From NCBI GenBank assembly GCA_963528845.1, contig CAURXJ010000001.1, positions 103,378-167,377 on the forward strand: DNA of 64,000 bases. The letters are read 5' to 3'. This document shows, piece by piece, positions 1-64,000 of this stretch. Under the pieces are notes generated by a model. That model had not been told where the DNA came from, ran no database searches, and saw only the letters and a program-made list of their open reading frames with translations. The position numbers were made by a program, and so were the translations under genes. How positions within the stretch are numbered: the stretch's first letter is position 1; every line of letters starts with the position of its first letter. The DNA is from an uncultured Capnocytophaga sp. (GTDB lineage: Bacteria; Bacteroidota; Bacteroidia; Flavobacteriales; Flavobacteriaceae).

Positions 1-51
1 AGGGAGCCCTATCTTCTTCGCTCTATTGGCTTTTCTTTTTTTACTCATTAT

Positions 52-141
52 CAGTGGTCAGTGAACAGAAAACAGTGAACAGTGAACAGTGAACGGTGAA
101 CAGAGGTCAGTTGTCATTAATCATTAATCATTGTTCATTGC
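52..141. repeat. Bipartite heptamer tandem-repeat tract (CAGTGAA-type units, then TCATTAA-type units) overlapping the ddl stop
   Basis: Units cagtggt/cagtgaa/cagaaaa/cagtgaa x3/cggtgaa/cagaggt at 52-107, then tcattaa x2, tcattgt, tcattgc at 114-141. Confidence 0.9.
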
Positions 142-1101
142 TTCTTCTATTGCATTGTCAAAGAGGTTTGTTAGTGAGATACCCGCAGCTTTAGCCTGTT
201 GAGGGAGGATACTATTCTTGGTTAGTCCAGGGGTGGTGTTCATCTCCAATAGGTGAGGTACCCCCCCGACAAGGATATATTCACTACGGCTGAATCCCCT
301 CATTTGTAATAGGTTATAGACCCTTAGGGCGACTTCTTCTACTTTCTTTCTTTCCTCTTCACTTAGGCGAGCAGGGGTGATTTCTTTGCTTTTACCCTGG
401 TATTTCGCTTCATAGTCGAAGAAATCATTTTCGGATACAATCTCAGTGATGGGCAACACTCGTTTTTTGCCATGGTAGGTAATCACTCCTACAGAGACTT
501 CGGTTCCCTTGAGGAATTCCTCAATGATTACCTCAGTATCCACCTCGAAAGCCTTTTCTATAGCCTGATCAATATCCTTTTCGTCGTAAGCCTTGAAGAC
601 TCCTATGCTACTGCCAGATCGATTAGCCTTGACAAAGCAGGGCAAGCCTACTGTTTTGATAATCTCGCGAGTGGAGAAAGGTTCTCCTTGGTTCAGGTAA
701 TAAGCTTTTGCCCGAGGGATACCATAAGGCTTGAGCACCGAGAGCATATCTCGCTTGTTGAAAGTCAGTGCTGAAGCATACATGCTACAGCCAGTAATAG
801 GTACACCCACTAGGGCAAAATACGCCTGTAAGTGGCCATCCTCCCCAGGGGTTCCATGGATGGCATTGAAAGCACAATCGAAGGTGATTTTCTTCCTCTC
901 TAGGGTCAGAGAGAAATCATTCTTATCTACCAGAATTTCTTGACCAAGGGTGTCGGTATATACCCATTTTTCTTTGGTAATCAGGATACGATAAGCTGTG
1001 TATTTGCTCTTGTCCAAGTACTCAGCTACAGTGGCAGCACTTTGGAGAGAAACGGCAGCCTCTTGGGAGAAACCTCCCATAAGTATGGCGATATTTTTCA
1101 T
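124..1101 (-). CDS. ddl: D-alanine--D-alanine ligase
   Basis: IAILMGGxSxE, AIHGTPGEDG, GSSIGV and LEMNTTPG motifs; ATG at 1101 (MKNIAIL) preferred over the TTG at 1131. Confidence 0.95.
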   Translation of the reverse strand: MKNIAILMGGFSQEAAVSLQSAATVAEYLDKSKYTAYRILITKEKWVYTDTLGQEILVDKNDFSLTLERKKITFDCAFNAIHGTPGEDGHLQAYFALVGVPITGCSMYASALTFNKRDMLSVLKPYGIPRAKAYYLNQGEPFSTREIIKTVGLPCFVKANRSGSSIGVFKAYDEKDIDQAIEKAFEVDTEVIIEEFLKGTEVSVGVITYHGKKRVLPITEIVSENDFFDYEAKYQGKSKEITPARLSEEERKKVEEVALRVYNLLQMRGFSRSEYILVGGVPHLLEMNTTPGLTKNSILPQQAKAAGISLTNLFDNAIEEAMNND

Positions 1102-1145
1102 GGTATGCTTAGAAATTTGTCTTTTAATCAATCTAAATAGCGGGG

Positions 1146-1153
1146 CAAATGTA
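1146..1153 (-). promoter_or_regulatory. Bacteroidota -7 promoter element (TACATTTG) for ddl
   Basis: Matches TAnnTTTG shortly upstream of the start. Confidence 0.65.
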
Positions 1154-1203
1154 CGAAAAATCTTTTAAAGAAAAAACAAATTAGGACGCCTATTTGTCTC
1201 TAT

Positions 1204-2541
1204 TTACCCTGCTTGTAAGGGGCGGTTAAAAAAGAAATTGATATAGTGAATAATGAGGATTCCTCCGCGGAAAGCCATCCAGACAAAGAAGGTCAGCCAG
1301 ATTCCACTCAGCCCCCATTCCAGCAGTGATTGGGTGACATAGAAGGTAGGGAAGAAGCCTAAGAAGGTAGCGATAATAAAGGCATTTCTTAGGATGGCGG
1401 TAAAGCCCATACCCTTATAGATACCATCGAAAAGGAAGGTGATGGCATTGAGAGGCTGCATGAGTACCACAATCCAGAAGGTTTCGAAGAAGAGTAACTG
1501 CACGTCCTTGTTCTTGGTCATAAAGACTCCTATCTGATGGTAGAATAGGAAGTATACCAAAAGGATAGCCATCCCAATGGTTAGCACTATATAGAACAAG
1601 TCCTTTACCAAGTTGCGTATGGTCTGGTACTGCTGGGTACTATAGAGTCGTCCAGAGAGCAAGCCGCCAGCATTGCAATAGCCGTCAAAGAGAAAGACTG
1701 AAAACAGCCAAACTTGATTTAAGATGGTATGGGTGGCAACAATGGTACTGTCCTCACCCCCGCCTAACTTTGTGGCACTGAGGAAAGAGAAGTAAAGTAC
1801 CCCTTGTAGTAAGGATGAGCGTATGATTAGGTCGAAGCTCATGCGCAAGCTCTGGAAGAACTTAGGGTGTAGCGACCTAGTGAGAATAAAGCGGTAAGGG
1901 GTTCTCTCATAGAGAAAGTATAAGGATACGGCAAACATGACCCCTTGTGCCAATAGGCTTGCCCAAGCCAATCCCTTGATATCCCAATGGAGGACAAAGA
2001 CGAAAATATAGTTGAACACCAAGTTGATAACCCCGCCTAAGATGCTGATATACATAGACCAAGAGGTGTTCTGCATCCCTCGGAAGATACTGTGTATAGT
2101 CAGGGTTAGCAGGGTAAAGGGGAATCCCCACACACGGATGCGAAAGTAATCCAAGCAATAATCCAAGAGGATGCCATCCGCATCGTAGAAATTGGTTAGG
2201 ATCACCTCACTGTTGAAAAACGCGAAGATAGAGCACAACAGCGAGAGCCCCAACGAAAGGGTAAGGATCTGTGCTACTAAGCTCTTGAGCTGGTTGAGCT
2301 TCTCCTGCCCATAAGCATAGGCTACTTGTGAGGTGATGGCACGACTGCTCTGAATGAATATCCATACCAAGGAGGTCAGAAAAGAAGAAATGATGCCCAC
2401 TGCCCCGAGGACTTCCTTTGTATTCAGGGCGATATGTCCAGCCATGATCGTATCAGTAAGCGATATAAGCGGTTCTATCACACCAGAAACAAGGGCGGGC
2501 AACGCCAAGCGGTTGATTTCTGTAATAGATATTCGTTTCAA
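1204..2541 (-). CDS. MATE family efflux transporter (TTG start)
   Basis: 445 aa highly hydrophobic protein; LALPALVSGVIEPLISLTDT and FRGMQNT motifs typical of MATE/DinF. Confidence 0.9.
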   Translation of the reverse strand: MKRISITEINRLALPALVSGVIEPLISLTDTIMAGHIALNTKEVLGAVGIISSFLTSLVWIFIQSSRAITSQVAYAYGQEKLNQLKSLVAQILTLSLGLSLLCSIFAFFNSEVILTNFYDADGILLDYCLDYFRIRVWGFPFTLLTLTIHSIFRGMQNTSWSMYISILGGVINLVFNYIFVFVLHWDIKGLAWASLLAQGVMFAVSLYFLYERTPYRFILTRSLHPKFFQSLRMSFDLIIRSSLLQGVLYFSFLSATKLGGGEDSTIVATHTILNQVWLFSVFLFDGYCNAGGLLSGRLYSTQQYQTIRNLVKDLFYIVLTIGMAILLVYFLFYHQIGVFMTKNKDVQLLFFETFWIVVLMQPLNAITFLFDGIYKGMGFTAILRNAFIIATFLGFFPTFYVTQSLLEWGLSGIWLTFFVWMAFRGGILIIHYINFFFNRPLQAG

Positions 2542-2578
2542 AAAATATGGATTTGGCTAATGAACACAAATAGCACCG

Positions 2579-2586
2579 CAAAATTA
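2579..2586 (-). promoter_or_regulatory. -7 promoter element (TAATTTTG) for the MATE gene
   Basis: TAnnTTTG match upstream of the start. Confidence 0.6.
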
Positions 2587-2721
2587 CATTATTTTTAGGA
2601 CATACCCAAAGAAAGTATAAGGTTTTATTTTTTATATAGTGGGCAGAGAGCAGAGAGCAGATCATATACTCACCATAAGTAGAGCTTTTAGCTCTTTATT
2701 GGAGAATTTGGTAAAAAATCG

Positions 2722-2729
2722 TAATTTTG
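2722..2729 (+). promoter_or_regulatory. -7 promoter element (TAATTTTG) for the ketoacyl synthase gene
   Basis: TAnnTTTG match upstream of the start. Confidence 0.6.
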
Positions 2730-2757
2730 TAACCCCTTTTGAAAATCATAAAAACAC

Positions 2758-3915
2758 ATGCAAACCAATATATCTATTACAGGGATGGGGAGTATCTCCC
2801 CTTTGGGAGCGGATAGAGCCAACATCTGGAGGCAATATTTCTTAGACAAACCGCTGCTGGTAGGGCAAAGGGTAGGGGAGGAGCTGCTTCCCGTGGGGAG
2901 ATTGCAGGAAGAAAGCCATGCCTTGGTTAGAGAAATACGACAAGAAAACGCCCGATATAGAAGTGTAGATCCTACGGTACTCTATGCACTATATGCCTCG
3001 CGGCAGGCCTTGCAGGAGGCAGGTTGGGAGCAGGGTAAGGACTTTGGGGTCAATATAGGTTCTTCCCGAGGAGCGACAACCCTCTTTGAAGAGTATCACC
3101 AGAGTTTTCTCGAGCAGGGTAAGTGTGCCCCCTTGGCCTCGCCTACTACTTCTTTAGGCAATATTGCTTCTTGGGTGATGCAGGATGCCAAAGGGCAAGG
3201 AGCGGCTATCTCTCACTCTATCACTTGCTCCACAGCACTACATGCCTTGCTCAATGGTATCGCTTGGCTTCATGCAGATATGGCGGAGGGCTTCCTTGTG
3301 GGTGGGAGTGAAGCGCCACTGACACCCTTTACGCTATCTCAGATGAAGGCCCTGAAGATTTATGGTTCTTTGAGTGATTCCTACCCCTGCCAACCCCTGC
3401 TCTTAGAGAAACTTAAGAATACTATGGTACTGGGAGAAGGAAGTGCCGTTTTTGCTATAGAGAAAGGGGTGCGACCCAACGCTTTGGCGATTGTCAAAGG
3501 GATAGGCTATGCTACCGAAGTCATCACCCACCCTGTGGCCATCTCTGCTCAGGCGGAAGCCCTGCAGCTAAGTATGCAACAGGCTTTGCAGGGAGTAGCC
3601 CCAGCTGAGGTGGATGTGGTGATTCCTCATGCTACGGGAACCATCAAGGGGGATGAGGCCGAGTACCATGCCCTCAGGGATGTTTTTGGTCAGGACTTGC
3701 CACGACTTACCTCCAACAAATGGAAGATCGGGCACACCTTTGCTGCCAGTGGTGCCTTAGCTATTGAGATGGCGGTACTCATGCTCCAGAATCAGCAGTT
3801 TTTGCCACTACCTTATCTAAAGAAAGAGGCAGAAGCTCCTCTTAGGAATATACTTATCAATGCAACAGGCTTTGGAGGAAATGCGGTGAGTGTACTTATA
3901 GGCTTGCCTTACTGA
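2758..3915 (+). CDS. Beta-ketoacyl-ACP synthase family protein (FabB/FabF-like)
   Basis: ITGMGSISPLG N-terminus, catalytic Cys (ITCST), His in HATGT, KxxIGH, and GFGG near the C-terminus. Confidence 0.85.
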   Translation: MQTNISITGMGSISPLGADRANIWRQYFLDKPLLVGQRVGEELLPVGRLQEESHALVREIRQENARYRSVDPTVLYALYASRQALQEAGWEQGKDFGVNIGSSRGATTLFEEYHQSFLEQGKCAPLASPTTSLGNIASWVMQDAKGQGAAISHSITCSTALHALLNGIAWLHADMAEGFLVGGSEAPLTPFTLSQMKALKIYGSLSDSYPCQPLLLEKLKNTMVLGEGSAVFAIEKGVRPNALAIVKGIGYATEVITHPVAISAQAEALQLSMQQALQGVAPAEVDVVIPHATGTIKGDEAEYHALRDVFGQDLPRLTSNKWKIGHTFAASGALAIEMAVLMLQNQQFLPLPYLKKEAEAPLRNILINATGFGGNAVSVLIGLPY

Positions 3916-3961
3916 GGTGAAAAATAGTCAAGAAAATATTGACCATTCTCCATTAATTTTG

Positions 3962-3969
3962 TACTTTTG
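3962..3969 (+). promoter_or_regulatory. -7 promoter element (TACTTTTG) for hemL
   Basis: TAnnTTTG match upstream of the start. Confidence 0.7.
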
Positions 3970-3992
3970 CACCAACGAAAATATTTTAAAAA

Positions 3993-5288
3993 ATGTTACA
4001 ATACAAGAGAAGTAGTGAATTATTTCACCAGGCACAACAGGTGCTTCCTGGAGGGGTTAACTCCCCCGTGCGTGCTTTCAATGCGGTAGGAGGAAATCCT
4101 GTATTTGTAGAATATGCCAAGGGAGCTTACCTATATGATGCTGATGGGAATAAGCTCATCGACTATATAGCCTCCTGGGGGCCTCTGCTCTTTGGTCATG
4201 CCTATGCTCCTGTTATCGAAGCGGTAACCGAGCACGCCAAGCGCGGTACGTCCTTTGGGATGCCTACCGAAGTAGAGACAGAAATTGCTCAAAAAGCCCT
4301 TTCTATGGTGCCCCATGTGGAGAAAATTCGCTTTGTCAATAGTGGTACCGAGGCGTGTATGAGTGCTATCCGCTTGGCACGAGGCTATACTCAGCGAGAA
4401 AAGATTATCAAGTTTGCCGGTTGCTACCATGGTCATTCAGATTCCTTCCTTATTGCGGCCGGAAGTGGCGCCACTACCTTTGGAGTTCCTAACAGTCCAG
4501 GGGTGACACAAGGAACAGCTAAGGATACCTTACTGGCTACCTACAATGATATTGATTCCGTAAAGCAACTCTTTGCGGCACACCCCAAGCAGATCGCTGC
4601 ACTTATTATAGAGCCTATAGCAGGGAATATGGGCTGTGTATTGCCAAAAGAAGGGTTCTTGGAAGCGCTACGAGCACTATGTGACCAAGAGGGTACTCTC
4701 CTTATCTTAGATGAGGTGATGACCGGTTTCCGTTTGGCTAAGGGAGGAGCTCAGGAGGCACTTGGGATTCGGGCGGATATTGTTACCTTTGGGAAAGTGA
4801 TCGGAGGCGGTCTGCCTGTGGCTGCTTTTGCAGCACGCAATGAGATTATGGATCACTTGGCGCCCTTAGGAGCAGTGTATCAAGCAGGGACACTCAGTGG
4901 AAACCCCTTAGCGATGAGTGCAGGACTGGCCATGCTTACCGAGATAGAGAAGCGCTCTGAGGTATTTGAGAGCTTAGGCAAGAAGACAGCCTATCTGCAC
5001 GAAGGCTTGGATAGGGTGCTTACCCAGGCGGGAATCCCCCATCAGATCAATCGTTTTGGCTCTATGTGTTCGGTATTCTTTACTGAAGAACCTGTAACCG
5101 ATTTTGCTTCAGCACAGCGTGCGGATCACCAGCGTTTCAAGAAGTATTTCCATGCGATGCTCTCCCGAGGGATCTACCTTCCCCCCAGTGGTTACGAAAG
5201 TTACTTCCTCAACGATGCCCTTTCCTACGCTGACTTGGATACAACCATCCAAGCCCTGGCGGATGCCTTGGAGAAAGGGGAAATCTGA
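3993..5288 (+). CDS. hemL: Glutamate-1-semialdehyde 2,1-aminomutase
   Basis: [35 protein letters not shown] and [10 protein letters not shown] motifs. Confidence 0.97.
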
Positions 5289-5292
5289 AAAA

Positions 5293-5330
5293 CAGTGAGC
5301 AGTGAACAGTGAATGGAGAGCAGAGAGCAG
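5293..5330 (+). repeat. CAGTGAR/CAGAGAG heptamer tract after hemL
   Basis: cagtgag cagtgaa cagtgaa tggagag cagagag cag. Confidence 0.8.
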
Positions 5331-5366
5331 TTGTCAGGATGTTATGACAGTTGCTCTCTGTTTTTT
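5321..5366 (+). terminator. Rho-independent terminator after hemL
   Basis: CAGAGAGCAGTTGTCA / TGACAGTTGCTCTCTG stem with two G-U pairs, followed by T6. Confidence 0.85.
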
Positions 5367-5519
5367 GTTTCTATTCATGTGAGTAGGGTTCACTTTCTCC
5401 ACTCTTGGAAAGAGACGGCTTAGAACTCACTATTTTATGATTGTCTATTTAGATTGATTATAAAAAATATAATTTTCTTAAAAAACCAGAAAAAAATTCG
5501 TCAGTCTCGTGAAAAATCG

Positions 5520-5527
5520 TAAATTTG
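5520..5527 (+). promoter_or_regulatory. -7 promoter element (TAAATTTG) for the susC operon
   Basis: TAnnTTTG match upstream of the start. Confidence 0.6.
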
Positions 5528-5551
5528 GCCTAAAAATAAAAACTCAAATTT

Positions 5552-8500
5552 ATGCGAATCAAAATAAGCATTTGCTTACTGTTTTCCCTTCTGGGGATGA
5601 TTCACACTTTTGCACAAGAGAAGTCCATCAGTGGGACCGTTAAGAACTCACAGGGCTTACCACAGCAAGGAGTCGTCGTTTCTCTCAAGGGGGATTCCTC
5701 ACGTACTACCCAGACCGATGCTAAGGGAGGGTATACGATTTTAGCCAAAAGTACTGACATTTTGGTATTTTCCTCTTTGGGAATGGCAACCATAGAGCGA
5801 ACAGTAGGGGAGGCAACCACGATAGATGTGGTGATGTCTTCTTCCACAGCCAAGGCAACCCCTACCCCTTCTACCACAGGAGAAGCGGTAGCACGTACCA
5901 ATGTACGAGGCCCTTCTTCCATCTATGGGGAGAGCAAGCCGCTATGGGTGGTAGATGGGATCATTCTGGACGATGGGGTAGAGCTCAGCCCAGATGCCCT
6001 CTCCTCTTCGGATGCCAAAACCCTTATTGCCTCAGCCTTGGGGGGATTATCTTCTGATGATATTGACACCTTCCGTGTACTCAAGGATGCTTCGGCTACT
6101 TCCATCTATGGGCCTCGTGCCATAGCAGGGGTGGTGGTAGTCAATACCCGCAAAGGGTCTAAGGGCACCAATAGCATTTCCTATACCAATGAATCTACCT
6201 TTAGGCTCATTCCTTCCTATAACAACTTCAATATCATGAACTCCCAAGACCAAATGGATGTCTTCATGGAAATGTTTAGAAGAGGGAATATTACCTATAA
6301 AGAGATGGGGAACCGCCGTCACTATGGAGAGATAGGGCGTATGTATAGCCTGCTGAATACAGCAACTCCCTCAGGGTATGGACTGGCCAATACCGATGAA
6401 GCCAAGGAGGCCTTTTTAAGAGCGGCGGAGATGCGCAATACCAATTGGTTTGCCCATCTGTTCCAGACTTCTATCCTACAGAGCCATTCGGTGAGCCTCT
6501 CCACAGGTACAGACAAGGCTTCTTACTATGCTTCTGTGGGCTTTCTTAATGATCCAGGATGGATGCGCTTTTCCAACTATAATAGATATACAGCCAATCT
6601 CAATGCCAACTATAAGCTAAGCCAGCAGGTATCCCTTAACCTGATTGTCAATGGCTCCTATCGCGAGAACAAAACTCCAGGTTCTGTGGATGGTGTATCA
6701 GGCAAGGTGTCCTCAGGCTTCTCCCTGAACCCCTACTCCTATGCACTGAATGCCTCCCGTACTATGGACCCAGAGGCTACCTATCGTTATCGCTATGCAC
6801 CCTTGAATATCTTTGAGGAGATGGAGAACAACTATACCAATACTCATATAGGAGATATCAAGATACAGGGACAACTCTCTTGGAAAATCTCCCCTAAGGT
6901 AACTGCGGTAGGATTGGCAGCGATTCGCTACCAGAACATCTCCCAAGAACTCAACCAGACCGAAAGATCGAACTTGGCCATAGCTTATAGAGCGATGGAC
7001 AATGTTACCATGATCACTAACAATACCTACCTCTACGAAGACCCTTATGACGATTTCGATGTAAAGCGTACTGTACTTCCTGAAGGAGGAATTCGTGAAA
7101 AGAGCGAAAGTATCCTCAATGGTAAGGACTTCCGTGGTACGATAGACTATAGGGATGCTTTCTCAGGAGGTATTCACAAGATACAAATATTGGGAGGTGC
7201 TGAGACCAGCGACATCTATCGTAACAAGGACTGGAACCAGAACTTAGGTTTGTTATACGAATTGGGCGATATGTCCTACTTCTCCTATGAGGCCTTCAAG
7301 CAGATGCAGGAGAATAAAACCAACTACTACACCCTTACCCGTACCACTACACGCAATGTAGCTTTCTTCTCCAACGCAATGTACTCCTATAAGGACAAAT
7401 ATATCTTCAACGGGACTCTCCGTACCGATGCCTCCAACAAGTTCGGTGCTTCTCGCTATATCCGCTGGATGCCTACATGGAACCTTGCTCTCACTTGGAA
7501 TATTTCTCAGGAAAAATTCTTCCCTAAACTCAAGCCTATTTCAGCTCTTTCTTTCAAAGGATCTTTTGGGATGACCCCTGAGAGTCCTTCAGTGAGCAAC
7601 TCCTTGGCCAAGATCATAGGAGAACGTCCTTGGCGTAGTGCTGACCACCTAAGAGAGACAGCCTTGCGCATCAGTGAAGCAGCCAATAACGACCTTACCT
7701 ATGAGAAAAAAGAAGAGCTAAACCTTGGGGTACAGATGGGACTCTTCAAGAACCGAATCAACCTTGCCTTGGATTGGTATACTCGTAACAACTACGACCT
7801 TATAGGGCGTGTACCTTCACAAGGGCTTAATGGAACCGTAATCCGTTCAGGCAACGTAGCTGCGATGCGCTCCTCAGGAGTGGATTTGAGTCTCCAGACC
7901 AAGAACCTTACCATAGGAGACTTCTCCTGGGTAACTACCTTCGTCTATGCCCGAAATGACAATAAAATCACCAAACTCTATGTAGAGGCCACCATCGAGG
8001 ATATGGTCAAGGGAACCGGTTTCTCCAAGGAAGGCTACCCAGTGGGCTCTATCTTCTCTATTCCTTTCCGCGGACTCAACAGCGAGGGACTTCCTACCTT
8101 TGCCGACTCCAATGGTAATACCACTATAGACGGACTTCGCCTTGATCAGCGAGACAACTTGGACTTCTTAAAATATTCAGGAACTACCCGCCCTACCGAT
8201 GTGGGAAGCTTGGGGAACCTATTCAAGTACAAAGGAATATCTCTTAATATACTCCTTACCTACTCTTTTGGAAATGTATTGCGCTTACCAGCTTCTTTCA
8301 AACATTCATATATTAACGACTCTCCTACCTCACCCAGTGATATGGTTGCAATGCCAAAAGAGTTCAAAAATCGCTGGATGCAACCAGGAGATGAGAACAG
8401 AACGAATATCCCTGCTATTGCTTCTGCTTATCAGCTCTATGCAATTCCTACTTTGGAGTATGCCTATACCGCTTATAACTATTCCGATGTACGTATCGCC

Positions 8501-8728
8501 AAGGGAGATTTCATTCGCTTGAAAGAGATTTCTCTCGCCTATGACTTTGATAAAGAAACGCTTCGTGATATGAAAATCAAGCGCCTAAGTTTCAAACTAC
8601 AAGGAACAAACCTTTTCTTACTCTATGCTGATAAGAAGCTTAACGGAGCTGATCCGGAGTTTTCGGCAAGTAGCTCTTTCATCCCTACGCCTAAGCAGCT
8701 TACCTTCAGTATACGTGTAGGACTATAA
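5552..8728 (+). CDS. susC: SusC/RagA family TonB-dependent outer membrane transporter
   Basis: Signal peptide, CarboxypepD-like N-domain, PLWVVDG, VLKDASATSIYG..GVVVVNT plug motif, barrel C-terminus; followed by a SusD-like gene. Confidence 0.93.
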   Translation: MRIKISICLLFSLLGMIHTFAQEKSISGTVKNSQGLPQQGVVVSLKGDSSRTTQTDAKGGYTILAKSTDILVFSSLGMATIERTVGEATTIDVVMSSSTAKATPTPSTTGEAVARTNVRGPSSIYGESKPLWVVDGIILDDGVELSPDALSSSDAKTLIASALGGLSSDDIDTFRVLKDASATSIYGPRAIAGVVVVNTRKGSKGTNSISYTNESTFRLIPSYNNFNIMNSQDQMDVFMEMFRRGNITYKEMGNRRHYGEIGRMYSLLNTATPSGYGLANTDEAKEAFLRAAEMRNTNWFAHLFQTSILQSHSVSLSTGTDKASYYASVGFLNDPGWMRFSNYNRYTANLNANYKLSQQVSLNLIVNGSYRENKTPGSVDGVSGKVSSGFSLNPYSYALNASRTMDPEATYRYRYAPLNIFEEMENNYTNTHIGDIKIQGQLSWKISPKVTAVGLAAIRYQNISQELNQTERSNLAIAYRAMDNVTMITNNTYLYEDPYDDFDVKRTVLPEGGIREKSESILNGKDFRGTIDYRDAFSGGIHKIQILGGAETSDIYRNKDWNQNLGLLYELGDMSYFSYEAFKQMQENKTNYYTLTRTTTRNVAFFSNAMYSYKDKYIFNGTLRTDASNKFGASRYIRWMPTWNLALTWNISQEKFFPKLKPISALSFKGSFGMTPESPSVSNSLAKIIGERPWRSADHLRETALRISEAANNDLTYEKKEELNLGVQMGLFKNRINLALDWYTRNNYDLIGRVPSQGLNGTVIRSGNVAAMRSSGVDLSLQTKNLTIGDFSWVTTFVYARNDNKITKLYVEATIEDMVKGTGFSKEGYPVGSIFSIPFRGLNSEGLPTFADSNGNTTIDGLRLDQRDNLDFLKYSGTTRPTDVGSLGNLFKYKGISLNILLTYSFGNVLRLPASFKHSYINDSPTSPSDMVAMPKEFKNRWMQPGDENRTNIPAIASAYQLYAIPTLEYAYTAYNYSDVRIAKGDFIRLKEISLAYDFDKETLRDMKIKRLSFKLQGTNLFLLYADKKLNGADPEFSASSSFIPTPKQLTFSIRVGL

Positions 8729-8744
8729 CCTAAAAAATATTCAC

Positions 8745-10277
8745 ATGAGAAGAAATAAAATTCCTTTTATACTAATGCTACTGCTCAGTGTGGTGGCCTG
8801 CGACAAATATTTGGATAAAGACCCCGATAGTAGAGTGACAGTCGATAGTGCGGATAAAGTGCAGAAGCTCTTGGTCAGTGCCTATCCTACCTCGACCCCA
8901 GCGGTAGTTACCGAATTTTCCTCGGATAATATAGACGATATAGGTGCAACCAATGCCAAGACACTTTCTTTTATAGAAGAACTCGTATATTGGCAAAAGG
9001 ACATGCACGAGTACAAGTACCTCGATGGCCTACGTACCCTCTGGGAAACCCACTATGATGCTATCTATCATGCCAATACTGCCTTGGAAGCTATCACAGA
9101 GCTGGGAGATTCTCCCCAGCTGAGAGCCGCTAAGGGAGAAGCCTTGGTAGCTCGTGCCTATGCCCATTTCGTTTTGGTAAACCTCTTTGGTAAGCCCTAT
9201 AACAGCCAGACAAGCACGACGGATCTGGGGGTGCCCTATATAGATTTTCCTATTAACAACTTCCGAGCAGAACGCCCTCGTAATACCGTAGCAGAGGTAT
9301 ATCAGCATATAGAAAAAGACCTTACAGAAGGGCTTCCTTTGCTTGATGATACTTACTATAAAGTACCTAAGATGCATTTTAATAAAAAAGCAGCCTATGC
9401 TTTTGCTGCTCGTTTCTATCTGTATTATACCCAATGGGCTAAGGCAGAGCAGATGGCAACCGAGGTATTGGGGGACACCCCTACCAACTTGCGCAACTGG
9501 AGTGCCTTCCAAGCTTTGGGGAACAATGACCCTCATGCCAAGGAATACACTCGTGATGGGGTAGAAGCAAACCTTATGCTTGCCTCGGTATCCTCCTATG
9601 CACGTCGCTTCATTGATGGGCAGACAGTAGCTCGTTTTGCACACTCCAGAAGTACTGCTGTAAGAGAGACCTTCCGCGATGCTAATAACCTTTGGACGAA
9701 TAGCTATAAGGATAAACAATATGAATACTTCCGTGTGGATGCCAGCAAGTATATCTATACCAAATATCCTACCTATACGGGTAATAATACCCAGATTGTC
9801 CTTTTTACCACGGATGAGACCCTACTGGTTCGTGCAGAGGCTCGTATTCTTCAGAAGAACTATACAGGAGCTGTTGCGGACTTGAACCTTTTTGCTAAGG
9901 CCTACCTTGCCGATGAACCTCAGTTCACCATGAGTCAGATTGTTTCTGGATACCAGAACATGGCTTACTCAAGCTATGATACTTCTACCAAGCTCAGTCA
10001 TGCCACTCAGAAGAAGCGCCTTTCGCCTGTTTTTTCAATAGATAGTGATCAGGAGAACCTCTTACACTTTCTTTTGCAATGTCGTAGGTTACTCACCCTT
10101 GGCGAGGGCTTGCGCTGGTATGATATTCGCCGCTATGGCATAGAAATACACCGCCACCAGATGGATATAGACGGGAATGCCCATGTGGTAGAAGTACTTA
10201 CTAAGGACGATAACCGACGTACCCTACCTATCCCTGTGGATGTAGCAGCCGCCGGAATGACACAAAACCCAAGATAA
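8745..10277 (+). CDS. susD: SusD/RagB family nutrient-binding lipoprotein
   Basis: Lipobox VVAC, GEALVARAYAHF, LLVRAEA, GEGLRWYDIRR, and C-terminal QNP. Confidence 0.92.
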   Translation: MRRNKIPFILMLLLSVVACDKYLDKDPDSRVTVDSADKVQKLLVSAYPTSTPAVVTEFSSDNIDDIGATNAKTLSFIEELVYWQKDMHEYKYLDGLRTLWETHYDAIYHANTALEAITELGDSPQLRAAKGEALVARAYAHFVLVNLFGKPYNSQTSTTDLGVPYIDFPINNFRAERPRNTVAEVYQHIEKDLTEGLPLLDDTYYKVPKMHFNKKAAYAFAARFYLYYTQWAKAEQMATEVLGDTPTNLRNWSAFQALGNNDPHAKEYTRDGVEANLMLASVSSYARRFIDGQTVARFAHSRSTAVRETFRDANNLWTNSYKDKQYEYFRVDASKYIYTKYPTYTGNNTQIVLFTTDETLLVRAEARILQKNYTGAVADLNLFAKAYLADEPQFTMSQIVSGYQNMAYSSYDTSTKLSHATQKKRLSPVFSIDSDQENLLHFLLQCRRLLTLGEGLRWYDIRRYGIEIHRHQMDIDGNAHVVEVLTKDDNRRTLPIPVDVAAAGMTQNPR

Positions 10278-10289
10278 AATGATTTCAGT

Positions 10290-11333
10290 ATGAAGAAAAT
10301 ATGTATAATCCCATTCCTTGCCCTCTTTCTTTTCTCTTGTCAGAAGGACAATCCTGATAAAGACAACAGTGTGGTGCAACTTACCACAAAGGAGCAAGCC
10401 AAAAACCAATCTGAATTAGATAGGTATATTCATGAAAAACTTACCATCCCCTACAATGTAAATATCAACTACCGATATCCTGAGAACGATATCAATAGAA
10501 ACCAATTTACCTATGTAGTACCTCCCTCTACCCAAAAAGCTTTGGAGATGGTCAACCTCATAGACTATATGTACTACCAACCTTACTCCAAGGTAGTGCC
10601 TAAGAAGTTCATGCAGGAATATGTAACAAAGCAAATTACCCTGATAGGGTCCTATGCCTATGCACGTAATGGGGGAACTTATAATGGATTGGCGACCGCA
10701 GGGATACGCTTGGAACTGCTGGGGGTCAACTATATAGAACCCAATACCCATGATGATAGTAAGCGTAAGGATATGGATAACAACCTGCTAAGGCTTATCT
10801 ACCATGAGACCTCTCATATATTGGAACAAAACAAGCAAATACCTCCTGAGTATGAGAAGCTCTGTGCGGCAGAGTATAAGGGGGGATCTTGGACAAGATC
10901 CTGGAACCTCAGTACTCAAAACTATCTCAAGTCAGGCTTTATCAGCCCCTATTCCAGTGATAATGTACATGAGGACTTTGTCGAATTCATAGCGCACTAC
11001 ATCGTATATTATCAGAAGAACCAGTGTGGATGTGAGACCACAGATGCTACTGCCGATACCGATGGAGATGGCTTGGATGATGCTGCCTACACGGCTTGGA
11101 AGACTCAGATACTCAGAAGAGGCTTTATATGGGAAGAAGCACTTGCTACGGCTGATGGTAAAAATAAAACCGATGCCCAATACACAGGAAAGGAAATCCT
11201 CTTGAAAAAGTTGGATATTGTCAAGAGTTATCTCCGCAGAGAGTTCGATGTGGATTTGGAAAAGCTGCGTAAGGAAGTACAAGCCCACCATGTAAACCTA
11301 CCTAATTTGAATTTTTCAACTTACAATTGGTAA
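10290..11333 (+). CDS. Substrate-import-associated zinc metallopeptidase-like lipoprotein
   Basis: Lipobox LFSC followed by QKD, HExxH (HETSH), and downstream GFISPY..EDFVE motif; located after susCD. Confidence 0.85.
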   Translation: MKKICIIPFLALFLFSCQKDNPDKDNSVVQLTTKEQAKNQSELDRYIHEKLTIPYNVNINYRYPENDINRNQFTYVVPPSTQKALEMVNLIDYMYYQPYSKVVPKKFMQEYVTKQITLIGSYAYARNGGTYNGLATAGIRLELLGVNYIEPNTHDDSKRKDMDNNLLRLIYHETSHILEQNKQIPPEYEKLCAAEYKGGSWTRSWNLSTQNYLKSGFISPYSSDNVHEDFVEFIAHYIVYYQKNQCGCETTDATADTDGDGLDDAAYTAWKTQILRRGFIWEEALATADGKNKTDAQYTGKEILLKKLDIVKSYLRREFDVDLEKLRKEVQAHHVNLPNLNFSTYNW

Positions 11334-11362
11334 TGTATAACCATTAGAATTTTTAGAACGAT

Positions 11363-13027
11363 ATGAAGAAATATATATATATGTGCTTAGCTGCCTGCCT
11401 GCTGGCCTCCTGTAGTCAGGAAGAAGAAGCTGTCTATGGCAAGGGCAATAGCTATGCCAAGCGAACCGGAGAGACTTCCACTGAGTATGTGAACCTCTTG
11501 GAAGGGGCTACCAATGGATGGTTGCTCTCCATGTATGTAGGTACAGACCAGCAGTACGGAGGGTACAATTATATCCTTAAGTTCCACCAAGGGAAAGTAA
11601 CCGCCCTATCGGAAGCTACCACCGAGGAAGATACTTCCCTCTATACCCTTAACTTTAGTGAGAAATCTATCCTTACTTTTGATACCTATAACAAGGTATT
11701 GCACCAATTCGTAGAACCTTCTGCACTCTTCCCAGAGGGGAAAATAGGAGACAATCAGTTAGTGATACAGTCCTACGAAAATGGCGTGTTCACCCTCAAA
11801 GGGCAACGCTCTAACAATCTGATGACCCTAAGGAAGCTTGAGGGAGAGGCAACTGCCTATCTCAGTAAAATAAGAGAAAGACAGAGCTTGTTCAGAGTAT
11901 CAGATGCTTACCCTATAACTATAAATGGAAAGGAAGTAGATTTCGAGCTACAACCCTCCAATCGCCAATTCATAGCCCGAGAAGGGACTACTGTGATCAA
12001 GAAGGCGTATATCTATACCGAAAATGGGTTTAAGCTCTATGAACCTATTACTATTGCAGGGAAGACATTCTCCGAATTTACCCTTTCGGCTGACAATAGT
12101 GAGATTATAGCGGATGATGCTTCTATAAAGACCCGAATGGTGTATAACAACCTACCTTTTGATTTTTATAATGGCAATATAAAGATTAATATGTTAGATA
12201 ATCTTTGTAGTAGTAATGCTACCTTTGCTAAGATATACAACCTCTATAAGACTGTTAATACGCGTAATATAGCGCCTTATTTTTATTTAGGGAAACTTTC
12301 CCCAAGCGAAGATATTGCGATGAATTTTACTATATATTATTACGATAATAGAAACTATAAGATGCGTTATCTCTTGGATTTCTTACCAGTGGCAGGAAAG
12401 TCTGATCAGGTAAATATAGTTCCTGTGGAGCAAGGCTTTTATTGGAATTACTACGGCAACTATCCTTTGGTAGAGGTCTTGACACAGAATGCTCCTTACC
12501 AGATGACCGATGTCAATGGTGATGGAACTCTTTATAAGTTTACCAGTACCAAGAACAGTGAGGTAACTTTCCTTTCGCATAATAATGCTACCTTGCCTTA
12601 TGATCCTTCACAGAATGAGTGGAAATCTATAGATTTTGAGTATGCTTCGGATGCGCTTAAGGCACTCTATGAGACTTACAAAACCCATACAGTAACCAAA
12701 GGGAATGCTTCTGCAACCTATCGTTTGCAGGATTCTATGTCTATTGGGTACGGCAGCTTGTGGTTTACAGTACGTAGGGGTACAAGTTCTGCTACAGTTT
12801 CTTATGCCATAGATGCCCTTGCGGTGCCTTGCGATACTAACCAAGTGAGTTTTGTAGACAAGGGAGCTACTCATACGGCAAGTAGCAACTGGACTACCTA
12901 TAACTATCTTTCCCCTATAGTGAATTTCTTCTTGCAGAATGGTCCTTTCAAAGTAGAGGATGTAGGCGGAGGATGGACAAAGTTCACCAGTGCTAAGAAT
13001 TCTGACTATTGGTTCTATACCCGATAA
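11363..13027 (+). CDS. DUF4302-type surface lipoprotein with a duplicated C-terminal module
   Basis: Lipobox LASC; NGW..YGGYNY..F and LTFDTYN..LH motifs characteristic of DUF4302; position at the end of the susCD cluster. Confidence 0.75.
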   Translation: MKKYIYMCLAACLLASCSQEEEAVYGKGNSYAKRTGETSTEYVNLLEGATNGWLLSMYVGTDQQYGGYNYILKFHQGKVTALSEATTEEDTSLYTLNFSEKSILTFDTYNKVLHQFVEPSALFPEGKIGDNQLVIQSYENGVFTLKGQRSNNLMTLRKLEGEATAYLSKIRERQSLFRVSDAYPITINGKEVDFELQPSNRQFIAREGTTVIKKAYIYTENGFKLYEPITIAGKTFSEFTLSADNSEIIADDASIKTRMVYNNLPFDFYNGNIKINMLDNLCSSNATFAKIYNLYKTVNTRNIAPYFYLGKLSPSEDIAMNFTIYYYDNRNYKMRYLLDFLPVAGKSDQVNIVPVEQGFYWNYYGNYPLVEVLTQNAPYQMTDVNGDGTLYKFTSTKNSEVTFLSHNNATLPYDPSQNEWKSIDFEYASDALKALYETYKTHTVTKGNASATYRLQDSMSIGYGSLWFTVRRGTSSATVSYAIDALAVPCDTNQVSFVDKGATHTASSNWTTYNYLSPIVNFFLQNGPFKVEDVGGGWTKFTSAKNSDYWFYTR

Positions 13028-13043
13028 AGAGATCAAGAAAAAG

Positions 13044-13078
13044 AAAGAGGCTGTCTCCACGGAGGGACAGCCTCTTTT
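13044..13078. terminator. Bidirectional terminator between the DUF4302 gene and aconitase
   Basis: AAAGAGGCTGTCTC..GGGACAGCCTCTTTT inverted repeat between convergent genes. Confidence 0.85.
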
Positions 13079-13094
13079 GTATATGGCTTCTATA

Positions 13095-15359
13095 TTACTT
13101 TTTGTTTTTAGCGATCAGATTCAGAGCACTACCGGCCTTGAACCATTCTATTTGAGAAGCATTATAAGTGTGGTTGCAGGGGATAATATCCTTGCTGCCG
13201 TCCTTGTGAACGAACTCCAAGTGTAGGGGTTTGTTAGGCGCAAAGTCAGTAAGGTCAAGGAAGTTGATGGTATCATCCTCCTGTATTTTGTCATAATCGG
13301 CCTCGTTGGCAAAGGTCAGTGCAAGCATACCTTGTTTTTTGAGGTTGGTCTCATGGATACGCGCAAAGGATTTTACCAAAACAGCTTTCACCCCGAGGTG
13401 ACGAGGTTCCATAGCCGCATGTTCGCGAGAGGAACCTTCCCCATAGTTTTGGTCACCCACCACGATTGAGGGCACCCCAGCCGCTTTGTAGGCACGTTGT
13501 ACCTTAGGCACTTCGTCATACGCGCCGGTAAGCTGATTTTTGACACTGTTGGTTTTACCATTGAAAGCATTGACAGCCCCGATGAGCATATTATTGGAGA
13601 TATTGTCCAAGTGTCCACGAAAGCGCAACCAAGGCCCAGCCATGGAGATATGGTCGGTGGTACATTTGCCTTGAGCTTTGATGAGTAGCTTAGCACCAGT
13701 GATATTCTTACCATCCCAAGGAGCGAAAGGCTCCAAGAGTTGTAGGCGGTTGGAGGTAGGCGATACCACAACCTCTATATGGCTACCATCTTTGGCAGGT
13801 GCCTGATAGCCAGGGTCATCTACCGCAAAACCTTTGGTAGGGAGTTCTTCTCCGTAAGGAGGCTTGAACTTCACTTCCTCTCCCTTATCATTGGTAAGGG
13901 TATCGGTGATAGGGTTAAAATCCAATCGTCCGGCAATGGCCAAGGCAGCGACTATCTCAGGAGAGGTCACGAAGGCATGGGTATTGGGGTTCCCATCAGC
14001 ACGCTTGGAGAAGTTGCGGTTGAAGGAGTGGATGATAGTATTTTTCTCCTGTTTTTCAGCCCCTTCTCGATCCCATTGGCCAATACAAGGGCCGCAAGCA
14101 TTGGTGAAAACTTTGGTGTTGAGTTGCTCAAACACTTTCATGATGCCATCACGGACGATAGTATAGCGAATCTGTTCTGAACCAGGATTGATTCCAAAAG
14201 CAGCCTTAGGAGTTACTCCCATATCTACCGCTTGCTTCACTACGGAAACAGCACGGCTTAGGTCTTCGTAAGAGGAGTTGGTACAAGAACCAATGAGTCC
14301 CCATTCCACTTTCAGAGGCCAATCATTGGCGCGGGCTACTTCCTTCATCTGGCTTACAGGTGTACCTCGGTCAGGTGTAAAAGGTCCATTGATGTAAGGC
14401 TCTAACTCAGAGAGGTTGATTTCGATAAGTTGGTCAAAATATTTCTCAGGGTCAGCATATACTTCAGGATCAGCGGTGAGGTAGGCGGCTACTTTGTCGG
14501 CAGCTGCTACCACATCCTCACGCCCAGTAGCCTTGAGGTAGCGGCGCATGGACTCATCGTAGCCAAAGGTAGAGGTTGTTGCTCCAATCTCGGCACCCAT
14601 ATTACAGATTGTACCTTTACCTGTACAAGAGAGGGATTGAGCACCTTCGCCAAAGTATTCTACAATAGCACCTGTACCACCCTTTACAGTAAGGATATCG
14701 GCTACTCTGAGGATTACGTCCTTAGGGGCAGTCCATCCGTTGAGCTTACCCGTGAGCTTGACCCCGATGAGCTTAGGGAATTTTAGTTCCCAAGCCATAC
14801 CCGCCATCACATCCACAGCATCGGCACCTCCTACTCCTATGGCAAGCATTCCGAGACCTCCTGCATTGACTGTATGAGAGTCTGTTCCTATCATCATACC
14901 CCCTGGGAAAGCATAGTTCTCCAAGACAATCTGGTGGATAATTCCCGCCCCAGGTTTCCAGAAACCAATCCCATATTTGTTAGATACAGAGGAAAGGAAG
15001 TCAAAAACCTCTTTGGACTGTTCAGTAGCTACTTTAAGATCTATTTCGGCGCCTTCTTTGGCTTGAATAAGGTGGTCACAGTGTACAGTAGTAGGTACAG
15101 CCACTTTGGATTTGCCGGCATGCATGAACTGTAGGAGTGCCATTTGAGCAGTAGCATCCTGACAAGCGATACGGTCAGGGGCAAAATCCACATAGTCCTT
15201 ACCACGAACAAAAGCCGTGGCAGGGAGCGCATCCCAGAGGTGCGCATAGAGTATTTTTTCAGTGAGAGTAAGGGGTCTTCCCAAGAGCTTTCGCGCTTGA
15301 TCAACCCTTTCAGGCATACGAGAGTATACCTTTTTTATCATTTCTATATCAAAAGCCAT
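13095..15359 (-). CDS. acnA: Aconitate hydratase (mitochondrial-like type)
   Basis: [39 protein letters not shown] and [12 protein letters not shown] motifs. Confidence 0.95.
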
Positions 15360-15364
15360 ACGTT

Positions 15365-15392
15365 GTTAGTTTTTAGTTTTGAATTTTGAGTT
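15365..15392. repeat. AGTTTTT/AATTTTG heptamer tract upstream of the aconitase start
   Basis: gttagtttttagttttgaattttgagtt. Confidence 0.6.
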
Positions 15393-15394
15393 GT

Positions 15395-15512
15395 TGTAGG
15401 GGCGAATGCTGCTTATTCAACCGCATTTTCCGTTTACTTAAGGGCGAATTTTGGCTCATTTAAGGGCGAATTGCCTCACATACTCCACTTGTCCGCGGAC
15501 TTCGCCCCTACA
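15395..15512. mobile_element. GTAG-family REP/REPIN-like miniature element
   Basis: Perfect 12-bp terminal inverted repeat TGTAGGGGCGAA (15395-15406) / TTCGCCCCTACA (15501-15512); internal direct repeat TTAAGGGCGAATT at 15438 and 15460. Confidence 0.7.
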
Positions 15513-15540
15513 GTTAGTTTTTGTAAATTATTTTTTGATT

Positions 15541-19067
<3,527 letters not shown>

Positions 19068-19088
19068 AATAATTAATTTTTACTTCTA

Positions 19089-19096
19089 CAAAAGTA
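19089..19096 (-). promoter_or_regulatory. -7 promoter element (TACTTTTG) for gltA-icd-acn
   Basis: TAnnTTTG match upstream of the start. Confidence 0.7.
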
Positions 19097-19517
19097 AGAA
19101 TTTTTTTTGAAATACGAGATAAATTCGCATTTATTTAACAGTATTTGATTTTTTATGATAGACTTATTAAAAATATTTGTTTTCCAAGTAGTCTGTATTA
19201 TATTTGTAGTCAATAAGTTATATTTTTTGGGTTTTAGGGAAGCTGATTAAGAGAGATAGCCTGCAAAGGAGGGTTTTAGGAAAGAAGCCTTAAATAATAT
19301 TGTAAGAGGGGCTATTTTTCTACCCTTAGGAAAATTCATTTCTGCACCGAGCGGATGCAAAAAAATCTTGATGATTCCTTTTTGTCCCCAATATAGTATA
19401 AGGAGAGACTATTGCGAACGTTTCAACAACAATTACCCATTAAAGCACCTGATATGGCATAAGTACTAACAAAAGATTCATTTACCCTTGCTTTTGAATA
19501 AATTTTTGTCAAAAAAT

Positions 19518-19548
19518 TTTGTACAACCAATAATTTGTAGTACTTTTG
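19518..19548 (+). promoter_or_regulatory. Promoter for tig-clpP-clpX (-33 TTTG, 19-nt spacer, -7 TACTTTTG)
   Basis: Canonical Bacteroidota sigma-A promoter geometry. Confidence 0.8.
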
Positions 19549-19583
19549 CCAACTGAATTTTTCATGAATTAAAATCAACCCTA

Positions 19584-20915
19584 ATGAATATTAGCAAGGA
19601 ACAAATAGACGCGCTCAATGCCGTGATTACCTTAGAGATTGACAAATCTGATTACCAGAAAAAAGTAGATGAAGCTCTGAACTCCTACCGCAAAAATGCT
19701 TCTATCCCAGGATTCCGTAAGGGACATATCCCTATGGGAATGATTAAGAAACAATATGGGAGAGCTATTCAAGTGGATGAGGTAAATAAGCTCATTAGTG
19801 ATTCTTTGAACAAGTTCGTAAGTGATGAAAAGTTGGAGCTATTAGGACAGCCTATCCCTAAAGAGAATGCCCCTGAGGTGGATTGGGATAGTGATCACCA
19901 TACTTTCGTCTTCGAAATAGGTCTTGCACCACAATTCTCCATCGATCTTTCTACCCCTATTGATTATTATCAAATCAAAGTAACGGATAAGGAGGTGGAT
20001 ACTCAGATAGAACACCTACGCACTCGCTTTGGTTCGCTCGTTCCTACCGAAAAAGTAGCTAAAAACAGTCAGGTCAGTGGGATCTTCTTCAATGAGGCTC
20101 AGAATATAGATAAGGAATATAGCTTCCTTGCAGAAGCGCTTACAGACAAAGCTTTTGAAGTAATCAAAGACAAAGCTGTAGGAGATCAGCTTTCCTTCTC
20201 TACCAAGGAACTTTTCAAGGATCCACATGTACTAATGCAGGCCTTGGGAGTACCTCATGAAGTGGTTCACTCTTTGGATATCGAAGTTACTTTCACTATA
20301 GAAAGTATTCAAGAGGTAGTTTTGGCTACTATGGACGAAGCTTTCTTTGCTCAGCTATATCCAAATGAAAATATCACTACCGAAGAGGATTTCCGTAAGA
20401 AAGTAGAAGAAGGTATCCGTGAGGAGTTCACTGTCAATAGCGATACACGCCTATTGGACGATGCTACAGAAATGCTTATAGAGAAAACCTCCTTTGACCT
20501 ACCTAAGGAATTCCTAATAAGATGGATTCAAGTAACCAGTGAAAATCCTATCACTGAAGAACAAGCCGCTGAGGAATATAAGAATTCAGAAAAAGGCTTG
20601 CGATATCAGCTTATAGAAGGTAAGATAATTCAGGAAAATAACCTACAGGTGACCTATCCTGAGATTCGTGAGTTCGCAGAGAAGGCTATTCGTGCTCAGA
20701 TAGCTCGTTATGGGCTTACTGATGTAGAACAAGCTCAGATAGATACTTTTGTGAACAACACCCTTAAGAACGAACAGGAACTTAATCGTATCCACAGAGA
20801 ACTTACTGGAGGTAAACTTATTCAGTTCTATAAGGAAAAAGCCAATCTTAATAAGATTGAAATAGATGTAGATGCTTTTATAGAAAAATTCTACTCTCAC
20901 CAACACCAACATTAA
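19584..20915 (+). CDS. tig: Trigger factor
   Basis: Ribosome-binding signature IPGFRKGH; directly upstream of clpP-clpX. Confidence 0.95.
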   Translation: MNISKEQIDALNAVITLEIDKSDYQKKVDEALNSYRKNASIPGFRKGHIPMGMIKKQYGRAIQVDEVNKLISDSLNKFVSDEKLELLGQPIPKENAPEVDWDSDHHTFVFEIGLAPQFSIDLSTPIDYYQIKVTDKEVDTQIEHLRTRFGSLVPTEKVAKNSQVSGIFFNEAQNIDKEYSFLAEALTDKAFEVIKDKAVGDQLSFSTKELFKDPHVLMQALGVPHEVVHSLDIEVTFTIESIQEVVLATMDEAFFAQLYPNENITTEEDFRKKVEEGIREEFTVNSDTRLLDDATEMLIEKTSFDLPKEFLIRWIQVTSENPITEEQAAEEYKNSEKGLRYQLIEGKIIQENNLQVTYPEIREFAEKAIRAQIARYGLTDVEQAQIDTFVNNTLKNEQELNRIHRELTGGKLIQFYKEKANLNKIEIDVDAFIEKFYSHQHQH

Positions 20916-20924
20916 TTAGAAAAA

Positions 20925-21584
20925 ATGAACTATTCAGAAGAATTTAAAAAATTTGCCACCCAACATCGTGGGGTTTCCAGTACTTACTATGACAAGATCA
21001 TCAGTAGTATGACTCCCTATATCATGGAGGAAAGGCAACTGAATGTAACCCAGATGGATGTGTTCTCCCGCTTGATGATGGATAGAATCATCTTCTTGGG
21101 GACAGATGTCAACTCCCATGTGGCCAATATTATACAAGCGCAGTTGCTCTTTTTGGAAAGTTTGGATGCGAGCAAAGACATTCAGATATACATCAACTCT
21201 CCAGGTGGAGAGGTATATTCAGGCTTAGGAATCTATGACACTATGCAGTTCATCAAGCCAGAGGTGGCTACCATCTGTACAGGGATGGCCGCTTCTATGG
21301 CAGCAGTACTGCTCTGTGCTGGAGCCAAAGGAAAGCGTTCGGCGCTTCCTCACTCCCGTGTGATGATTCACCAGCCCTTAGGAGGCGCTCAGGGACAAGC
21401 CAGTGATATAGAAATCACCGCTCGTGAGATCCTCAAGATCAAAGAAGAATTGGCTCAAATCATAGCTCATCATTCAGGTAAGTCCTTGACAGAGGTGATC
21501 CAGACTGGTGACCGTGACTACTGGATGATAGCCAGCGAAGCTAAAGACTTCGGTATGATTGACGAGGTACTTACTCGTAACTAA
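20925..21584 (+). CDS. clpP: ATP-dependent Clp protease proteolytic subunit
   Basis: YINSPGG, GMAASMAA and MIHQPLGG motifs. Confidence 0.97.
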   Translation: MNYSEEFKKFATQHRGVSSTYYDKIISSMTPYIMEERQLNVTQMDVFSRLMMDRIIFLGTDVNSHVANIIQAQLLFLESLDASKDIQIYINSPGGEVYSGLGIYDTMQFIKPEVATICTGMAASMAAVLLCAGAKGKRSALPHSRVMIHQPLGGAQGQASDIEITAREILKIKEELAQIIAHHSGKSLTEVIQTGDRDYWMIASEAKDFGMIDEVLTRN

Positions 21585-21607
21585 TAACCCTTATTAATTC
21601 GAATACT

Positions 21608-22855
21608 ATGAGTACAACAACTGAAGTATGTTCTTTCTGTGGGAGACACTCGGGCAAGGATGTGTTCTTGGTCTCCAGCGGGGTAGAGAGCAATGTATAT
21701 ATCTGTAACTATTGTATAGAGCAGGCAGGTAGTATCTGGCGTTCTGAGATTGAGAACAACAAGAAGAAAGCCATTATGGCCATGAACAAGGATCTACTGC
21801 TAAAGAAACCTACTGAAATCAAAAGCTTTTTAGATCAATATGTCATCGGTCAGGAGGCCACCAAAAAAGTGCTTTCTGTGGCTGTATACAATCACTATAA
21901 GCGATTGCTACAGGAAAGAGATGAGCATGAGGTAGAGATCCAAAAGAGTAATATCGTGATGGTAGGACAGACCGGAACAGGGAAGACCCTTATGGCGCGA
22001 ACTATTGCCCAAATGCTCAATGTGCCTTTGGCCATCGTAGATGCTACTGTATTCACTGAAGCGGGCTATGTAGGAGAGGACGTAGAAAGTATCCTTACCC
22101 GCTTGTTACAGGCAGCTGACTATGATGTGGATAGAGCCGAACGAGGTATTGTCTTTATCGACGAGATTGACAAAATCGCTCGTAAGGGAGACAATCCTTC
22201 CATCACTCGCGATGTCTCAGGAGAAGGGGTACAGCATGCCCTACTGAAGCTCTTAGAAGGTTCTATCGTAAATGTTCCCCCTAAGGGAGGTCGTAAGCAC
22301 CCTGATCAGAAATATATAGAGGTCAATACCGAACATATCCTCTTTATCGCAGGAGGTGCTTTCGATGGTATTGAGCAGATTATCGCTAAGCGTATGAACC
22401 GCCAAGCGGTGGGCTATAATACTTCCAAGGAGACTCGTGTGGATGACAAAAACCTCTTACAGTATGTCACTCATAAGGACTTGAAGGATTTTGGGTTGAT
22501 TCCTGAAATCATCGGACGATTGCCTGTGCTAACCTATATGAATCCATTGGATCAGTCCACTCTTAGAATGATTCTTACCGAACCTAAGAATGCGATTATA
22601 AAGCAGTATATCAAGCTTTTCGGTATGGATGATATTGCTCTTTCTTTTGAGGAAGAAGCTCTGAACTTCATCGTAGAAAAAGCTTTGGAGTACAAGCTCG
22701 GTGCCCGCGGATTGCGTTCTCTCTGTGAAAGTATCCTTACCGATGCGATGTTCCAACTACCAGGAACAGAGGAAAAATCATTGGTTGTTACTCGTGCTTA
22801 TGCACAGGAGAAACTCACCAAATCCGGATTTACCCAACACCTACTTACTGCATAG
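21608..22855 (+). CDS. clpX: ATP-dependent Clp protease ATP-binding subunit ClpX
   Basis: CSFCG..CNYC zinc finger, GQTGTGKT Walker A, IDEIDK, and RDVSGEGVQ. Confidence 0.97.
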
Positions 22856-22875
22856 ATCAAGTAAAACAAAAAAAT

Positions 22876-22907
22876 ATAGGACTTTGGTAGTATTACCGAA
22901 GTCCTAT
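22876..22907 (+). terminator. Hairpin after clpX (possible terminator)
   Basis: ATAGGACTTTGGTA..TACCGAAGTCCTAT stem; weak U-tract. Confidence 0.55.
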
Positions 22908-22934
22908 TCTCTTACCAATCAATAGTATAAAAAG

Positions 22935-23786
22935 ATGAAAAAAATTATTGTATTATTCCTACTCCTTATCGCAGGAGTCTCTTGTAAAAATGCTTCCTCT
23001 TCAGGACAGATAGTTCCCCAGAAGGAAATCACCAATGCCATATATTATGCGCAGAAACCCATTATTTCCGCTCACCGTGCAGGAAAGGGAATCAAAGGCT
23101 ATCCAGAGAATTGCTTACAGACCATTCAGCACCTTTCTAAAAAAGGGATTCACAGCTTTGAGATAGATATCTTTGAAAGTACCGATGGCGACCTCTTCCT
23201 CATGCATGATGACAAGCTTGGGCGTACCGCCACCGGAAGTGGTATCGTATCGCAGATGAGCACCGAAGAACTGCTCAAGGTACGACTCAAGGACGATTTT
23301 GGCCAAGAAACCACTTTCCCTATCCCTATGCTCAAGGATGTACTGAGCTGGAGCAAGCAGCATGGTGCTTACCTGATGCTGGACTTCAAAAAGGGTATTT
23401 CTTACCAAAAGGTGGCTGAACTGGTTCGAGCCGAACAGATGGAAGCACAGGTAGTGCTTATTAGCTACAATGTAGAACAAGCCAAAGCACTCCACAAGGT
23501 AGCTCCCGAGATGCTTATCTCGGTAACAGTACGTAACCAAGCGGAATTAGACCGTATCCTTGAGACTGGGATTCCTAAGGAAAAACTCCTTGCCTTCACA
23601 GGAGTACACTTAGCAGAAGATAGTCTATATAAGACCCTCAATGAGCAACGTATTCCCGCTATCTTGGGAACTTTGGGCAACTTGGACAAGCGAGCAGCGG
23701 CCAAAGGTGACCAGCTCTATAATCAATGGGCAGAGAAAGGCATACAAGTCTTCTCCACAGACCGTCCTTTTGCGCCTCGATTCTAA
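22935..23786 (+). CDS. Glycerophosphodiester phosphodiesterase family lipoprotein
   Basis: Lipobox GVSC; AHRAG, PEN, EIDI, MHD and TDRP motifs. Confidence 0.9.
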   Translation: MKKIIVLFLLLIAGVSCKNASSSGQIVPQKEITNAIYYAQKPIISAHRAGKGIKGYPENCLQTIQHLSKKGIHSFEIDIFESTDGDLFLMHDDKLGRTATGSGIVSQMSTEELLKVRLKDDFGQETTFPIPMLKDVLSWSKQHGAYLMLDFKKGISYQKVAELVRAEQMEAQVVLISYNVEQAKALHKVAPEMLISVTVRNQAELDRILETGIPKEKLLAFTGVHLAEDSLYKTLNEQRIPAILGTLGNLDKRAAAKGDQLYNQWAEKGIQVFSTDRPFAPRF

Positions 23787-23875
23787 AGCGGAATATAGCT
23801 TATTGTTTATCAATAAGTTATAATGTTTTCTCAAAAGTTTCTTTCTGAGAAAACAAAAAAATCTATTTTTTTCAC

Positions 23876-23883
23876 TATCTTTG
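23876..23883 (+). promoter_or_regulatory. -7 promoter element (TATCTTTG) for asnS
   Basis: TAnnTTTG match upstream of the start. Confidence 0.6.
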
Positions 23884-23968
23884 CATTTGGATATTATAAT
23901 AAGTAATAGTTCCTATTATCTATTATTCACATATTCACTTACGCAACTTTACCTATTACCTGAAAAAG

Positions 23969-25393
23969 ATGAGTATCAAAGAATTATTACAAGAAAAGAC
24001 AAACATAGGAGAGGTTACCCTCAGAGGATGGGTACGTACTTTTCGCAGCAATCGCTTTATAGCCCTTAACGATGGTTCTACTTTGTCCAACCTACAAGTG
24101 GTGGTGGATTTCGAACATACTCCGGAGGAGACTCTCAAGCGTATCACCACTGGTGCGGCTATTGAGGTTAAAGGGAAAGTAGTAGAAAGCCAAGGAAAAG
24201 GTCAATCAATAGAAGTACAAGCCACAGAGGTGACCATCTTGGGGGACTGTAATCCTGATGAGTACCCTATACAACCGAAGAAACACTCCTTGGAGTTCCT
24301 TCGTGAACAGGCACACCTAAGAGTGCGTACCAATGCCTTTGGAGCTATCATGCGCGTACGCTCTACCTTGGCCTATGCTATACATAAGTATTTCCAAGAG
24401 AAAGGTTTCTTCTATGTCAATACCCCTATCATCACCGGAAGCGATGCAGAAGGTGCAGGGGAGATGTTCCGTGTCACTACTCTCGATGCAAAAAATCCAC
24501 CCCTTACCGAGACAGGAGAGGTAGATTATAAGAAAGATTTCTTCGGTCGTGAGACAAACCTAACTGTATCTGGACAGCTCGAAGGAGAGACCTTTGCAAT
24601 GTCATTGGGCAAAATATATACCTTTGGTCCTACCTTCCGTGCGGAAAATTCCAATACTTCCCGACACTTGGCTGAGTTCTGGATGATAGAGCCTGAAATG
24701 GCTTTCTATGACCTGATAGACAATATGAACTTGGCTGAGGATTTTATCAAGAATGTACTCAAATATACTTTGGAGGTGCGTCGTGAGGATATAGAATTCC
24801 TTAACCAGCGTTTCTTGGAAGAAGAGAAGACCAAGCCACAGCAGGAGCGTAGTGAGATGTCTCTTATCGAAAAGTTAGAGTTTGTCATTCACAACGATTT
24901 CAAGCGAGTAAGCTATACTGAGGCGGTAGAAATTCTCAAGAATTGTAACCACAACAAAAAGAAGAAATTCCAATATCTTATAGATGAATGGGGGGTAGAT
25001 CTCCAGAGCGAACACGAGCGCTACTTGGTAGAAAAGCACTTCGGGTGTCCTGTGATTCTCTATGACTATCCTGCCAAGATTAAGGCCTTCTATATGCGGC
25101 TGAACGAGGATGGAAAGACGGTTCGCGCTATGGATATTCTTTTCCCTGGTATTGGAGAGATTGTAGGGGGCTCTCAGCGTGAAGAGCGCTATGAGGTACT
25201 CAAGCAGAAAATAGCTGACTTAGGTATGGATGAGCAGACCCTCTGGTGGTACTTAGAGCTACGTAAGTTCGGTACAGCCGTACATAGTGGTTTTGGTCTG
25301 GGCTTTGAGCGCTTGGTGCTCTTCACTACAGGTATGACTAATATCCGCGATGTGATCCCTTATCCACGTACCCCACAGAGTGCAGAGTTTTAA
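23969..25393 (+). CDS. asnS: Asparagine--tRNA ligase
   Basis: [34 protein letters not shown] and GFGLGFERL motifs. Confidence 0.97.
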
Positions 25394-25420
25394 TGTTTTT
25401 AATTGGTTATAATTATTCAC

Positions 25421-25452
25421 AAAACCATCTCCCCAAAGGGAGGTGGTTTTTT
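25421..25452 (+). terminator. Rho-independent terminator after asnS
   Basis: AAAACCATCTCCC..GGGAGGTGGTTTTTT stem with T-tract. Confidence 0.85.
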
Positions 25453-25599
25453 GACGAGGTTCATAGAGGAATGAATAAAAATTTAACACTATATTTACGA
25501 CCATCAAAAAATATTTATTTCGCAGTTTGTAAATAATATTTTTAATCGTTATAAAGCTAAAATATATTAGTAAGAAAGGGTTATTTGAAATATCAGAAG

Positions 25600-26334
25600 A
25601 TGAAAAGAATAAAGGAGGTAATGGTTGTTATTAGTCTGTTGTATATTACGATAGGAAATGCGCAAACAAACAAAAAAATAGCGGTTAAGGAAATATTAGG
25701 CGTGTTAGGTAAGAATTATACAATAGAAAAATATAAGAGTCATACTCGAAATAAGCAGTATCTAACGCTTCAGGTATTTGTAGATAGTATTCATGAAAAG
25801 GAACTTTATATAGTATATATTAATGGAGATTCTTTTTGGATAAAGAAAAAAGAGAGTGTTACTTTTTTGGTAAATCATAGACAAACCTATGAAGTGGGAG
25901 CTTCTGCATTTGTTAGGGGAATATTGAAAATTCCTAATGTCATTCCCCGTAAAAGAGATTCCTTGGTGATTAAGGCCTATCTAAAGTCTCCACCTAAGGT
26001 AACTCCCAGACCTAAATATGGAAAAATCGCCGTATTAGGAGAGGAGTATACAATGGATACTTATAAAAGTCAGGATAAGAAAACCTATCTGACCTTTCAA
26101 GTTTTTGAATTTGGCCGACAGATAGAAGACTTTTTCGTAAGTATCAATGAAGAGGATACCGATCATGTAGAGGGAAAGAATGCTGCAACCTATATGATTA
26201 GAGCTAAGAGGAATTACGATGTAGAATTGTCGAATTATTTTATGGAGACGATAAGAATCCCCTACATTTTCCCTCAGGAGGGCGATTCCTTGGTGATCAA
26301 GGGATATCTGAAAGTGCCTATAAAAATCTATTGA
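25600..26334 (+). CDS. Hypothetical exported protein with two tandem homologous domains
   Basis: Signal peptide ending GNA-Q; duplicated motif VLG..YT...YKS....YLT.QVF ... IP...P...DSLVIK.YLK; AT-rich; ATG at 25600 preferred. Confidence 0.75.
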   Translation: MKRIKEVMVVISLLYITIGNAQTNKKIAVKEILGVLGKNYTIEKYKSHTRNKQYLTLQVFVDSIHEKELYIVYINGDSFWIKKKESVTFLVNHRQTYEVGASAFVRGILKIPNVIPRKRDSLVIKAYLKSPPKVTPRPKYGKIAVLGEEYTMDTYKSQDKKTYLTFQVFEFGRQIEDFFVSINEEDTDHVEGKNAATYMIRAKRNYDVELSNYFMETIRIPYIFPQEGDSLVIKGYLKVPIKIY

Positions 26335-26388
26335 TTGTACCTAAGTAAAATACTTGATATATAAGCTCTTTAATCTCAAAAAAAGCCG

Positions 26389-26396
26389 TATCTTTG
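26389..26396 (+). promoter_or_regulatory. -7 promoter element (TATCTTTG)
   Basis: TAnnTTTG match upstream of the ATG at 26427. Confidence 0.65.
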
Positions 26397-26426
26397 CACA
26401 AAAGAAACTTAGAAATACTTAGAAAG

Positions 26427-26909
26427 ATGTTAGTTAGCATGGATTCCTTGCCACAAACGGCACGGGTATGGATATACCCCAGTAATCGACTTCTGACGGG
26501 GGAAGAGGAGGCACAGATTACAGCAGATCTCACTGCATATCTCTCCAAATGGGCTTCTCATGGCACCTTGGTAAGGAGTGCTTTTGAGCTGCGCTACCAC
26601 CAGTTTATCGTCATTGCTGCCGATGACAATCAGCATATTGGAGGATGTTCCTTGGATGAGCTGGCGCACTTTATACAGGCTTTAGAGCAGAAGTATAACT
26701 TGCTCCTTTTGGATAAAATGAATGTGAGCTACCGCCATGAGGACAAAATCTATTATGTGCCCCTTACAGATTTCAAGAAGCTCGTACAGCACAAAAAGGT
26801 AGATGGTAACACCATTGTTTTCAACAACTTGGTTACTAATCTCTACGAATACGAACAAGTTTGGGAAACTCCCATGATCGATAGCTGGCACAATCGATTC
26901 CTTAAGTAA
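26427..26909 (+). CDS. Conserved Bacteroidota hypothetical protein
   Basis: RVWIY, WASHG, GCSLD, VFNNLV and SWH pattern of a Bacteroidota family; no Walker motifs. Confidence 0.75.
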   Translation: MLVSMDSLPQTARVWIYPSNRLLTGEEEAQITADLTAYLSKWASHGTLVRSAFELRYHQFIVIAADDNQHIGGCSLDELAHFIQALEQKYNLLLLDKMNVSYRHEDKIYYVPLTDFKKLVQHKKVDGNTIVFNNLVTNLYEYEQVWETPMIDSWHNRFLK

Positions 26910-26918
26910 GGGAAAAGA

Positions 26919-26959
26919 AAAAAGGGTAATAAAAACAAAGCGTTTTTATTACCCTTTTT
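26919..26959. terminator. Bidirectional terminator
   Basis: AAAAAGGGTAATAAAAAC / GTTTTTATTACCCTTTTT perfect inverted repeat between convergent genes. Confidence 0.85.
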
Positions 26960-26976
26960 ATCATGTAAAAATAAGC

Positions 26977-27633
26977 TTATTTTTTAGCTTTTACTTTCAC
27001 AACGAGTTCTATTTCGTCATTGATGAATTTGTCCTTTAAATCGCCAAAAACAGACTTAGAAGCATAGTTTACGCCATAGTCCACACGGTTGATATTGAAA
27101 GGTTGGCTTTCGAGGGTTACTTCGCTATCGGTGATAGTAAGGGTAGCAGGGAAGGAAATAGTTTTTGTTTTTCCTTTTAGAGTAAGATCTCCCGTTGCGT
27201 TAGTTCCATCAAAGCCAGTAAGCTTAAAGCTTCCTGTAGGGTAGGTTTTTACATTGAAGAAATGGTCAGCTCCTTCTTCTTTTCCAGTTCCTTTTAGGTG
27301 AGCTTCGAGGTCGAGCTTTCCTTCGTCTTCCTTGATGTCAGTAACGGTAATAGAATTCATATCTATCACAAAATTTCCGCTTACTTTACCATTGTCTACA
27401 GTAAAGGTTCCACTTTGTAGTGCGATAGTACCTGTATGGCTACCTGTGGGTTTGCTTCCTTTCCATTCGATAACAGAAGTAGGTTCAGCAGTATAAGTAC
27501 CACTGGCTGTTACAGGAGCTGTCTCTACAGGGGTTTCTGTGGTTTGTTCTTGGTTGTTAGTAGTACCATTGTTCCCGCAACTTGCTACAGTAAGAGCAAG
27601 GACTACTGCTGCGGATAATACCATTTTCTTCAT
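26977..27633 (-). CDS. YceI family lipid/polyisoprenoid-binding lipoprotein
   Basis: Lipobox VASC; IEWKGSK..HTGTI, LEAHLK..FFNV..YP and GDLTLKGKT motifs; ATG at 27633 preferred. Confidence 0.9.
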   Translation of the reverse strand: MKKMVLSAAVVLALTVASCGNNGTTNNQEQTTETPVETAPVTASGTYTAEPTSVIEWKGSKPTGSHTGTIALQSGTFTVDNGKVSGNFVIDMNSITVTDIKEDEGKLDLEAHLKGTGKEEGADHFFNVKTYPTGSFKLTGFDGTNATGDLTLKGKTKTISFPATLTITDSEVTLESQPFNINRVDYGVNYASKSVFGDLKDKFINDEIELVVKVKAKK

Positions 27634-27660
27634 GAAGAATTTTTGTTTAAATTCAAAGGG

Positions 27661-27668
27661 CAAAAATA
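27661..27668 (-). promoter_or_regulatory. -7 promoter element (TATTTTTG) for the YceI gene
   Basis: TAnnTTTG match upstream of the start. Confidence 0.6.
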
Positions 27669-27798
27669 CCCTTTATTTTTTTAATAAAATGTCAAAAATA
27701 ATTATATATTTGTTAATTACATTCTTGTGTAGGCGAAAGGACTCATATACTCTACTTAGAGTAGGCCTTTATCACAGCTGAACTTTTGCTTCTAAAAG

Positions 27799-29658
27799 CT
27801 ATCTTCCCATATATACCAATAGGATGCTGATATCGGCAGGGGAGACCCCACTGATACGAGAAGCTTGAGAAAGAGTAGTTGGGCGTATTTTCTTGAGTTT
27901 TTCTCGCGACTCGAAGGAAAGAGAGGTGAGCTTGTCATAGTTGAAGCTCTCAGGGATACGGATATCCTCCAAGCGGTTGAGCTTATCGGCATTGTTCTTC
28001 TCCTTCTCTATATAACCGGCATACTTGATCTCTATCTCTGTACTCTCAAGGACTTCCTTGCTCAGCTGCTGAGCATGGGCAAATGCTTTTACTTGGGGCA
28101 ACTCCATGAAGTCCTCCACAGTAATATTGGGGCGGGCGAGTACTTTGGCCATCTTATCTCCCTGTTTCATAGGGGAGGAATCATACTTCTCAAGGAGAGG
28201 ATTTGCCTCTTCAGGAGTGATGCTTGTTTCCTTAAAGAACTGTACAAAAGCAGCTGTTTTCGTCTGTTTTTCCTCTAATAGTCGCATACGTTCCTCACTG
28301 GCCAATCCTAAGGCATATCCCATAGGGGTAAGGCGCATATCGGCATTGTCCTGTCTAAGGAGGGTACGATATTCGGCTCGAGAGGTGAACATGCGATAAG
28401 GTTCTTCAGTGCCCTTGGTGATTAGGTCATCTATCAGTACCCCTATATAAGCCTCGTTGCGCTTAAGGACAAAGGGTGATTGCTCCTGTACTTTACGCGA
28501 AGCATTGATCCCTGCGATGAGTCCCTGAGCACCAGCTTCTTCATAGCCTGTGGTACCATTGATCTGTCCTGCAAAGAAAAGATTTTCTATGATTTTTGTC
28601 TCCAAGGTAGCCTTGAGCTGGGTAGGAGGGAAGTAGTCATATTCTATGGCATAGCCTGGGCGAAGGAACTTCACCTGCTCGAAACCTGCTACCTTGCGCA
28701 GGGCCGTATATTGCACCTCTTCTGGGAGCGAGGTCGAAAAACCATTGACATACATTTCCACTGTGTGCCACCCTTCAGGTTCTACAAAAATCTGGTGACG
28801 ATCCTTATCGGCAAAGCGGTTGATCTTATCCTCTATGGAAGGACAATAGCGCGGCCCCACACCATGGATAATTCCGGTGAACATGGGAGAGCGGTCAAAG
28901 CCAGTCCGTAAGATATCATGTACCTCCTCACTGGTATAGGTCATATAACAATCCAACTGATGGGTAAGAGGCTGGGTCAGTGGTAGGTAGGAGAATTTTT
29001 CAGGGTTTTCATCTCCAGGCTGTGGGGTCATCTTGGAATAATCCAAGGAGCGCCCATCTACACGGGGGGGAGTTCCTGTTTTCATGCGTCCTGCTTCAAA
29101 ACCATGAGCTACAAGACATTCAGTAATTCCCTTGGCAGCTTTTTCTCCAGCACGTCCGCCTCCGAGTTGTTTTAGGCCGATGTGAATAATTCCATTGAGA
29201 AAAGTGCCATTGGTAAGCACTACACTCTTGGCGCGTATTTCACTACCAAGAGAGGTCTTCACACCTGTAGCCTTGCCACCCTCTATGAGTACCTCAGTGA
29301 CCATTTCTTGGAAGAAATCAAGGTTGGGCAGCCTCTCCAGTTGTAGGCGCCAAGCCTCCGAGAATCGCATGCGATCACTTTGGGCACGTGGGCTCCACAT
29401 GGCAGGTCCTTTGGACTTGTTGAGCATCTTGAACTGAATGGCAGTTTGGTCTGTGATAATGCCCATATAGCCCCCCAATGCATCTATCTCGCGAACAATC
29501 TGTCCCTTAGCAATCCCCCCTACGGCGGGGTTGCAGGACATTTGCGCCATGTTCTGTAGTTGCATGGTGATAAGAAGGGTCTTTGCCCCTGTATTGGCGG
29601 CAGCGGCAGCAGCTTCACAGCCTGCATGCCCTGCACCGACTACTATAACGTCGTACAT
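27799..29658 (-). CDS. mnmG: tRNA uridine 5-carboxymethylaminomethyl modification enzyme MnmG/GidA
   Basis: VVGAGHAGCEA, MSCNPAVGG, GPRYCPSIEDK, AGQINGTTGYEEA and YRMFTSRAE motifs. Confidence 0.98.
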   Translation of the reverse strand: MYDVIVVGAGHAGCEAAAAAANTGAKTLLITMQLQNMAQMSCNPAVGGIAKGQIVREIDALGGYMGIITDQTAIQFKMLNKSKGPAMWSPRAQSDRMRFSEAWRLQLERLPNLDFFQEMVTEVLIEGGKATGVKTSLGSEIRAKSVVLTNGTFLNGIIHIGLKQLGGGRAGEKAAKGITECLVAHGFEAGRMKTGTPPRVDGRSLDYSKMTPQPGDENPEKFSYLPLTQPLTHQLDCYMTYTSEEVHDILRTGFDRSPMFTGIIHGVGPRYCPSIEDKINRFADKDRHQIFVEPEGWHTVEMYVNGFSTSLPEEVQYTALRKVAGFEQVKFLRPGYAIEYDYFPPTQLKATLETKIIENLFFAGQINGTTGYEEAGAQGLIAGINASRKVQEQSPFVLKRNEAYIGVLIDDLITKGTEEPYRMFTSRAEYRTLLRQDNADMRLTPMGYALGLASEERMRLLEEKQTKTAAFVQFFKETSITPEEANPLLEKYDSSPMKQGDKMAKVLARPNITVEDFMELPQVKAFAHAQQLSKEVLESTEIEIKYAGYIEKEKNNADKLNRLEDIRIPESFNYDKLTSLSFESREKLKKIRPTTLSQASRISGVSPADISILLVYMGR

Positions 29659-29664
29659 CTCTTT

Positions 29665-29697
29665 TAATTATCAATTGTTAATTATCAATTATTAATT
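29665..29697. repeat. AATTATC/AATTGTT heptamer tract upstream of mnmG
   Basis: aattatc aattgtt aattatc aattatt aatt. Confidence 0.75.
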
Positions 29698-29808
29698 CTG
29701 TGATACGCATGCCTAATTTTTAAAACATTCGTAATGCCACAAATATTAATCATTAGTTGTCTATTGCATCAAACTAAATAGAGAAATTATACCATTCCAA
29801 CTCCTGTA

Positions 29809-29845
29809 TAATTGACAACTAACAATTATCAATTAATAATTATTG
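29809..29845. repeat. AATTGAC/AATTATC heptamer tract at the 3' end of the pseudogene
   Basis: aattgac aactaac aattatc aattaat aattatt. Confidence 0.75.
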
Positions 29846-30005
29846 TTTGTTGTTTTTTATTGTTTTAAGAATGCTTGTAAGTAGTTTAATTACTTCCGTT
29901 GTATCTGTTCTTATGCTATCATACTTCTTGTGTCAAATACTTATAGAGATTGACCATTCTCACAGCAAGTGATATACTTTTCTCTTTTAATATATTCTCT
30001 TTCAT
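29840..30005 (-). pseudogene. Internally deleted, frameshifted four-helix-bundle (23S rRNA IVP-like) gene remnant
   Basis: ATG 30005 gives MKENILKEKSISLAVRMVNLYKYLTQEV* (family-like N-terminus); another frame gives KYDSIRTDTTEVIKLLTSILKTIKNNKQ* ending at 29840 (family-like C-terminus); the central segment is absent. Confidence 0.75.
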
Positions 30006-30009
30006 TTTC

Positions 30010-30774
30010 TTAGCCATTAACAATTGATTTTGCTTTCCACTTGGCAATAAATGCAGGTTTTGTTCCACCTTCTTTTTGGGCGCAGAGGAAGGTCTCTACA
30101 AGTGTTTTTTCAGGATTGAGGTAGTGACCATGGCTCTTGTAGCCCTGCATGGTATCTCCGAGGAAGGTTTCAGAAAGAAAATTGATATCATATTCCTGAA
30201 TCACCCACTCACGATGATCTTTCTCACGCATCATATCCAGAGCCCATTGAGTATATTTCACATTATTGACATGGGAGTTCACATCCAAGTCGCTGATTCT
30301 TACCTTGAAGTCACATATATGAATCATCTCCTGTGGGAGTAGTACACGTTCGGTCTGCATGGCAATCCCACCATCGAGGCGAGGGTGGAACATCTCTTGA
30401 CTGTTGGTCATATCGATAGGGTGGCGAGAGGCGATATCCATGGTAATCCAAGTAGAAGAGCTTTCTCCTATCTTGCGATCACCTACATAGAGTTCGAACT
30501 GGCGGAAGGCGTGTACCCCCTGAACAGGCAGAGACCAAGTATGGATAGTTACCCGCTCGTTCCACTGAGGCCACTCATACATTTTAAGTTTTTGCTGGAT
30601 CAGTGCCCAGAAGAAACCCTTCCGAACCAAGTCCTTATAGCCAAATCCTAAAGAGGCGGCATGCTCTGCTGCTATATCTTGCAACATACCCAATACACCA
30701 TAGAGGCCTAATTGGTTATTCAAATTCACTTGAGTGCTACGCACTTTATAGGTTTCTGTAAATATAGATAACAT
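30010..30774 (-). CDS. Acyl-ACP thioesterase
   Basis: LQDIAAEHA..LGFG and catalytic DLDVNSHVNN motif. Confidence 0.9.
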   Translation of the reverse strand: MLSIFTETYKVRSTQVNLNNQLGLYGVLGMLQDIAAEHAASLGFGYKDLVRKGFFWALIQQKLKMYEWPQWNERVTIHTWSLPVQGVHAFRQFELYVGDRKIGESSSTWITMDIASRHPIDMTNSQEMFHPRLDGGIAMQTERVLLPQEMIHICDFKVRISDLDVNSHVNNVKYTQWALDMMREKDHREWVIQEYDINFLSETFLGDTMQGYKSHGHYLNPEKTLVETFLCAQKEGGTKPAFIAKWKAKSIVNG

Positions 30775-30788
30775 AGTAGTTTTGAGTT

Positions 30789-32585
30789 TTATTTGTTGTT
30801 ACTAAAGTAAATCAGTTTCCTTCTGTATACCGTTAGGAGCTTGGACTTGGAGATAAAGCCAATGTATTTCCCGTTCTTGACTACAGGAAGGTTCCAAGCG
30901 GCGGTATTTTGGAATTTGTCCATGACTTGGTTCATTGTATCTTGTCCCATCTGGATCAGAGCCGGAGGGGGTTGCATCATCTCAAGGACGGATACTTTGT
31001 CATACAGTTCCTTTTCAAAGATCAGGTGGCGAATATCATCTAAAAGGATAACTCCTTCTAAACTGCCTTTTTCCCTATCCAGAACAGGGAAAATATTACG
31101 AGAAGACTCTCGAACTGCTTCATATACGACCCCCTTGAGCGTCATGTCTGTGTATACAGGGACAAAATTAGTCTCTATGACACTCTCCATATCCATGAGA
31201 GTCAGGATGGCCTGATCTTTGTCCTGATTGACCAATTCTCCTTTGCGTCCCAGCTCCATAGTATAGATAGAATATTTGTTAAAATACTTAGCTATAGAGA
31301 AGGAAACTACTGCGGTTACCATGGCAGGAACAAAGAGAGAGTAGCCACCGGTGACCTCTGCAATAAGAAAAATAGCCGTAAGGGGAGCATGGAGCACCCC
31401 TGTCATGAGAGCTGTCATTCCAATCAAGGTAAAATTGGCCAAAGGTAGCTTGTAAGGGAGTATATCTATCTGATTGATGATACGAGCAAAACAATTGCCC
31501 ATCACTCCCCCCATGAAGAGCATAGGGGAGAAGATCCCTCCCACTCCACCTGCGCCGAAAGTGACAGAAGTGGCTACCACCTTGAATAGCACTAAGCCTC
31601 CTAAGAGAAGGATAACGACCCAAGGATTCTCTAAGTTCCATCCAAAAATATTAGAACTGATCGAAAGCTCAGGATGCCCTGCCTTCAGATGGTTAATCAC
31701 CTCATGCCCTTCTCCATAGAGAGGTGGCATGACAAAGACCAAAAGCCCTAAGATAGCTCCTCCGATAACAATACGCAGATAAGCGGAAGAGAACTTAGAA
31801 AAAAACCGATTGACCCCCTCATATACAAAGGTAAAGTAGGCTGACATAAAGCCTCCTACGACCCCCAAGAGAAGGTAAAAAGGAATGTTGTGCATCAGGA
31901 AACTATCCCCTACATAGATCGGCAATAAGGCGGCATTGCCAAAGAAAATATAAGAGGTGAGTACTCCCGAGAGTGAGGCTACAAAGAGTGGCAACAAAGA
32001 GGAGAGGGTAAGGTCTAAACCAAAAACCTCTATAGCAAAAAGAATCCCAGCCAGAGGTACCTTAAAGATGGCTGCCAAAGCCGCAGCACAGGCACAGGCC
32101 AAGAGCAGCATCCTATCGGATTGGTTGATGTGGAATAGGCGAGCTACCTGTGAGCTAATCCCAGCACCTGTAACTACCATAGGCCCTTCCAATCCTACAG
32201 ACCCTCCAAAGCCAATGGTAATAGGAGCTGTAAGTATGCTACCATAAGCCTGAAAGCGCTTCATGATGCCCTTTTGCTTGGCCACTGCATAGAGAATAGA
32301 GGGAATCCCATGGCTGACCTCCTTGCGGATGATATACTTCTTGACCCAGTAGACCAATAAGAAACCAACCGCAGGGAAAATCACATAAAAACCATAGTTG
32401 ATATAGCGGATGATATTGCCTACCAAAACCTCCTCGATAAAGTGTGTAAGGGAGCGCATCGCCAGTGCTGCAAAGCCCGTAGCGACTCCAACTAACCCAC
32501 AAAGCAGCAGTATAAACTGCCTATGAGTGAGGTATTGTGTTTTCCACTGTAGGAATTTTATATACCAACGCGCAGTCGTTCTCAT
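30789..32585 (-). CDS. ClC family chloride channel/transporter with CBS domains
   Basis: HGIP, GGSVGLEGP and GGVGGIFSP motifs; soluble C-terminal CBS pair. Confidence 0.92.
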   Translation of the reverse strand: MRTTARWYIKFLQWKTQYLTHRQFILLLCGLVGVATGFAALAMRSLTHFIEEVLVGNIIRYINYGFYVIFPAVGFLLVYWVKKYIIRKEVSHGIPSILYAVAKQKGIMKRFQAYGSILTAPITIGFGGSVGLEGPMVVTGAGISSQVARLFHINQSDRMLLLACACAAALAAIFKVPLAGILFAIEVFGLDLTLSSLLPLFVASLSGVLTSYIFFGNAALLPIYVGDSFLMHNIPFYLLLGVVGGFMSAYFTFVYEGVNRFFSKFSSAYLRIVIGGAILGLLVFVMPPLYGEGHEVINHLKAGHPELSISSNIFGWNLENPWVVILLLGGLVLFKVVATSVTFGAGGVGGIFSPMLFMGGVMGNCFARIINQIDILPYKLPLANFTLIGMTALMTGVLHAPLTAIFLIAEVTGGYSLFVPAMVTAVVSFSIAKYFNKYSIYTMELGRKGELVNQDKDQAILTLMDMESVIETNFVPVYTDMTLKGVVYEAVRESSRNIFPVLDREKGSLEGVILLDDIRHLIFEKELYDKVSVLEMMQPPPALIQMGQDTMNQVMDKFQNTAAWNLPVVKNGKYIGFISKSKLLTVYRRKLIYFSNNK

Positions 32586-32588
32586 TAT

Positions 32589-32680
32589 AGTTTTGAATTT
32601 TTGAATGCTGAGTTTTCAGTTATATCAGGGAGCAATTACTGTTCACTGCTCACTATTCACTGCTTACTGCTCACTGACCT
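32589..32680. repeat. Bipartite heptamer tract between typA and the ClC gene
   Basis: On the - strand: cagtgag cagtaag cagtgaa tagtgag cagtgaa after the typA stop, then aaaactc agcattc aaaaattc aaaact before the ClC start. Confidence 0.85.
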
Positions 32681-34486
32681 CTATTTGAACTCTTTTTCGT
32701 GTCGTTTGCGTTCGTTTTCGTCCAAATATATTTTTCTCAAGCGCATATTCTTAGGAGTTACCTCTACATATTCGTCTTTTTGAATATATTCAAGCGCCTC
32801 TTCGAGAGAGAACTTGATAGGAGGAGCGAGTTTCACTTTCTCATCAGACCCAGCAGCACGTACGTTGGTGAGTTTCTTAGTTTTAGTCACATTCACTACG
32901 ATATCACCACTGCGAGAATTTTCGCCAATCACCTGTCCTGTATAGATATCTTCTCCAGGGAAGATGAAGAAACGACCTCTGTCCTGAAGCTTGTCCAAAG
33001 AGTAAGGAATAGCGGTACCCTGTTCCATAGAGATAAGCGATCCATTGATACGACCTGCTATTTCCCCCTTGAAAGGTTGAAACTCCAAGAAACGGTGGTG
33101 TATGATAGCCTCTCCTGCGGTGGCGGTAAGCAATTGGTTTCTCAACCCAATAATACCACGAGAAGGGATTAGGAACTTAATAACCATACGCTCGCCCTTA
33201 GGTTCCATGCTGAGCATTTCCCCCTTGCGAAGAGTAACGAAATCCACGGCTTTACCACTTACATTCTCAGGGAGGTCTATGGTAAGTTCCTCTACAGGTT
33301 CACACTTTACGCCATCTATTTCCTTGATAATTACCTGAGGTTGTCCTATCTGTAGTTCATAGCCTTCACGACGCATGGTTTCGATAAGCACTGAGAGGTG
33401 AAGCACCCCACGACCATATACAATGAACTTGTCCGCACTGCCAGTGGCTTCCACCCGTAGAGCGAGGTTCTTCTCCAATTCGCGCTCCAAACGTTCCTTG
33501 ATATGGCGGGAAGTAACGAACTTTCCATCTTTTCCAAAGAAAGGAGAGTCATTGATGGTAAAGAGCATACTCATAGTAGGCTCATCGATAGCGATGGTCG
33601 GAAGGGCTTCAGGGTTTTCGTAATCGGCAATAGTATCACCTATGTCAAAACCTTCTAAGCCAGCAATGGCACAGATGTCGCCCGCTTGTACTTCTTCCAC
33701 TTTCTTACGGCCTAAGCCATCGAAGGTATGTAGTTCACGTATTTTGGACTTAACAATTGTCCCATCGCGTTTTACAAGTGAGATATTCATACCTGCCTGA
33801 AGGGAGCCACGATGTAGGCGCCCAATAGCAATACGCCCAGTAAAGGTAGAATAGTCCAAAGAAGTAATAAGCATCTGTAGGCTACCCTCTTCGATGACAG
33901 GAGCAGGAATATGCTCCACAACCATATCCAAAAGAGGTTCTATGGACGTGGTGGGTTTGCGCCAGTCCTCGGACATCCAATTCTGCTTAGCGGAACCATA
34001 TACAGTAGGGAAGTCCAGCTGCCAATCCTCCGCACCGAGTTCGAACATAAGGTCAAATACTGCCTCATGCACCTCCTCTGGGGTACAGTTTTCCTTATCC
34101 ACCTTGTTGATAACCACAATTGGTTTAAGCTTCATCTCAATGGCTTTCTGCAAGACAAAGCGGGTCTGAGGCATAGGCCCCTCAAAGGCATCTACAAGCA
34201 AGAGTACTCCATCGGCCATATTCAGTACACGCTCTACTTCTCCTCCGAAGTCCGCGTGGCCAGGAGTGTCTATAATATTGATTTTGGTTCCCTTATAGTT
34301 TACCGAAACATTCTTAGAGAGAATTGTAATTCCGCGTTCGCGCTCCAAATCGTTGTTGTCCAAGATGAGATCGCCTGTCTCTTGGTTGTCGCGAAAGAGG
34401 GCGCAGTGGTGTAAGATTTTATCTACTAAGGTTGTTTTTCCATGGTCTACGTGGGCAATAATGGCTATGTTTCTGATAGCTGTCAT
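32681..34486 (-). CDS. typA: Translational GTPase TypA/BipA
   Basis: [32 protein letters not shown] and [18 protein letters not shown] motifs. Confidence 0.98.
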
Positions 34487-34506
34487 ATAAAATATTTTTT
34501 AGGGGG

Positions 34507-34514
34507 CAAAAGTA
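34507..34514 (-). promoter_or_regulatory. -7 promoter element (TACTTTTG) for typA
   Basis: TAnnTTTG match upstream of the start. Confidence 0.7.
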
Positions 34515-34520
34515 CGAAAA

Positions 34521-34552
34521 AGTTTTTAGTTTTTAGCGATTAGTTTTTAGTT
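34521..34552. repeat. AGTTTTT heptamer tract
   Basis: agttttt agttttt agcgatt agttttt agtt. Confidence 0.75.
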
Positions 34553-34606
34553 ATTTAACGTGAAGGGTCAATAGAGGCTCTTAGCAACCTTATAAACTAA
34601 AAAACA

Positions 34607-34646
34607 ATTTGCCAATGTATCCACAAAATCTGATACATTGGCAAAT
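34607..34646 (-). terminator. Terminator hairpin after the lactate permease gene
   Basis: ATTTGCCAATGTATC / GATACATTGGCAAAT perfect 15-bp inverted repeat, T-rich downstream on the - strand. Confidence 0.8.
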
Positions 34647-34673
34647 GCATTAGCCAATATCCTAATTAGCCAA

Positions 34674-36260
34674 TTATAGGAAGAAGGCTACTATAGCAGC
34701 GATAAGACCATAGACAAGCATAGGGATTACTGTTTTTTTCAGGATAGTACCCTCGGCTTTATCGATACCTAATACGGAACAGCCTGCAATGATATTGTTG
34801 ATACACACCATGTTCCCCATAGCACCCCCTACCGATTGCAGGGCTAAGATAAGCGGTACTGAAAGCCCCGTGGCTGTAGCTACAGAATATTGAACTGCCC
34901 CGAAGGTAACATTGGAAATAGTATTGGAACCAGAGAAGAAAGCTCCTAAAGCCCCTAAGAACGAAGCAAAGGAGACCCAATGCTGTTGGGTAGCATCGGC
35001 CAGCCCTTTCCCTATGGTTTGTGTCATGGAATAATCATCCCCTACCATCATAAGCTTGACCATGATCATAGCTCCTACTAAGGCCAAGAAAGGTTTTTGT
35101 ACCTGGAAAGCACTCTTGAGATAGATATCCTTACACTTATTCCAAGAGAGGGCAAAGATAAAGAAGGAAATAACTACTGTAACTACAAAAGGAATAAGAG
35201 AAGGGGTATAGAGTAACTTATAGCTATCACCTACACCTGTCTTGAAAATATTTTCTACTGAAAATATAAGCCCCTTAGATACCTTGAAGATTCCCAATTC
35301 TCCCAAGGAGAACTCCAGCCATTCGGAGGAATCGTTAAGCATCGCCTTGAAAGGCAATTGTTGTACACGGGTAAGTACCAAGATAATAATAAGTAATAGG
35401 GTAGGGGTAAAAGCTTTGATAAGTGTCTTAGCTGCAATGGGCTGTTTTTCTTTTTTCTGCTCTGTTTTAGCCAACCCAATTCCCTTGCCTGCCAATAGTA
35501 CAGATACAAATAACCCTATAGCTCCTCCTACCAAAGAAGGGAACTCATAGTTGAACTGAGCGATAAGTAAGTAAGGGACGGTACAAGAGAGTACACTAAG
35601 AAGAATAAAGAGAATATTTTGCTTGATTTCTTTCCAAGAAACAATGAATCGTAGCGCAAGTATAGGAATAACAAAGGCTGCTACAAAATGGATAAGGGCA
35701 GAATATTTCCCAATCGAAGAGACATCCTCCCCGCCTATAGTGCCACTATCTAAGAGTGTCTTAAAGCCATACCAAGTAGGAGTACCTACCGCCCCAAAGG
35801 AGACCGGTACGGAGTTCATTACCAAAGCGAGCATGACCACTTGCATCGGTCTAAAACCAATACCCACTAAGATAGGTGCTGCAATGGCCACAGGAGTACC
35901 GAACCCACTGGCTCCCTCCAGCATAAAAGCAAAAGCCCAACCTATGATCATCAGCTGTGCTACTGGGTTCTCACTGATATTGCCCAGCCAGCTCCTTAGG
36001 GTATTCATAGCTCCAGAGCTTTCCATCATACGATTGAAGAAGACCGCTCCGAAAATTACAGAAATAGGGGTGAATACCGAAATAATTGCCGAGACAATGT
36101 TGGCATTGAGCAATATAAATTCGTTTTTGAAATAGAATAATTGCAATAGGTAGACAATTCCTGCAATCAAAGGAAGTGCTACATACGAAGGAAAAGCATT
36201 GCGCTTTACCATCAGGTAAATCAGTAGCACAATAGGGAAAATACTTAAGAAAAGATCCAT
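34674..36260 (-). CDS. lctP: L-lactate permease
   Basis: EGASGFGTP, PVSFGAVGTP, FFSGSNT and QSVGGAMGNM motifs of the LctP family. Confidence 0.92.
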   Translation of the reverse strand: MDLFLSIFPIVLLIYLMVKRNAFPSYVALPLIAGIVYLLQLFYFKNEFILLNANIVSAIISVFTPISVIFGAVFFNRMMESSGAMNTLRSWLGNISENPVAQLMIIGWAFAFMLEGASGFGTPVAIAAPILVGIGFRPMQVVMLALVMNSVPVSFGAVGTPTWYGFKTLLDSGTIGGEDVSSIGKYSALIHFVAAFVIPILALRFIVSWKEIKQNILFILLSVLSCTVPYLLIAQFNYEFPSLVGGAIGLFVSVLLAGKGIGLAKTEQKKEKQPIAAKTLIKAFTPTLLLIIILVLTRVQQLPFKAMLNDSSEWLEFSLGELGIFKVSKGLIFSVENIFKTGVGDSYKLLYTPSLIPFVVTVVISFFIFALSWNKCKDIYLKSAFQVQKPFLALVGAMIMVKLMMVGDDYSMTQTIGKGLADATQQHWVSFASFLGALGAFFSGSNTISNVTFGAVQYSVATATGLSVPLILALQSVGGAMGNMVCINNIIAGCSVLGIDKAEGTILKKTVIPMLVYGLIAAIVAFFL

Positions 36261-36320
36261 GAGAAAAGTATTAGTAGGTTTTTATATCAAAAAACTTTAG
36301 AAAAGCCCTTTTTAACGCCG

Positions 36321-36328
36321 CAAATATA
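36321..36328 (-). promoter_or_regulatory. -7 promoter element (TATATTTG) for lctP
   Basis: TAnnTTTG match upstream of the start. Confidence 0.6.
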
Positions 36329-36499
36329 TAACTTTTCATACATATAAACTACTTTCTTTAACTTTTCTTTAAGTATTGAAAGATGGAGAAATGAAGTGCT
36401 GAAGAGTTTATGCCAATTTTTTATTCCCCGGCTCCCCTAATCCTTGATATTCTCTCAATATTTAACATATATTTGTGACTTGTTCTCAGGGACAATTCT

Positions 36500-36507
36500 T
36501 ACTTTTG
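36500..36507 (+). promoter_or_regulatory. -7 promoter element (TACTTTTG) for the lipoprotein gene
   Basis: TAnnTTTG match upstream of the start. Confidence 0.7.
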
Positions 36508-36532
36508 CGCCAAAATAAATATCTATTTTTTT

Positions 36533-36958
36533 ATGAAGAAATTAGTAGTATTGGCCGTAACAGCTCTATTTTTAGGAGCTTGCGGCGGAGGTAAATCTCC
36601 AGAAATGAAACGCTTAGAGAACGAACAAAAAGCCTTATCACTTCAGAGCAAAATCAATGACTTGCAAATGCAACTTGTAAAAGAACAAGCTGCCAATGAG
36701 AAATTAAAACAAGAGGCAGAAAGCATTAACAGTCGTGCTAATAGTAGCGCCTCTGCTTTCTCCGATGCAGGATCTGCTTCTGCTTCTGCTGCTGAGGCAA
36801 AGAAGGCACAGCGTGATCTAAAGAAAGCTCAGAAAGTAAACAAAGACTTGGCTAACAGTAACAAGAAAGTTCAAAAGCTCGAAAAAGAAATTAGCAAAGC
36901 TCAACAAAAACTTGCCAAAACAGGAGTACAAGTAGAGTTTACACAACCTGCCAACTAA
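36533..36958 (+). CDS. Small coiled-coil lipoprotein of unknown function
   Basis: Lipobox LGAC; K/Q/A/E-rich helical sequence. Confidence 0.8.
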   Translation: MKKLVVLAVTALFLGACGGGKSPEMKRLENEQKALSLQSKINDLQMQLVKEQAANEKLKQEAESINSRANSSASAFSDAGSASASAAEAKKAQRDLKKAQKVNKDLANSNKKVQKLEKEISKAQQKLAKTGVQVEFTQPAN

Positions 36959-36967
36959 GAAGGTATA

Positions 36968-38833
36968 CTATCCCTCTTCACTTTTGATAGAGAGTTCCAA
37001 CCAGCGATCACTTTTTTCCTCCAAGAGAGTTAATACTTCACTGAGGGCTTGGGATTGTTCCTGTAGTTCTTCACTGGAGAGTGCCTCTTGAGTAAAATGT
37101 GCTTCAATGGTTGCCTTCTGAGCTTCTAACTGAGCAATTTCCTTCTCCAAGCGAGACAATTCACGTTGCTCATTTTGAGAAAGAGTACTATTAGCCCCGC
37201 GCCATGAGTTCTTCGTGGCAGGGGCTTTTTCTTCTTTTGGAGTTTCCCTGACAGAAGACTGTTCATAGGAGAAATAATCGGAATAGTTGCCAGGAAAGTC
37301 CTGTACCTCACCCTCCCCTTTGAAAACAAAGAGGTGATCTACTATCTTATCCATGAAATAACGATCATGGGAGACAATCACCAAGCAACCTTCATAATCC
37401 AAAAGGAACTCTTCTAAGACATTGAGCGTAACGATATCAAGGTCATTGGTAGGTTCATCCAGAATCAGGAAGTTCGGATTCTGAATCAGGACAGTACAGA
37501 GGTAGAGACGCTTGCGCTCACCCCCACTGAGTTTCTCTACATAGTCATATTGTTTCTTGCGGTCAAAGAGAAAGCGTTCTAGTAGCTGTGCTGCCGAAAG
37601 GGTACGCCCCTTGAGCAAAGGGATATATTCGCCATACTTCTTAATCACATCGATCACCTTTTCCTGTGGGTTGATCTCAATTCCTTGTTGGGTATAATAG
37701 CCAAACTGTACAGTTTCCCCTATGATAATCTTACCGGCATCAGGAGTGATTTTCCCAGTGAGTAAGTTTAGGAAGGTACTCTTGCCCGTACCATTCTTAC
37801 CAATGATTCCCACCCTTTCCCCACGCTTGAATACATAGGAAAAGCGGTCGAGAATCGTTTTTTCAGGGAATTTTTTCACCACATTGTGTAGTTCAATAAT
37901 CTTGCTCCCTAGGCGTTGCATAGCGATTTCCAGCTCTACTACATGTTCGCGACGGCGCTTTTGAGCTTGTTCCTTGATCAGGGCAAAGTCATCAATACGC
38001 GATTTGCTTTTGGTGGTACGTGCCTTAGGCTGGCGGCGTATCCAGTCTAACTCACGTACATATAGGTTCTTTGCTTTTTCTTGAGAGGCTTGTTCCTGCT
38101 CAAGGCGCTGCTGTTTTTTTTCCAAGAAATAAGTATAGTTCCCTTTGTAACTATATAGGGTACCTTCGTCCAATTCTAAAATTTCATTACACACCCTCTC
38201 TAAAAAGTAGCGGTCGTGGGTTACCATGAAGAGGGTCATCTTTTCCTTGGCAAAGAAGTTCTCCAGCCACTCAATCATCTCAAGGTCAAGGTGGTTGGTA
38301 GGCTCGTCCAGGAAGATAAGGTCGGGCTTGCTAATGAGCACATTGGCAAGAGCAAGCCTCTTGCGTTGCCCTCCTGAGAGGTGCTTGATAGGCAAGTGTA
38401 GGTTGGTGAGTTTCAGCTGAAAGAGGATTTGCTTGTATTGGGTCTCGAAGTCCCAAGCCTCATGGCGTTCCATAGCTTCAAAAGCTTTTTGGTAGGTTTC
38501 CTCATCTTCAGGGTGTTCCAAGGCATGCTCGTACTGCTGAATGACCTTCAGAATAGGGTTTTCCTCTTGGAAGATATAGTCCTCAATAGTCAGCTTTTCT
38601 GGCAGCGCAGGTTCCTGAGAGAGAAAGGCTATTTTCAGCCCTTTGCGAGAGACTACTTGCCCTGTATTGGGTGTGTCTTGCCCAATAAGGATTTTCAAGA
38701 GCGAACTCTTACCCGCACCATTCTTAGCGATGAGGGCTATTTTTTGGTCTTTGTTGATCCCAAAAGACACATTCTCGAAGAGAACTCGCTCTCCATAAGC
38801 TTTGGATATGTTTTCTACAGATAAATAATTCAA
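36968..38833 (-). CDS. ABC-F family ATP-binding protein (Uup-like), probable TTG start
   Basis: Two ABC domains (NGAGKS/LSGGQ/LDEPTNHLD and NGTGKS/LSGGE/LDEPTNDLD) plus C-terminal coiled coil; the ORF-track extension to 38869 is translated heptamer repeat. Confidence 0.9.
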   Translation of the reverse strand: MNYLSVENISKAYGERVLFENVSFGINKDQKIALIAKNGAGKSSLLKILIGQDTPNTGQVVSRKGLKIAFLSQEPALPEKLTIEDYIFQEENPILKVIQQYEHALEHPEDEETYQKAFEAMERHEAWDFETQYKQILFQLKLTNLHLPIKHLSGGQRKRLALANVLISKPDLIFLDEPTNHLDLEMIEWLENFFAKEKMTLFMVTHDRYFLERVCNEILELDEGTLYSYKGNYTYFLEKKQQRLEQEQASQEKAKNLYVRELDWIRRQPKARTTKSKSRIDDFALIKEQAQKRRREHVVELEIAMQRLGSKIIELHNVVKKFPEKTILDRFSYVFKRGERVGIIGKNGTGKSTFLNLLTGKITPDAGKIIIGETVQFGYYTQQGIEINPQEKVIDVIKKYGEYIPLLKGRTLSAAQLLERFLFDRKKQYDYVEKLSGGERKRLYLCTVLIQNPNFLILDEPTNDLDIVTLNVLEEFLLDYEGCLVIVSHDRYFMDKIVDHLFVFKGEGEVQDFPGNYSDYFSYEQSSVRETPKEEKAPATKNSWRGANSTLSQNEQRELSRLEKEIAQLEAQKATIEAHFTQEALSSEELQEQSQALSEVLTLLEEKSDRWLELSIKSEEG

Positions 38834-38836
38834 GGG

Positions 38837-38935
38837 ATAATGATTAATGATTAATGATTTAATGATCAATGGATAATGATCAATGATTAATCGTTATTGG
38901 CATTAATCATTAATCATTATTGGCATTAATCATTA
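38837..38935. repeat. Inverted pair of AATGATT/AATCATT heptamer tracts between recN and the ABC-F gene
   Basis: aatgatt-type units at about 38839-38890, then complementary aatcatt/ggcatt-type units to 38935. Confidence 0.9.
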
Positions 38936-40588
38936 GATTTTTAAAAGTTCTTTCGCATGGGCGCGGGCGGAGTCGGTAATATCCTTTCCTCCGAGCATCT
39001 GGGCGATTTCCTCTATGCGCTGCTCTGGGCTAAGCTCTTGGAACTGGGTGGTGGTGCGGCCTGCGATGTCGGTTTTGTATATCTTGATATGTACATCCCC
39101 CTTACTGGCTACCTGTGGCAAGTGAGAGATGGCAAATACCTGTCGGCTCTGACTCATCTGCTTCATGATCTCTCCCATTTTGTGGGCTATTTCTCCCGAA
39201 ACGCCTGTGTCTATCTCGTCAAAGATAATGGTAGGTAGCGCTATTTTGGCGGCTAAAATATGCTTGATAGTGAGCATGATACGAGAGAGTTCCCCGCCAG
39301 AGGCGGTTTTCTTGAGCACTCCGAAATTCCCCCCTTTGTTGGCGGAGAAGAGGAAAGAAAGGCTGTCATTGCCCTTGGCTTGGTAGTGCTCAGTAGGAGT
39401 TAGGCTGATTTGGAACTGCGCATTGGGCATTCCCAAGTCCTTAAGAGAATCCTGTAGGCTCTTGGTGAGCGTAGGGATTACCTTCTCACGTACCTTGTGG
39501 AGTTTTTGAGCAAGTGTACTGAGGGTTTGGAAGGCCTTCTCTACTTCTTTTTGGGCAATCTCGATATCTCCTTCTATATTTTCCATTTGGGAGACTTTCT
39601 CTTCCAAAGCCTCTTTGATAAGGATAAGTTCAGAGACGGTACTTACCTTGTGTTTTTTCTGTAAGTCATAGAGTTTTTGGAGTTTTTTCTGAGCACGGGC
39701 GAGCTTTTTGGGGTCGAACTCCACGTTCTCGGCCAGGTCATACACCTCGCGGGAGAGGTCATCCAGCTCTATATAGGCGGCGTCGATACGTTCATAGAGT
39801 TCGCTGTACTGGGGCGAATAGCTACTTAGGGTGGAGAAGAGCGAGGAGAGATCGCGCATTTGGGTCATGATTCCCTGTTCCTCTTCAGCCAAGAGATTCG
39901 CTGCCTCAGTGAGGTTGTCCCTGATGGTCTCACTATTGGAGGCTTGGTTGTAGAAAGCCTCCAATTCCTCTTGCATACCTTCTTCCAGCTCAATCTCCTG
40001 TAGTTCGGAAAGTACGAAAGTATTGTAATCGTGTTCCTTTTGGGTATTTTCCTGAAAGGTCTTGAGTTCTTGGAGCTTTTTGCTTTCTCCTTTGTATACC
40101 TTTAGAGCGGCTTGGTATTCCTCCAATAAGGATGTATTCTCAGCTAAAGAGTCTATGAGAAAGAATTGGAAATCTTCCTCACTGAGCTGCTGGGTATCGT
40201 GCTGGGAGTGGATATCAATGAGAGCTTTTCCTAAGGAAGAAAGAACATCGAGGGTTACAGGACTATCGTTGACAAAGGCACGAGACTTACCCGAAGGGAG
40301 AATCTCCCGACGAATAATGGTCAGTGGTTCGTAGTCTAATTCTTCCTGTTGGAAAAAATCAGCCAGGCCATAGCTTGCGATAGCAAACTCAGCTTCTACG
40401 ACACATTTTTCTTCAGGATTTCTCAGCGCACTCAGGTCTGCCCGACGGCCTAAGACCAAAGCAAGCGCATCCAGGAGGATAGACTTCCCTGAGCCTGTCT
40501 CTCCTGTGATAATAGTAAAGCCCTTCGAGAAATGAATCTTGATGTCCTCAATAAGGGCAAAGTTCTTGATAGCTAATGATTGTAACAC
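38933..40588 (-). CDS. recN: DNA repair protein RecN (GTG start)
   Basis: ITGETGSGKS, IHSQHD, ASGGELSR, IFDEIDTGVSG and SHLPQVA motifs. Confidence 0.97.
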   Translation of the reverse strand: MLQSLAIKNFALIEDIKIHFSKGFTIITGETGSGKSILLDALALVLGRRADLSALRNPEEKCVVEAEFAIASYGLADFFQQEELDYEPLTIIRREILPSGKSRAFVNDSPVTLDVLSSLGKALIDIHSQHDTQQLSEEDFQFFLIDSLAENTSLLEEYQAALKVYKGESKKLQELKTFQENTQKEHDYNTFVLSELQEIELEEGMQEELEAFYNQASNSETIRDNLTEAANLLAEEEQGIMTQMRDLSSLFSTLSSYSPQYSELYERIDAAYIELDDLSREVYDLAENVEFDPKKLARAQKKLQKLYDLQKKHKVSTVSELILIKEALEEKVSQMENIEGDIEIAQKEVEKAFQTLSTLAQKLHKVREKVIPTLTKSLQDSLKDLGMPNAQFQISLTPTEHYQAKGNDSLSFLFSANKGGNFGVLKKTASGGELSRIMLTIKHILAAKIALPTIIFDEIDTGVSGEIAHKMGEIMKQMSQSRQVFAISHLPQVASKGDVHIKIYKTDIAGRTTTQFQELSPEQRIEEIAQMLGGKDITDSARAHAKELLKI

Positions 40589-40589
40589 G

Positions 40590-40670
40590 AATTCAATGAT
40601 TAATGTTCAATGATTAATGTTCAATGATTGAATAACAATAGTATTAATCATTGCTGGCATTAATCATTAT
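40590..40670. repeat. Inverted pair of heptamer tracts between the nitroreductase gene and recN
   Basis: (aatgatt aatgttc) x2, aatgatt, then aatcatt..ggcatt aatcatt. Confidence 0.85.
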
Positions 40671-41188
40671 TGAAGGTTTCCTATAAAAAATATTCCATAA
40701 CATTCCTGATTCTCAGCAAGATGTAGGAAATTTTTCAGTTTGGGGGCAAAGGCAGGGGTTCCCCAATAACACCCCAGCTCATAGGCAGTACATAGCAAAT
40801 ACATATTCTGTACCGCCATAGCTACAGCAGCGACTTCCTCCCACTGGGGAACCTTCCCGCTGAACTCCACAGCAATGGAGATAATGGTATCTGCTTTGGC
40901 CACTTTCTGAGCGAGAGTATTGTAGGTATCCTCGGAGAATTTCTCTGCAGGGACATGCTCTTTGTAGAGGCGCTGGAGTTCGGCACTCAAGGCTGTTTTC
41001 TCTTCTCCACGGAAGGCTTTCAGGCGCCAAGGCTTGGTTTTCTTATGGTTAGGCGCATAAGTGGCGATGTCCAAGATATCCTCGATAATCTCTTCAGGGA
41101 TGGGTGTGCTGGTATAGTCCGCAGGGAAAATACTCTTGCGGGACTTGATAATGTGCTTTATAAGAGTTGCAGTGGTATTCATGATCAA
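40667..41188 (-). CDS. Nitroreductase family protein (YdjA-like)
   Basis: IKSRKS, APNHKKTKPW and AVQNMYL..G.YW motifs; true start may be the ATG at 41182. Confidence 0.88.
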   Translation of the reverse strand: MIMNTTATLIKHIIKSRKSIFPADYTSTPIPEEIIEDILDIATYAPNHKKTKPWRLKAFRGEEKTALSAELQRLYKEHVPAEKFSEDTYNTLAQKVAKADTIISIAVEFSGKVPQWEEVAAVAMAVQNMYLLCTAYELGCYWGTPAFAPKLKNFLHLAENQECYGIFFIGNLQ

Positions 41189-41234
41189 TTTTAGAGTTAA
41201 TAATGATTAATGGTCAACTAAGTAATTATTGGTG

Positions 41235-41242
41235 CAAATATA
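41235..41242 (-). promoter_or_regulatory. -7 promoter element (TATATTTG) for nitroreductase-recN-ABC-F
   Basis: TAnnTTTG match upstream of the start. Confidence 0.6.
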
Positions 41243-41327
41243 CAAAATATAATTGTTAGAGATTGAGTTTTTTACCTTCAGCGTACTCAAAGGAAACTCA
41301 AGCGAATGACAAGTGTTCAGAACCTAC

Positions 41328-42815
41328 TTACCATTTGAGATTATCTGCGATTTTTCTATCATTGGAGAGGTGTTGTACCTTGTTCTGTCCGCCGAACTTG
41401 CCTTGACTTTTCATATACTCTACAAAAGTACCCTTGGGGACACAAGTGATCTTGAGTCTTTGTAGGATTTTTCCTTCTATGAGGTCTTTGTAGTAGCTGT
41501 TCTGTGCTTGAAGACCTTGGTCAAGAGTATTGGCAAAGCTCTCTATGTCCTCTGGGAGTTTTTCGAATTCAATAAACCACTCATGGTAAGGGAGTTCCCC
41601 AGAGGCAGGATTTACCTGAGGGGCTACAGTGAACTCACTGACCTCACCCCCTGCTTTGCTTACTGCTTGGGCAAGAGCTTCCTCTACTTCCTTGGCGATG
41701 ACATGTTCGCCAAAAGCGGAAATAAAGTGCTTGATACGCCCTGTCACCACGATACGGTAAGGAGAGAGACTGGTGAACATGACAGTGTCTCCCATATTAT
41801 ATCCCCATAATCCGGCATTGGTAGAGACTATAAGGACGTAGTTCACCCCTATCTGGACATCTTTTAGTGAAATGCGCTTTGGGTTTTCACTGAAGAAGGT
41901 ATCAGCTTCGACAAACTCATAGAAAATGCCAGAGTTGAGCAACAGGAGCATACCCTTTTCGTTTTGGCTATCTTGATAGGCGAAAAAGCCTTCGCTTGCA
42001 GGATAAAGTTCTATAGAATCCACTTTACGCCCTATCAGATGCTCGAACTTCTGGCGGTAAGGTTCGTAGTTGACCCCTCCGTAGATAAAGAGTTGGAAGT
42101 GGGGAAACAGCTCTCCTATGGGCTTATGAGATTTCTCCTGTAGTCGTTCGAAGTACATTTGTACCCAAGGGGGGATTCCACTGATTACGGTCATATCCTC
42201 CTTGATAGTTTCCTTGACAATAGCATCTATTTTTGTTTCCCAATCCTCTATACAGTTTGTCTCCCAAGAGGGCATGCGGTTTCTTTGTAGGTATTTGGGG
42301 ACATAGTGGGCAGAGATTCCAGAGAGTCTTCCTAAGAGGATGCCATTTTTCTTTTCCAAGATAGGGCTTCCCTGTAGGAAAATCATTTTACCATTTACAA
42401 AATCTGCCTTGCCAGTCTGGGCTATATAGCACATAATGGCATCACGAGCCGCTTGGATATGATAAGGCATCGACTCTTTGGTCAGGGGTATGTACTTAGC
42501 CCCACTGGTTGTGCCAGAGGTTTTGGCAAAGTAGAGTGGCTTACCAGGCCAGAGGATATCAGTCTGAGCTTCCTTCACCCTCTCGATATAGGGCGAAAGA
42601 GCCTCATAGTCTCGGATAGGTACTTGCTTTACGAAATCTTCATAAGAGTGGATTTGGTCAAAGTGATGATCCTTGCCAAAGACTGTATTTTTAGCTTTTT
42701 GTATAAGGGAGCTTAGGATTCTCTCTTGGGTAGGGATAGGATCTTTTGCCCAGAGATCAATCTTTTTGCGTATATATTGAGCCCATTTTCGGGCGAGAAA
42801 ACTTTTTATACTCAT
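41328..42815 (-). CDS. GH3 auxin-responsive-promoter family acyl-adenylate/amido synthetase
   Basis: AKTSGTTSGAKYIP, YPASEGF, GDTV.F and GGQNKV motifs. Confidence 0.9.
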   Translation of the reverse strand: MSIKSFLARKWAQYIRKKIDLWAKDPIPTQERILSSLIQKAKNTVFGKDHHFDQIHSYEDFVKQVPIRDYEALSPYIERVKEAQTDILWPGKPLYFAKTSGTTSGAKYIPLTKESMPYHIQAARDAIMCYIAQTGKADFVNGKMIFLQGSPILEKKNGILLGRLSGISAHYVPKYLQRNRMPSWETNCIEDWETKIDAIVKETIKEDMTVISGIPPWVQMYFERLQEKSHKPIGELFPHFQLFIYGGVNYEPYRQKFEHLIGRKVDSIELYPASEGFFAYQDSQNEKGMLLLLNSGIFYEFVEADTFFSENPKRISLKDVQIGVNYVLIVSTNAGLWGYNMGDTVMFTSLSPYRIVVTGRIKHFISAFGEHVIAKEVEEALAQAVSKAGGEVSEFTVAPQVNPASGELPYHEWFIEFEKLPEDIESFANTLDQGLQAQNSYYKDLIEGKILQRLKITCVPKGTFVEYMKSQGKFGGQNKVQHLSNDRKIADNLKW

Positions 42816-42822
42816 AGTATAA

Positions 42823-43692
42823 TTATTTGAAAGTCATATAGTTCAGTGGGTCTACAGGATATCCTTCGTGCCAGAGTTCGAAGTGTAGGTGGGTACCAGT
42901 GGAGAGTTCGCCTGTATTGCCTACCTTGGCGACGACCTCACCAGGACTTACCTTATCACCCTGTTTCTTCACCAGAGAAGCATTGTGCTTGTATACCGAG
43001 ATGAAGTTGTTCGGATGTTCTATGACAATGACAAAGCCTGTCTGTGCAGACCATTCAGAAAAGATGATCGTACCATTGGTGATTGCCCTTACAGGAGTCC
43101 CCTCAGGAGCGGTGATATCCACCCCATAGTGTCGCTTGTCCGACTTGAAAGCACTGGAGAGAGTCCCTTGGCAAGGAGGGAAAAAACTCTTTTGAGCCTT
43201 GTTGGAGGCTTGGTCGAAGACATTGTAACGCTCCTCTTCAGCTACTTCATGGCGCAGCTTCATTTCCTCTTCGCTGGCTTGTATATCCACCTCTACAGGG
43301 ATTTGTTGTACCGCATTGAGCAAAGAATCCTTATTTACCTTGTCTGGATGGATATCCCCAGTAAGTACTTTCTGTAGGGAGGAAAAATAGGCATCATTGC
43401 CCCCAATACGCTGTTGTAGAGAGTCGGTACGGAAGGTAAGATCTACGATTTGCTTGCGCAGGTCAGCCTCCGAAAAGCCTAAGATATACTGCCTCAAGGG
43501 GGAGTAGATAATCACTAAGGAGGTCAGTACAATCATCAGAATAGCGAATAAGCTACTATAGATGAATACATTAAGCCTATTGAGGCGAAAGGTAGCGACA
43601 TCCTCCAAGGTGTTTTCATTCATAATGACCACACGATACTTGAAGAGCCACTTGCCACGAAGGTTTTTATTTGATTTCTTTTTTACACTCAT
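42823..43692 (-). CDS. M23 family metallopeptidase
   Basis: N-terminal TM helix; HYGVD, YKH and HLHFE motifs. Confidence 0.92.
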   Translation of the reverse strand: MSVKKKSNKNLRGKWLFKYRVVIMNENTLEDVATFRLNRLNVFIYSSLFAILMIVLTSLVIIYSPLRQYILGFSEADLRKQIVDLTFRTDSLQQRIGGNDAYFSSLQKVLTGDIHPDKVNKDSLLNAVQQIPVEVDIQASEEEMKLRHEVAEEERYNVFDQASNKAQKSFFPPCQGTLSSAFKSDKRHYGVDITAPEGTPVRAITNGTIIFSEWSAQTGFVIVIEHPNNFISVYKHNASLVKKQGDKVSPGEVVAKVGNTGELSTGTHLHFELWHEGYPVDPLNYMTFK

Positions 43693-44161
43693 TGATGTCG
43701 TTTTGAGTTTTAAGATTTGAGTTTTGAATTTTCTTATTTCCTAATGCCATTTTGCTAAGGACAATTCCCATAATAATCCCTATGATTAGTACAGGGATGC
43801 TTCCCAAAAGTAATATAATGAAAAAATACCCCCATACGTCCTCTGAACCCTCTGGGAAAAAGATGATATAAGCAAAGGTAAATGAAAAGATACCACTTGC
43901 CCAAAACACAGTAAGAATAAGCTGTACTCCCAAGAAAAACCGTACTAAGGGAGAGAGTTCTTCAAAAGGGACAACCCGCTCTCCTGCAAAATATCCTAAA
44001 ACAAAAGAGATTAAGGCAAAAGGAAGTATAATAAGGAGGGATCCTAAAAATATTTCACCTCCGATATCACTCTCACCTCCTGTATAGATGGCGAGAGCTA
44101 AGAAAATTAAAACAATTTCTATTCCAATCGTTCTAAGGATACATCCAGTTGCGGGTTTCAT
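43667..44161 (-). CDS. Small multi-pass membrane protein, paralog 3 of a tandem trio
   Basis: About four hydrophobic helices; MKPATGCIL..IEI start at 44161 matches the paralogs; C-terminal tail reads through AAAACTC repeats and overlaps the M23 gene start. Confidence 0.75.
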   Translation of the reverse strand: MKPATGCILRTIGIEIVLIFLALAIYTGGESDIGGEIFLGSLLIILPFALISFVLGYFAGERVVPFEELSPLVRFFLGVQLILTVFWASGIFSFTFAYIIFFPEGSEDVWGYFFIILLLGSIPVLIIGIIMGIVLSKMALGNKKIQNSNLKTQNDINECKKEIK

Positions 44162-44176
44162 CTTGGAAATTTTTGG

Positions 44177-44184
44177 CAAAGATA
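44177..44184 (-). promoter_or_regulatory. Internal -7 element (TATCTTTG) upstream of paralog 3, M23 and GH3
   Basis: TAnnTTTG match 15 nt before the ATG at 44161. Confidence 0.5.
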
Positions 44185-44207
44185 CATCAAAAAATACAAA
44201 TGACCAA

Positions 44208-44627
44208 TCAATAATTGTTTTTTAAGAGACAAAGAGCCAGACCAAATACACAACCTATGCACAAGATAGGGACGCTTGCTAAGAATATAAACATGGAAGG
44301 GGCTACCCATATACCGCTGGGGAGATCGGAGTAAAGCAAATTGAAAAAGGCAAAGCCTAAAATGACACTTATTACAAAAATAGCATAGAAGATAGAGACT
44401 CCTATGAGAAAACGAAAAAAAGGAATCATTTTTTCAAAGTGGATATATTGTCCAGCCAAAAAACCTAATACTAAGGAGATTATTGCGGCGACAGGTATAG
44501 GGATCCATAGGATTCCTGTGTTTGCTCCTTTTTCAGATAGGGGTGAAATAAGCCTCTTGATGAAAATGACGATCAATAAAATCTCAAAGAGGATAGTGGA
44601 TAATAGGTAAATAGTCGAACGTTTCAT
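44208..44627 (-). CDS. Small multi-pass membrane protein, paralog 2
   Basis: MKRSTIYLL..FEI start; LGFLAGQYIHFEK and SVPIL.IG motifs shared with neighbours. Confidence 0.75.
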   Translation of the reverse strand: MKRSTIYLLSTILFEILLIVIFIKRLISPLSEKGANTGILWIPIPVAAIISLVLGFLAGQYIHFEKMIPFFRFLIGVSIFYAIFVISVILGFAFFNLLYSDLPSGIWVAPSMFIFLASVPILCIGCVFGLALCLLKNNY

Positions 44628-44641
44628 TTTGATATAATCAT

Positions 44642-45082
44642 TTACTCTTCACTCTTCATTTTCCTGAGTCTCATTCCCAGCCAGATACCTACCCCTAAGG
44701 TCTGTATTCCTCCGAAAATAAGGAAGACAAGAAAGAGAATTCCTAAGTCATTCCAATTAAAATAAAAAAGGGAGTAGTGGGCATTTTCTACAAAGTATCC
44801 GGTAAGAACTCCTTCGAAAAGTAAGAAAAAAAGAATGATAATCCCTAAGTAGATTTGTAAGGCACGCGGTTGTCGCTCAAAAGGGAAAAATTCACCTATG
44901 AGGATACCCAAAACAACACACATAAGTACCCCGCTTCCTATAGGGAGAAGATTTCCTTTAAAATCGCTAAAGAAACCAACATGGTTCGTGGTTATTAGAA
45001 AATTCACACTCTCATAGGTTAGTAGAGCCAAGAGTACTTCTATGGCAATAGCGATAAGGATATATTGCGTTGCTTTTTTCAT
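44642..45082 (-). CDS. Small multi-pass membrane protein, paralog 1
   Basis: MKKATQYIL..IEV start; LGILIGEFFPFER motif shared with neighbours. Confidence 0.75.
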   Translation of the reverse strand: MKKATQYILIAIAIEVLLALLTYESVNFLITTNHVGFFSDFKGNLLPIGSGVLMCVVLGILIGEFFPFERQPRALQIYLGIIILFFLLFEGVLTGYFVENAHYSLFYFNWNDLGILFLVFLIFGGIQTLGVGIWLGMRLRKMKSEE

Positions 45083-45144
45083 CTGTATACAAATTTAGGT
45101 AATTAGGGAGTAGTGGGTGCCGCTCACTGCTCACTAATATTTTG

Positions 45145-45152
45145 CAAAGGTA
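45145..45152 (-). promoter_or_regulatory. -7 promoter element (TACCTTTG) for the membrane-protein trio
   Basis: TAnnTTTG match, back-to-back with the tatA promoter. Confidence 0.6.
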
Positions 45153-45195
45153 CATTAAAAATATTATTTTTTATTACAGATATAAAAAAATCTTG

Positions 45196-45203
45196 TATCT
45201 TTG
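45196..45203 (+). promoter_or_regulatory. -7 promoter element (TATCTTTG) for tatA
   Basis: TAnnTTTG match upstream of the ATG at 45219. Confidence 0.7.
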
Positions 45204-45218
45204 CACTCAAAAAAAGTT

Positions 45219-45458
45219 ATGTTAGCAAATCATATTTTCTTGGGAGTGATAGGAGCTCCACAAGTGATCATCATCATAGCAGTAGCCCTTTTGTTCTTCG
45301 GAGGTAAGAAAATTCCAGAGCTGATGCGCGGCTTAGGAGGGGGGATACGTGAGTTCAAAGATGCCATGAAGGACGGACAAGAACCTCAACAAACCCCTGA
45401 AAAAAGAGAAGGGCTTACTCGAGAAGATTTGAAAAAATTAGAAGAGAAAAATAGCTAA
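45219..45458 (+). CDS. tatA: Twin-arginine translocase TatA/TatE subunit
   Basis: TM helix followed by FGGKKIPELMRGLGGGIREFK. Confidence 0.93.
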   Translation: MLANHIFLGVIGAPQVIIIIAVALLFFGGKKIPELMRGLGGGIREFKDAMKDGQEPQQTPEKREGLTREDLKKLEEKNS

Positions 45459-45482
45459 ACACTTGGAACTTATACACAAGCG

Positions 45483-45532
45483 AAAAAGACTTTCACTCGG
45501 CCTGTCCTAAGATAGGCTGAAGGGAAGTTTTT
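45483..45532 (+). terminator. Hairpin/terminator after tatA
   Basis: GGCCTGTC-CTAA-GATAGGCT core extended by AAGACTTTC/GGAAGTTTT, with T-run. Confidence 0.6.
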
Positions 45533-45577
45533 GTGTTTGATAGGTGGCAGTGAGTAGTAAAACTAAAAATTCGATTC

Positions 45578-46714
45578 ATGACAATATTAAAAGCACAAGT
45601 AATAGAAGCACTCCGTAAGATCACCTCTCCAGGGGAGGGGGGAAACCTTATCGATGCGGGTGTGGTTAAGAATATAGTCGTTTTTGGAGATGAAGTAGTG
45701 GTCGATGCTACTATCTCCAATCCTTCCTTACAAGCAAAAAAGAAGGTAGAGGTTGAAATCATGAAGGCAATCCATGCAGAAGTGTATGAGAAAGCAAAAG
45801 TGAAAGTAAATATTACTGTAGAGGTAGCTCCTACTTCTCAAACAAATGAGATAAAAGGCAAACCTATAGAGGGGATTAAGAATATTATAGCAGTAGCCTC
45901 CGGTAAGGGAGGGGTGGGCAAATCCACCGTTACGGCCAATCTGGCTGTTGCCTTGCGCAAAATGGGCTTTAAGGTAGGGCTCTTGGATGCAGATATCTAT
46001 GGTCCTTCTATTCCTATGATGTTCGATGTACAAGAAGAGCGCCCTATATCGGTGGAAATCGATGGGCGTTCCAAGATGAAACCCGTGGAGAACTATGGAG
46101 TAAAAATCCTCTCCATAGGCTTTTTTACACACCCTGATCAAGCAGTGATATGGAGAGGCCCTATGGCGAGCAAAGCGCTGAACCAGATGATCTTCGATGC
46201 CGATTGGGGCGAATTGGACTTCTTGCTTATCGACCTACCTCCAGGTACGGGAGATATTCACCTGAGTATCATGCAAGCGCTCCCCATCACAGGAGCCATT
46301 GTAGTGAGTACCCCACAGAATGTTGCGCTGGCTGATGCTCGTAAGGGGATCGCTATGTTCCGCCAAGAAACGATCAATGTACCTGTACTGGGGCTGGTGG
46401 AGAATATGGCTTACTTCACTCCGGCAGAACTTCCTGAGAACAAATATTATATATTCGGAAAGGAAGGAGTGAAATCCTTGGCTGAGCGTACTGATACCCC
46501 GCTGCTTGGTGAAATTCCTTTGGTGCAAAGTCTTCGTGAATCAGGCGATGTGGGTCGCCCTGCAGCACTCCAGGAGGGTACTCCACTAGCTAAAGCTTTT
46601 GAGGACTTCGCACGCAATGCTGTAGCAGAGGTGGTCACCCGCAATCAGTACCTTGCTCCTACCGAGGCCATCAAGATTACCACCATGGCTGGCTGTAGTC
46701 CTAAGAAAAAGTAA
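45578..46714 (+). CDS. mrp: Mrp/NBP35 (ApbC) Fe-S cluster carrier ATPase
   Basis: SGKGGVGKST, DADIYGPS, WRGPM, DLPPGTGD and ENM motifs. Confidence 0.93.
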   Translation: MTILKAQVIEALRKITSPGEGGNLIDAGVVKNIVVFGDEVVVDATISNPSLQAKKKVEVEIMKAIHAEVYEKAKVKVNITVEVAPTSQTNEIKGKPIEGIKNIIAVASGKGGVGKSTVTANLAVALRKMGFKVGLLDADIYGPSIPMMFDVQEERPISVEIDGRSKMKPVENYGVKILSIGFFTHPDQAVIWRGPMASKALNQMIFDADWGELDFLLIDLPPGTGDIHLSIMQALPITGAIVVSTPQNVALADARKGIAMFRQETINVPVLGLVENMAYFTPAELPENKYYIFGKEGVKSLAERTDTPLLGEIPLVQSLRESGDVGRPAALQEGTPLAKAFEDFARNAVAEVVTRNQYLAPTEAIKITTMAGCSPKKK

Positions 46715-46732
46715 TATCTAAATTTTTTATAA

Positions 46733-47173
46733 ATGCACGAGATAACCGCCTATTGGGAAGGCGACATGCAATTCACCTCCACAAATCCTAGTGGAAACTC
46801 ATTCTTTATCGATACCACTCCTGAAAACGGAGGGGAAAACAATGGCATGCATCCTAAAGCTCTTATGCTTTCTGCTTTGGCAGGATGTACTGGCTTGGAT
46901 GTATTGGCGCTGCTTAAGAAAAAGCAGATAGAGCTGGACAACTTTACCCTTGATGTCAAAGGGAAACTTACCAAGAACCACCCTCGCACCTATGAGGAGG
47001 TGACAGTGAGCTATTTCTTTGAGGGGGCTGACCTAGATGTAGAACAAATCACCCATGTAGTAAGCCTCTCAGTGGAGAAATATTGTGGGGTCATAGCCAT
47101 GTTCCGCCAGTTCGCTACCGTGAATATTAAGCTGTTCTTTAACTCGGAAGAACACCCTTACAATGCCCAGTAA
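46733..47173 (+). CDS. OsmC family protein
   Basis: P..LMLSALAGCTG..V and second Cys in EKYCGV. Confidence 0.88.
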   Translation: MHEITAYWEGDMQFTSTNPSGNSFFIDTTPENGGENNGMHPKALMLSALAGCTGLDVLALLKKKQIELDNFTLDVKGKLTKNHPRTYEEVTVSYFFEGADLDVEQITHVVSLSVEKYCGVIAMFRQFATVNIKLFFNSEEHPYNAQ

Positions 47174-48875
47174 GCTGGTTTGGAATTTTCTACCTACCCC
47201 CCAGCAGAATGAGGTAGAGACCCTCGCCTCTGCCCTTTTTCAGGTACAAGAAATACTCCCCTGGCATAGGACTATAGCGAGCCTACTCTTACAAAGAGGA
47301 ATTGCAACTGTAGAGCAAGCTAAGACATTCTTCAATCCATCCCTGTCGGATCTTTTCAATCCTTTTCTGATGAAGGACATGGATAGAGCTGTGGAGCGCA
47401 TTCTTTTGGCTATGGCACATAAGGAGCGTATTCTCATCTATGGAGATTACGATGTGGATGGTACTTGTTCGGTAGCACTCTTGTACCTCTTCCTTTCGAA
47501 GATCTACCCAGAGGTAGCCTATTATGTACCGGATAGGTATAGGGAGGGCTATGGGGTCTCCTGTGAGGGGATTGACTTTGCTCAGGATAATGAGATGTCA
47601 CTTATCATCACCTTGGACTGTGGTATCAAAGCCCATGATAAGGTGCTCTATGCTCGTGAGCGAGGGATTGATATGATTATCACCGATCACCATACTCCCG
47701 ATGATACGATCCCTCCGGCGGTAGCTGTACTCAATCCTAAGCGCACTGACTGTTCTTATCCCTATAAGGAACTCTGTGGCTGTGGCATTGGCTTTAAGCT
47801 CATTCAGGCGCTTTGTAAATCCTTAGGCTATCCCCTTGAGACAGCCTATGCTTATTTGGACTTGGTTGCCTTGGCTACTTGTGCGGATATTGTTCCTATC
47901 ACAGGAGAAAACCGAATATTAGTCTCGGCCGGCCTTAAACAGATAAATGAGCGCCCCTCTGAAGTGATGCAATTACTTCTCTCAACGGCTAATCCTCCGA
48001 TTCAGGTCAGGGACTTAGTTTTTGTGGTAGCTCCTCGGATCAATGCTGCTGGGCGTATGAACCATGCTTCTCGTGCAGTGGATTTTCTCATAGGGGAATC
48101 CATGGGAGAAGCTACACTTCTGGAACACTTTAACACCCAGCGAAAAACAGCCGATGAGCAGATTACTCAGGAAGCCCTAAGCCAGATTCTGCACTCTCAT
48201 GAAGAAGATGCCCCTGCTACAGTGGTTTTTTCTCCTCATTGGCATAAAGGGGTGATTGGGATTGTTGCCTCACGCCTTACAGAAATTTACTATCGTCCTA
48301 CGATTGTCTTTACTCAGAGTGGGGAAGTATTGGCAGCCTCAGCCCGTTCGGTTAGGGGGTTCAACCTCTATGAGGCACTCTGTGAGTGTAAGGACGAGCT
48401 TATCCAGTTCGGCGGGCATACTGCGGCGGCTGGGATGACACTGCTTCCGGAGAATTACCAGCGCTTTAAGCAGAAATTCCAAGCAGTGGTGGATCGTACC
48501 CTACCACAGGAGCTTCGCTCTCCTACAATTATGATAAGTGCTAAAATGCCCTTATATGCGATTACTTCTTCTTTCTATCGCTGTTTGCAGCGCTTTTCTC
48601 CCTTTGGGCCTAAGAATATGACTCCCATCTTTCAGGCAGATGAGGTCATTGCCAAGAGTGTTTCCTTGGTAGGGAGTGATTGTAGCCACTTGCGTATGAT
48701 CCTTACAGATACTTCTCTCAAACAGGAATTTGTGGCTATTGGCTTTGGATTAGGTCATAAGAAAGAAGCAGTAGAAAGCGGAAAGCCTTTTACTATAGCT
48801 TATGAACTGTCTGAAAATCATTGGAGAGGCACTACTTCTTTACAATTGGTCGTAAAAATGATCAATGATCAATGA
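47163..48875 (+). CDS. recJ: Single-stranded-DNA-specific exonuclease RecJ
   Basis: YGDYDVDG, TLDCG, TDHH, PRINAAGR and FGGH..AAG motifs. Confidence 0.96.
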   Translation: MPSKLVWNFLPTPQQNEVETLASALFQVQEILPWHRTIASLLLQRGIATVEQAKTFFNPSLSDLFNPFLMKDMDRAVERILLAMAHKERILIYGDYDVDGTCSVALLYLFLSKIYPEVAYYVPDRYREGYGVSCEGIDFAQDNEMSLIITLDCGIKAHDKVLYARERGIDMIITDHHTPDDTIPPAVAVLNPKRTDCSYPYKELCGCGIGFKLIQALCKSLGYPLETAYAYLDLVALATCADIVPITGENRILVSAGLKQINERPSEVMQLLLSTANPPIQVRDLVFVVAPRINAAGRMNHASRAVDFLIGESMGEATLLEHFNTQRKTADEQITQEALSQILHSHEEDAPATVVFSPHWHKGVIGIVASRLTEIYYRPTIVFTQSGEVLAASARSVRGFNLYEALCECKDELIQFGGHTAAAGMTLLPENYQRFKQKFQAVVDRTLPQELRSPTIMISAKMPLYAITSSFYRCLQRFSPFGPKNMTPIFQADEVIAKSVSLVGSDCSHLRMILTDTSLKQEFVAIGFGLGHKKEAVESGKPFTIAYELSENHWRGTTSLQLVVKMINDQ

Positions 48876-48963
48876 TTAATGAACAATGATTAATGATTAA
48901 TGAACAATGATCAATGACTGCTCACTGTTCACTGTTTTCTGCTCACTATTCACTGCTCACTGA
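48857..48963. repeat. Bipartite heptamer tract (AATGATY/AATGAAC, then CTGYTCA) overlapping the recJ stop
   Basis: About 8 aatgatc/aatgatt/aatgaac units, then ctgctca ctgttca ctgtttt ctgctca ctattca ctgctca. Confidence 0.92.
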
Positions 48964-49080
48964 AAACTATAGATAAAATCTATAATGAAATAGATTTTTT
49001 CTAAAAATTGGAATGATTATAAATTTCTTTGTTGTAGAAAAAAATTGGAGGTAAAAGTCAAAAAATCCAAAGAGATTGAG

Positions 49081-49088
49081 TACTTTTG
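49081..49088 (+). promoter_or_regulatory. -7 promoter element (TACTTTTG) for ccoG
   Basis: TAnnTTTG match upstream of the start. Confidence 0.7.
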
Positions 49089-49114
49089 CAGTAGTTTTTT
49101 AACCTTTTACCCTC

Positions 49115-50524
49115 ATGGAACAAGAATCTTTCCGTAACTCCATAGGTACTGTGGATACTTCTGGCAAGCGTGTATGGGCTTATCCTAAGAAGCCTAAAGG
49201 GCGCTATTACCGCTATCGTAAGTATGTGAGTTATTTGCTCCTTGCTATATTTTTCATCTCTCCTTTTCTCAAGATTGATGGCAATCAGTTTTTACTCTTT
49301 AACATCATAGAGCGTAGATTCAATATCTTTGGGTTTCCATTTTGGCCTCAGGATTTTTACCTCTTTGTGCTTTCTCTGATCATAGGAGTGGTCTTTATCC
49401 TGCTCTTTACGGTGGCCTTTGGGCGTATTTTCTGTGGATGGGTTTGTCCACAGACTATCTTCCTTGAGATGGTCTTCCGTCGTGTGGAGTATGTTATAGA
49501 GGGCGATCGCAATGCCCAAATGAAGCTTGATAAGCAAGAATGGAACGCCGAAAAGATACGTAAGAAAGGGCTTAAGTGGCTTGTCTTCTTTATGATTTCT
49601 TTTGTGGTTTCCAATGTCTTCTTGGCTTATATCATCGGGAGTGATCAGCTCTTGGTAGAGATCAAGGAAGGCCCCTTAAAGCACCTCAATACTTTCGTTG
49701 CACTACTGATTTTCACCAGTGTTTTCTACTTTGTTTTTGCTTGGTTCCGTGAACAGGTGTGTATCATCGCTTGTCCTTACGGGCGCTTGCAAGGAGTGCT
49801 TTTGGACAACAAATCCATCGTGGTGGCCTATGACTACAAGCGCGGGGAAGGGGAGAATGGTCGTAAGAAGTTCCGTAAGAATGAGGACAGAAAAGCACTT
49901 GGCAATGGGGATTGTATAGACTGTTTTCAGTGTGTGCATGTGTGTCCGACCAATATAGATATTCGAAATGGTACTCAATTGGAGTGTGTGAACTGTACCG
50001 CTTGTATTGATGCCTGTGACGAGGTTATGGTCAAGTCCGGTATGCCTAAGGGACTGATTCGCTTTGCCAGTGAGGAGGAAATAGCCAAAAAAGAGCCTTT
50101 CCGCTTTACAGCACGTATGAAGGGATATGCTTCAGTGCTTGCCATATTGGTAGGAATCCTTATAGGGTTACTCTTCTTGCGTAGTGATGTGCAAGCTAAT
50201 ATCTTACGACTACCTGGCCAGCTCTACCAAAAAGAAGGAGAGATTATCTCCAATGTCTATACTTACAAGATTATCAATAAGACAACTGAGGATTTCAAGC
50301 ATATTACCTTCAAAATAGTAGAACCTAAACAGGCCAAGATAGAGATGGTAGGTAATCCCGACATCACCTTGGACAAACAAGGGATAGCCAGTGGAACCCT
50401 CTTTATCAAGCTTCATCAAGCCTTTGTGACGGATAAGAAGCTCAAGCTCAAGATAGAAGTCTATAGTGGTGAGAATCGCATAGAAAGTACTACTACCACC
50501 TTCTCAGGGCCAGTCACCTTTTAA
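49115..50524 (+). CDS. ccoG: Cytochrome c oxidase accessory protein CcoG/FixG (4Fe-4S membrane protein)
   Basis: GRIFCGWVCPQT, C...CPYGRLQ, CIDCFQCVHVCP and CVNCTACIDAC motifs. Confidence 0.95.
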   Translation: MEQESFRNSIGTVDTSGKRVWAYPKKPKGRYYRYRKYVSYLLLAIFFISPFLKIDGNQFLLFNIIERRFNIFGFPFWPQDFYLFVLSLIIGVVFILLFTVAFGRIFCGWVCPQTIFLEMVFRRVEYVIEGDRNAQMKLDKQEWNAEKIRKKGLKWLVFFMISFVVSNVFLAYIIGSDQLLVEIKEGPLKHLNTFVALLIFTSVFYFVFAWFREQVCIIACPYGRLQGVLLDNKSIVVAYDYKRGEGENGRKKFRKNEDRKALGNGDCIDCFQCVHVCPTNIDIRNGTQLECVNCTACIDACDEVMVKSGMPKGLIRFASEEEIAKKEPFRFTARMKGYASVLAILVGILIGLLFLRSDVQANILRLPGQLYQKEGEIISNVYTYKIINKTTEDFKHITFKIVEPKQAKIEMVGNPDITLDKQGIASGTLFIKLHQAFVTDKKLKLKIEVYSGENRIESTTTTFSGPVTF

Positions 50525-50563
50525 AAAGAGTGAAGTATGAAATTCTTCATACTTCACTCTTTT
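50524..50563 (+). terminator. Rho-independent terminator after ccoG
   Basis: AAAAGAGTGAAGTATGAA / TTCATACTTCACTCTTTT perfect inverted repeat. Confidence 0.85.
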
Positions 50564-50570
50564 CATTTCT

Positions 50571-50578
50571 TATCTTTG
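50571..50578 (+). promoter_or_regulatory. -7 promoter element (TATCTTTG) for the DCC gene
   Basis: TAnnTTTG match upstream of the start. Confidence 0.55.
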
Positions 50579-50616
50579 TCCTTGCCTGATCATTAGGTTA
50601 TAAATATCTGAGAATT

Positions 50617-50982
50617 ATGAAAGAAAAATTCCTATTGTATGATGGAGATTGCTTGTTCTGCAATCGTATAGCTTATTTTCTATCCCAAAAAGATAGAGAA
50701 GGAAGATTTCTCTATATAGCCAATACCTCCCAGCAGGGAATGGATATATGCAAGCAGTATCATTTAGAAGAGCTTACACAAAAAACAATTGTAGTGAAGG
50801 TAGGGGAGAATCTCTATACCCAGTCACAAGCCGTCTATTATTTTCTAAAGGAATGTAAGCTGTTCCCTTTGCTGCGTTTTTTGATAAAAATAACCCCTTC
50901 TTTCATAGCCGATTTTGTATACGACTACATTGCTAAGCGGCGAAAGTCTTTAGGTAAATATTGTCCTATTCCTACTCGCTAA
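50617..50982 (+). CDS. DCC1-like (DUF393) thiol-disulfide oxidoreductase family protein
   Basis: N-terminal YDGDCLFC (DxxCxxC) and C-terminal YDYIAKRR motif. Confidence 0.88.
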   Translation: MKEKFLLYDGDCLFCNRIAYFLSQKDREGRFLYIANTSQQGMDICKQYHLEELTQKTIVVKVGENLYTQSQAVYYFLKECKLFPLLRFLIKITPSFIADFVYDYIAKRRKSLGKYCPIPTR

Positions 50983-51055
50983 GAACCTTTTTATCACATC
51001 CCCAAGCTTATTTGTTGGTCACATACTCCCTCAGGCGACTTTGCTTTTCTCTCTA

Positions 51056-52291
51056 CTATCTGGTTACTTGCGTGCTTTGTAGGTTGCCCATACCGATCAC
51101 TCGGTCGTATAGATCATTCACAGAGCGGTAATATACAAGTACTGTATAGGTATTTTCTGTCTGGTAGTGATTCCCTCCTATAGCATTGTAATCGGCTTTA
51201 CCATTGCGCTTTATAGCAAACTTATAATTATAGAACCCTTGCTTGAGATATACGCCCCCTATGTATATCTTTTGTTTTTCATCATAGTGAAGTTCATATT
51301 CCTTAGTCAGTGCATTATCTGAGAATGCGCCATATACATATAGTTGGTCATTGGGCTGTAAGTCCTTAGGGGCAGCGAGGCTGAACTGTACCAAGGCATA
51401 TTCTCCCTCTATCGTAGCATTGCGCCCTTGATCACTGGTGATACGAAAAGCGCCATCTATATCGGGGTTGTAGGTGTAGGGAAGGCCTGCTCGTGGCATT
51501 TGGGTAAAGAGCTGACAGAGATAGTTGTTCCCCTCCCGGCGGGTAGCATAGACTCCAGAGGTAGGAGTGCGCAGATCTCGGTTCTCAAAATACAAATATT
51601 CGTTCCCTCCTTCGAAGGATGTTTCTCGATCATACTTATACACAAGCTCGTTGCCCAGGATAAATTGAGGCTTGACATTCTTGATGGCATTGTCCCAGCG
51701 GTAGTTCTGTAGGATCGCTATCTTGACAGAGGTATTGGGGGTCTGGAACTGAAGTTCTTTGGAGGTGATTTTCATCTGTACACTCTGGCGTGTCTCGGCA
51801 TATTTTACTTCACGGCTTTGATGTACAGAGAGTTGTACCAATGCTGTGCGAGTATAGAGGACAAAGCGGCGTGTGAAGATAGGGCGTTGCTCACTATCGG
51901 TTACTGTCAGGAGATAGTTCCCTGTGATAAGGAAATCGGTCTCATTATTTGGCAGGGTCAGGTCATAGTGGGTATAGGGTTGCAGGGTACCATAGGAGTT
52001 CCTATACTGGGTGATGCGTACATCATCCATTCCCTTGAGATACTCGCTTTTGAGCAATCCCGAAGGCTGCCAATCGTAGTTACAATGGGTAAGGGTGTAG
52101 TAATAGTCTGCTTCCTGCCCCCTAAGGTCGTCGAAGGAAAGGGTAAAGGGACTTCCCAAGCTCACAATAGGCAGTTGCATCAAGGGATCATCTGAGCCGC
52201 GAAACTCTATGGTTCGGATATAGTCAGGAGCAGACAACTCCTGTGCAAAGGAGCAGATAGGAAGCAATAGCAAGAGTAATAATTTCTTCAT
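51056..52291 (-). CDS. DUF5103 family protein (type IX secretion system plug-like)
   Basis: Signal peptide; LSFDDL, HCNYDW, GNY, GGNEY, LKQGFYNY and TEN.Y.VLVYYR motifs. Confidence 0.8.
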   Translation of the reverse strand: MKKLLLLLLLPICSFAQELSAPDYIRTIEFRGSDDPLMQLPIVSLGSPFTLSFDDLRGQEADYYYTLTHCNYDWQPSGLLKSEYLKGMDDVRITQYRNSYGTLQPYTHYDLTLPNNETDFLITGNYLLTVTDSEQRPIFTRRFVLYTRTALVQLSVHQSREVKYAETRQSVQMKITSKELQFQTPNTSVKIAILQNYRWDNAIKNVKPQFILGNELVYKYDRETSFEGGNEYLYFENRDLRTPTSGVYATRREGNNYLCQLFTQMPRAGLPYTYNPDIDGAFRITSDQGRNATIEGEYALVQFSLAAPKDLQPNDQLYVYGAFSDNALTKEYELHYDEKQKIYIGGVYLKQGFYNYKFAIKRNGKADYNAIGGNHYQTENTYTVLVYYRSVNDLYDRVIGMGNLQSTQVTR

Positions 52292-52313
52292 GAGTTTTTA
52301 CTTTTTGAGTTGG

Positions 52314-52321
52314 CAAAAATA
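52314..52321 (-). promoter_or_regulatory. -7 promoter element (TATTTTTG) for the DUF5103 gene
   Basis: TAnnTTTG match upstream of the start. Confidence 0.6.
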
Positions 52322-52340
52322 CAAAAAAAAGATGAAAATA

Positions 52341-52371
52341 TTTGCGGAGAATATAAAAAAGAGTATCTTTG
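52341..52371 (+). promoter_or_regulatory. Promoter for pgi (-33 TTTG, 19-nt spacer, -7 TATCTTTG)
   Basis: Canonical Bacteroidota promoter geometry. Confidence 0.8.
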
Positions 52372-52378
52372 CGGGAGA

Positions 52379-52430
52379 TATCTAAAGTTAGCGGCCAGTA
52401 GTTCCCTTCGGGGGTGAGGTAGCTAAGATA
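52379..52430 (+). other. Structured 5' leader hairpin with a C(UUCG)G tetraloop upstream of pgi
   Basis: TATC/GATA, TTAGC/GCTAA, GCC/GGT and TCCC-TTCG-GGGG nested stems beginning at the predicted TSS. Confidence 0.5.
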
Positions 52431-52534
52431 GAAGAACTTAAAAAGGTGCTATAGAGGGCGAATGAAGAGAGGTTAATCCCTATCTAAACCCCTATAATCC
52501 TAAAATCCTTAGAACTAAAAAAATAAAAAATATA

Positions 52535-54148
52535 ATGTTAGCAACACAGAATCCTACACAGACCAAGGCTTGGGCGGCCTTAGAAGCTCATTTTGCTAAG
52601 GTAAAAGATGTTACCTTACAACAACTCTTTGCACAAGATGCAGCACGTGCTCCCAAGTATACCCTCCAGTGGGAAGACTTTTGGGTGGACTACTCCAAGA
52701 ACAATTGGGATGAGACCACCCGTAATCTCCTTTTGCAATTGGCTGAAGAATGCGACCTAAAGGCCTCTATTGAGAAGTATTTCACAGGTGACAAGATCAA
52801 CGCTACCGAAGGCCGTGCAGTACTCCATACTGCCTTGCGCTCGGCTGAGAAAGAAATCTTGGTCAATGGGCAAAATGTCATCCCTGAAGTAGCCCAAGTA
52901 AAGGCCAAAATTAAGGATTTCAGTCAGGAAATCATCTCTGGTAAGCGCAAAGGTTATACAGGCAAGCCCTTTACCGATGTGGTGAATATCGGTATCGGTG
53001 GGTCGGACTTAGGTCCTGTGATGGTTACCGAAGCCCTGAAGTTCTACAAAAATCATCTCAACATTCACTTTATCAGCAATGTAGATGGCGATCATGTACA
53101 TGAAGTGATTAAGCATCTCAACCCTGAGACTACTCTTTTTGTGATTGTTTCTAAGACTTTTACCACACAGGAGACCCTCTCCAATGCCCTTACAGTGAAA
53201 AAGTGGTTCCTCAAGCATGCCAAAGAGGCTGATGTGGCTAAGCACTTCGTAGCGGTTTCCACTAACCTCAAGAAGATAGATGAGTTCGGTATTGCCCCTG
53301 AGAATGTATTCCCTATGTGGGACTGGGTAGGGGGGCGTTTCTCCTTATGGAGTGCCGTAGGGCTTACCATTGCCCTTTCAGTAGGCTATGAAAACTTTGA
53401 AGCGCTCCTTTTGGGTGCCCAAAAGATGGATACCCACTTCCGCACCGCATCCTTCAAGGAAAATCTTCCGGTGCTCTTGGCCTTGCTCTCTGTATGGTAT
53501 ACCAACTTCTATGGGGCAGAGACCGAAGCTATTATCCCCTATACCCAATACCTACATCGCTTCCCTGCCTACTTGCAACAAGCTATTATGGAGAGTAACG
53601 GAAAGTATATAGACCGTAGTGGACAGCGTGTCAGTTACCAGACGAGCGCCATCGTATGGGGAGAGCCAGGAACGAATGCTCAACATGCGTTTTTCCAACT
53701 CATTCACCAAGGTACCAAGCGCATTCCTGCCGACTTCATAGGCTTCAAGCACTCACTCTATGGAGATAAGGATCACCAAGATAAGCTCTTGGCTAATTTC
53801 TTTGCACAGACCGAAGCGCTCATGAATGGCAAAACACCAGAACAGGTACGTGCCGAGGGGGTAGCGGAACACTTAGTGCCTTTCAAGGTATTTGAGGGGA
53901 ACAAGCCTACCACTACCCTGCTTATTGACAAGCTCACCCCTGAGAGCCTTGGTAAGCTCATTGCCCTATACGAACATAAGATTTTCGTACAAGGGGTGCT
54001 ATGGAATATCTATAGCTATGACCAATGGGGAGTAGAACTCGGTAAGCAATTGGCTGGCACTATACTAAAGGACTTCTCAGCTGCCCATCCAGCCAAGCAT
54101 GATAGCTCCACTTTGCAACTTATTGAAAAAGTGAAGAGTGAAGAATGA
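52535..54148 (+). CDS. pgi: Glucose-6-phosphate isomerase
   Basis: [37 protein letters not shown] and DQWGVELGK motifs. Confidence 0.98.
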
Positions 54149-54228
54149 AGAAAGAATAGTGAATATTCAGTTGTTCACTATTCACTATTAGCTAATCATT
54201 GATAATTAACCATTGACAATTAACCATT
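54132..54228. repeat. Heptamer tracts between pgi and the TA module
   Basis: agtgaag agtgaag aatgaag overlapping the pgi end; AATAGTGAA/TTCACTATT inverted pair; then aatcatt gataatt aaccatt gacaatt aaccatt up to the ATG. Confidence 0.85.
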
Positions 54229-54489
54229 ATGAATGCCTTAACCCCTCAATTCCTTAACGATGAAGACGGCAACGCTATGTATGCTGTGCTTCCTATAGCG
54301 CAATACAACGAGCTCTTAAGCCGAGCGATGGAGGAAGAAACCGATTTTTATTATGAACTCACTGATGAGGAAATCGCCTATTTTGAGAGAGCAGAACAGC
54401 TATCAAAAGAAGGAAAAGTTGTCAGTAGTGAGGAAGTACGTAAAAAAGTAAGAGAAAAATATGGTAGTAAAATGGCTGATAGAAGCTGA
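54229..54489 (+). CDS. Putative type II antitoxin
   Basis: 86 aa acidic protein with QFLNDEDG...AVLPI..Y N-terminus and GKVVSSEEV C-terminus; overlaps the downstream toxin gene. Confidence 0.7.
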   Translation: MNALTPQFLNDEDGNAMYAVLPIAQYNELLSRAMEEETDFYYELTDEEIAYFERAEQLSKEGKVVSSEEVRKKVREKYGSKMADRS

Positions 54490-54754
54490 AAGTAAGTACT
54501 ATGAAACGCTTGACTATTGGGAGGAACATAATGGTTCTTTTAATTATTCCCTTAAGATAATCCAAGCTGTTGAAAATTTGGAGGATAATCTCGCCGAAAA
54601 CCCCTATTTTTCAGCTAAGTATAGTAAGAAATTAGATTTGTACAAAAGATTCTTTCTAAATGGAAGATTTGCGCTTTATTATAAAGTAGATGAAGAAAAT
54701 CAGACTGTAGAGATAAGAGATTTCAGAAGTACTAAGCAACTACCTGTTTTTTAA
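54461..54754 (+). CDS. RelE/ParE family type II toxin
   Basis: 97 aa; V.W...A, L..NP, and ALYYKVDE...VEI..F pattern typical of RelE/ParE. Confidence 0.8.
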   Translation: MVVKWLIEAESKYYETLDYWEEHNGSFNYSLKIIQAVENLEDNLAENPYFSAKYSKKLDLYKRFFLNGRFALYYKVDEENQTVEIRDFRSTKQLPVF

Positions 54755-54782
54755 TCTTATAACCCTTTTAACCCTTAAATGA

Positions 54783-57700
54783 ATGATCAAGCAAGAACAA
54801 GCCGAAAAGTTCCTAGCCAAGTATGAGCCAAAGGAACTCAAAGAAGCCGATTTAGCTTCTTTCTCCGCTCCCTATCAGCAGTTGGGTGCGTATATTACTG
54901 GCCTTATGGAATATGAAGAAATAGGAGCTTTCGAACAAGAGTTTGCCTCCTACAATTTCCCTGATAAGCTCTGGGAGAGCAAGGAAGGAAAGGCACTTGC
55001 CTTGCTACTCTTTGGTAAGGAAATAGCCCCTTACGCGCAGCGTGTCTGGGACTCTCTGCTGGCCTATCCCTACCTAAGATGGTGGGGGCGTCGCCCTTTC
55101 CGCTCGGAAAATCCTGCCGACTATACCGAGGTGCAACTCTCTAAGATGTCTACACTGCATAACTATTATGGCTCAGGGGTGGGCGTGTTGCCTATAGCCG
55201 AGCAATTCCAATATGTGATCTATAGGGAGTATAATGTGGAGGAGTTCTTTGCTTTGGTGCTTTCAGAGAATCCTGATGCTTACTATGCGCTTTTTAAGGA
55301 CATTTTCTCCAGCGAACACGAGATAGGGGGCGTATGTACCGTACTGATTAAGGCCGCCCTAATGGTGGAAGATACGCGTTACCGCACTTTGGTGGAGAAA
55401 CTTCTTTTAGCCGCTCAGCTTCAGGAAGGCTTGAGACAAACAATCTTGGAATCCTTGGACGGCACCTCTTTGGCTTCCTTACAGCACTTTATAGGAGTCA
55501 TTCTCCAGCACAACCTCACCCGCTTTAGCAGTGTGGTACGTGCGGTAGATGTATGGTTTGGTTTTGGCTGGGAAGCCCCCCAACAGCCGGTGATCAAGCG
55601 TACTTTGGAGCTGGCACAAACCTTCCTTGCTGATCACACAGCTGCTGAGAAAGCAGTGAGTAGTAAGGACAATATAGAACGCTATGTCGCCCTATGGGCG
55701 GTGGGGGTACACAGTGTACAACAGGCTATCAGCTTAGCGGTGAAGGCAATCCAAGACCCTCAGACAAGTCATGAGGGGCGTATCGTTACCCTCTACTTTG
55801 TACGAGAAACTGGAAGAACCGACTGGGAGATAGCCACTTATGCGGAAAACCATTTCGGAGAAGCGGCTGATTTGGACTGTTGGCTCTTGCAGAACCTCCC
55901 CGAGGGCAGCCTCTCCCCATTGCTTTTTGACCGTATGCAGGCGGTTGCCAAGGCGCTACCTAAGGAGGGCAAACACTTTGAGGGTGTGGGCTTCCGTTGG
56001 CTCAACTTTACCCTAAAGTCGCAGGATATCTACCGATTTCTCATAGGTGAGGCCAATGAGGAGCAACAAGAACACTTGGCAGGTGAACTCTCGGAAATTC
56101 CTGTAGAGGTGCGCCAGAACCTTCTGCAGAATGTGTATCCAGTGCTGGGTCGCGGGCGCTACTATTACGAGAGTCCAGCAGAGAAGAAAAAGAAACCTGA
56201 AAAATATCCAGCCGACTCTTGGCAGCGTGCCTTGGTACGTACCGCCCTAAATGATAAAGCTTCTTATGTAGCCGAGATTGCTTTTGAGATTCTTAAGAAA
56301 GTACCTTTAGTGCATGACGATATCTTGGCGATAGAGCAGGTACTCTCCCGCAAGAACAAGGAACAGCGCAAGGAGAGTGTGGCACTACTTATCAAACAAC
56401 CCGAAGCAGTACTTAAGGATAGTACTTCTCGTATGATTGTCTCCAAGAGTGCCGACCAGCGCTTGGCGGCTTTGGAAATCTTGACTGTACTTCAGGAGGA
56501 AGAAAGGCTTACCGATTATGTAACTGAGCAAGTAGAAGCCTATAAGGGTCGTAAGCTCACCAAGAACGAGCAGGTGCTAATGGACAAGCTCGCCTACAAC
56601 CTTGATGAGACAGGGGAGCAGCGCTATGACCTCTCCAATGGTTTTGGCGTGATTGATTTTGACAGGCTTACGCCTTTTGCCTTGCCTCAGCCTCAGTTTG
56701 ATAAGGAGCGCAAGGAAAAAAAGGGCTTCCTCTTTGACAAAATCATAAGGGTGGAGAAAGTACGAGAAGCCCTTAACGACCTATTAGCCCTATGGCGCAA
56801 GAACAAAGACTACGAATATGCTTGTGAGTGGTACCAAGGGGAAACAAGGACACAGCTACTGGGGCAACAAATCTATCGAATGCATGCTACCAAAGAGGGC
56901 GAAACCCCTATGGAGGTGCTCGAAGATTATCCTTTGGCAGCGCTGTGGAAAGACTGGCACCAAAAGCACCAGCTCAATGAGATAGAGTACCAGTATGCAA
57001 TCCGCTATTGTCAAAATCTTTATTATGAAAACAAAGTACCCAAGCAACTAAAGGACTATCTGGCAGGCTATTATCCTGACTTTAAGGTAGCTTTCAAGGG
57101 TGATTTGGGAAATTATTACGACAGTGAAGCCCGCCGCTTGGAAGATCTTTTGACCCCTATAAGCGAGGCTTATGCCCAGGACAAGGCGTTTTTGGCCAGC
57201 TTCAAGCTCTCTGTTTTTGAAGATGTGTTGGCTACCTATCCACCTGAAAAGCGCCACATAACCATAGAGCGTGATTACGAAGATTTGAGCTGGACAGATG
57301 TCATCCAAGACTATGTCATCTCTATAGACCAAGATGAAGAAGGGGATATAGAATACTATACCCCTGAGCAGCGCTTTAAGCTCTGGCAGTTGCTTTACTA
57401 CACTTATGCCCAAAAACAAACTAAGAACGACCTTTCTTCTTATACCCCTCAGAGCGTACTGACAGGGCTACGTGCCAAGGTACGTGAGGACGAACGCCTA
57501 CCAGGGATAGGAGGAAGTCTGATGGGGCTTACCCTGAACCTCTACCAAAAAGGCCAACTCTCGGCAGATGACCTCTTGTTCTTCTGCCTTTTGGAGGACG
57601 AACTCTTTACCATAGTCCAAGGAGAAGAAAACTACTTCTACCGAAGACTGCCTGAGGCACTCAAAACTTCGCTTACCTTCCCCGACACCCAGCTGGAGCA

Positions 57701-59792
57701 GCTCAAAACACGTATGCTCCAGTTAGAACTACAACGTGGCGACCTACCTACCGATGCTTCTATCTATATACAATACCTCCAAGAGGTAGAGGGCATGCAC
57801 TACTTCTTTGAGGCCTTGGAGCGTATGGGCAAGGAGCCTTTTACTAAGGGCTATTACTACGGCAGTAGTGTGACCAAGCGCCATACTTTTAGCCATATCT
57901 TGCAGGTGAGCCAGCCGAGTGCGACGGATACTTTTGCAGCCTTTAAGGCACATCTGGACAAGACCAAAATCACCGACAAGCGCTTGGTGGAAGTTGCTTG
58001 TTACGCCCTACATTGGGCTGACTGGATAGGGGACTACCTCCAGATCAAGGACTTCAAGGAGGCTATTTGGTGGTTTATCGCTCATACCACTGATTATATG
58101 GACGCAGAGAAAGAAACGATTGTCTCCCAATACTCTACTGTACCACGTGATGACTTCCAGCGTGGAGCTATAGATGTGGATTGGTATCACCGCATACATC
58201 AGTCAGTAGGCAAAGAGGGCTGGAAACTGATCCAAGAGTCGGCCAAGTACCTCTCCGAGGGTATGGGGTATCGCCGCGTAAAGCTCTATTCTGCGGTGCT
58301 TACAGGCGAGATTAAGTTGGACGAAGTCATCCAAAAAATCACCGAAAAGCGCGACAAAGACTATGTGATGGCATTGGGTCTGGTGCCTATCAACAAGAAA
58401 AAAGAAGAGGAAGACTTAGTACATCGCTATAACCTCTTGCAAACCTTCCTCAAGGAAAGCAAGCAGTTCGGTCAGCAGCGCCAAGAGAGCGAGAAGAATG
58501 CCGTGGAGATAGGCTTGGATAATCTCTCCCGCAATGCAGGCTATGAAGATAGTATCCGCTTTAGCTGGGCAATGGAGGCCAAGGCTACCCAACAGATTAT
58601 GGAAAAAGCCACCCTCACCTTGGACGATACTACGATTAGGCTGGTGATTGACGATCAAGGCAAGGCAGAGCTGGAAGTCACCAAAGGCGACAAGACCCTC
58701 AAGTCTGTCCCTGATAAGTATAAGAAAGACAAGCAGGTAGAATCCCTTAAGGAAGGAAAAACCTACCTAACCAAGCAGTACAGCCGTACCCGCCTATCTT
58801 TAGAACAAGCAATGCTCTCCCAAACCTTATTCTCTGTAGCGGAGCTCAATAGAATTATGGAACACCCTGTGGTAAAGGCTATGCTGAGCAAGCTCGTGCT
58901 GTTCAATCCAGAGACACAGGCTTCAGGCTTTTGGCAAGATGGCAAGCTAATCAGTGCAGAAGGAGAGAAGGTTACACTCAAAGCGGAAGACAAACTCCTG
59001 ATTGCCCACCCAAGCCATTTGTTCTATGCGGTACAATGGGATTTGTACCAAAAGTATCTGTTTGACAAGGAACTCAAACAACCTTTCAAGCAGGTATTCC
59101 GAGAATTGTATATTCCTACTAAGGATGAGCTGGAGACCAGTAACCGCAGTGAGCGCTACCAAGGTCACCAAGTACAACCTCAGAAGACAGTGGCGCTGCT
59201 CCGTGGTCGTGGCTGGACAGTCAATTATGAGGAGGGACTCCAAAGAGTATATCATAAGGAAGGATTCCGTGCGACGATCTATGCGGCAGCTGACTGGTAT
59301 ACCCCTTCGGATGTAGAAGCACCAACTCTGGAATATGTAGTCTTCTACAGCCTTAAGGATGGCAAGGAAGTACCGATGAAGGAGATAAACCCAGTAATCT
59401 TCAGCGAGGTGATGCGCGATGTGGATTTGGTGGTGAGTGTAGCTCACGTAGGAGGAGTAGATCCTGAAGCAAGTCATAGTACTATGCAGATGAGAGCAGC
59501 CTTGGCTAGAGAGAGTGCGCGCCTCTTTAAGCTCACCAATGTGGAGGTTAAGGAGCGACATATCCTTGTCAAGGGCAAGCTGGGCGAGTACAGCATCCAC
59601 TTGGGCAGCGGTATGGTAAGCCGAGGGGGCTTGCAGCTGAGCATCCTTGCGGTACAGAGCCAGCACCGCGGACGGGTATTCCTACCTTTTGTGGACGACG
59701 ATCCCAAGTCGGCAGAGATTATCTCCAAGATGCGCCTACTTGCCGAGGACGACAAGATCAAGGATCCTACAATACTTAGCCAGATTAAGTAA
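54783..59792 (+). CDS. Giant helical DUF4132-type protein (1669 aa), paralog 1
   Basis: LQEGLRQTILE, RFSSVVRA..VW, ESKQFGQQRQ, QPFKQVFRELY, FSEVMRDVDLVVSVAH and FLPFVDDDPK motifs typical of DUF4132-family proteins. Confidence 0.85.
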   Translation: MIKQEQAEKFLAKYEPKELKEADLASFSAPYQQLGAYITGLMEYEEIGAFEQEFASYNFPDKLWESKEGKALALLLFGKEIAPYAQRVWDSLLAYPYLRWWGRRPFRSENPADYTEVQLSKMSTLHNYYGSGVGVLPIAEQFQYVIYREYNVEEFFALVLSENPDAYYALFKDIFSSEHEIGGVCTVLIKAALMVEDTRYRTLVEKLLLAAQLQEGLRQTILESLDGTSLASLQHFIGVILQHNLTRFSSVVRAVDVWFGFGWEAPQQPVIKRTLELAQTFLADHTAAEKAVSSKDNIERYVALWAVGVHSVQQAISLAVKAIQDPQTSHEGRIVTLYFVRETGRTDWEIATYAENHFGEAADLDCWLLQNLPEGSLSPLLFDRMQAVAKALPKEGKHFEGVGFRWLNFTLKSQDIYRFLIGEANEEQQEHLAGELSEIPVEVRQNLLQNVYPVLGRGRYYYESPAEKKKKPEKYPADSWQRALVRTALNDKASYVAEIAFEILKKVPLVHDDILAIEQVLSRKNKEQRKESVALLIKQPEAVLKDSTSRMIVSKSADQRLAALEILTVLQEEERLTDYVTEQVEAYKGRKLTKNEQVLMDKLAYNLDETGEQRYDLSNGFGVIDFDRLTPFALPQPQFDKERKEKKGFLFDKIIRVEKVREALNDLLALWRKNKDYEYACEWYQGETRTQLLGQQIYRMHATKEGETPMEVLEDYPLAALWKDWHQKHQLNEIEYQYAIRYCQNLYYENKVPKQLKDYLAGYYPDFKVAFKGDLGNYYDSEARRLEDLLTPISEAYAQDKAFLASFKLSVFEDVLATYPPEKRHITIERDYEDLSWTDVIQDYVISIDQDEEGDIEYYTPEQRFKLWQLLYYTYAQKQTKNDLSSYTPQSVLTGLRAKVREDERLPGIGGSLMGLTLNLYQKGQLSADDLLFFCLLEDELFTIVQGEENYFYRRLPEALKTSLTFPDTQLEQLKTRMLQLELQRGDLPTDASIYIQYLQEVEGMHYFFEALERMGKEPFTKGYYYGSSVTKRHTFSHILQVSQPSATDTFAAFKAHLDKTKITDKRLVEVACYALHWADWIGDYLQIKDFKEAIWWFIAHTTDYMDAEKETIVSQYSTVPRDDFQRGAIDVDWYHRIHQSVGKEGWKLIQESAKYLSEGMGYRRVKLYSAVLTGEIKLDEVIQKITEKRDKDYVMALGLVPINKKKEEEDLVHRYNLLQTFLKESKQFGQQRQESEKNAVEIGLDNLSRNAGYEDSIRFSWAMEAKATQQIMEKATLTLDDTTIRLVIDDQGKAELEVTKGDKTLKSVPDKYKKDKQVESLKEGKTYLTKQYSRTRLSLEQAMLSQTLFSVAELNRIMEHPVVKAMLSKLVLFNPETQASGFWQDGKLISAEGEKVTLKAEDKLLIAHPSHLFYAVQWDLYQKYLFDKELKQPFKQVFRELYIPTKDELETSNRSERYQGHQVQPQKTVALLRGRGWTVNYEEGLQRVYHKEGFRATIYAAADWYTPSDVEAPTLEYVVFYSLKDGKEVPMKEINPVIFSEVMRDVDLVVSVAHVGGVDPEASHSTMQMRAALARESARLFKLTNVEVKERHILVKGKLGEYSIHLGSGMVSRGGLQLSILAVQSQHRGRVFLPFVDDDPKSAEIISKMRLLAEDDKIKDPTILSQIK

Positions 59793-59805
59793 GCCGTAAG
59801 CAGAA

Positions 59806-59831
59806 GTCATTAACCATTAATCATTAACATT
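59806..59831. repeat. AATCATT/AACCATT heptamer tract before the second DUF4132 gene
   Basis: gtcatt aaccatt aatcatt aacatt, immediately before the ATG. Confidence 0.75.
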
Positions 59832-62800
59832 ATGATCGAACGAGAACAAGTAAATCAATACCTTGCTCCTTTCAAAGCAAAAGAACTTAAAAAAGAGGAT
59901 TTAGCTTCTTTTTCTCAATCCTATCAAAAGTTGGGGGAGTACATCCTTAATAAGCCGTCCTCTAAGGAACAGCGACATCTTGAAGATAACTTTTCCTCTT
60001 TCGGGTTCCCTGACAAGCTATGGGAAACCAAAGAAGGGAAGGCCTTGGCGGCACTTCTTTTCAGTGAGGTGCAAGCTCCGTATATACAGCGTGTCTGGGA
60101 TATTGCCTACCAGTTTCCCTATAGCTACACTTATAATCGACGTCCTTTCCGCTCTCCCAACCCAGAGGACTATAGGGTGGAACAGCTCAGAACCCTCAAA
60201 AGACTTCGTTCTTTCTATAACGTAGGAGTAGGAGCCCTATCTGTGGAAGAACAATTCCAGTATGCCTTCTACAAAGGAGGAGAAGAAGATTTCTTTGTTG
60301 TGGTGCTCTCCGAGAATCCCGATGCCTATTATCCGCTCTTTGAGGAGATTTTTTTTGGTGAACACGAGATAGGAGGGGTGTGCGAATCACTTATCAAGGC
60401 AGCTCTGATGGTGAAGGACACGCGCTACCATACTTTGGTAGAGAAGCTCCTTTTGGCCGCCCAGCTTCAGGAGGGACTTCGGCAGACTATCTTGGAATCC
60501 TTGGACGGAGCGACTGTTCCAGTGCTTCAGTGCTTTATAGCACTTGTCTTGGAGCACAACCTCACTCGCTTTAGCAGTGTGGTACGAGCGGTAGATGTAT
60601 GGTTTGGTTTTGGCTGGGAAGCTCCTCAGCAAGCGGTGGTCAAACGAACTTTGGAGTTAGCACAGACCTATTTGGCGGATTTGGATAAAGCACGTGAAGC
60701 GGTTGGTAGCAAAGATAATGTAGAACGTTATGTAGCCCTATGGGCAGTGGCCGTTTATAATGTACAGGAGGCACTAAGCCTTGCTACAGAAGCTCTGAAC
60801 AATACCCAGACCAGCTATGAGGCTTGTGTGGCAGTGCTTTATTTTATGTACCAGACCCAAAAGAAAACCGCTGAGATTCTCCCCTTTGCAGAGAAATACT
60901 TCGGGATAGAACCGGCTTGGGATTATTGGATTTTACAAAATCTTCCTAAGGGAGAGATTCCACAAGAACTGTTTGAGAAAATGCGTACAGCAGCACACAA
61001 ACTCCCTAAGGATGGTAAAAATTTTGAAGGGCTCGGCTTCCGTTGGCTCAATTTTACAGTAAAACCTTTGGATATTTATCAGTCTGTACTCAAGGTAGCC
61101 AACGAACAACAGCAACAGATTTTGGCAGGAGAACTTGCTGAGATTCCTGTCGATGTACGCCATATCCTACTCGACGATATCTTCCCTGTGCTCTCTCGCT
61201 GGAGCAGTCATACCTATTATAATAATGATAAAGAAGATAATACCCCTCCTGAGGACTATTCAGCCGACTCTTGGCAACGTACCTTGGTGCGTACTGCCCT
61301 GAATGACAAGGGACCCTATGTGGTGAGCAAAGCGATGGAGATTCTCAAGAAAGTGCCTTTGGTCAAGGACGATATCCTCGCCCTTGAGCAGGTACTCTCC
61401 CGCAAGAACAAAGAACAACGCAAGGAGAGTGTGGCGCTACTGGTCAAGCAACCCGAAGCGGTACTTAAGGATAGTACCTCCCGTATGATTGTCTCCAAGA
61501 ATGCCGACCAGCGCTTGGCAGCTTTGGAAATTCTCACCGTACTCCAAGAAGAACAAAGGCTCACCGACTATGTTACCGAACAAGTGGAAGCCTATAAGGG
61601 GCGTAAGCTCTCCAAGAACGAGCAGGTACTGATGGACAAGCTCACTTATAATCCCGAAACGGCTACCGAGCTACGCTATGACCTTACCAATGGTTTTGGA
61701 GTGCTCAACTTGGACAACCTAACTTCCTTTGATCTTCCTAAGCCTCAGTTTGATAAGGAACGCAAAGAGAAAAAAGGAGGTTTTCTCTTTGACAAGCTTG
61801 TAAATATACAAAAAGTAGGAGAGGGGGTCAGCGAACTTTTGGCTTTGTGGCGTGCCAACAAGGATTACGAATACCAGTACGAAGGCTATCAGGGAGCTAC
61901 CGAGACAATCCTCTTAGGCAATGTCATCAGGCGCCAGCACAAAGGCAAGGATGATGAGACTCCTATGGAGATACTCGAAGACCTGCCATTGGCCGACCTA
62001 TGGAAAGGCTGGCATGAGAAATACCAGTTCAATGAGGTTGAGTATTACTTTGCCAAACGTTATTGCGGCAATCTCTACTATGAAAACGCAATACCTCAAG
62101 GCTTAGATGATTATTTGGCTATGTATTACCCTGACTTCAAGGTGCGTTTTGAGGGGCAAGTACATAGCTACTATGGAGAAGCCCGTAGGGCAGAAAGCCT
62201 ATTAGGCTATCTGATGAATGCTTATAGTGAAGACAGAGCGCTTTTGGCAAGCTTTAAGCTTTCTGTTTTTGAAGATGCTTTGGCTACTTTTCCCAAGGAA
62301 AAGCGCGGGGAGATCTACAAGCGCGGTTATTCTTCCTTGGATTGGGACGATGTAGTGACGGATTATGCCGCCGTAGTCTATTATGGGGACGATGGAGACT
62401 TCCCTTATTATACCGATGATCAGCTCTTTAGGCTTTGGCAAATCCTCTATTACCTATATATAGAAGTAAAGAAGGACTTAGATGCCCAGAAGAATACGAT
62501 AAAAGATGTTCTTCCTTATGTACGCAACTTTGTACGCCGAGAAGAGCGCCTGCCTGGCATCAACGAAGGCTTGCTACAACTGACTCTCATGCTCTATAAC
62601 AAGGGCAGACTTACCACCGATGATCTTATTTTCTTCTGCTTGCTCAATAATGAGTTGTTTGCTATGGCACAAGGAGCAGAAAATCACTTTAGCCGACGAT
62701 TGCCTAAGTGGATCAAGGATACCCTTACTTTCCCTGAGATCCTCTTGGAAGAGATCAGAACCCATATGCTCCAAGTAGAATTACAGCGTGGCGACTTGCC

Positions 62801-64000
62801 TACCGATGCCTCCGTATATATCAGTTCACTCAGTGAGATAGAGGGTGCCCAATACTTCTTTGAAGCCTTGGAACGTATGGGCAAGGAACCTTTTGCTAAG
62901 GGTTATGGTAGTGGAGTGAGTAAGCGCTTTACTTTTAGCCGTATCTTGGAAGTAAGCCAACCGAGTGCTACCGATACTTTCACTGCCTTTAAGAAACACT
63001 TGGATGAGGTAAAGCTTGATAAGAAGCGCCTTGTGGAAGCGGCCTGCTATGCGCCTCACTGGACAGAGTGGATTGGTGACTACCTCAAGATCAAAAGTTT
63101 CCGTGAGGCTGTCTGGTGGTTTATCGCTCATACCACCGACTATATGGATGCAGAGAAAGAAACTATCGTATCTCAATATTCTGTTGTGCCGAAGGATGAC
63201 TTCCAACGGGGAGCCATTGATGTGGATTGGTACCAACGTGTCCATAAGGCGGTGGGCAAGGAAGGATGGAAGCTTATCCAAGAGTCGGCCAAGTATCTCT
63301 CCGAAGGTATGGGCTATCGCCGTGTAAAGCTCTATTCAGCGGTGCTTACAGGCGAGATTAAGCTAAGCGAAGTCATTCAGAAAATCACTGAAAAGCGAGA
63401 CAAAGACTATGTCATGGCATTGGGTCTGGTGCCTATCAACAAGAAAAAAGAAGAGGAAGACTTAGTCAGCCGCTATAACCTCTTGCAAACCTTCCTCAAG
63501 GAAAGCAAACAGTTCGGGCAACAGCGCCAAGAGAGCGAGAAGAACGCCGTGGAGATAGGCTTGGATAACCTCTCCCGCAATGCAGGCTATGAGGATAGTA
63601 TCCGCTTTAGCTGGGCGATGGAGGCAAAGGCTACCCAACAGATTATGGAGAAATCTACCCTTGTTATAGACGACACTCAGCTCCAGTTGGTGGTTGATGA
63701 GGAGGGCAAGGCTGATATTATCGTTACCAAAGGCGACAAGACCCTTAAGTCTATCCCTGATAAGTATAAGAAAAGCAAGGATGTAGAAGCCCTTAAGGAA
63801 GGGAAAACCTACCTAACCAAGCAGTACAGCCGTACCCGCCTATCTTTGGAACAAGCGATGCTTAGCCAAACACTCTTTACTGTGGCTGAGCTACATCGTA
63901 TCATGGAACACCCAGTGGTAAGAGCGATGCTGAGCAAGCTGGTACTCTTCAATCCTGAGACACAGGCTTCAGGCTTTTGGCAAGACGGGTATTTGCTCAA
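59832..64000 (+). CDS. Giant DUF4132-type protein, paralog 2 (3' end outside the window)
   Basis: ATG 59832 reads MIEREQVNQYLAPFKAKELKKEDLASFS; the same frame reads TQASGFWQDGYLL at the window end, collinear with paralog 1; no closed ORF in this frame appears in the track. Confidence 0.88.
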   Translation, partial: MIEREQVNQYLAPFKAKELKKEDLASFSQSYQKLGEYILNKPSSKEQRHLEDNFSSFGFPDKLWETKEGKALAALLFSEVQAPYIQRVWDIAYQFPYSYTYNRRPFRSPNPEDYRVEQLRTLKRLRSFYNVGVGALSVEEQFQYAFYKGGEEDFFVVVLSENPDAYYPLFEEIFFGEHEIGGVCESLIKAALMVKDTRYHTLVEKLLLAAQLQEGLRQTILESLDGATVPVLQCFIALVLEHNLTRFSSVVRAVDVWFGFGWEAPQQAVVKRTLELAQTYLADLDKAREAVGSKDNVERYVALWAVAVYNVQEALSLATEALNNTQTSYEACVAVLYFMYQTQKKTAEILPFAEKYFGIEPAWDYWILQNLPKGEIPQELFEKMRTAAHKLPKDGKNFEGLGFRWLNFTVKPLDIYQSVLKVANEQQQQILAGELAEIPVDVRHILLDDIFPVLSRWSSHTYYNNDKEDNTPPEDYSADSWQRTLVRTALNDKGPYVVSKAMEILKKVPLVKDDILALEQVLSRKNKEQRKESVALLVKQPEAVLKDSTSRMIVSKNADQRLAALEILTVLQEEQRLTDYVTEQVEAYKGRKLSKNEQVLMDKLTYNPETATELRYDLTNGFGVLNLDNLTSFDLPKPQFDKERKEKKGGFLFDKLVNIQKVGEGVSELLALWRANKDYEYQYEGYQGATETILLGNVIRRQHKGKDDETPMEILEDLPLADLWKGWHEKYQFNEVEYYFAKRYCGNLYYENAIPQGLDDYLAMYYPDFKVRFEGQVHSYYGEARRAESLLGYLMNAYSEDRALLASFKLSVFEDALATFPKEKRGEIYKRGYSSLDWDDVVTDYAAVVYYGDDGDFPYYTDDQLFRLWQILYYLYIEVKKDLDAQKNTIKDVLPYVRNFVRREERLPGINEGLLQLTLMLYNKGRLTTDDLIFFCLLNNELFAMAQGAENHFSRRLPKWIKDTLTFPEILLEEIRTHMLQVELQRGDLPTDASVYISSLSEIEGAQYFFEALERMGKEPFAKGYGSGVSKRFTFSRILEVSQPSATDTFTAFKKHLDEVKLDKKRLVEAACYAPHWTEWIGDYLKIKSFREAVWWFIAHTTDYMDAEKETIVSQYSVVPKDDFQRGAIDVDWYQRVHKAVGKEGWKLIQESAKYLSEGMGYRRVKLYSAVLTGEIKLSEVIQKITEKRDKDYVMALGLVPINKKKEEEDLVSRYNLLQTFLKESKQFGQQRQESEKNAVEIGLDNLSRNAGYEDSIRFSWAMEAKATQQIMEKSTLVIDDTQLQLVVDEEGKADIIVTKGDKTLKSIPDKYKKSKDVEALKEGKTYLTKQYSRTRLSLEQAMLSQTLFTVAELHRIMEHPVVRAMLSKLVLFNPETQASGFWQDGYLL

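Follow-up and report, generated by a model that had tools for sequence, protein, structure and literature searches.

The tandem heptamer tracts at gene junctions in a 64,000-nucleotide stretch of Capnocytophaga DNA (the window) represent a repeat class already known from bacteria. Our best explanation, drawn from sequence comparison and held at a probability of about one half, is that they are the ends of nonautonomous hairpin elements resembling the intervening sequences (IVSs) with ORFs in 23S rRNA; a given junction would acquire such an element, lose its cargo, and exchange it for another. Each element would comprise a G-type arm, an optional cargo, usually a four-helix-bundle (4HB) gene, and a C-type arm. 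The same junctions are found with cargo, with decayed cargo, without a gene, with a single arm, or with no arms, arm length shifts in 7-base steps, and whole gene-less hairpins recur at unrelated loci.

Insertion would take place where dispensable final codons of one gene adjoin the start region of its neighbor, the stop codon then being provided by the G arm and the start context by the C arm; arms serving in these roles would persist after their cargo decayed. Deletions and rearrangements between different elements would leave mismatched or lone arms, another hairpin, copied in, or a sister-species allele may occasionally replace an old site, and arms would be resized by slippage. Copying is, at best guess, the work of host recombination or repair on single-stranded hairpins rather than of a dedicated resident recombinase, and may at times be aided by proteins encoded by passing elements.

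Frame, polarity, and location of the arms

Sixteen period-7 tracts were found in the window, compared with none or one for each of periods 2 to 6, 8 to 13, and 15; period 14, a harmonic of 7, gave 11. TRF concurred with the period-7 calls. A profile detector returned 24 arms, versus 1 to 7 in each of five shuffles, and 22 of the 24 map to gene ends and junctions, which cover 7% of the window. The host bin, a mixture of at least three species, holds 386 period-7 arrays versus 4 to 42 for other periods, and these are mainly intergenic (only 26 within ORFs). Rfam gave no match within the window. The several repeat families distinguished in the preliminary description collapse into a single frame, A-R-T-K-N-N-N, in which AATGATT, AGTGAAG, AGTGAAA, and AATTGTT are the most frequent units; neither quadruplex-forming GGGAATC nor TAACTGA is dominant.

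The arms face inward, G-type left and C-type right, at 55 of 69 multi-arm junctions, with none reversed, and do so alike in tandem, convergent, and divergent contexts; across three data sets, no reversed pair was found among 126 multi-arm junctions. By crude ORF calls, with one tract possibly counted for both neighbors, tracts after stops in the bin are G-type in 131 cases, C-type in 44, and tied in 6, and tracts before starts are C-type in 109, G-type in 20, and tied in 3. The nonrandom orientation noticed earlier extends beyond the window. Of 298 G arms near a stop, 216 extend over the stop codon or the end of the coding sequence. Arms are similarly common at tandem (174 of 1,405), convergent (47 of 248), and divergent (39 of 239) junctions, which is hard to fit with the looping of inserts out of operon mRNAs, since no single operon mRNA is expected at the latter two.

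Every junction named in the preliminary description was read in the sequence and carries period-7 tracts, with G-type tracts after or overlapping the stops of ddl, hemL, icd, typA, recN, the nitroreductase gene, recJ, and pgi. C-type tracts precede the starts of acn, ClC, ABC-F, recN, M23, an antitoxin-like ORF, and the second DUF5724/DUF4132 gene (DUF4132-2), as had been described, but a further one, at 34521..34557, is not at a start. On the minus strand, a G-type arm (AATGATT; 105..140) overlapping the ddl stop is mismatched with a C-type arm (AGTGAAC family; 51..103) that lies directly before the next gene start and is five units longer than in the relative G007. At icd-acn, a G-type arm (AATGATT; 15540..15581, minus strand), 14 bases longer than in G007, overlaps the icd stop, and a C-type arm (AAAACTC family; 15362..15392, minus strand) lies 5' of the aconitase start; these facing arms flank a GTAG-headed REP-like palindrome (15396..15511, unstranded) that is also present in G007. 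At typA-ClC, a G-type arm (AGTGAGC; 32634..32682, minus strand) lies 3' of the typA stop and a degenerate C-type arm (32586..32622, minus strand), its frame and length kept in G007, G008, and G025, lies 5' of the ClC start. The mismatched ddl and typA-ClC junctions fold no better than shuffles (z, 0.18 and -0.89). The C-type arm at 34521..34557 (AAAAACT; minus strand) stands 5' of TAnnTTTG, which we take to be a promoter-like motif of typA.

Two matched AATGATT hairpins, both on the minus strand, lie between the recN stop and the ABC-F start (38832..38935) and between the nitroreductase stop and the recN start (40590..40670). The long folds proposed for them are borne out, at -32.8 kcal/mol (z, -6.9) for 38826-38940 and -19.6 (z, -3.6) for 40585-40675. 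Also on the minus strand are a weak C-type arm (41195..41220) 5' of the nitroreductase start, a C-type arm (AAAACTC; 43700..43732) 5' of the M23 peptidase start and inside the 3' end of a 170-amino-acid (aa) membrane ORF, and a short G-type arm (AGTGAAG; 44640..44660) at the stop of a 146-aa membrane ORF, which is additional to those described before. Plus-strand features comprise a short lone arm (AGAGAGC; 2638..2661) in the divergent MATE/fabF spacer; a lone G-type arm (AGTGAGC/AGTGAAC; 5293..5335) 3' of the hemL stop; a short C-type arm (45122..45135) 5' of tatA; a G arm (AATGATC) holding the recJ stop with an adjoining C arm of another family (48857..48962), the latter tract (48917-48962) ending about 150 bases short of the ccoG start; a G arm (AGTGAAG) holding the pgi stop, followed by C arms up to the next start (54130..54228); a putative toxin-antitoxin (TA) pair (54229..54754) whose toxin has a weak ParE/YafQ-like match, below cut-off; and a C-type arm (59805..59832) 5' of DUF4132-2.

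Turnover of arms and cargo

The murE-mraY junction was compared in nine genomes. G018 and G022 have no arms there; G007, G014, G015, G023, and bin contig C4 have AGTGAA-type arms with a 4HB gene; G008 has an AATGATT arm with a REP-associated transposase (NF047646, 95.6 bits; cut-off, 80); and G025 has a single C arm. At the mnmG-thioesterase junction of the window, read on the minus strand, a shrunken G arm (30016..30026) within the final codons of the acyl-ACP thioesterase gene is followed by a 4HB (TIGR02436) remnant (29846..30005), an inner arm (29807..29845), and the downstream arm of the cassette, a C-type arm (AATTATC/AATTGTT family; 29664..29697) 5' of the mnmG start. The remnant is real, as had been supposed: about 190 bases are lost internally relative to the intact 128-aa ORF of G008. 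TIGR02436 matches lie at orthologous sites, the gene being frameshifted in G007, and the entire 4HB cassette is missing from G025. The two junctions bear out the proposed exchange, in that cargo and arm family are swapped at fixed sites, and the lone C arm of G025 at murE-mraY shows that lone or mismatched arms do arise as scars, by loss of the middle. That matched arms are the original empty state of a site is contradicted by the plain junctions of G018 and G022 (murE-mraY) and G025 (mnmG), which have no detectable arms.

Other junctions tell of similar changes, the direction of which is not rooted by a tree at any one site. Between recN and ABC-F, G007, G008, and G025 carry a 166-aa ORF and no arms, the arm allele carries no gene, and G015 and G014 have arms of families other than AATGATT. 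Matched arms of families other than AATGATT occupy the nitroreductase-recN junction in G025 and in G008/G015, and the typA G arm has a distinct unit in each of G007, G008, and G025, in flanks 96 to 99% identical to those of G007. The idea that arms bracket accessory genes holds at some sites and fails for the TA pair, the membrane trio, and DUF4132-2: the TA pair is located past the C arm and is missing from G008, which has the G and C arms at pgi; the trio shows partial conservation in G008; and in the window only a C arm accompanies DUF4132-2. Nor were strain-variable inserts reliably enriched at arm junctions, as the preliminary description expected, with P values of <0.05 in three of eight in-clade comparisons and in none of eight at junctions of at least 40 bases (odds ratios, 0 to 15 unfiltered and 0 to 4.1 with length control).

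Spacer sequences point to copying. Among 49 spacers, 16 pairs were similar (mean of 30 shuffles, 0.17); nine spacers form one loop family, a gene-less hairpin at nine unrelated junctions in both orientations, with identical or nearly identical copies in G015 and G023 as well, and a 280-base element is present at two loci. One giant spacer cluster was held together by REP sequences and gene ends. Facing arms were matched above permutation in two data sets, 22 of 71 (13.6 expected; P = 0.007) and 27 of 55 (11.0 expected; P < 0.0005), and at 4 of 13 in a third (2.7 expected; P = 0.25); mismatched facing pairs were the majority (49 of 71). At junctions of at least 40 bases, arm sites were kept across species (P = 7e-5, 1e-5, and 0.002), and comparable arms had a different unit in 21 of 29 cases across species versus 4 of 16 within species. 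Indel lengths were multiples of 7 in 7 of 12 cases in arms versus 2 of 52 elsewhere. In three contig sets, probably mixed-strain DNA, arms differed by indels of 21 and 7 bases.

Target-site duplications were not evident; the orthologous junctions are replaced rather than simply interrupted and are about 78% diverged. Cross-species identity rises around recN-ABC-F and the recN start, which we regard as a local case, since arm-adjacent gene ends generally show no excess. Homing-like co-conversion was rejected because synonymous identity was not raised in gene ends next to arms, at either end, in four comparisons (all P ≥ 0.1). Use of the arms as synteny-break markers against the distant G002 was uninformative because nearly all junctions differ.

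At 30 4HB loci, many of which share a site and are not independent, the upstream tract is G-type at 22 and C-type at 3, and the downstream tract is C-type at 14 and G-type at 5. These genes thus sit within facing arms, the reverse of the rule for host genes, and the arm duplex has a z score below -3 at 13 of the 30 TIGR02436 loci in the genus. The bin, however, has about 260 arm junctions but only two TIGR02436 matches, neither full-length. Arm load, a rough count of pattern matches per genome (a reversed-pattern control also matches some arrays), ranges from 8 to 1,293 within the genus. Across 31 genomes, among which kin are not independent, it did not scale with 4HB copy number (rho, 0.17; P = 0.37), and the five genomes without 4HB genes had lower loads (P = 0.04). 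Two-sided layouts (n = 175) were most often C-gene-G on ordinary genes (73), with 15 G-cargo-C; ORFs of ≤200 aa made up 8 of 15 G-gene-C brackets versus 8 of 73 (P = 7e-4), at least two of them looking spurious. Cargo in such brackets includes Uma2, cREC, and REP-transposase genes.

The Y1 transposase PF01797 occurs in 4 of 31 genomes and in only one of the seven arm-richest (>600 matches), the reverse transcriptase PF00078 occurs in three of those seven and in none of the other four, and the integron integrase TIGR02249 was above cut-off in none of five genomes. All three were rejected as a resident engine, being absent from most arm-rich genomes.

Known repeats and rival explanations

In the passages of the cited papers considered here, several features of the arms have precedents. 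Xanthomonas and Nostoc heptamers lie directly downstream of stops with the G-rich strand in sense, or directly upstream of starts in antisense, form convergent inverted pairs (70 in Xcc), and usually retain their sites between species while varying in length (Rehm et al. 2015, PMC4692102). They share with the arms a period of 7, intergenic location, strand polarity, inverted pairing, and site retention with length change, but consist of one G-quadruplex-capable unit, GGGAATC, whereas here many AT-rich units without G-tracts fit one frame, a family can be replaced at a site, and cargo lies between arms. TAACTGA repeats occur in Beggiatoaceae, cyanobacteria, and five Bacteroidetes, in arrays forward just before start codons, with a single set in reverse orientation downstream of a stop in Flexibacter, 7-nucleotide indels between strains, and mixed heptamer assemblages in Flavobacteriia (MacGregor 2015, PMC4679880). 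Their pre-start position and indels resemble those of the arms, and their reverse complement fits A-R-T-K; they were treated as a single sequence and a translational signal, and the passages considered give no paired-arm layout and no 4HB link. Inward polarity of G- and C-type units was thus already published for other heptamers (PMC4692102; PMC4679880).

The Coxiella S23p IVS of 23S rRNA has a decaying 4HB ORF in a stem-loop, with variable-number tandem heptamers upstream (PMC4990558). The likeness lies in the 4HB ORF between complementary arms with tandem heptamers and in its decay; that IVS is inside 23S rRNA and is excised by RNase III, whereas the elements described here are flanked by protein genes, outside any 23S rRNA helix, and are mostly gene-less. 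REP/REPtron sequences and MITEs (Di Nocera 2013, PMC3733652) are likewise dispersed gene-less intergenic hairpins, and a REP transposase gene and palindromes headed by GTAG or CGTC lie between arms; stems here differ in being tandem heptamer arrays that overlap stop codons, and for the arms neither a tag tetranucleotide nor a target duplication was evident, nor a cognate transposase (PF01797, searched in 31 genomes). A search of openly available main texts found no paper linking paired heptamer arms with 4HB genes beyond rRNA.

Interpretation as hairpin-element ends is supported by the 4HB layout, the murE-mraY and mnmG series, shared loops, matched arms above chance, persistent sites with changed units, the stop overlap of G arms, and indels in sevens. 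It is weakened because no mobilizing enzyme among those searched (PF01797 and PF00078) tracks the arms, load does not scale with 4HB genes, TIGR02436 matches are few in the bin, most pairs are mismatched, C-gene-G is the commonest layout, target-site duplication was not evident, co-conversion was not seen, and direction is unrooted. A possible but not probable alternative is that nothing moves: A-R-T-K seeds at gene ends would expand by replication slippage, and selection would tolerate only G-type tracts after stops (stops in all frames) and C-type tracts before starts (no ATG, little G). Consistent with this are the 1.03 stops and 0.32 ATGs per unit in the G orientation versus 0.55 and 0.02 in the C orientation, three-frame stops in 404 versus 273 of 490 arms, indels in sevens, weak insert enrichment, and the greater conservation of Xanthomonas repeat loci than of controls in the passages considered (PMC4692102). 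Local origin leaves the period of 7 unexplained, however; 4HB genes reverse the layout around their own start and stop, C-type arms also predominate 5' of promoter-like motifs (78 C versus 30 G within 60 bases, by a crude motif), and the shared-loop family, which already weakens it, needs copying, as do above-chance matched pairs. We think it unlikely that a copy-and-replace system is at work, in which an Avd-like 4HB protein, by itself or aided by a host polymerase, would bind the hairpin with its period of 7, as RNA or single-stranded DNA, and insert it at junctions already holding an A-R-T-K frame; whatever the loop holds, be it the protein's own gene, that of a REP transposase or an endonuclease, or no gene, would be carried along.

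The preliminary description, partly supported as a whole, had proposed a dedicated cassette system whose arms would act as left and right recombination borders, capturing and exchanging small genes, or would loop inserts out of operon mRNA. Cargo exchange at murE-mraY, the small-ORF excess in G-gene-C brackets, and an RNase III gene in five of five genomes favor it, but armless empty sites, the armless recN-ABC-F insert, the TA pair outside the arms, enrichment lost under length control, the missing integron integrase (five genomes), and unpaired mismatched arms make it quite improbable. We give equally little credence to the idea that arrays are retained because an oligomeric RNA-binding protein binds them, each subunit contacting one unit, in a posttranscriptional network, as MacGregor proposed for TAACTGA (PMC4679880, passages considered). 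Location persists while units change, and positions A1 and T3 are kept in 96% and 92% of 1,688 units (partly by unit registration) while positions 4 to 7 vary; yet load varies enormously inside one genus, flanking genes have no common function, and the substitution rate in arms is double that of the remaining intergenic DNA (6.0% versus 2.9%). Telomere-like addition of G-type units 5' to 3' by a polymerase on break ends, followed by rejoining, would make G-left/C-right order automatic and accords with the lack of reversed pairs, with arms in place of the missing gene at recN-ABC-F, and with somewhat more frequent rearrangement of arm junctions before length control. It is very improbable: that excess mostly vanishes with length control, shared loops imply that both arms were copied together, and four of the seven arm-richest genomes lack a PF00078 reverse transcriptase.

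Implications for heptamer repeats

Counts of intergenic heptamer repeats exist for many bacteria, yet without an account of their origin. Close relatives here differ about hundredfold in arm load, and single junctions span the full series from arm-free site to cassette, emptied hairpin, and lone arm, providing a small, tractable system for dating and testing the origin and turnover of such repeats. Because most G arms overlap a stop codon, the repeats rewrite protein ends, and the cargo between arms is not limited to the 4HB gene. If copying and replacement by an Avd-like protein should prove true, it would explain the long-noted bacterial heptamer excess, and gene junctions would be retargetable cassette slots.

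Heptamer tracts and their inward polarity

A period scan, with which TRF agreed, found 16 tracts of period 7 in the window and, leaving aside the harmonic 14, no more than one tract for each remaining period between 2 and 15. When junctions were read against gene names, heptamer tracts lay at every junction where the preliminary description had placed them, and its proposal that two of these junctions form hairpins was borne out by folding far beyond that of shuffled sequence (z of -6.9 and -3.6). The compound units of these two hairpins recur at 5 to 11 places in the bin, the assembly to which the window belongs. The mismatched ddl and typA-ClC junctions, at which the facing tracts, or arms, are of unlike heptamer families, folded no better than shuffles when tested as whole junctions; the recJ junction folded only locally (z of -2.8), and the pgi junction was marginal (z of -1.9).

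Counts from the bin pool at least three related species, because the bin holds contigs of several; its listed contamination is 2.4%. Contigs C1 (the contig of the window), C5, C12, C28, C29, and C38 share 89 to 98% identity with the congener genome G007; C24, C49, and C50 share 96 to 98% with another congener, G008; most remaining contigs with coverage share 75 to 83% with the fetched parts of G007 or G008; and C53 duplicates the clpX region. The main tests were redone on parts of G007 (0.89 of ~2.7 Mb) and G008 (0.73 of ~2.7 Mb), and the congener G002 entered the comparisons with 0.40 Mb. The entire window is collinear with G007. Relative to G008 (contig C16) and the congener G025 (contig C8), from species at ~92% protein identity, window positions 1 to 60000 keep their neighborhood gene content in heavily shuffled order. 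Window positions 54783 to 64000 hold two tandem DUF5724-DUF4132 paralogues of ~1670 aa and ~70% identity, which are also in tandem in G007 and G008.

The bin contains 386 tracts of period 7, compared to 4 to 42 for periods 4 to 6 and 8 to 12. On the G-rich strand the units conform to A-R-T-K-N-N-N, a pattern for which percentages are biased upward because the unit register was picked to maximize it. Among 93 cases of neighboring tracts of clear type less than 300 bases apart, 59 ran from G-type (G-rich on the strand read) to C-type, 2 ran from C-type to G-type, and 32 were alike. With a profile detector, arms were found at 260 of 1,892 bin junctions and at none in shuffles. Bin junctions with multiple arms had the G-to-C arrangement in 55 of 69 cases and the reverse in none, across all four gene orientations; the corresponding counts were 42 of 48 in G008 and 9 of 9 in G007, with no reversed case in either, and G002 carried arms at only 5 of 377 junctions. 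Reverse complementation leaves the polarity unchanged, since the arms face inward whatever the gene directions. For a GGGAATC heptamer, Rehm 2015 (PMC4692102) described identical placement, convergent pairs included, and MacGregor 2015 (PMC4679880) placed TAACTGA repeats at the start side, so arm polarity in itself is already known.

Four-helix-bundle genes and other cargo

The genus was represented by 31 genomes, 26 of which encode the four-helix-bundle family TIGR02436; intact members include a 134-aa reading frame in G007. At the 30 loci returned, the upstream tract was G-type at 22, C-type at 3, and absent at 5, while the downstream tract was C-type at 14, G-type at 5, and absent at 11. 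This layout is opposite to the pattern of host genes at their own starts and stops, which argues that polarity is a property of the element and not of each gene's translation. The remnant of such a gene at 29846 to 30005 of the window aligns to an intact 128-aa open reading frame in G008 and to a frameshifted copy in G007, and at the orthologous site G025 has an 8-base junction from which the cassette is absent. At four congener loci (L053, L054, L055, and L042) the gene is flanked by period-8 arms in place of period 7. In G025 (C20:33674-35102, profile-match coordinates) it shares a strand with an RNase III gene and lies ~470 bases downstream of it.

The preliminary description had cast the arms as borders of sites where small genes are inserted or exchanged. 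Inserts were enriched at arm junctions at p < 0.05 in three of eight in-clade comparisons, which overlap and in which "insert" also counts noncoding gains of >150 bases; this enrichment was found in none of the eight under a length control that may over-correct because arms lengthen junctions. Several of its examples fail. At recN-ABC-F the allele with the insert has no arms and the armed alleles have no insert; the putative toxin-antitoxin pair is downstream of the C arm, and G008 retains the arms without the pair; the membrane trio taken for an accessory insert is matched by homologues at the corresponding position in G008. Among 175 genes with arms on both sides, 73 were ordinary genes with outward-facing arms versus 15 bracketed cargo genes, the latter more often small. 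Cargo includes Uma2, cREC, and YetF-type genes (seven proteins scanned, six of them from the 15 brackets). Stability of repeat loci was likewise reported by Rehm 2015 (PMC4692102). No description of the layout of paired arms with cargo was found in the literature searched. A phage major-capsid-like gene in G008 (L101:13925-15025) is also flanked by facing G and C arms.

Turnover at fixed junctions and probable copying between loci

Four states of the murE-mraY junction, beyond the window, were found among nine sequences. It is arm free in the congeners G018 and G022, with a possible decayed trace in G022; it carries arms and a four-helix-bundle gene in G007, G014, G015, G023 (partial), and bin contig C4; it holds an AATGATT arm, REP palindromes, and a REP-associated transposase in G008; and in G025 its only arm is a C arm identical to the one in G008. 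In relatives, the two window junctions next to recN have matched arms belonging to other families. At typA-ClC, where flanks are 96 to 99% identical to G007, the ClC-side arm is retained and the typA-side arm differs in each of four genomes. The presence of an arm is common to species far beyond chance at conserved junctions, including those of at least 40 bases. Between species, 21 of 29 comparable arms had dominant units at least two letters apart; within the species of the window, 4 of 16 did. This comparison is crude where arms are composite. Slippage accounts for most change within that species: indel lengths were multiples of 7 in 7 of 12 cases in arms versus 2 of 52 elsewhere. Window positions 37900 to 40600 are unusually similar to three other species around both recN junctions, with identity climbing from ~80% to 87 to 96%, which suggests recent cross-species recombination there; the rise is not general to arm junctions, and no co-conversion signal was detected in the codons flanking arms.

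The spacers of 9 to 30 bases between facing arms (n = 49) included 16 similar pairs, compared to a mean of 0.17 and a maximum of 1 in shuffles. One loop family comprises nine spacers (five from G008 and four from the bin) with AGTGAC-type arms, at unrelated junctions and in both orientations. A strict pattern matched this shared-loop hairpin six times, in G008, G015, and G023, and had no match in the remaining 28 genomes; where orthologous junctions were readable, a different hairpin was present in three of three. In the bin and in G008, facing arms matched more often than permuted pairs; for G007 the excess fell short of significance. The majority of pairs were unmatched. The shared-loop hairpin adjoins sequence judged by eye to be tRNA-like in the bin (C29:18200-18350) and in G015 (C82). 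A ~280-base noncoding element, which contains two G/C-rich hairpins and has inverted ends of 15 bases, lies between AATGATT arms, in opposite orientations, at bin positions C2:105720-105990 and C15:6830-7085; its arm-to-end joint occurs at five places in the bin and four in G008, one adjoining the REP transposase.

Retention, mobility, and relation to known systems

A stop lies no more than 25 bases from 298 G arms, and 216 of these arms extend over the stop itself or the end of the coding sequence; the TAA share of stops falls from 64% overall to 38% there. The G orientation offers many stops and ATGs and the C orientation almost no ATG, so selection on host genes can keep arms and favor their orientation. 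Such selection cannot account for the reversed four-helix-bundle layout or the shared loops. Arm load across the genus ranges from 8 to 1,293 pattern matches and does not track the number of four-helix-bundle genes, and searches for a mobilizing enzyme among Y1 transposases, reverse transcriptases, and integron integrases found these absent from most arm-rich genomes. In G008, a REP-associated transposase scoring above the NF047646 cutoff (L099:5620-6420; C12, ~165620 to 166420) lies between a CGTC-headed palindrome to the left and related palindromes to the right, of which the fetched G008 sequence contains 19 copies; Di Nocera 2013 (PMC3733652) reported no transposase gene with flanking CGTC repeats. 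Two adjoining reverse transcriptase-domain reading frames of 490 and 732 aa occur in the bin (C11:26995-29042), and a similar pair occurs in the congener G006.

The arm system is real and is a variant of known intergenic heptamer repeats. Heptamer-arm elements fall outside the integron, MITE, and intervening-sequence families (the last being reading frame-bearing insertions of 23S rRNA) by the tests that define them. By analogy, the system would work as an intervening-sequence cassette does once it has been emptied. Its most promising parts are the turnover series and the shared-loop hairpin.
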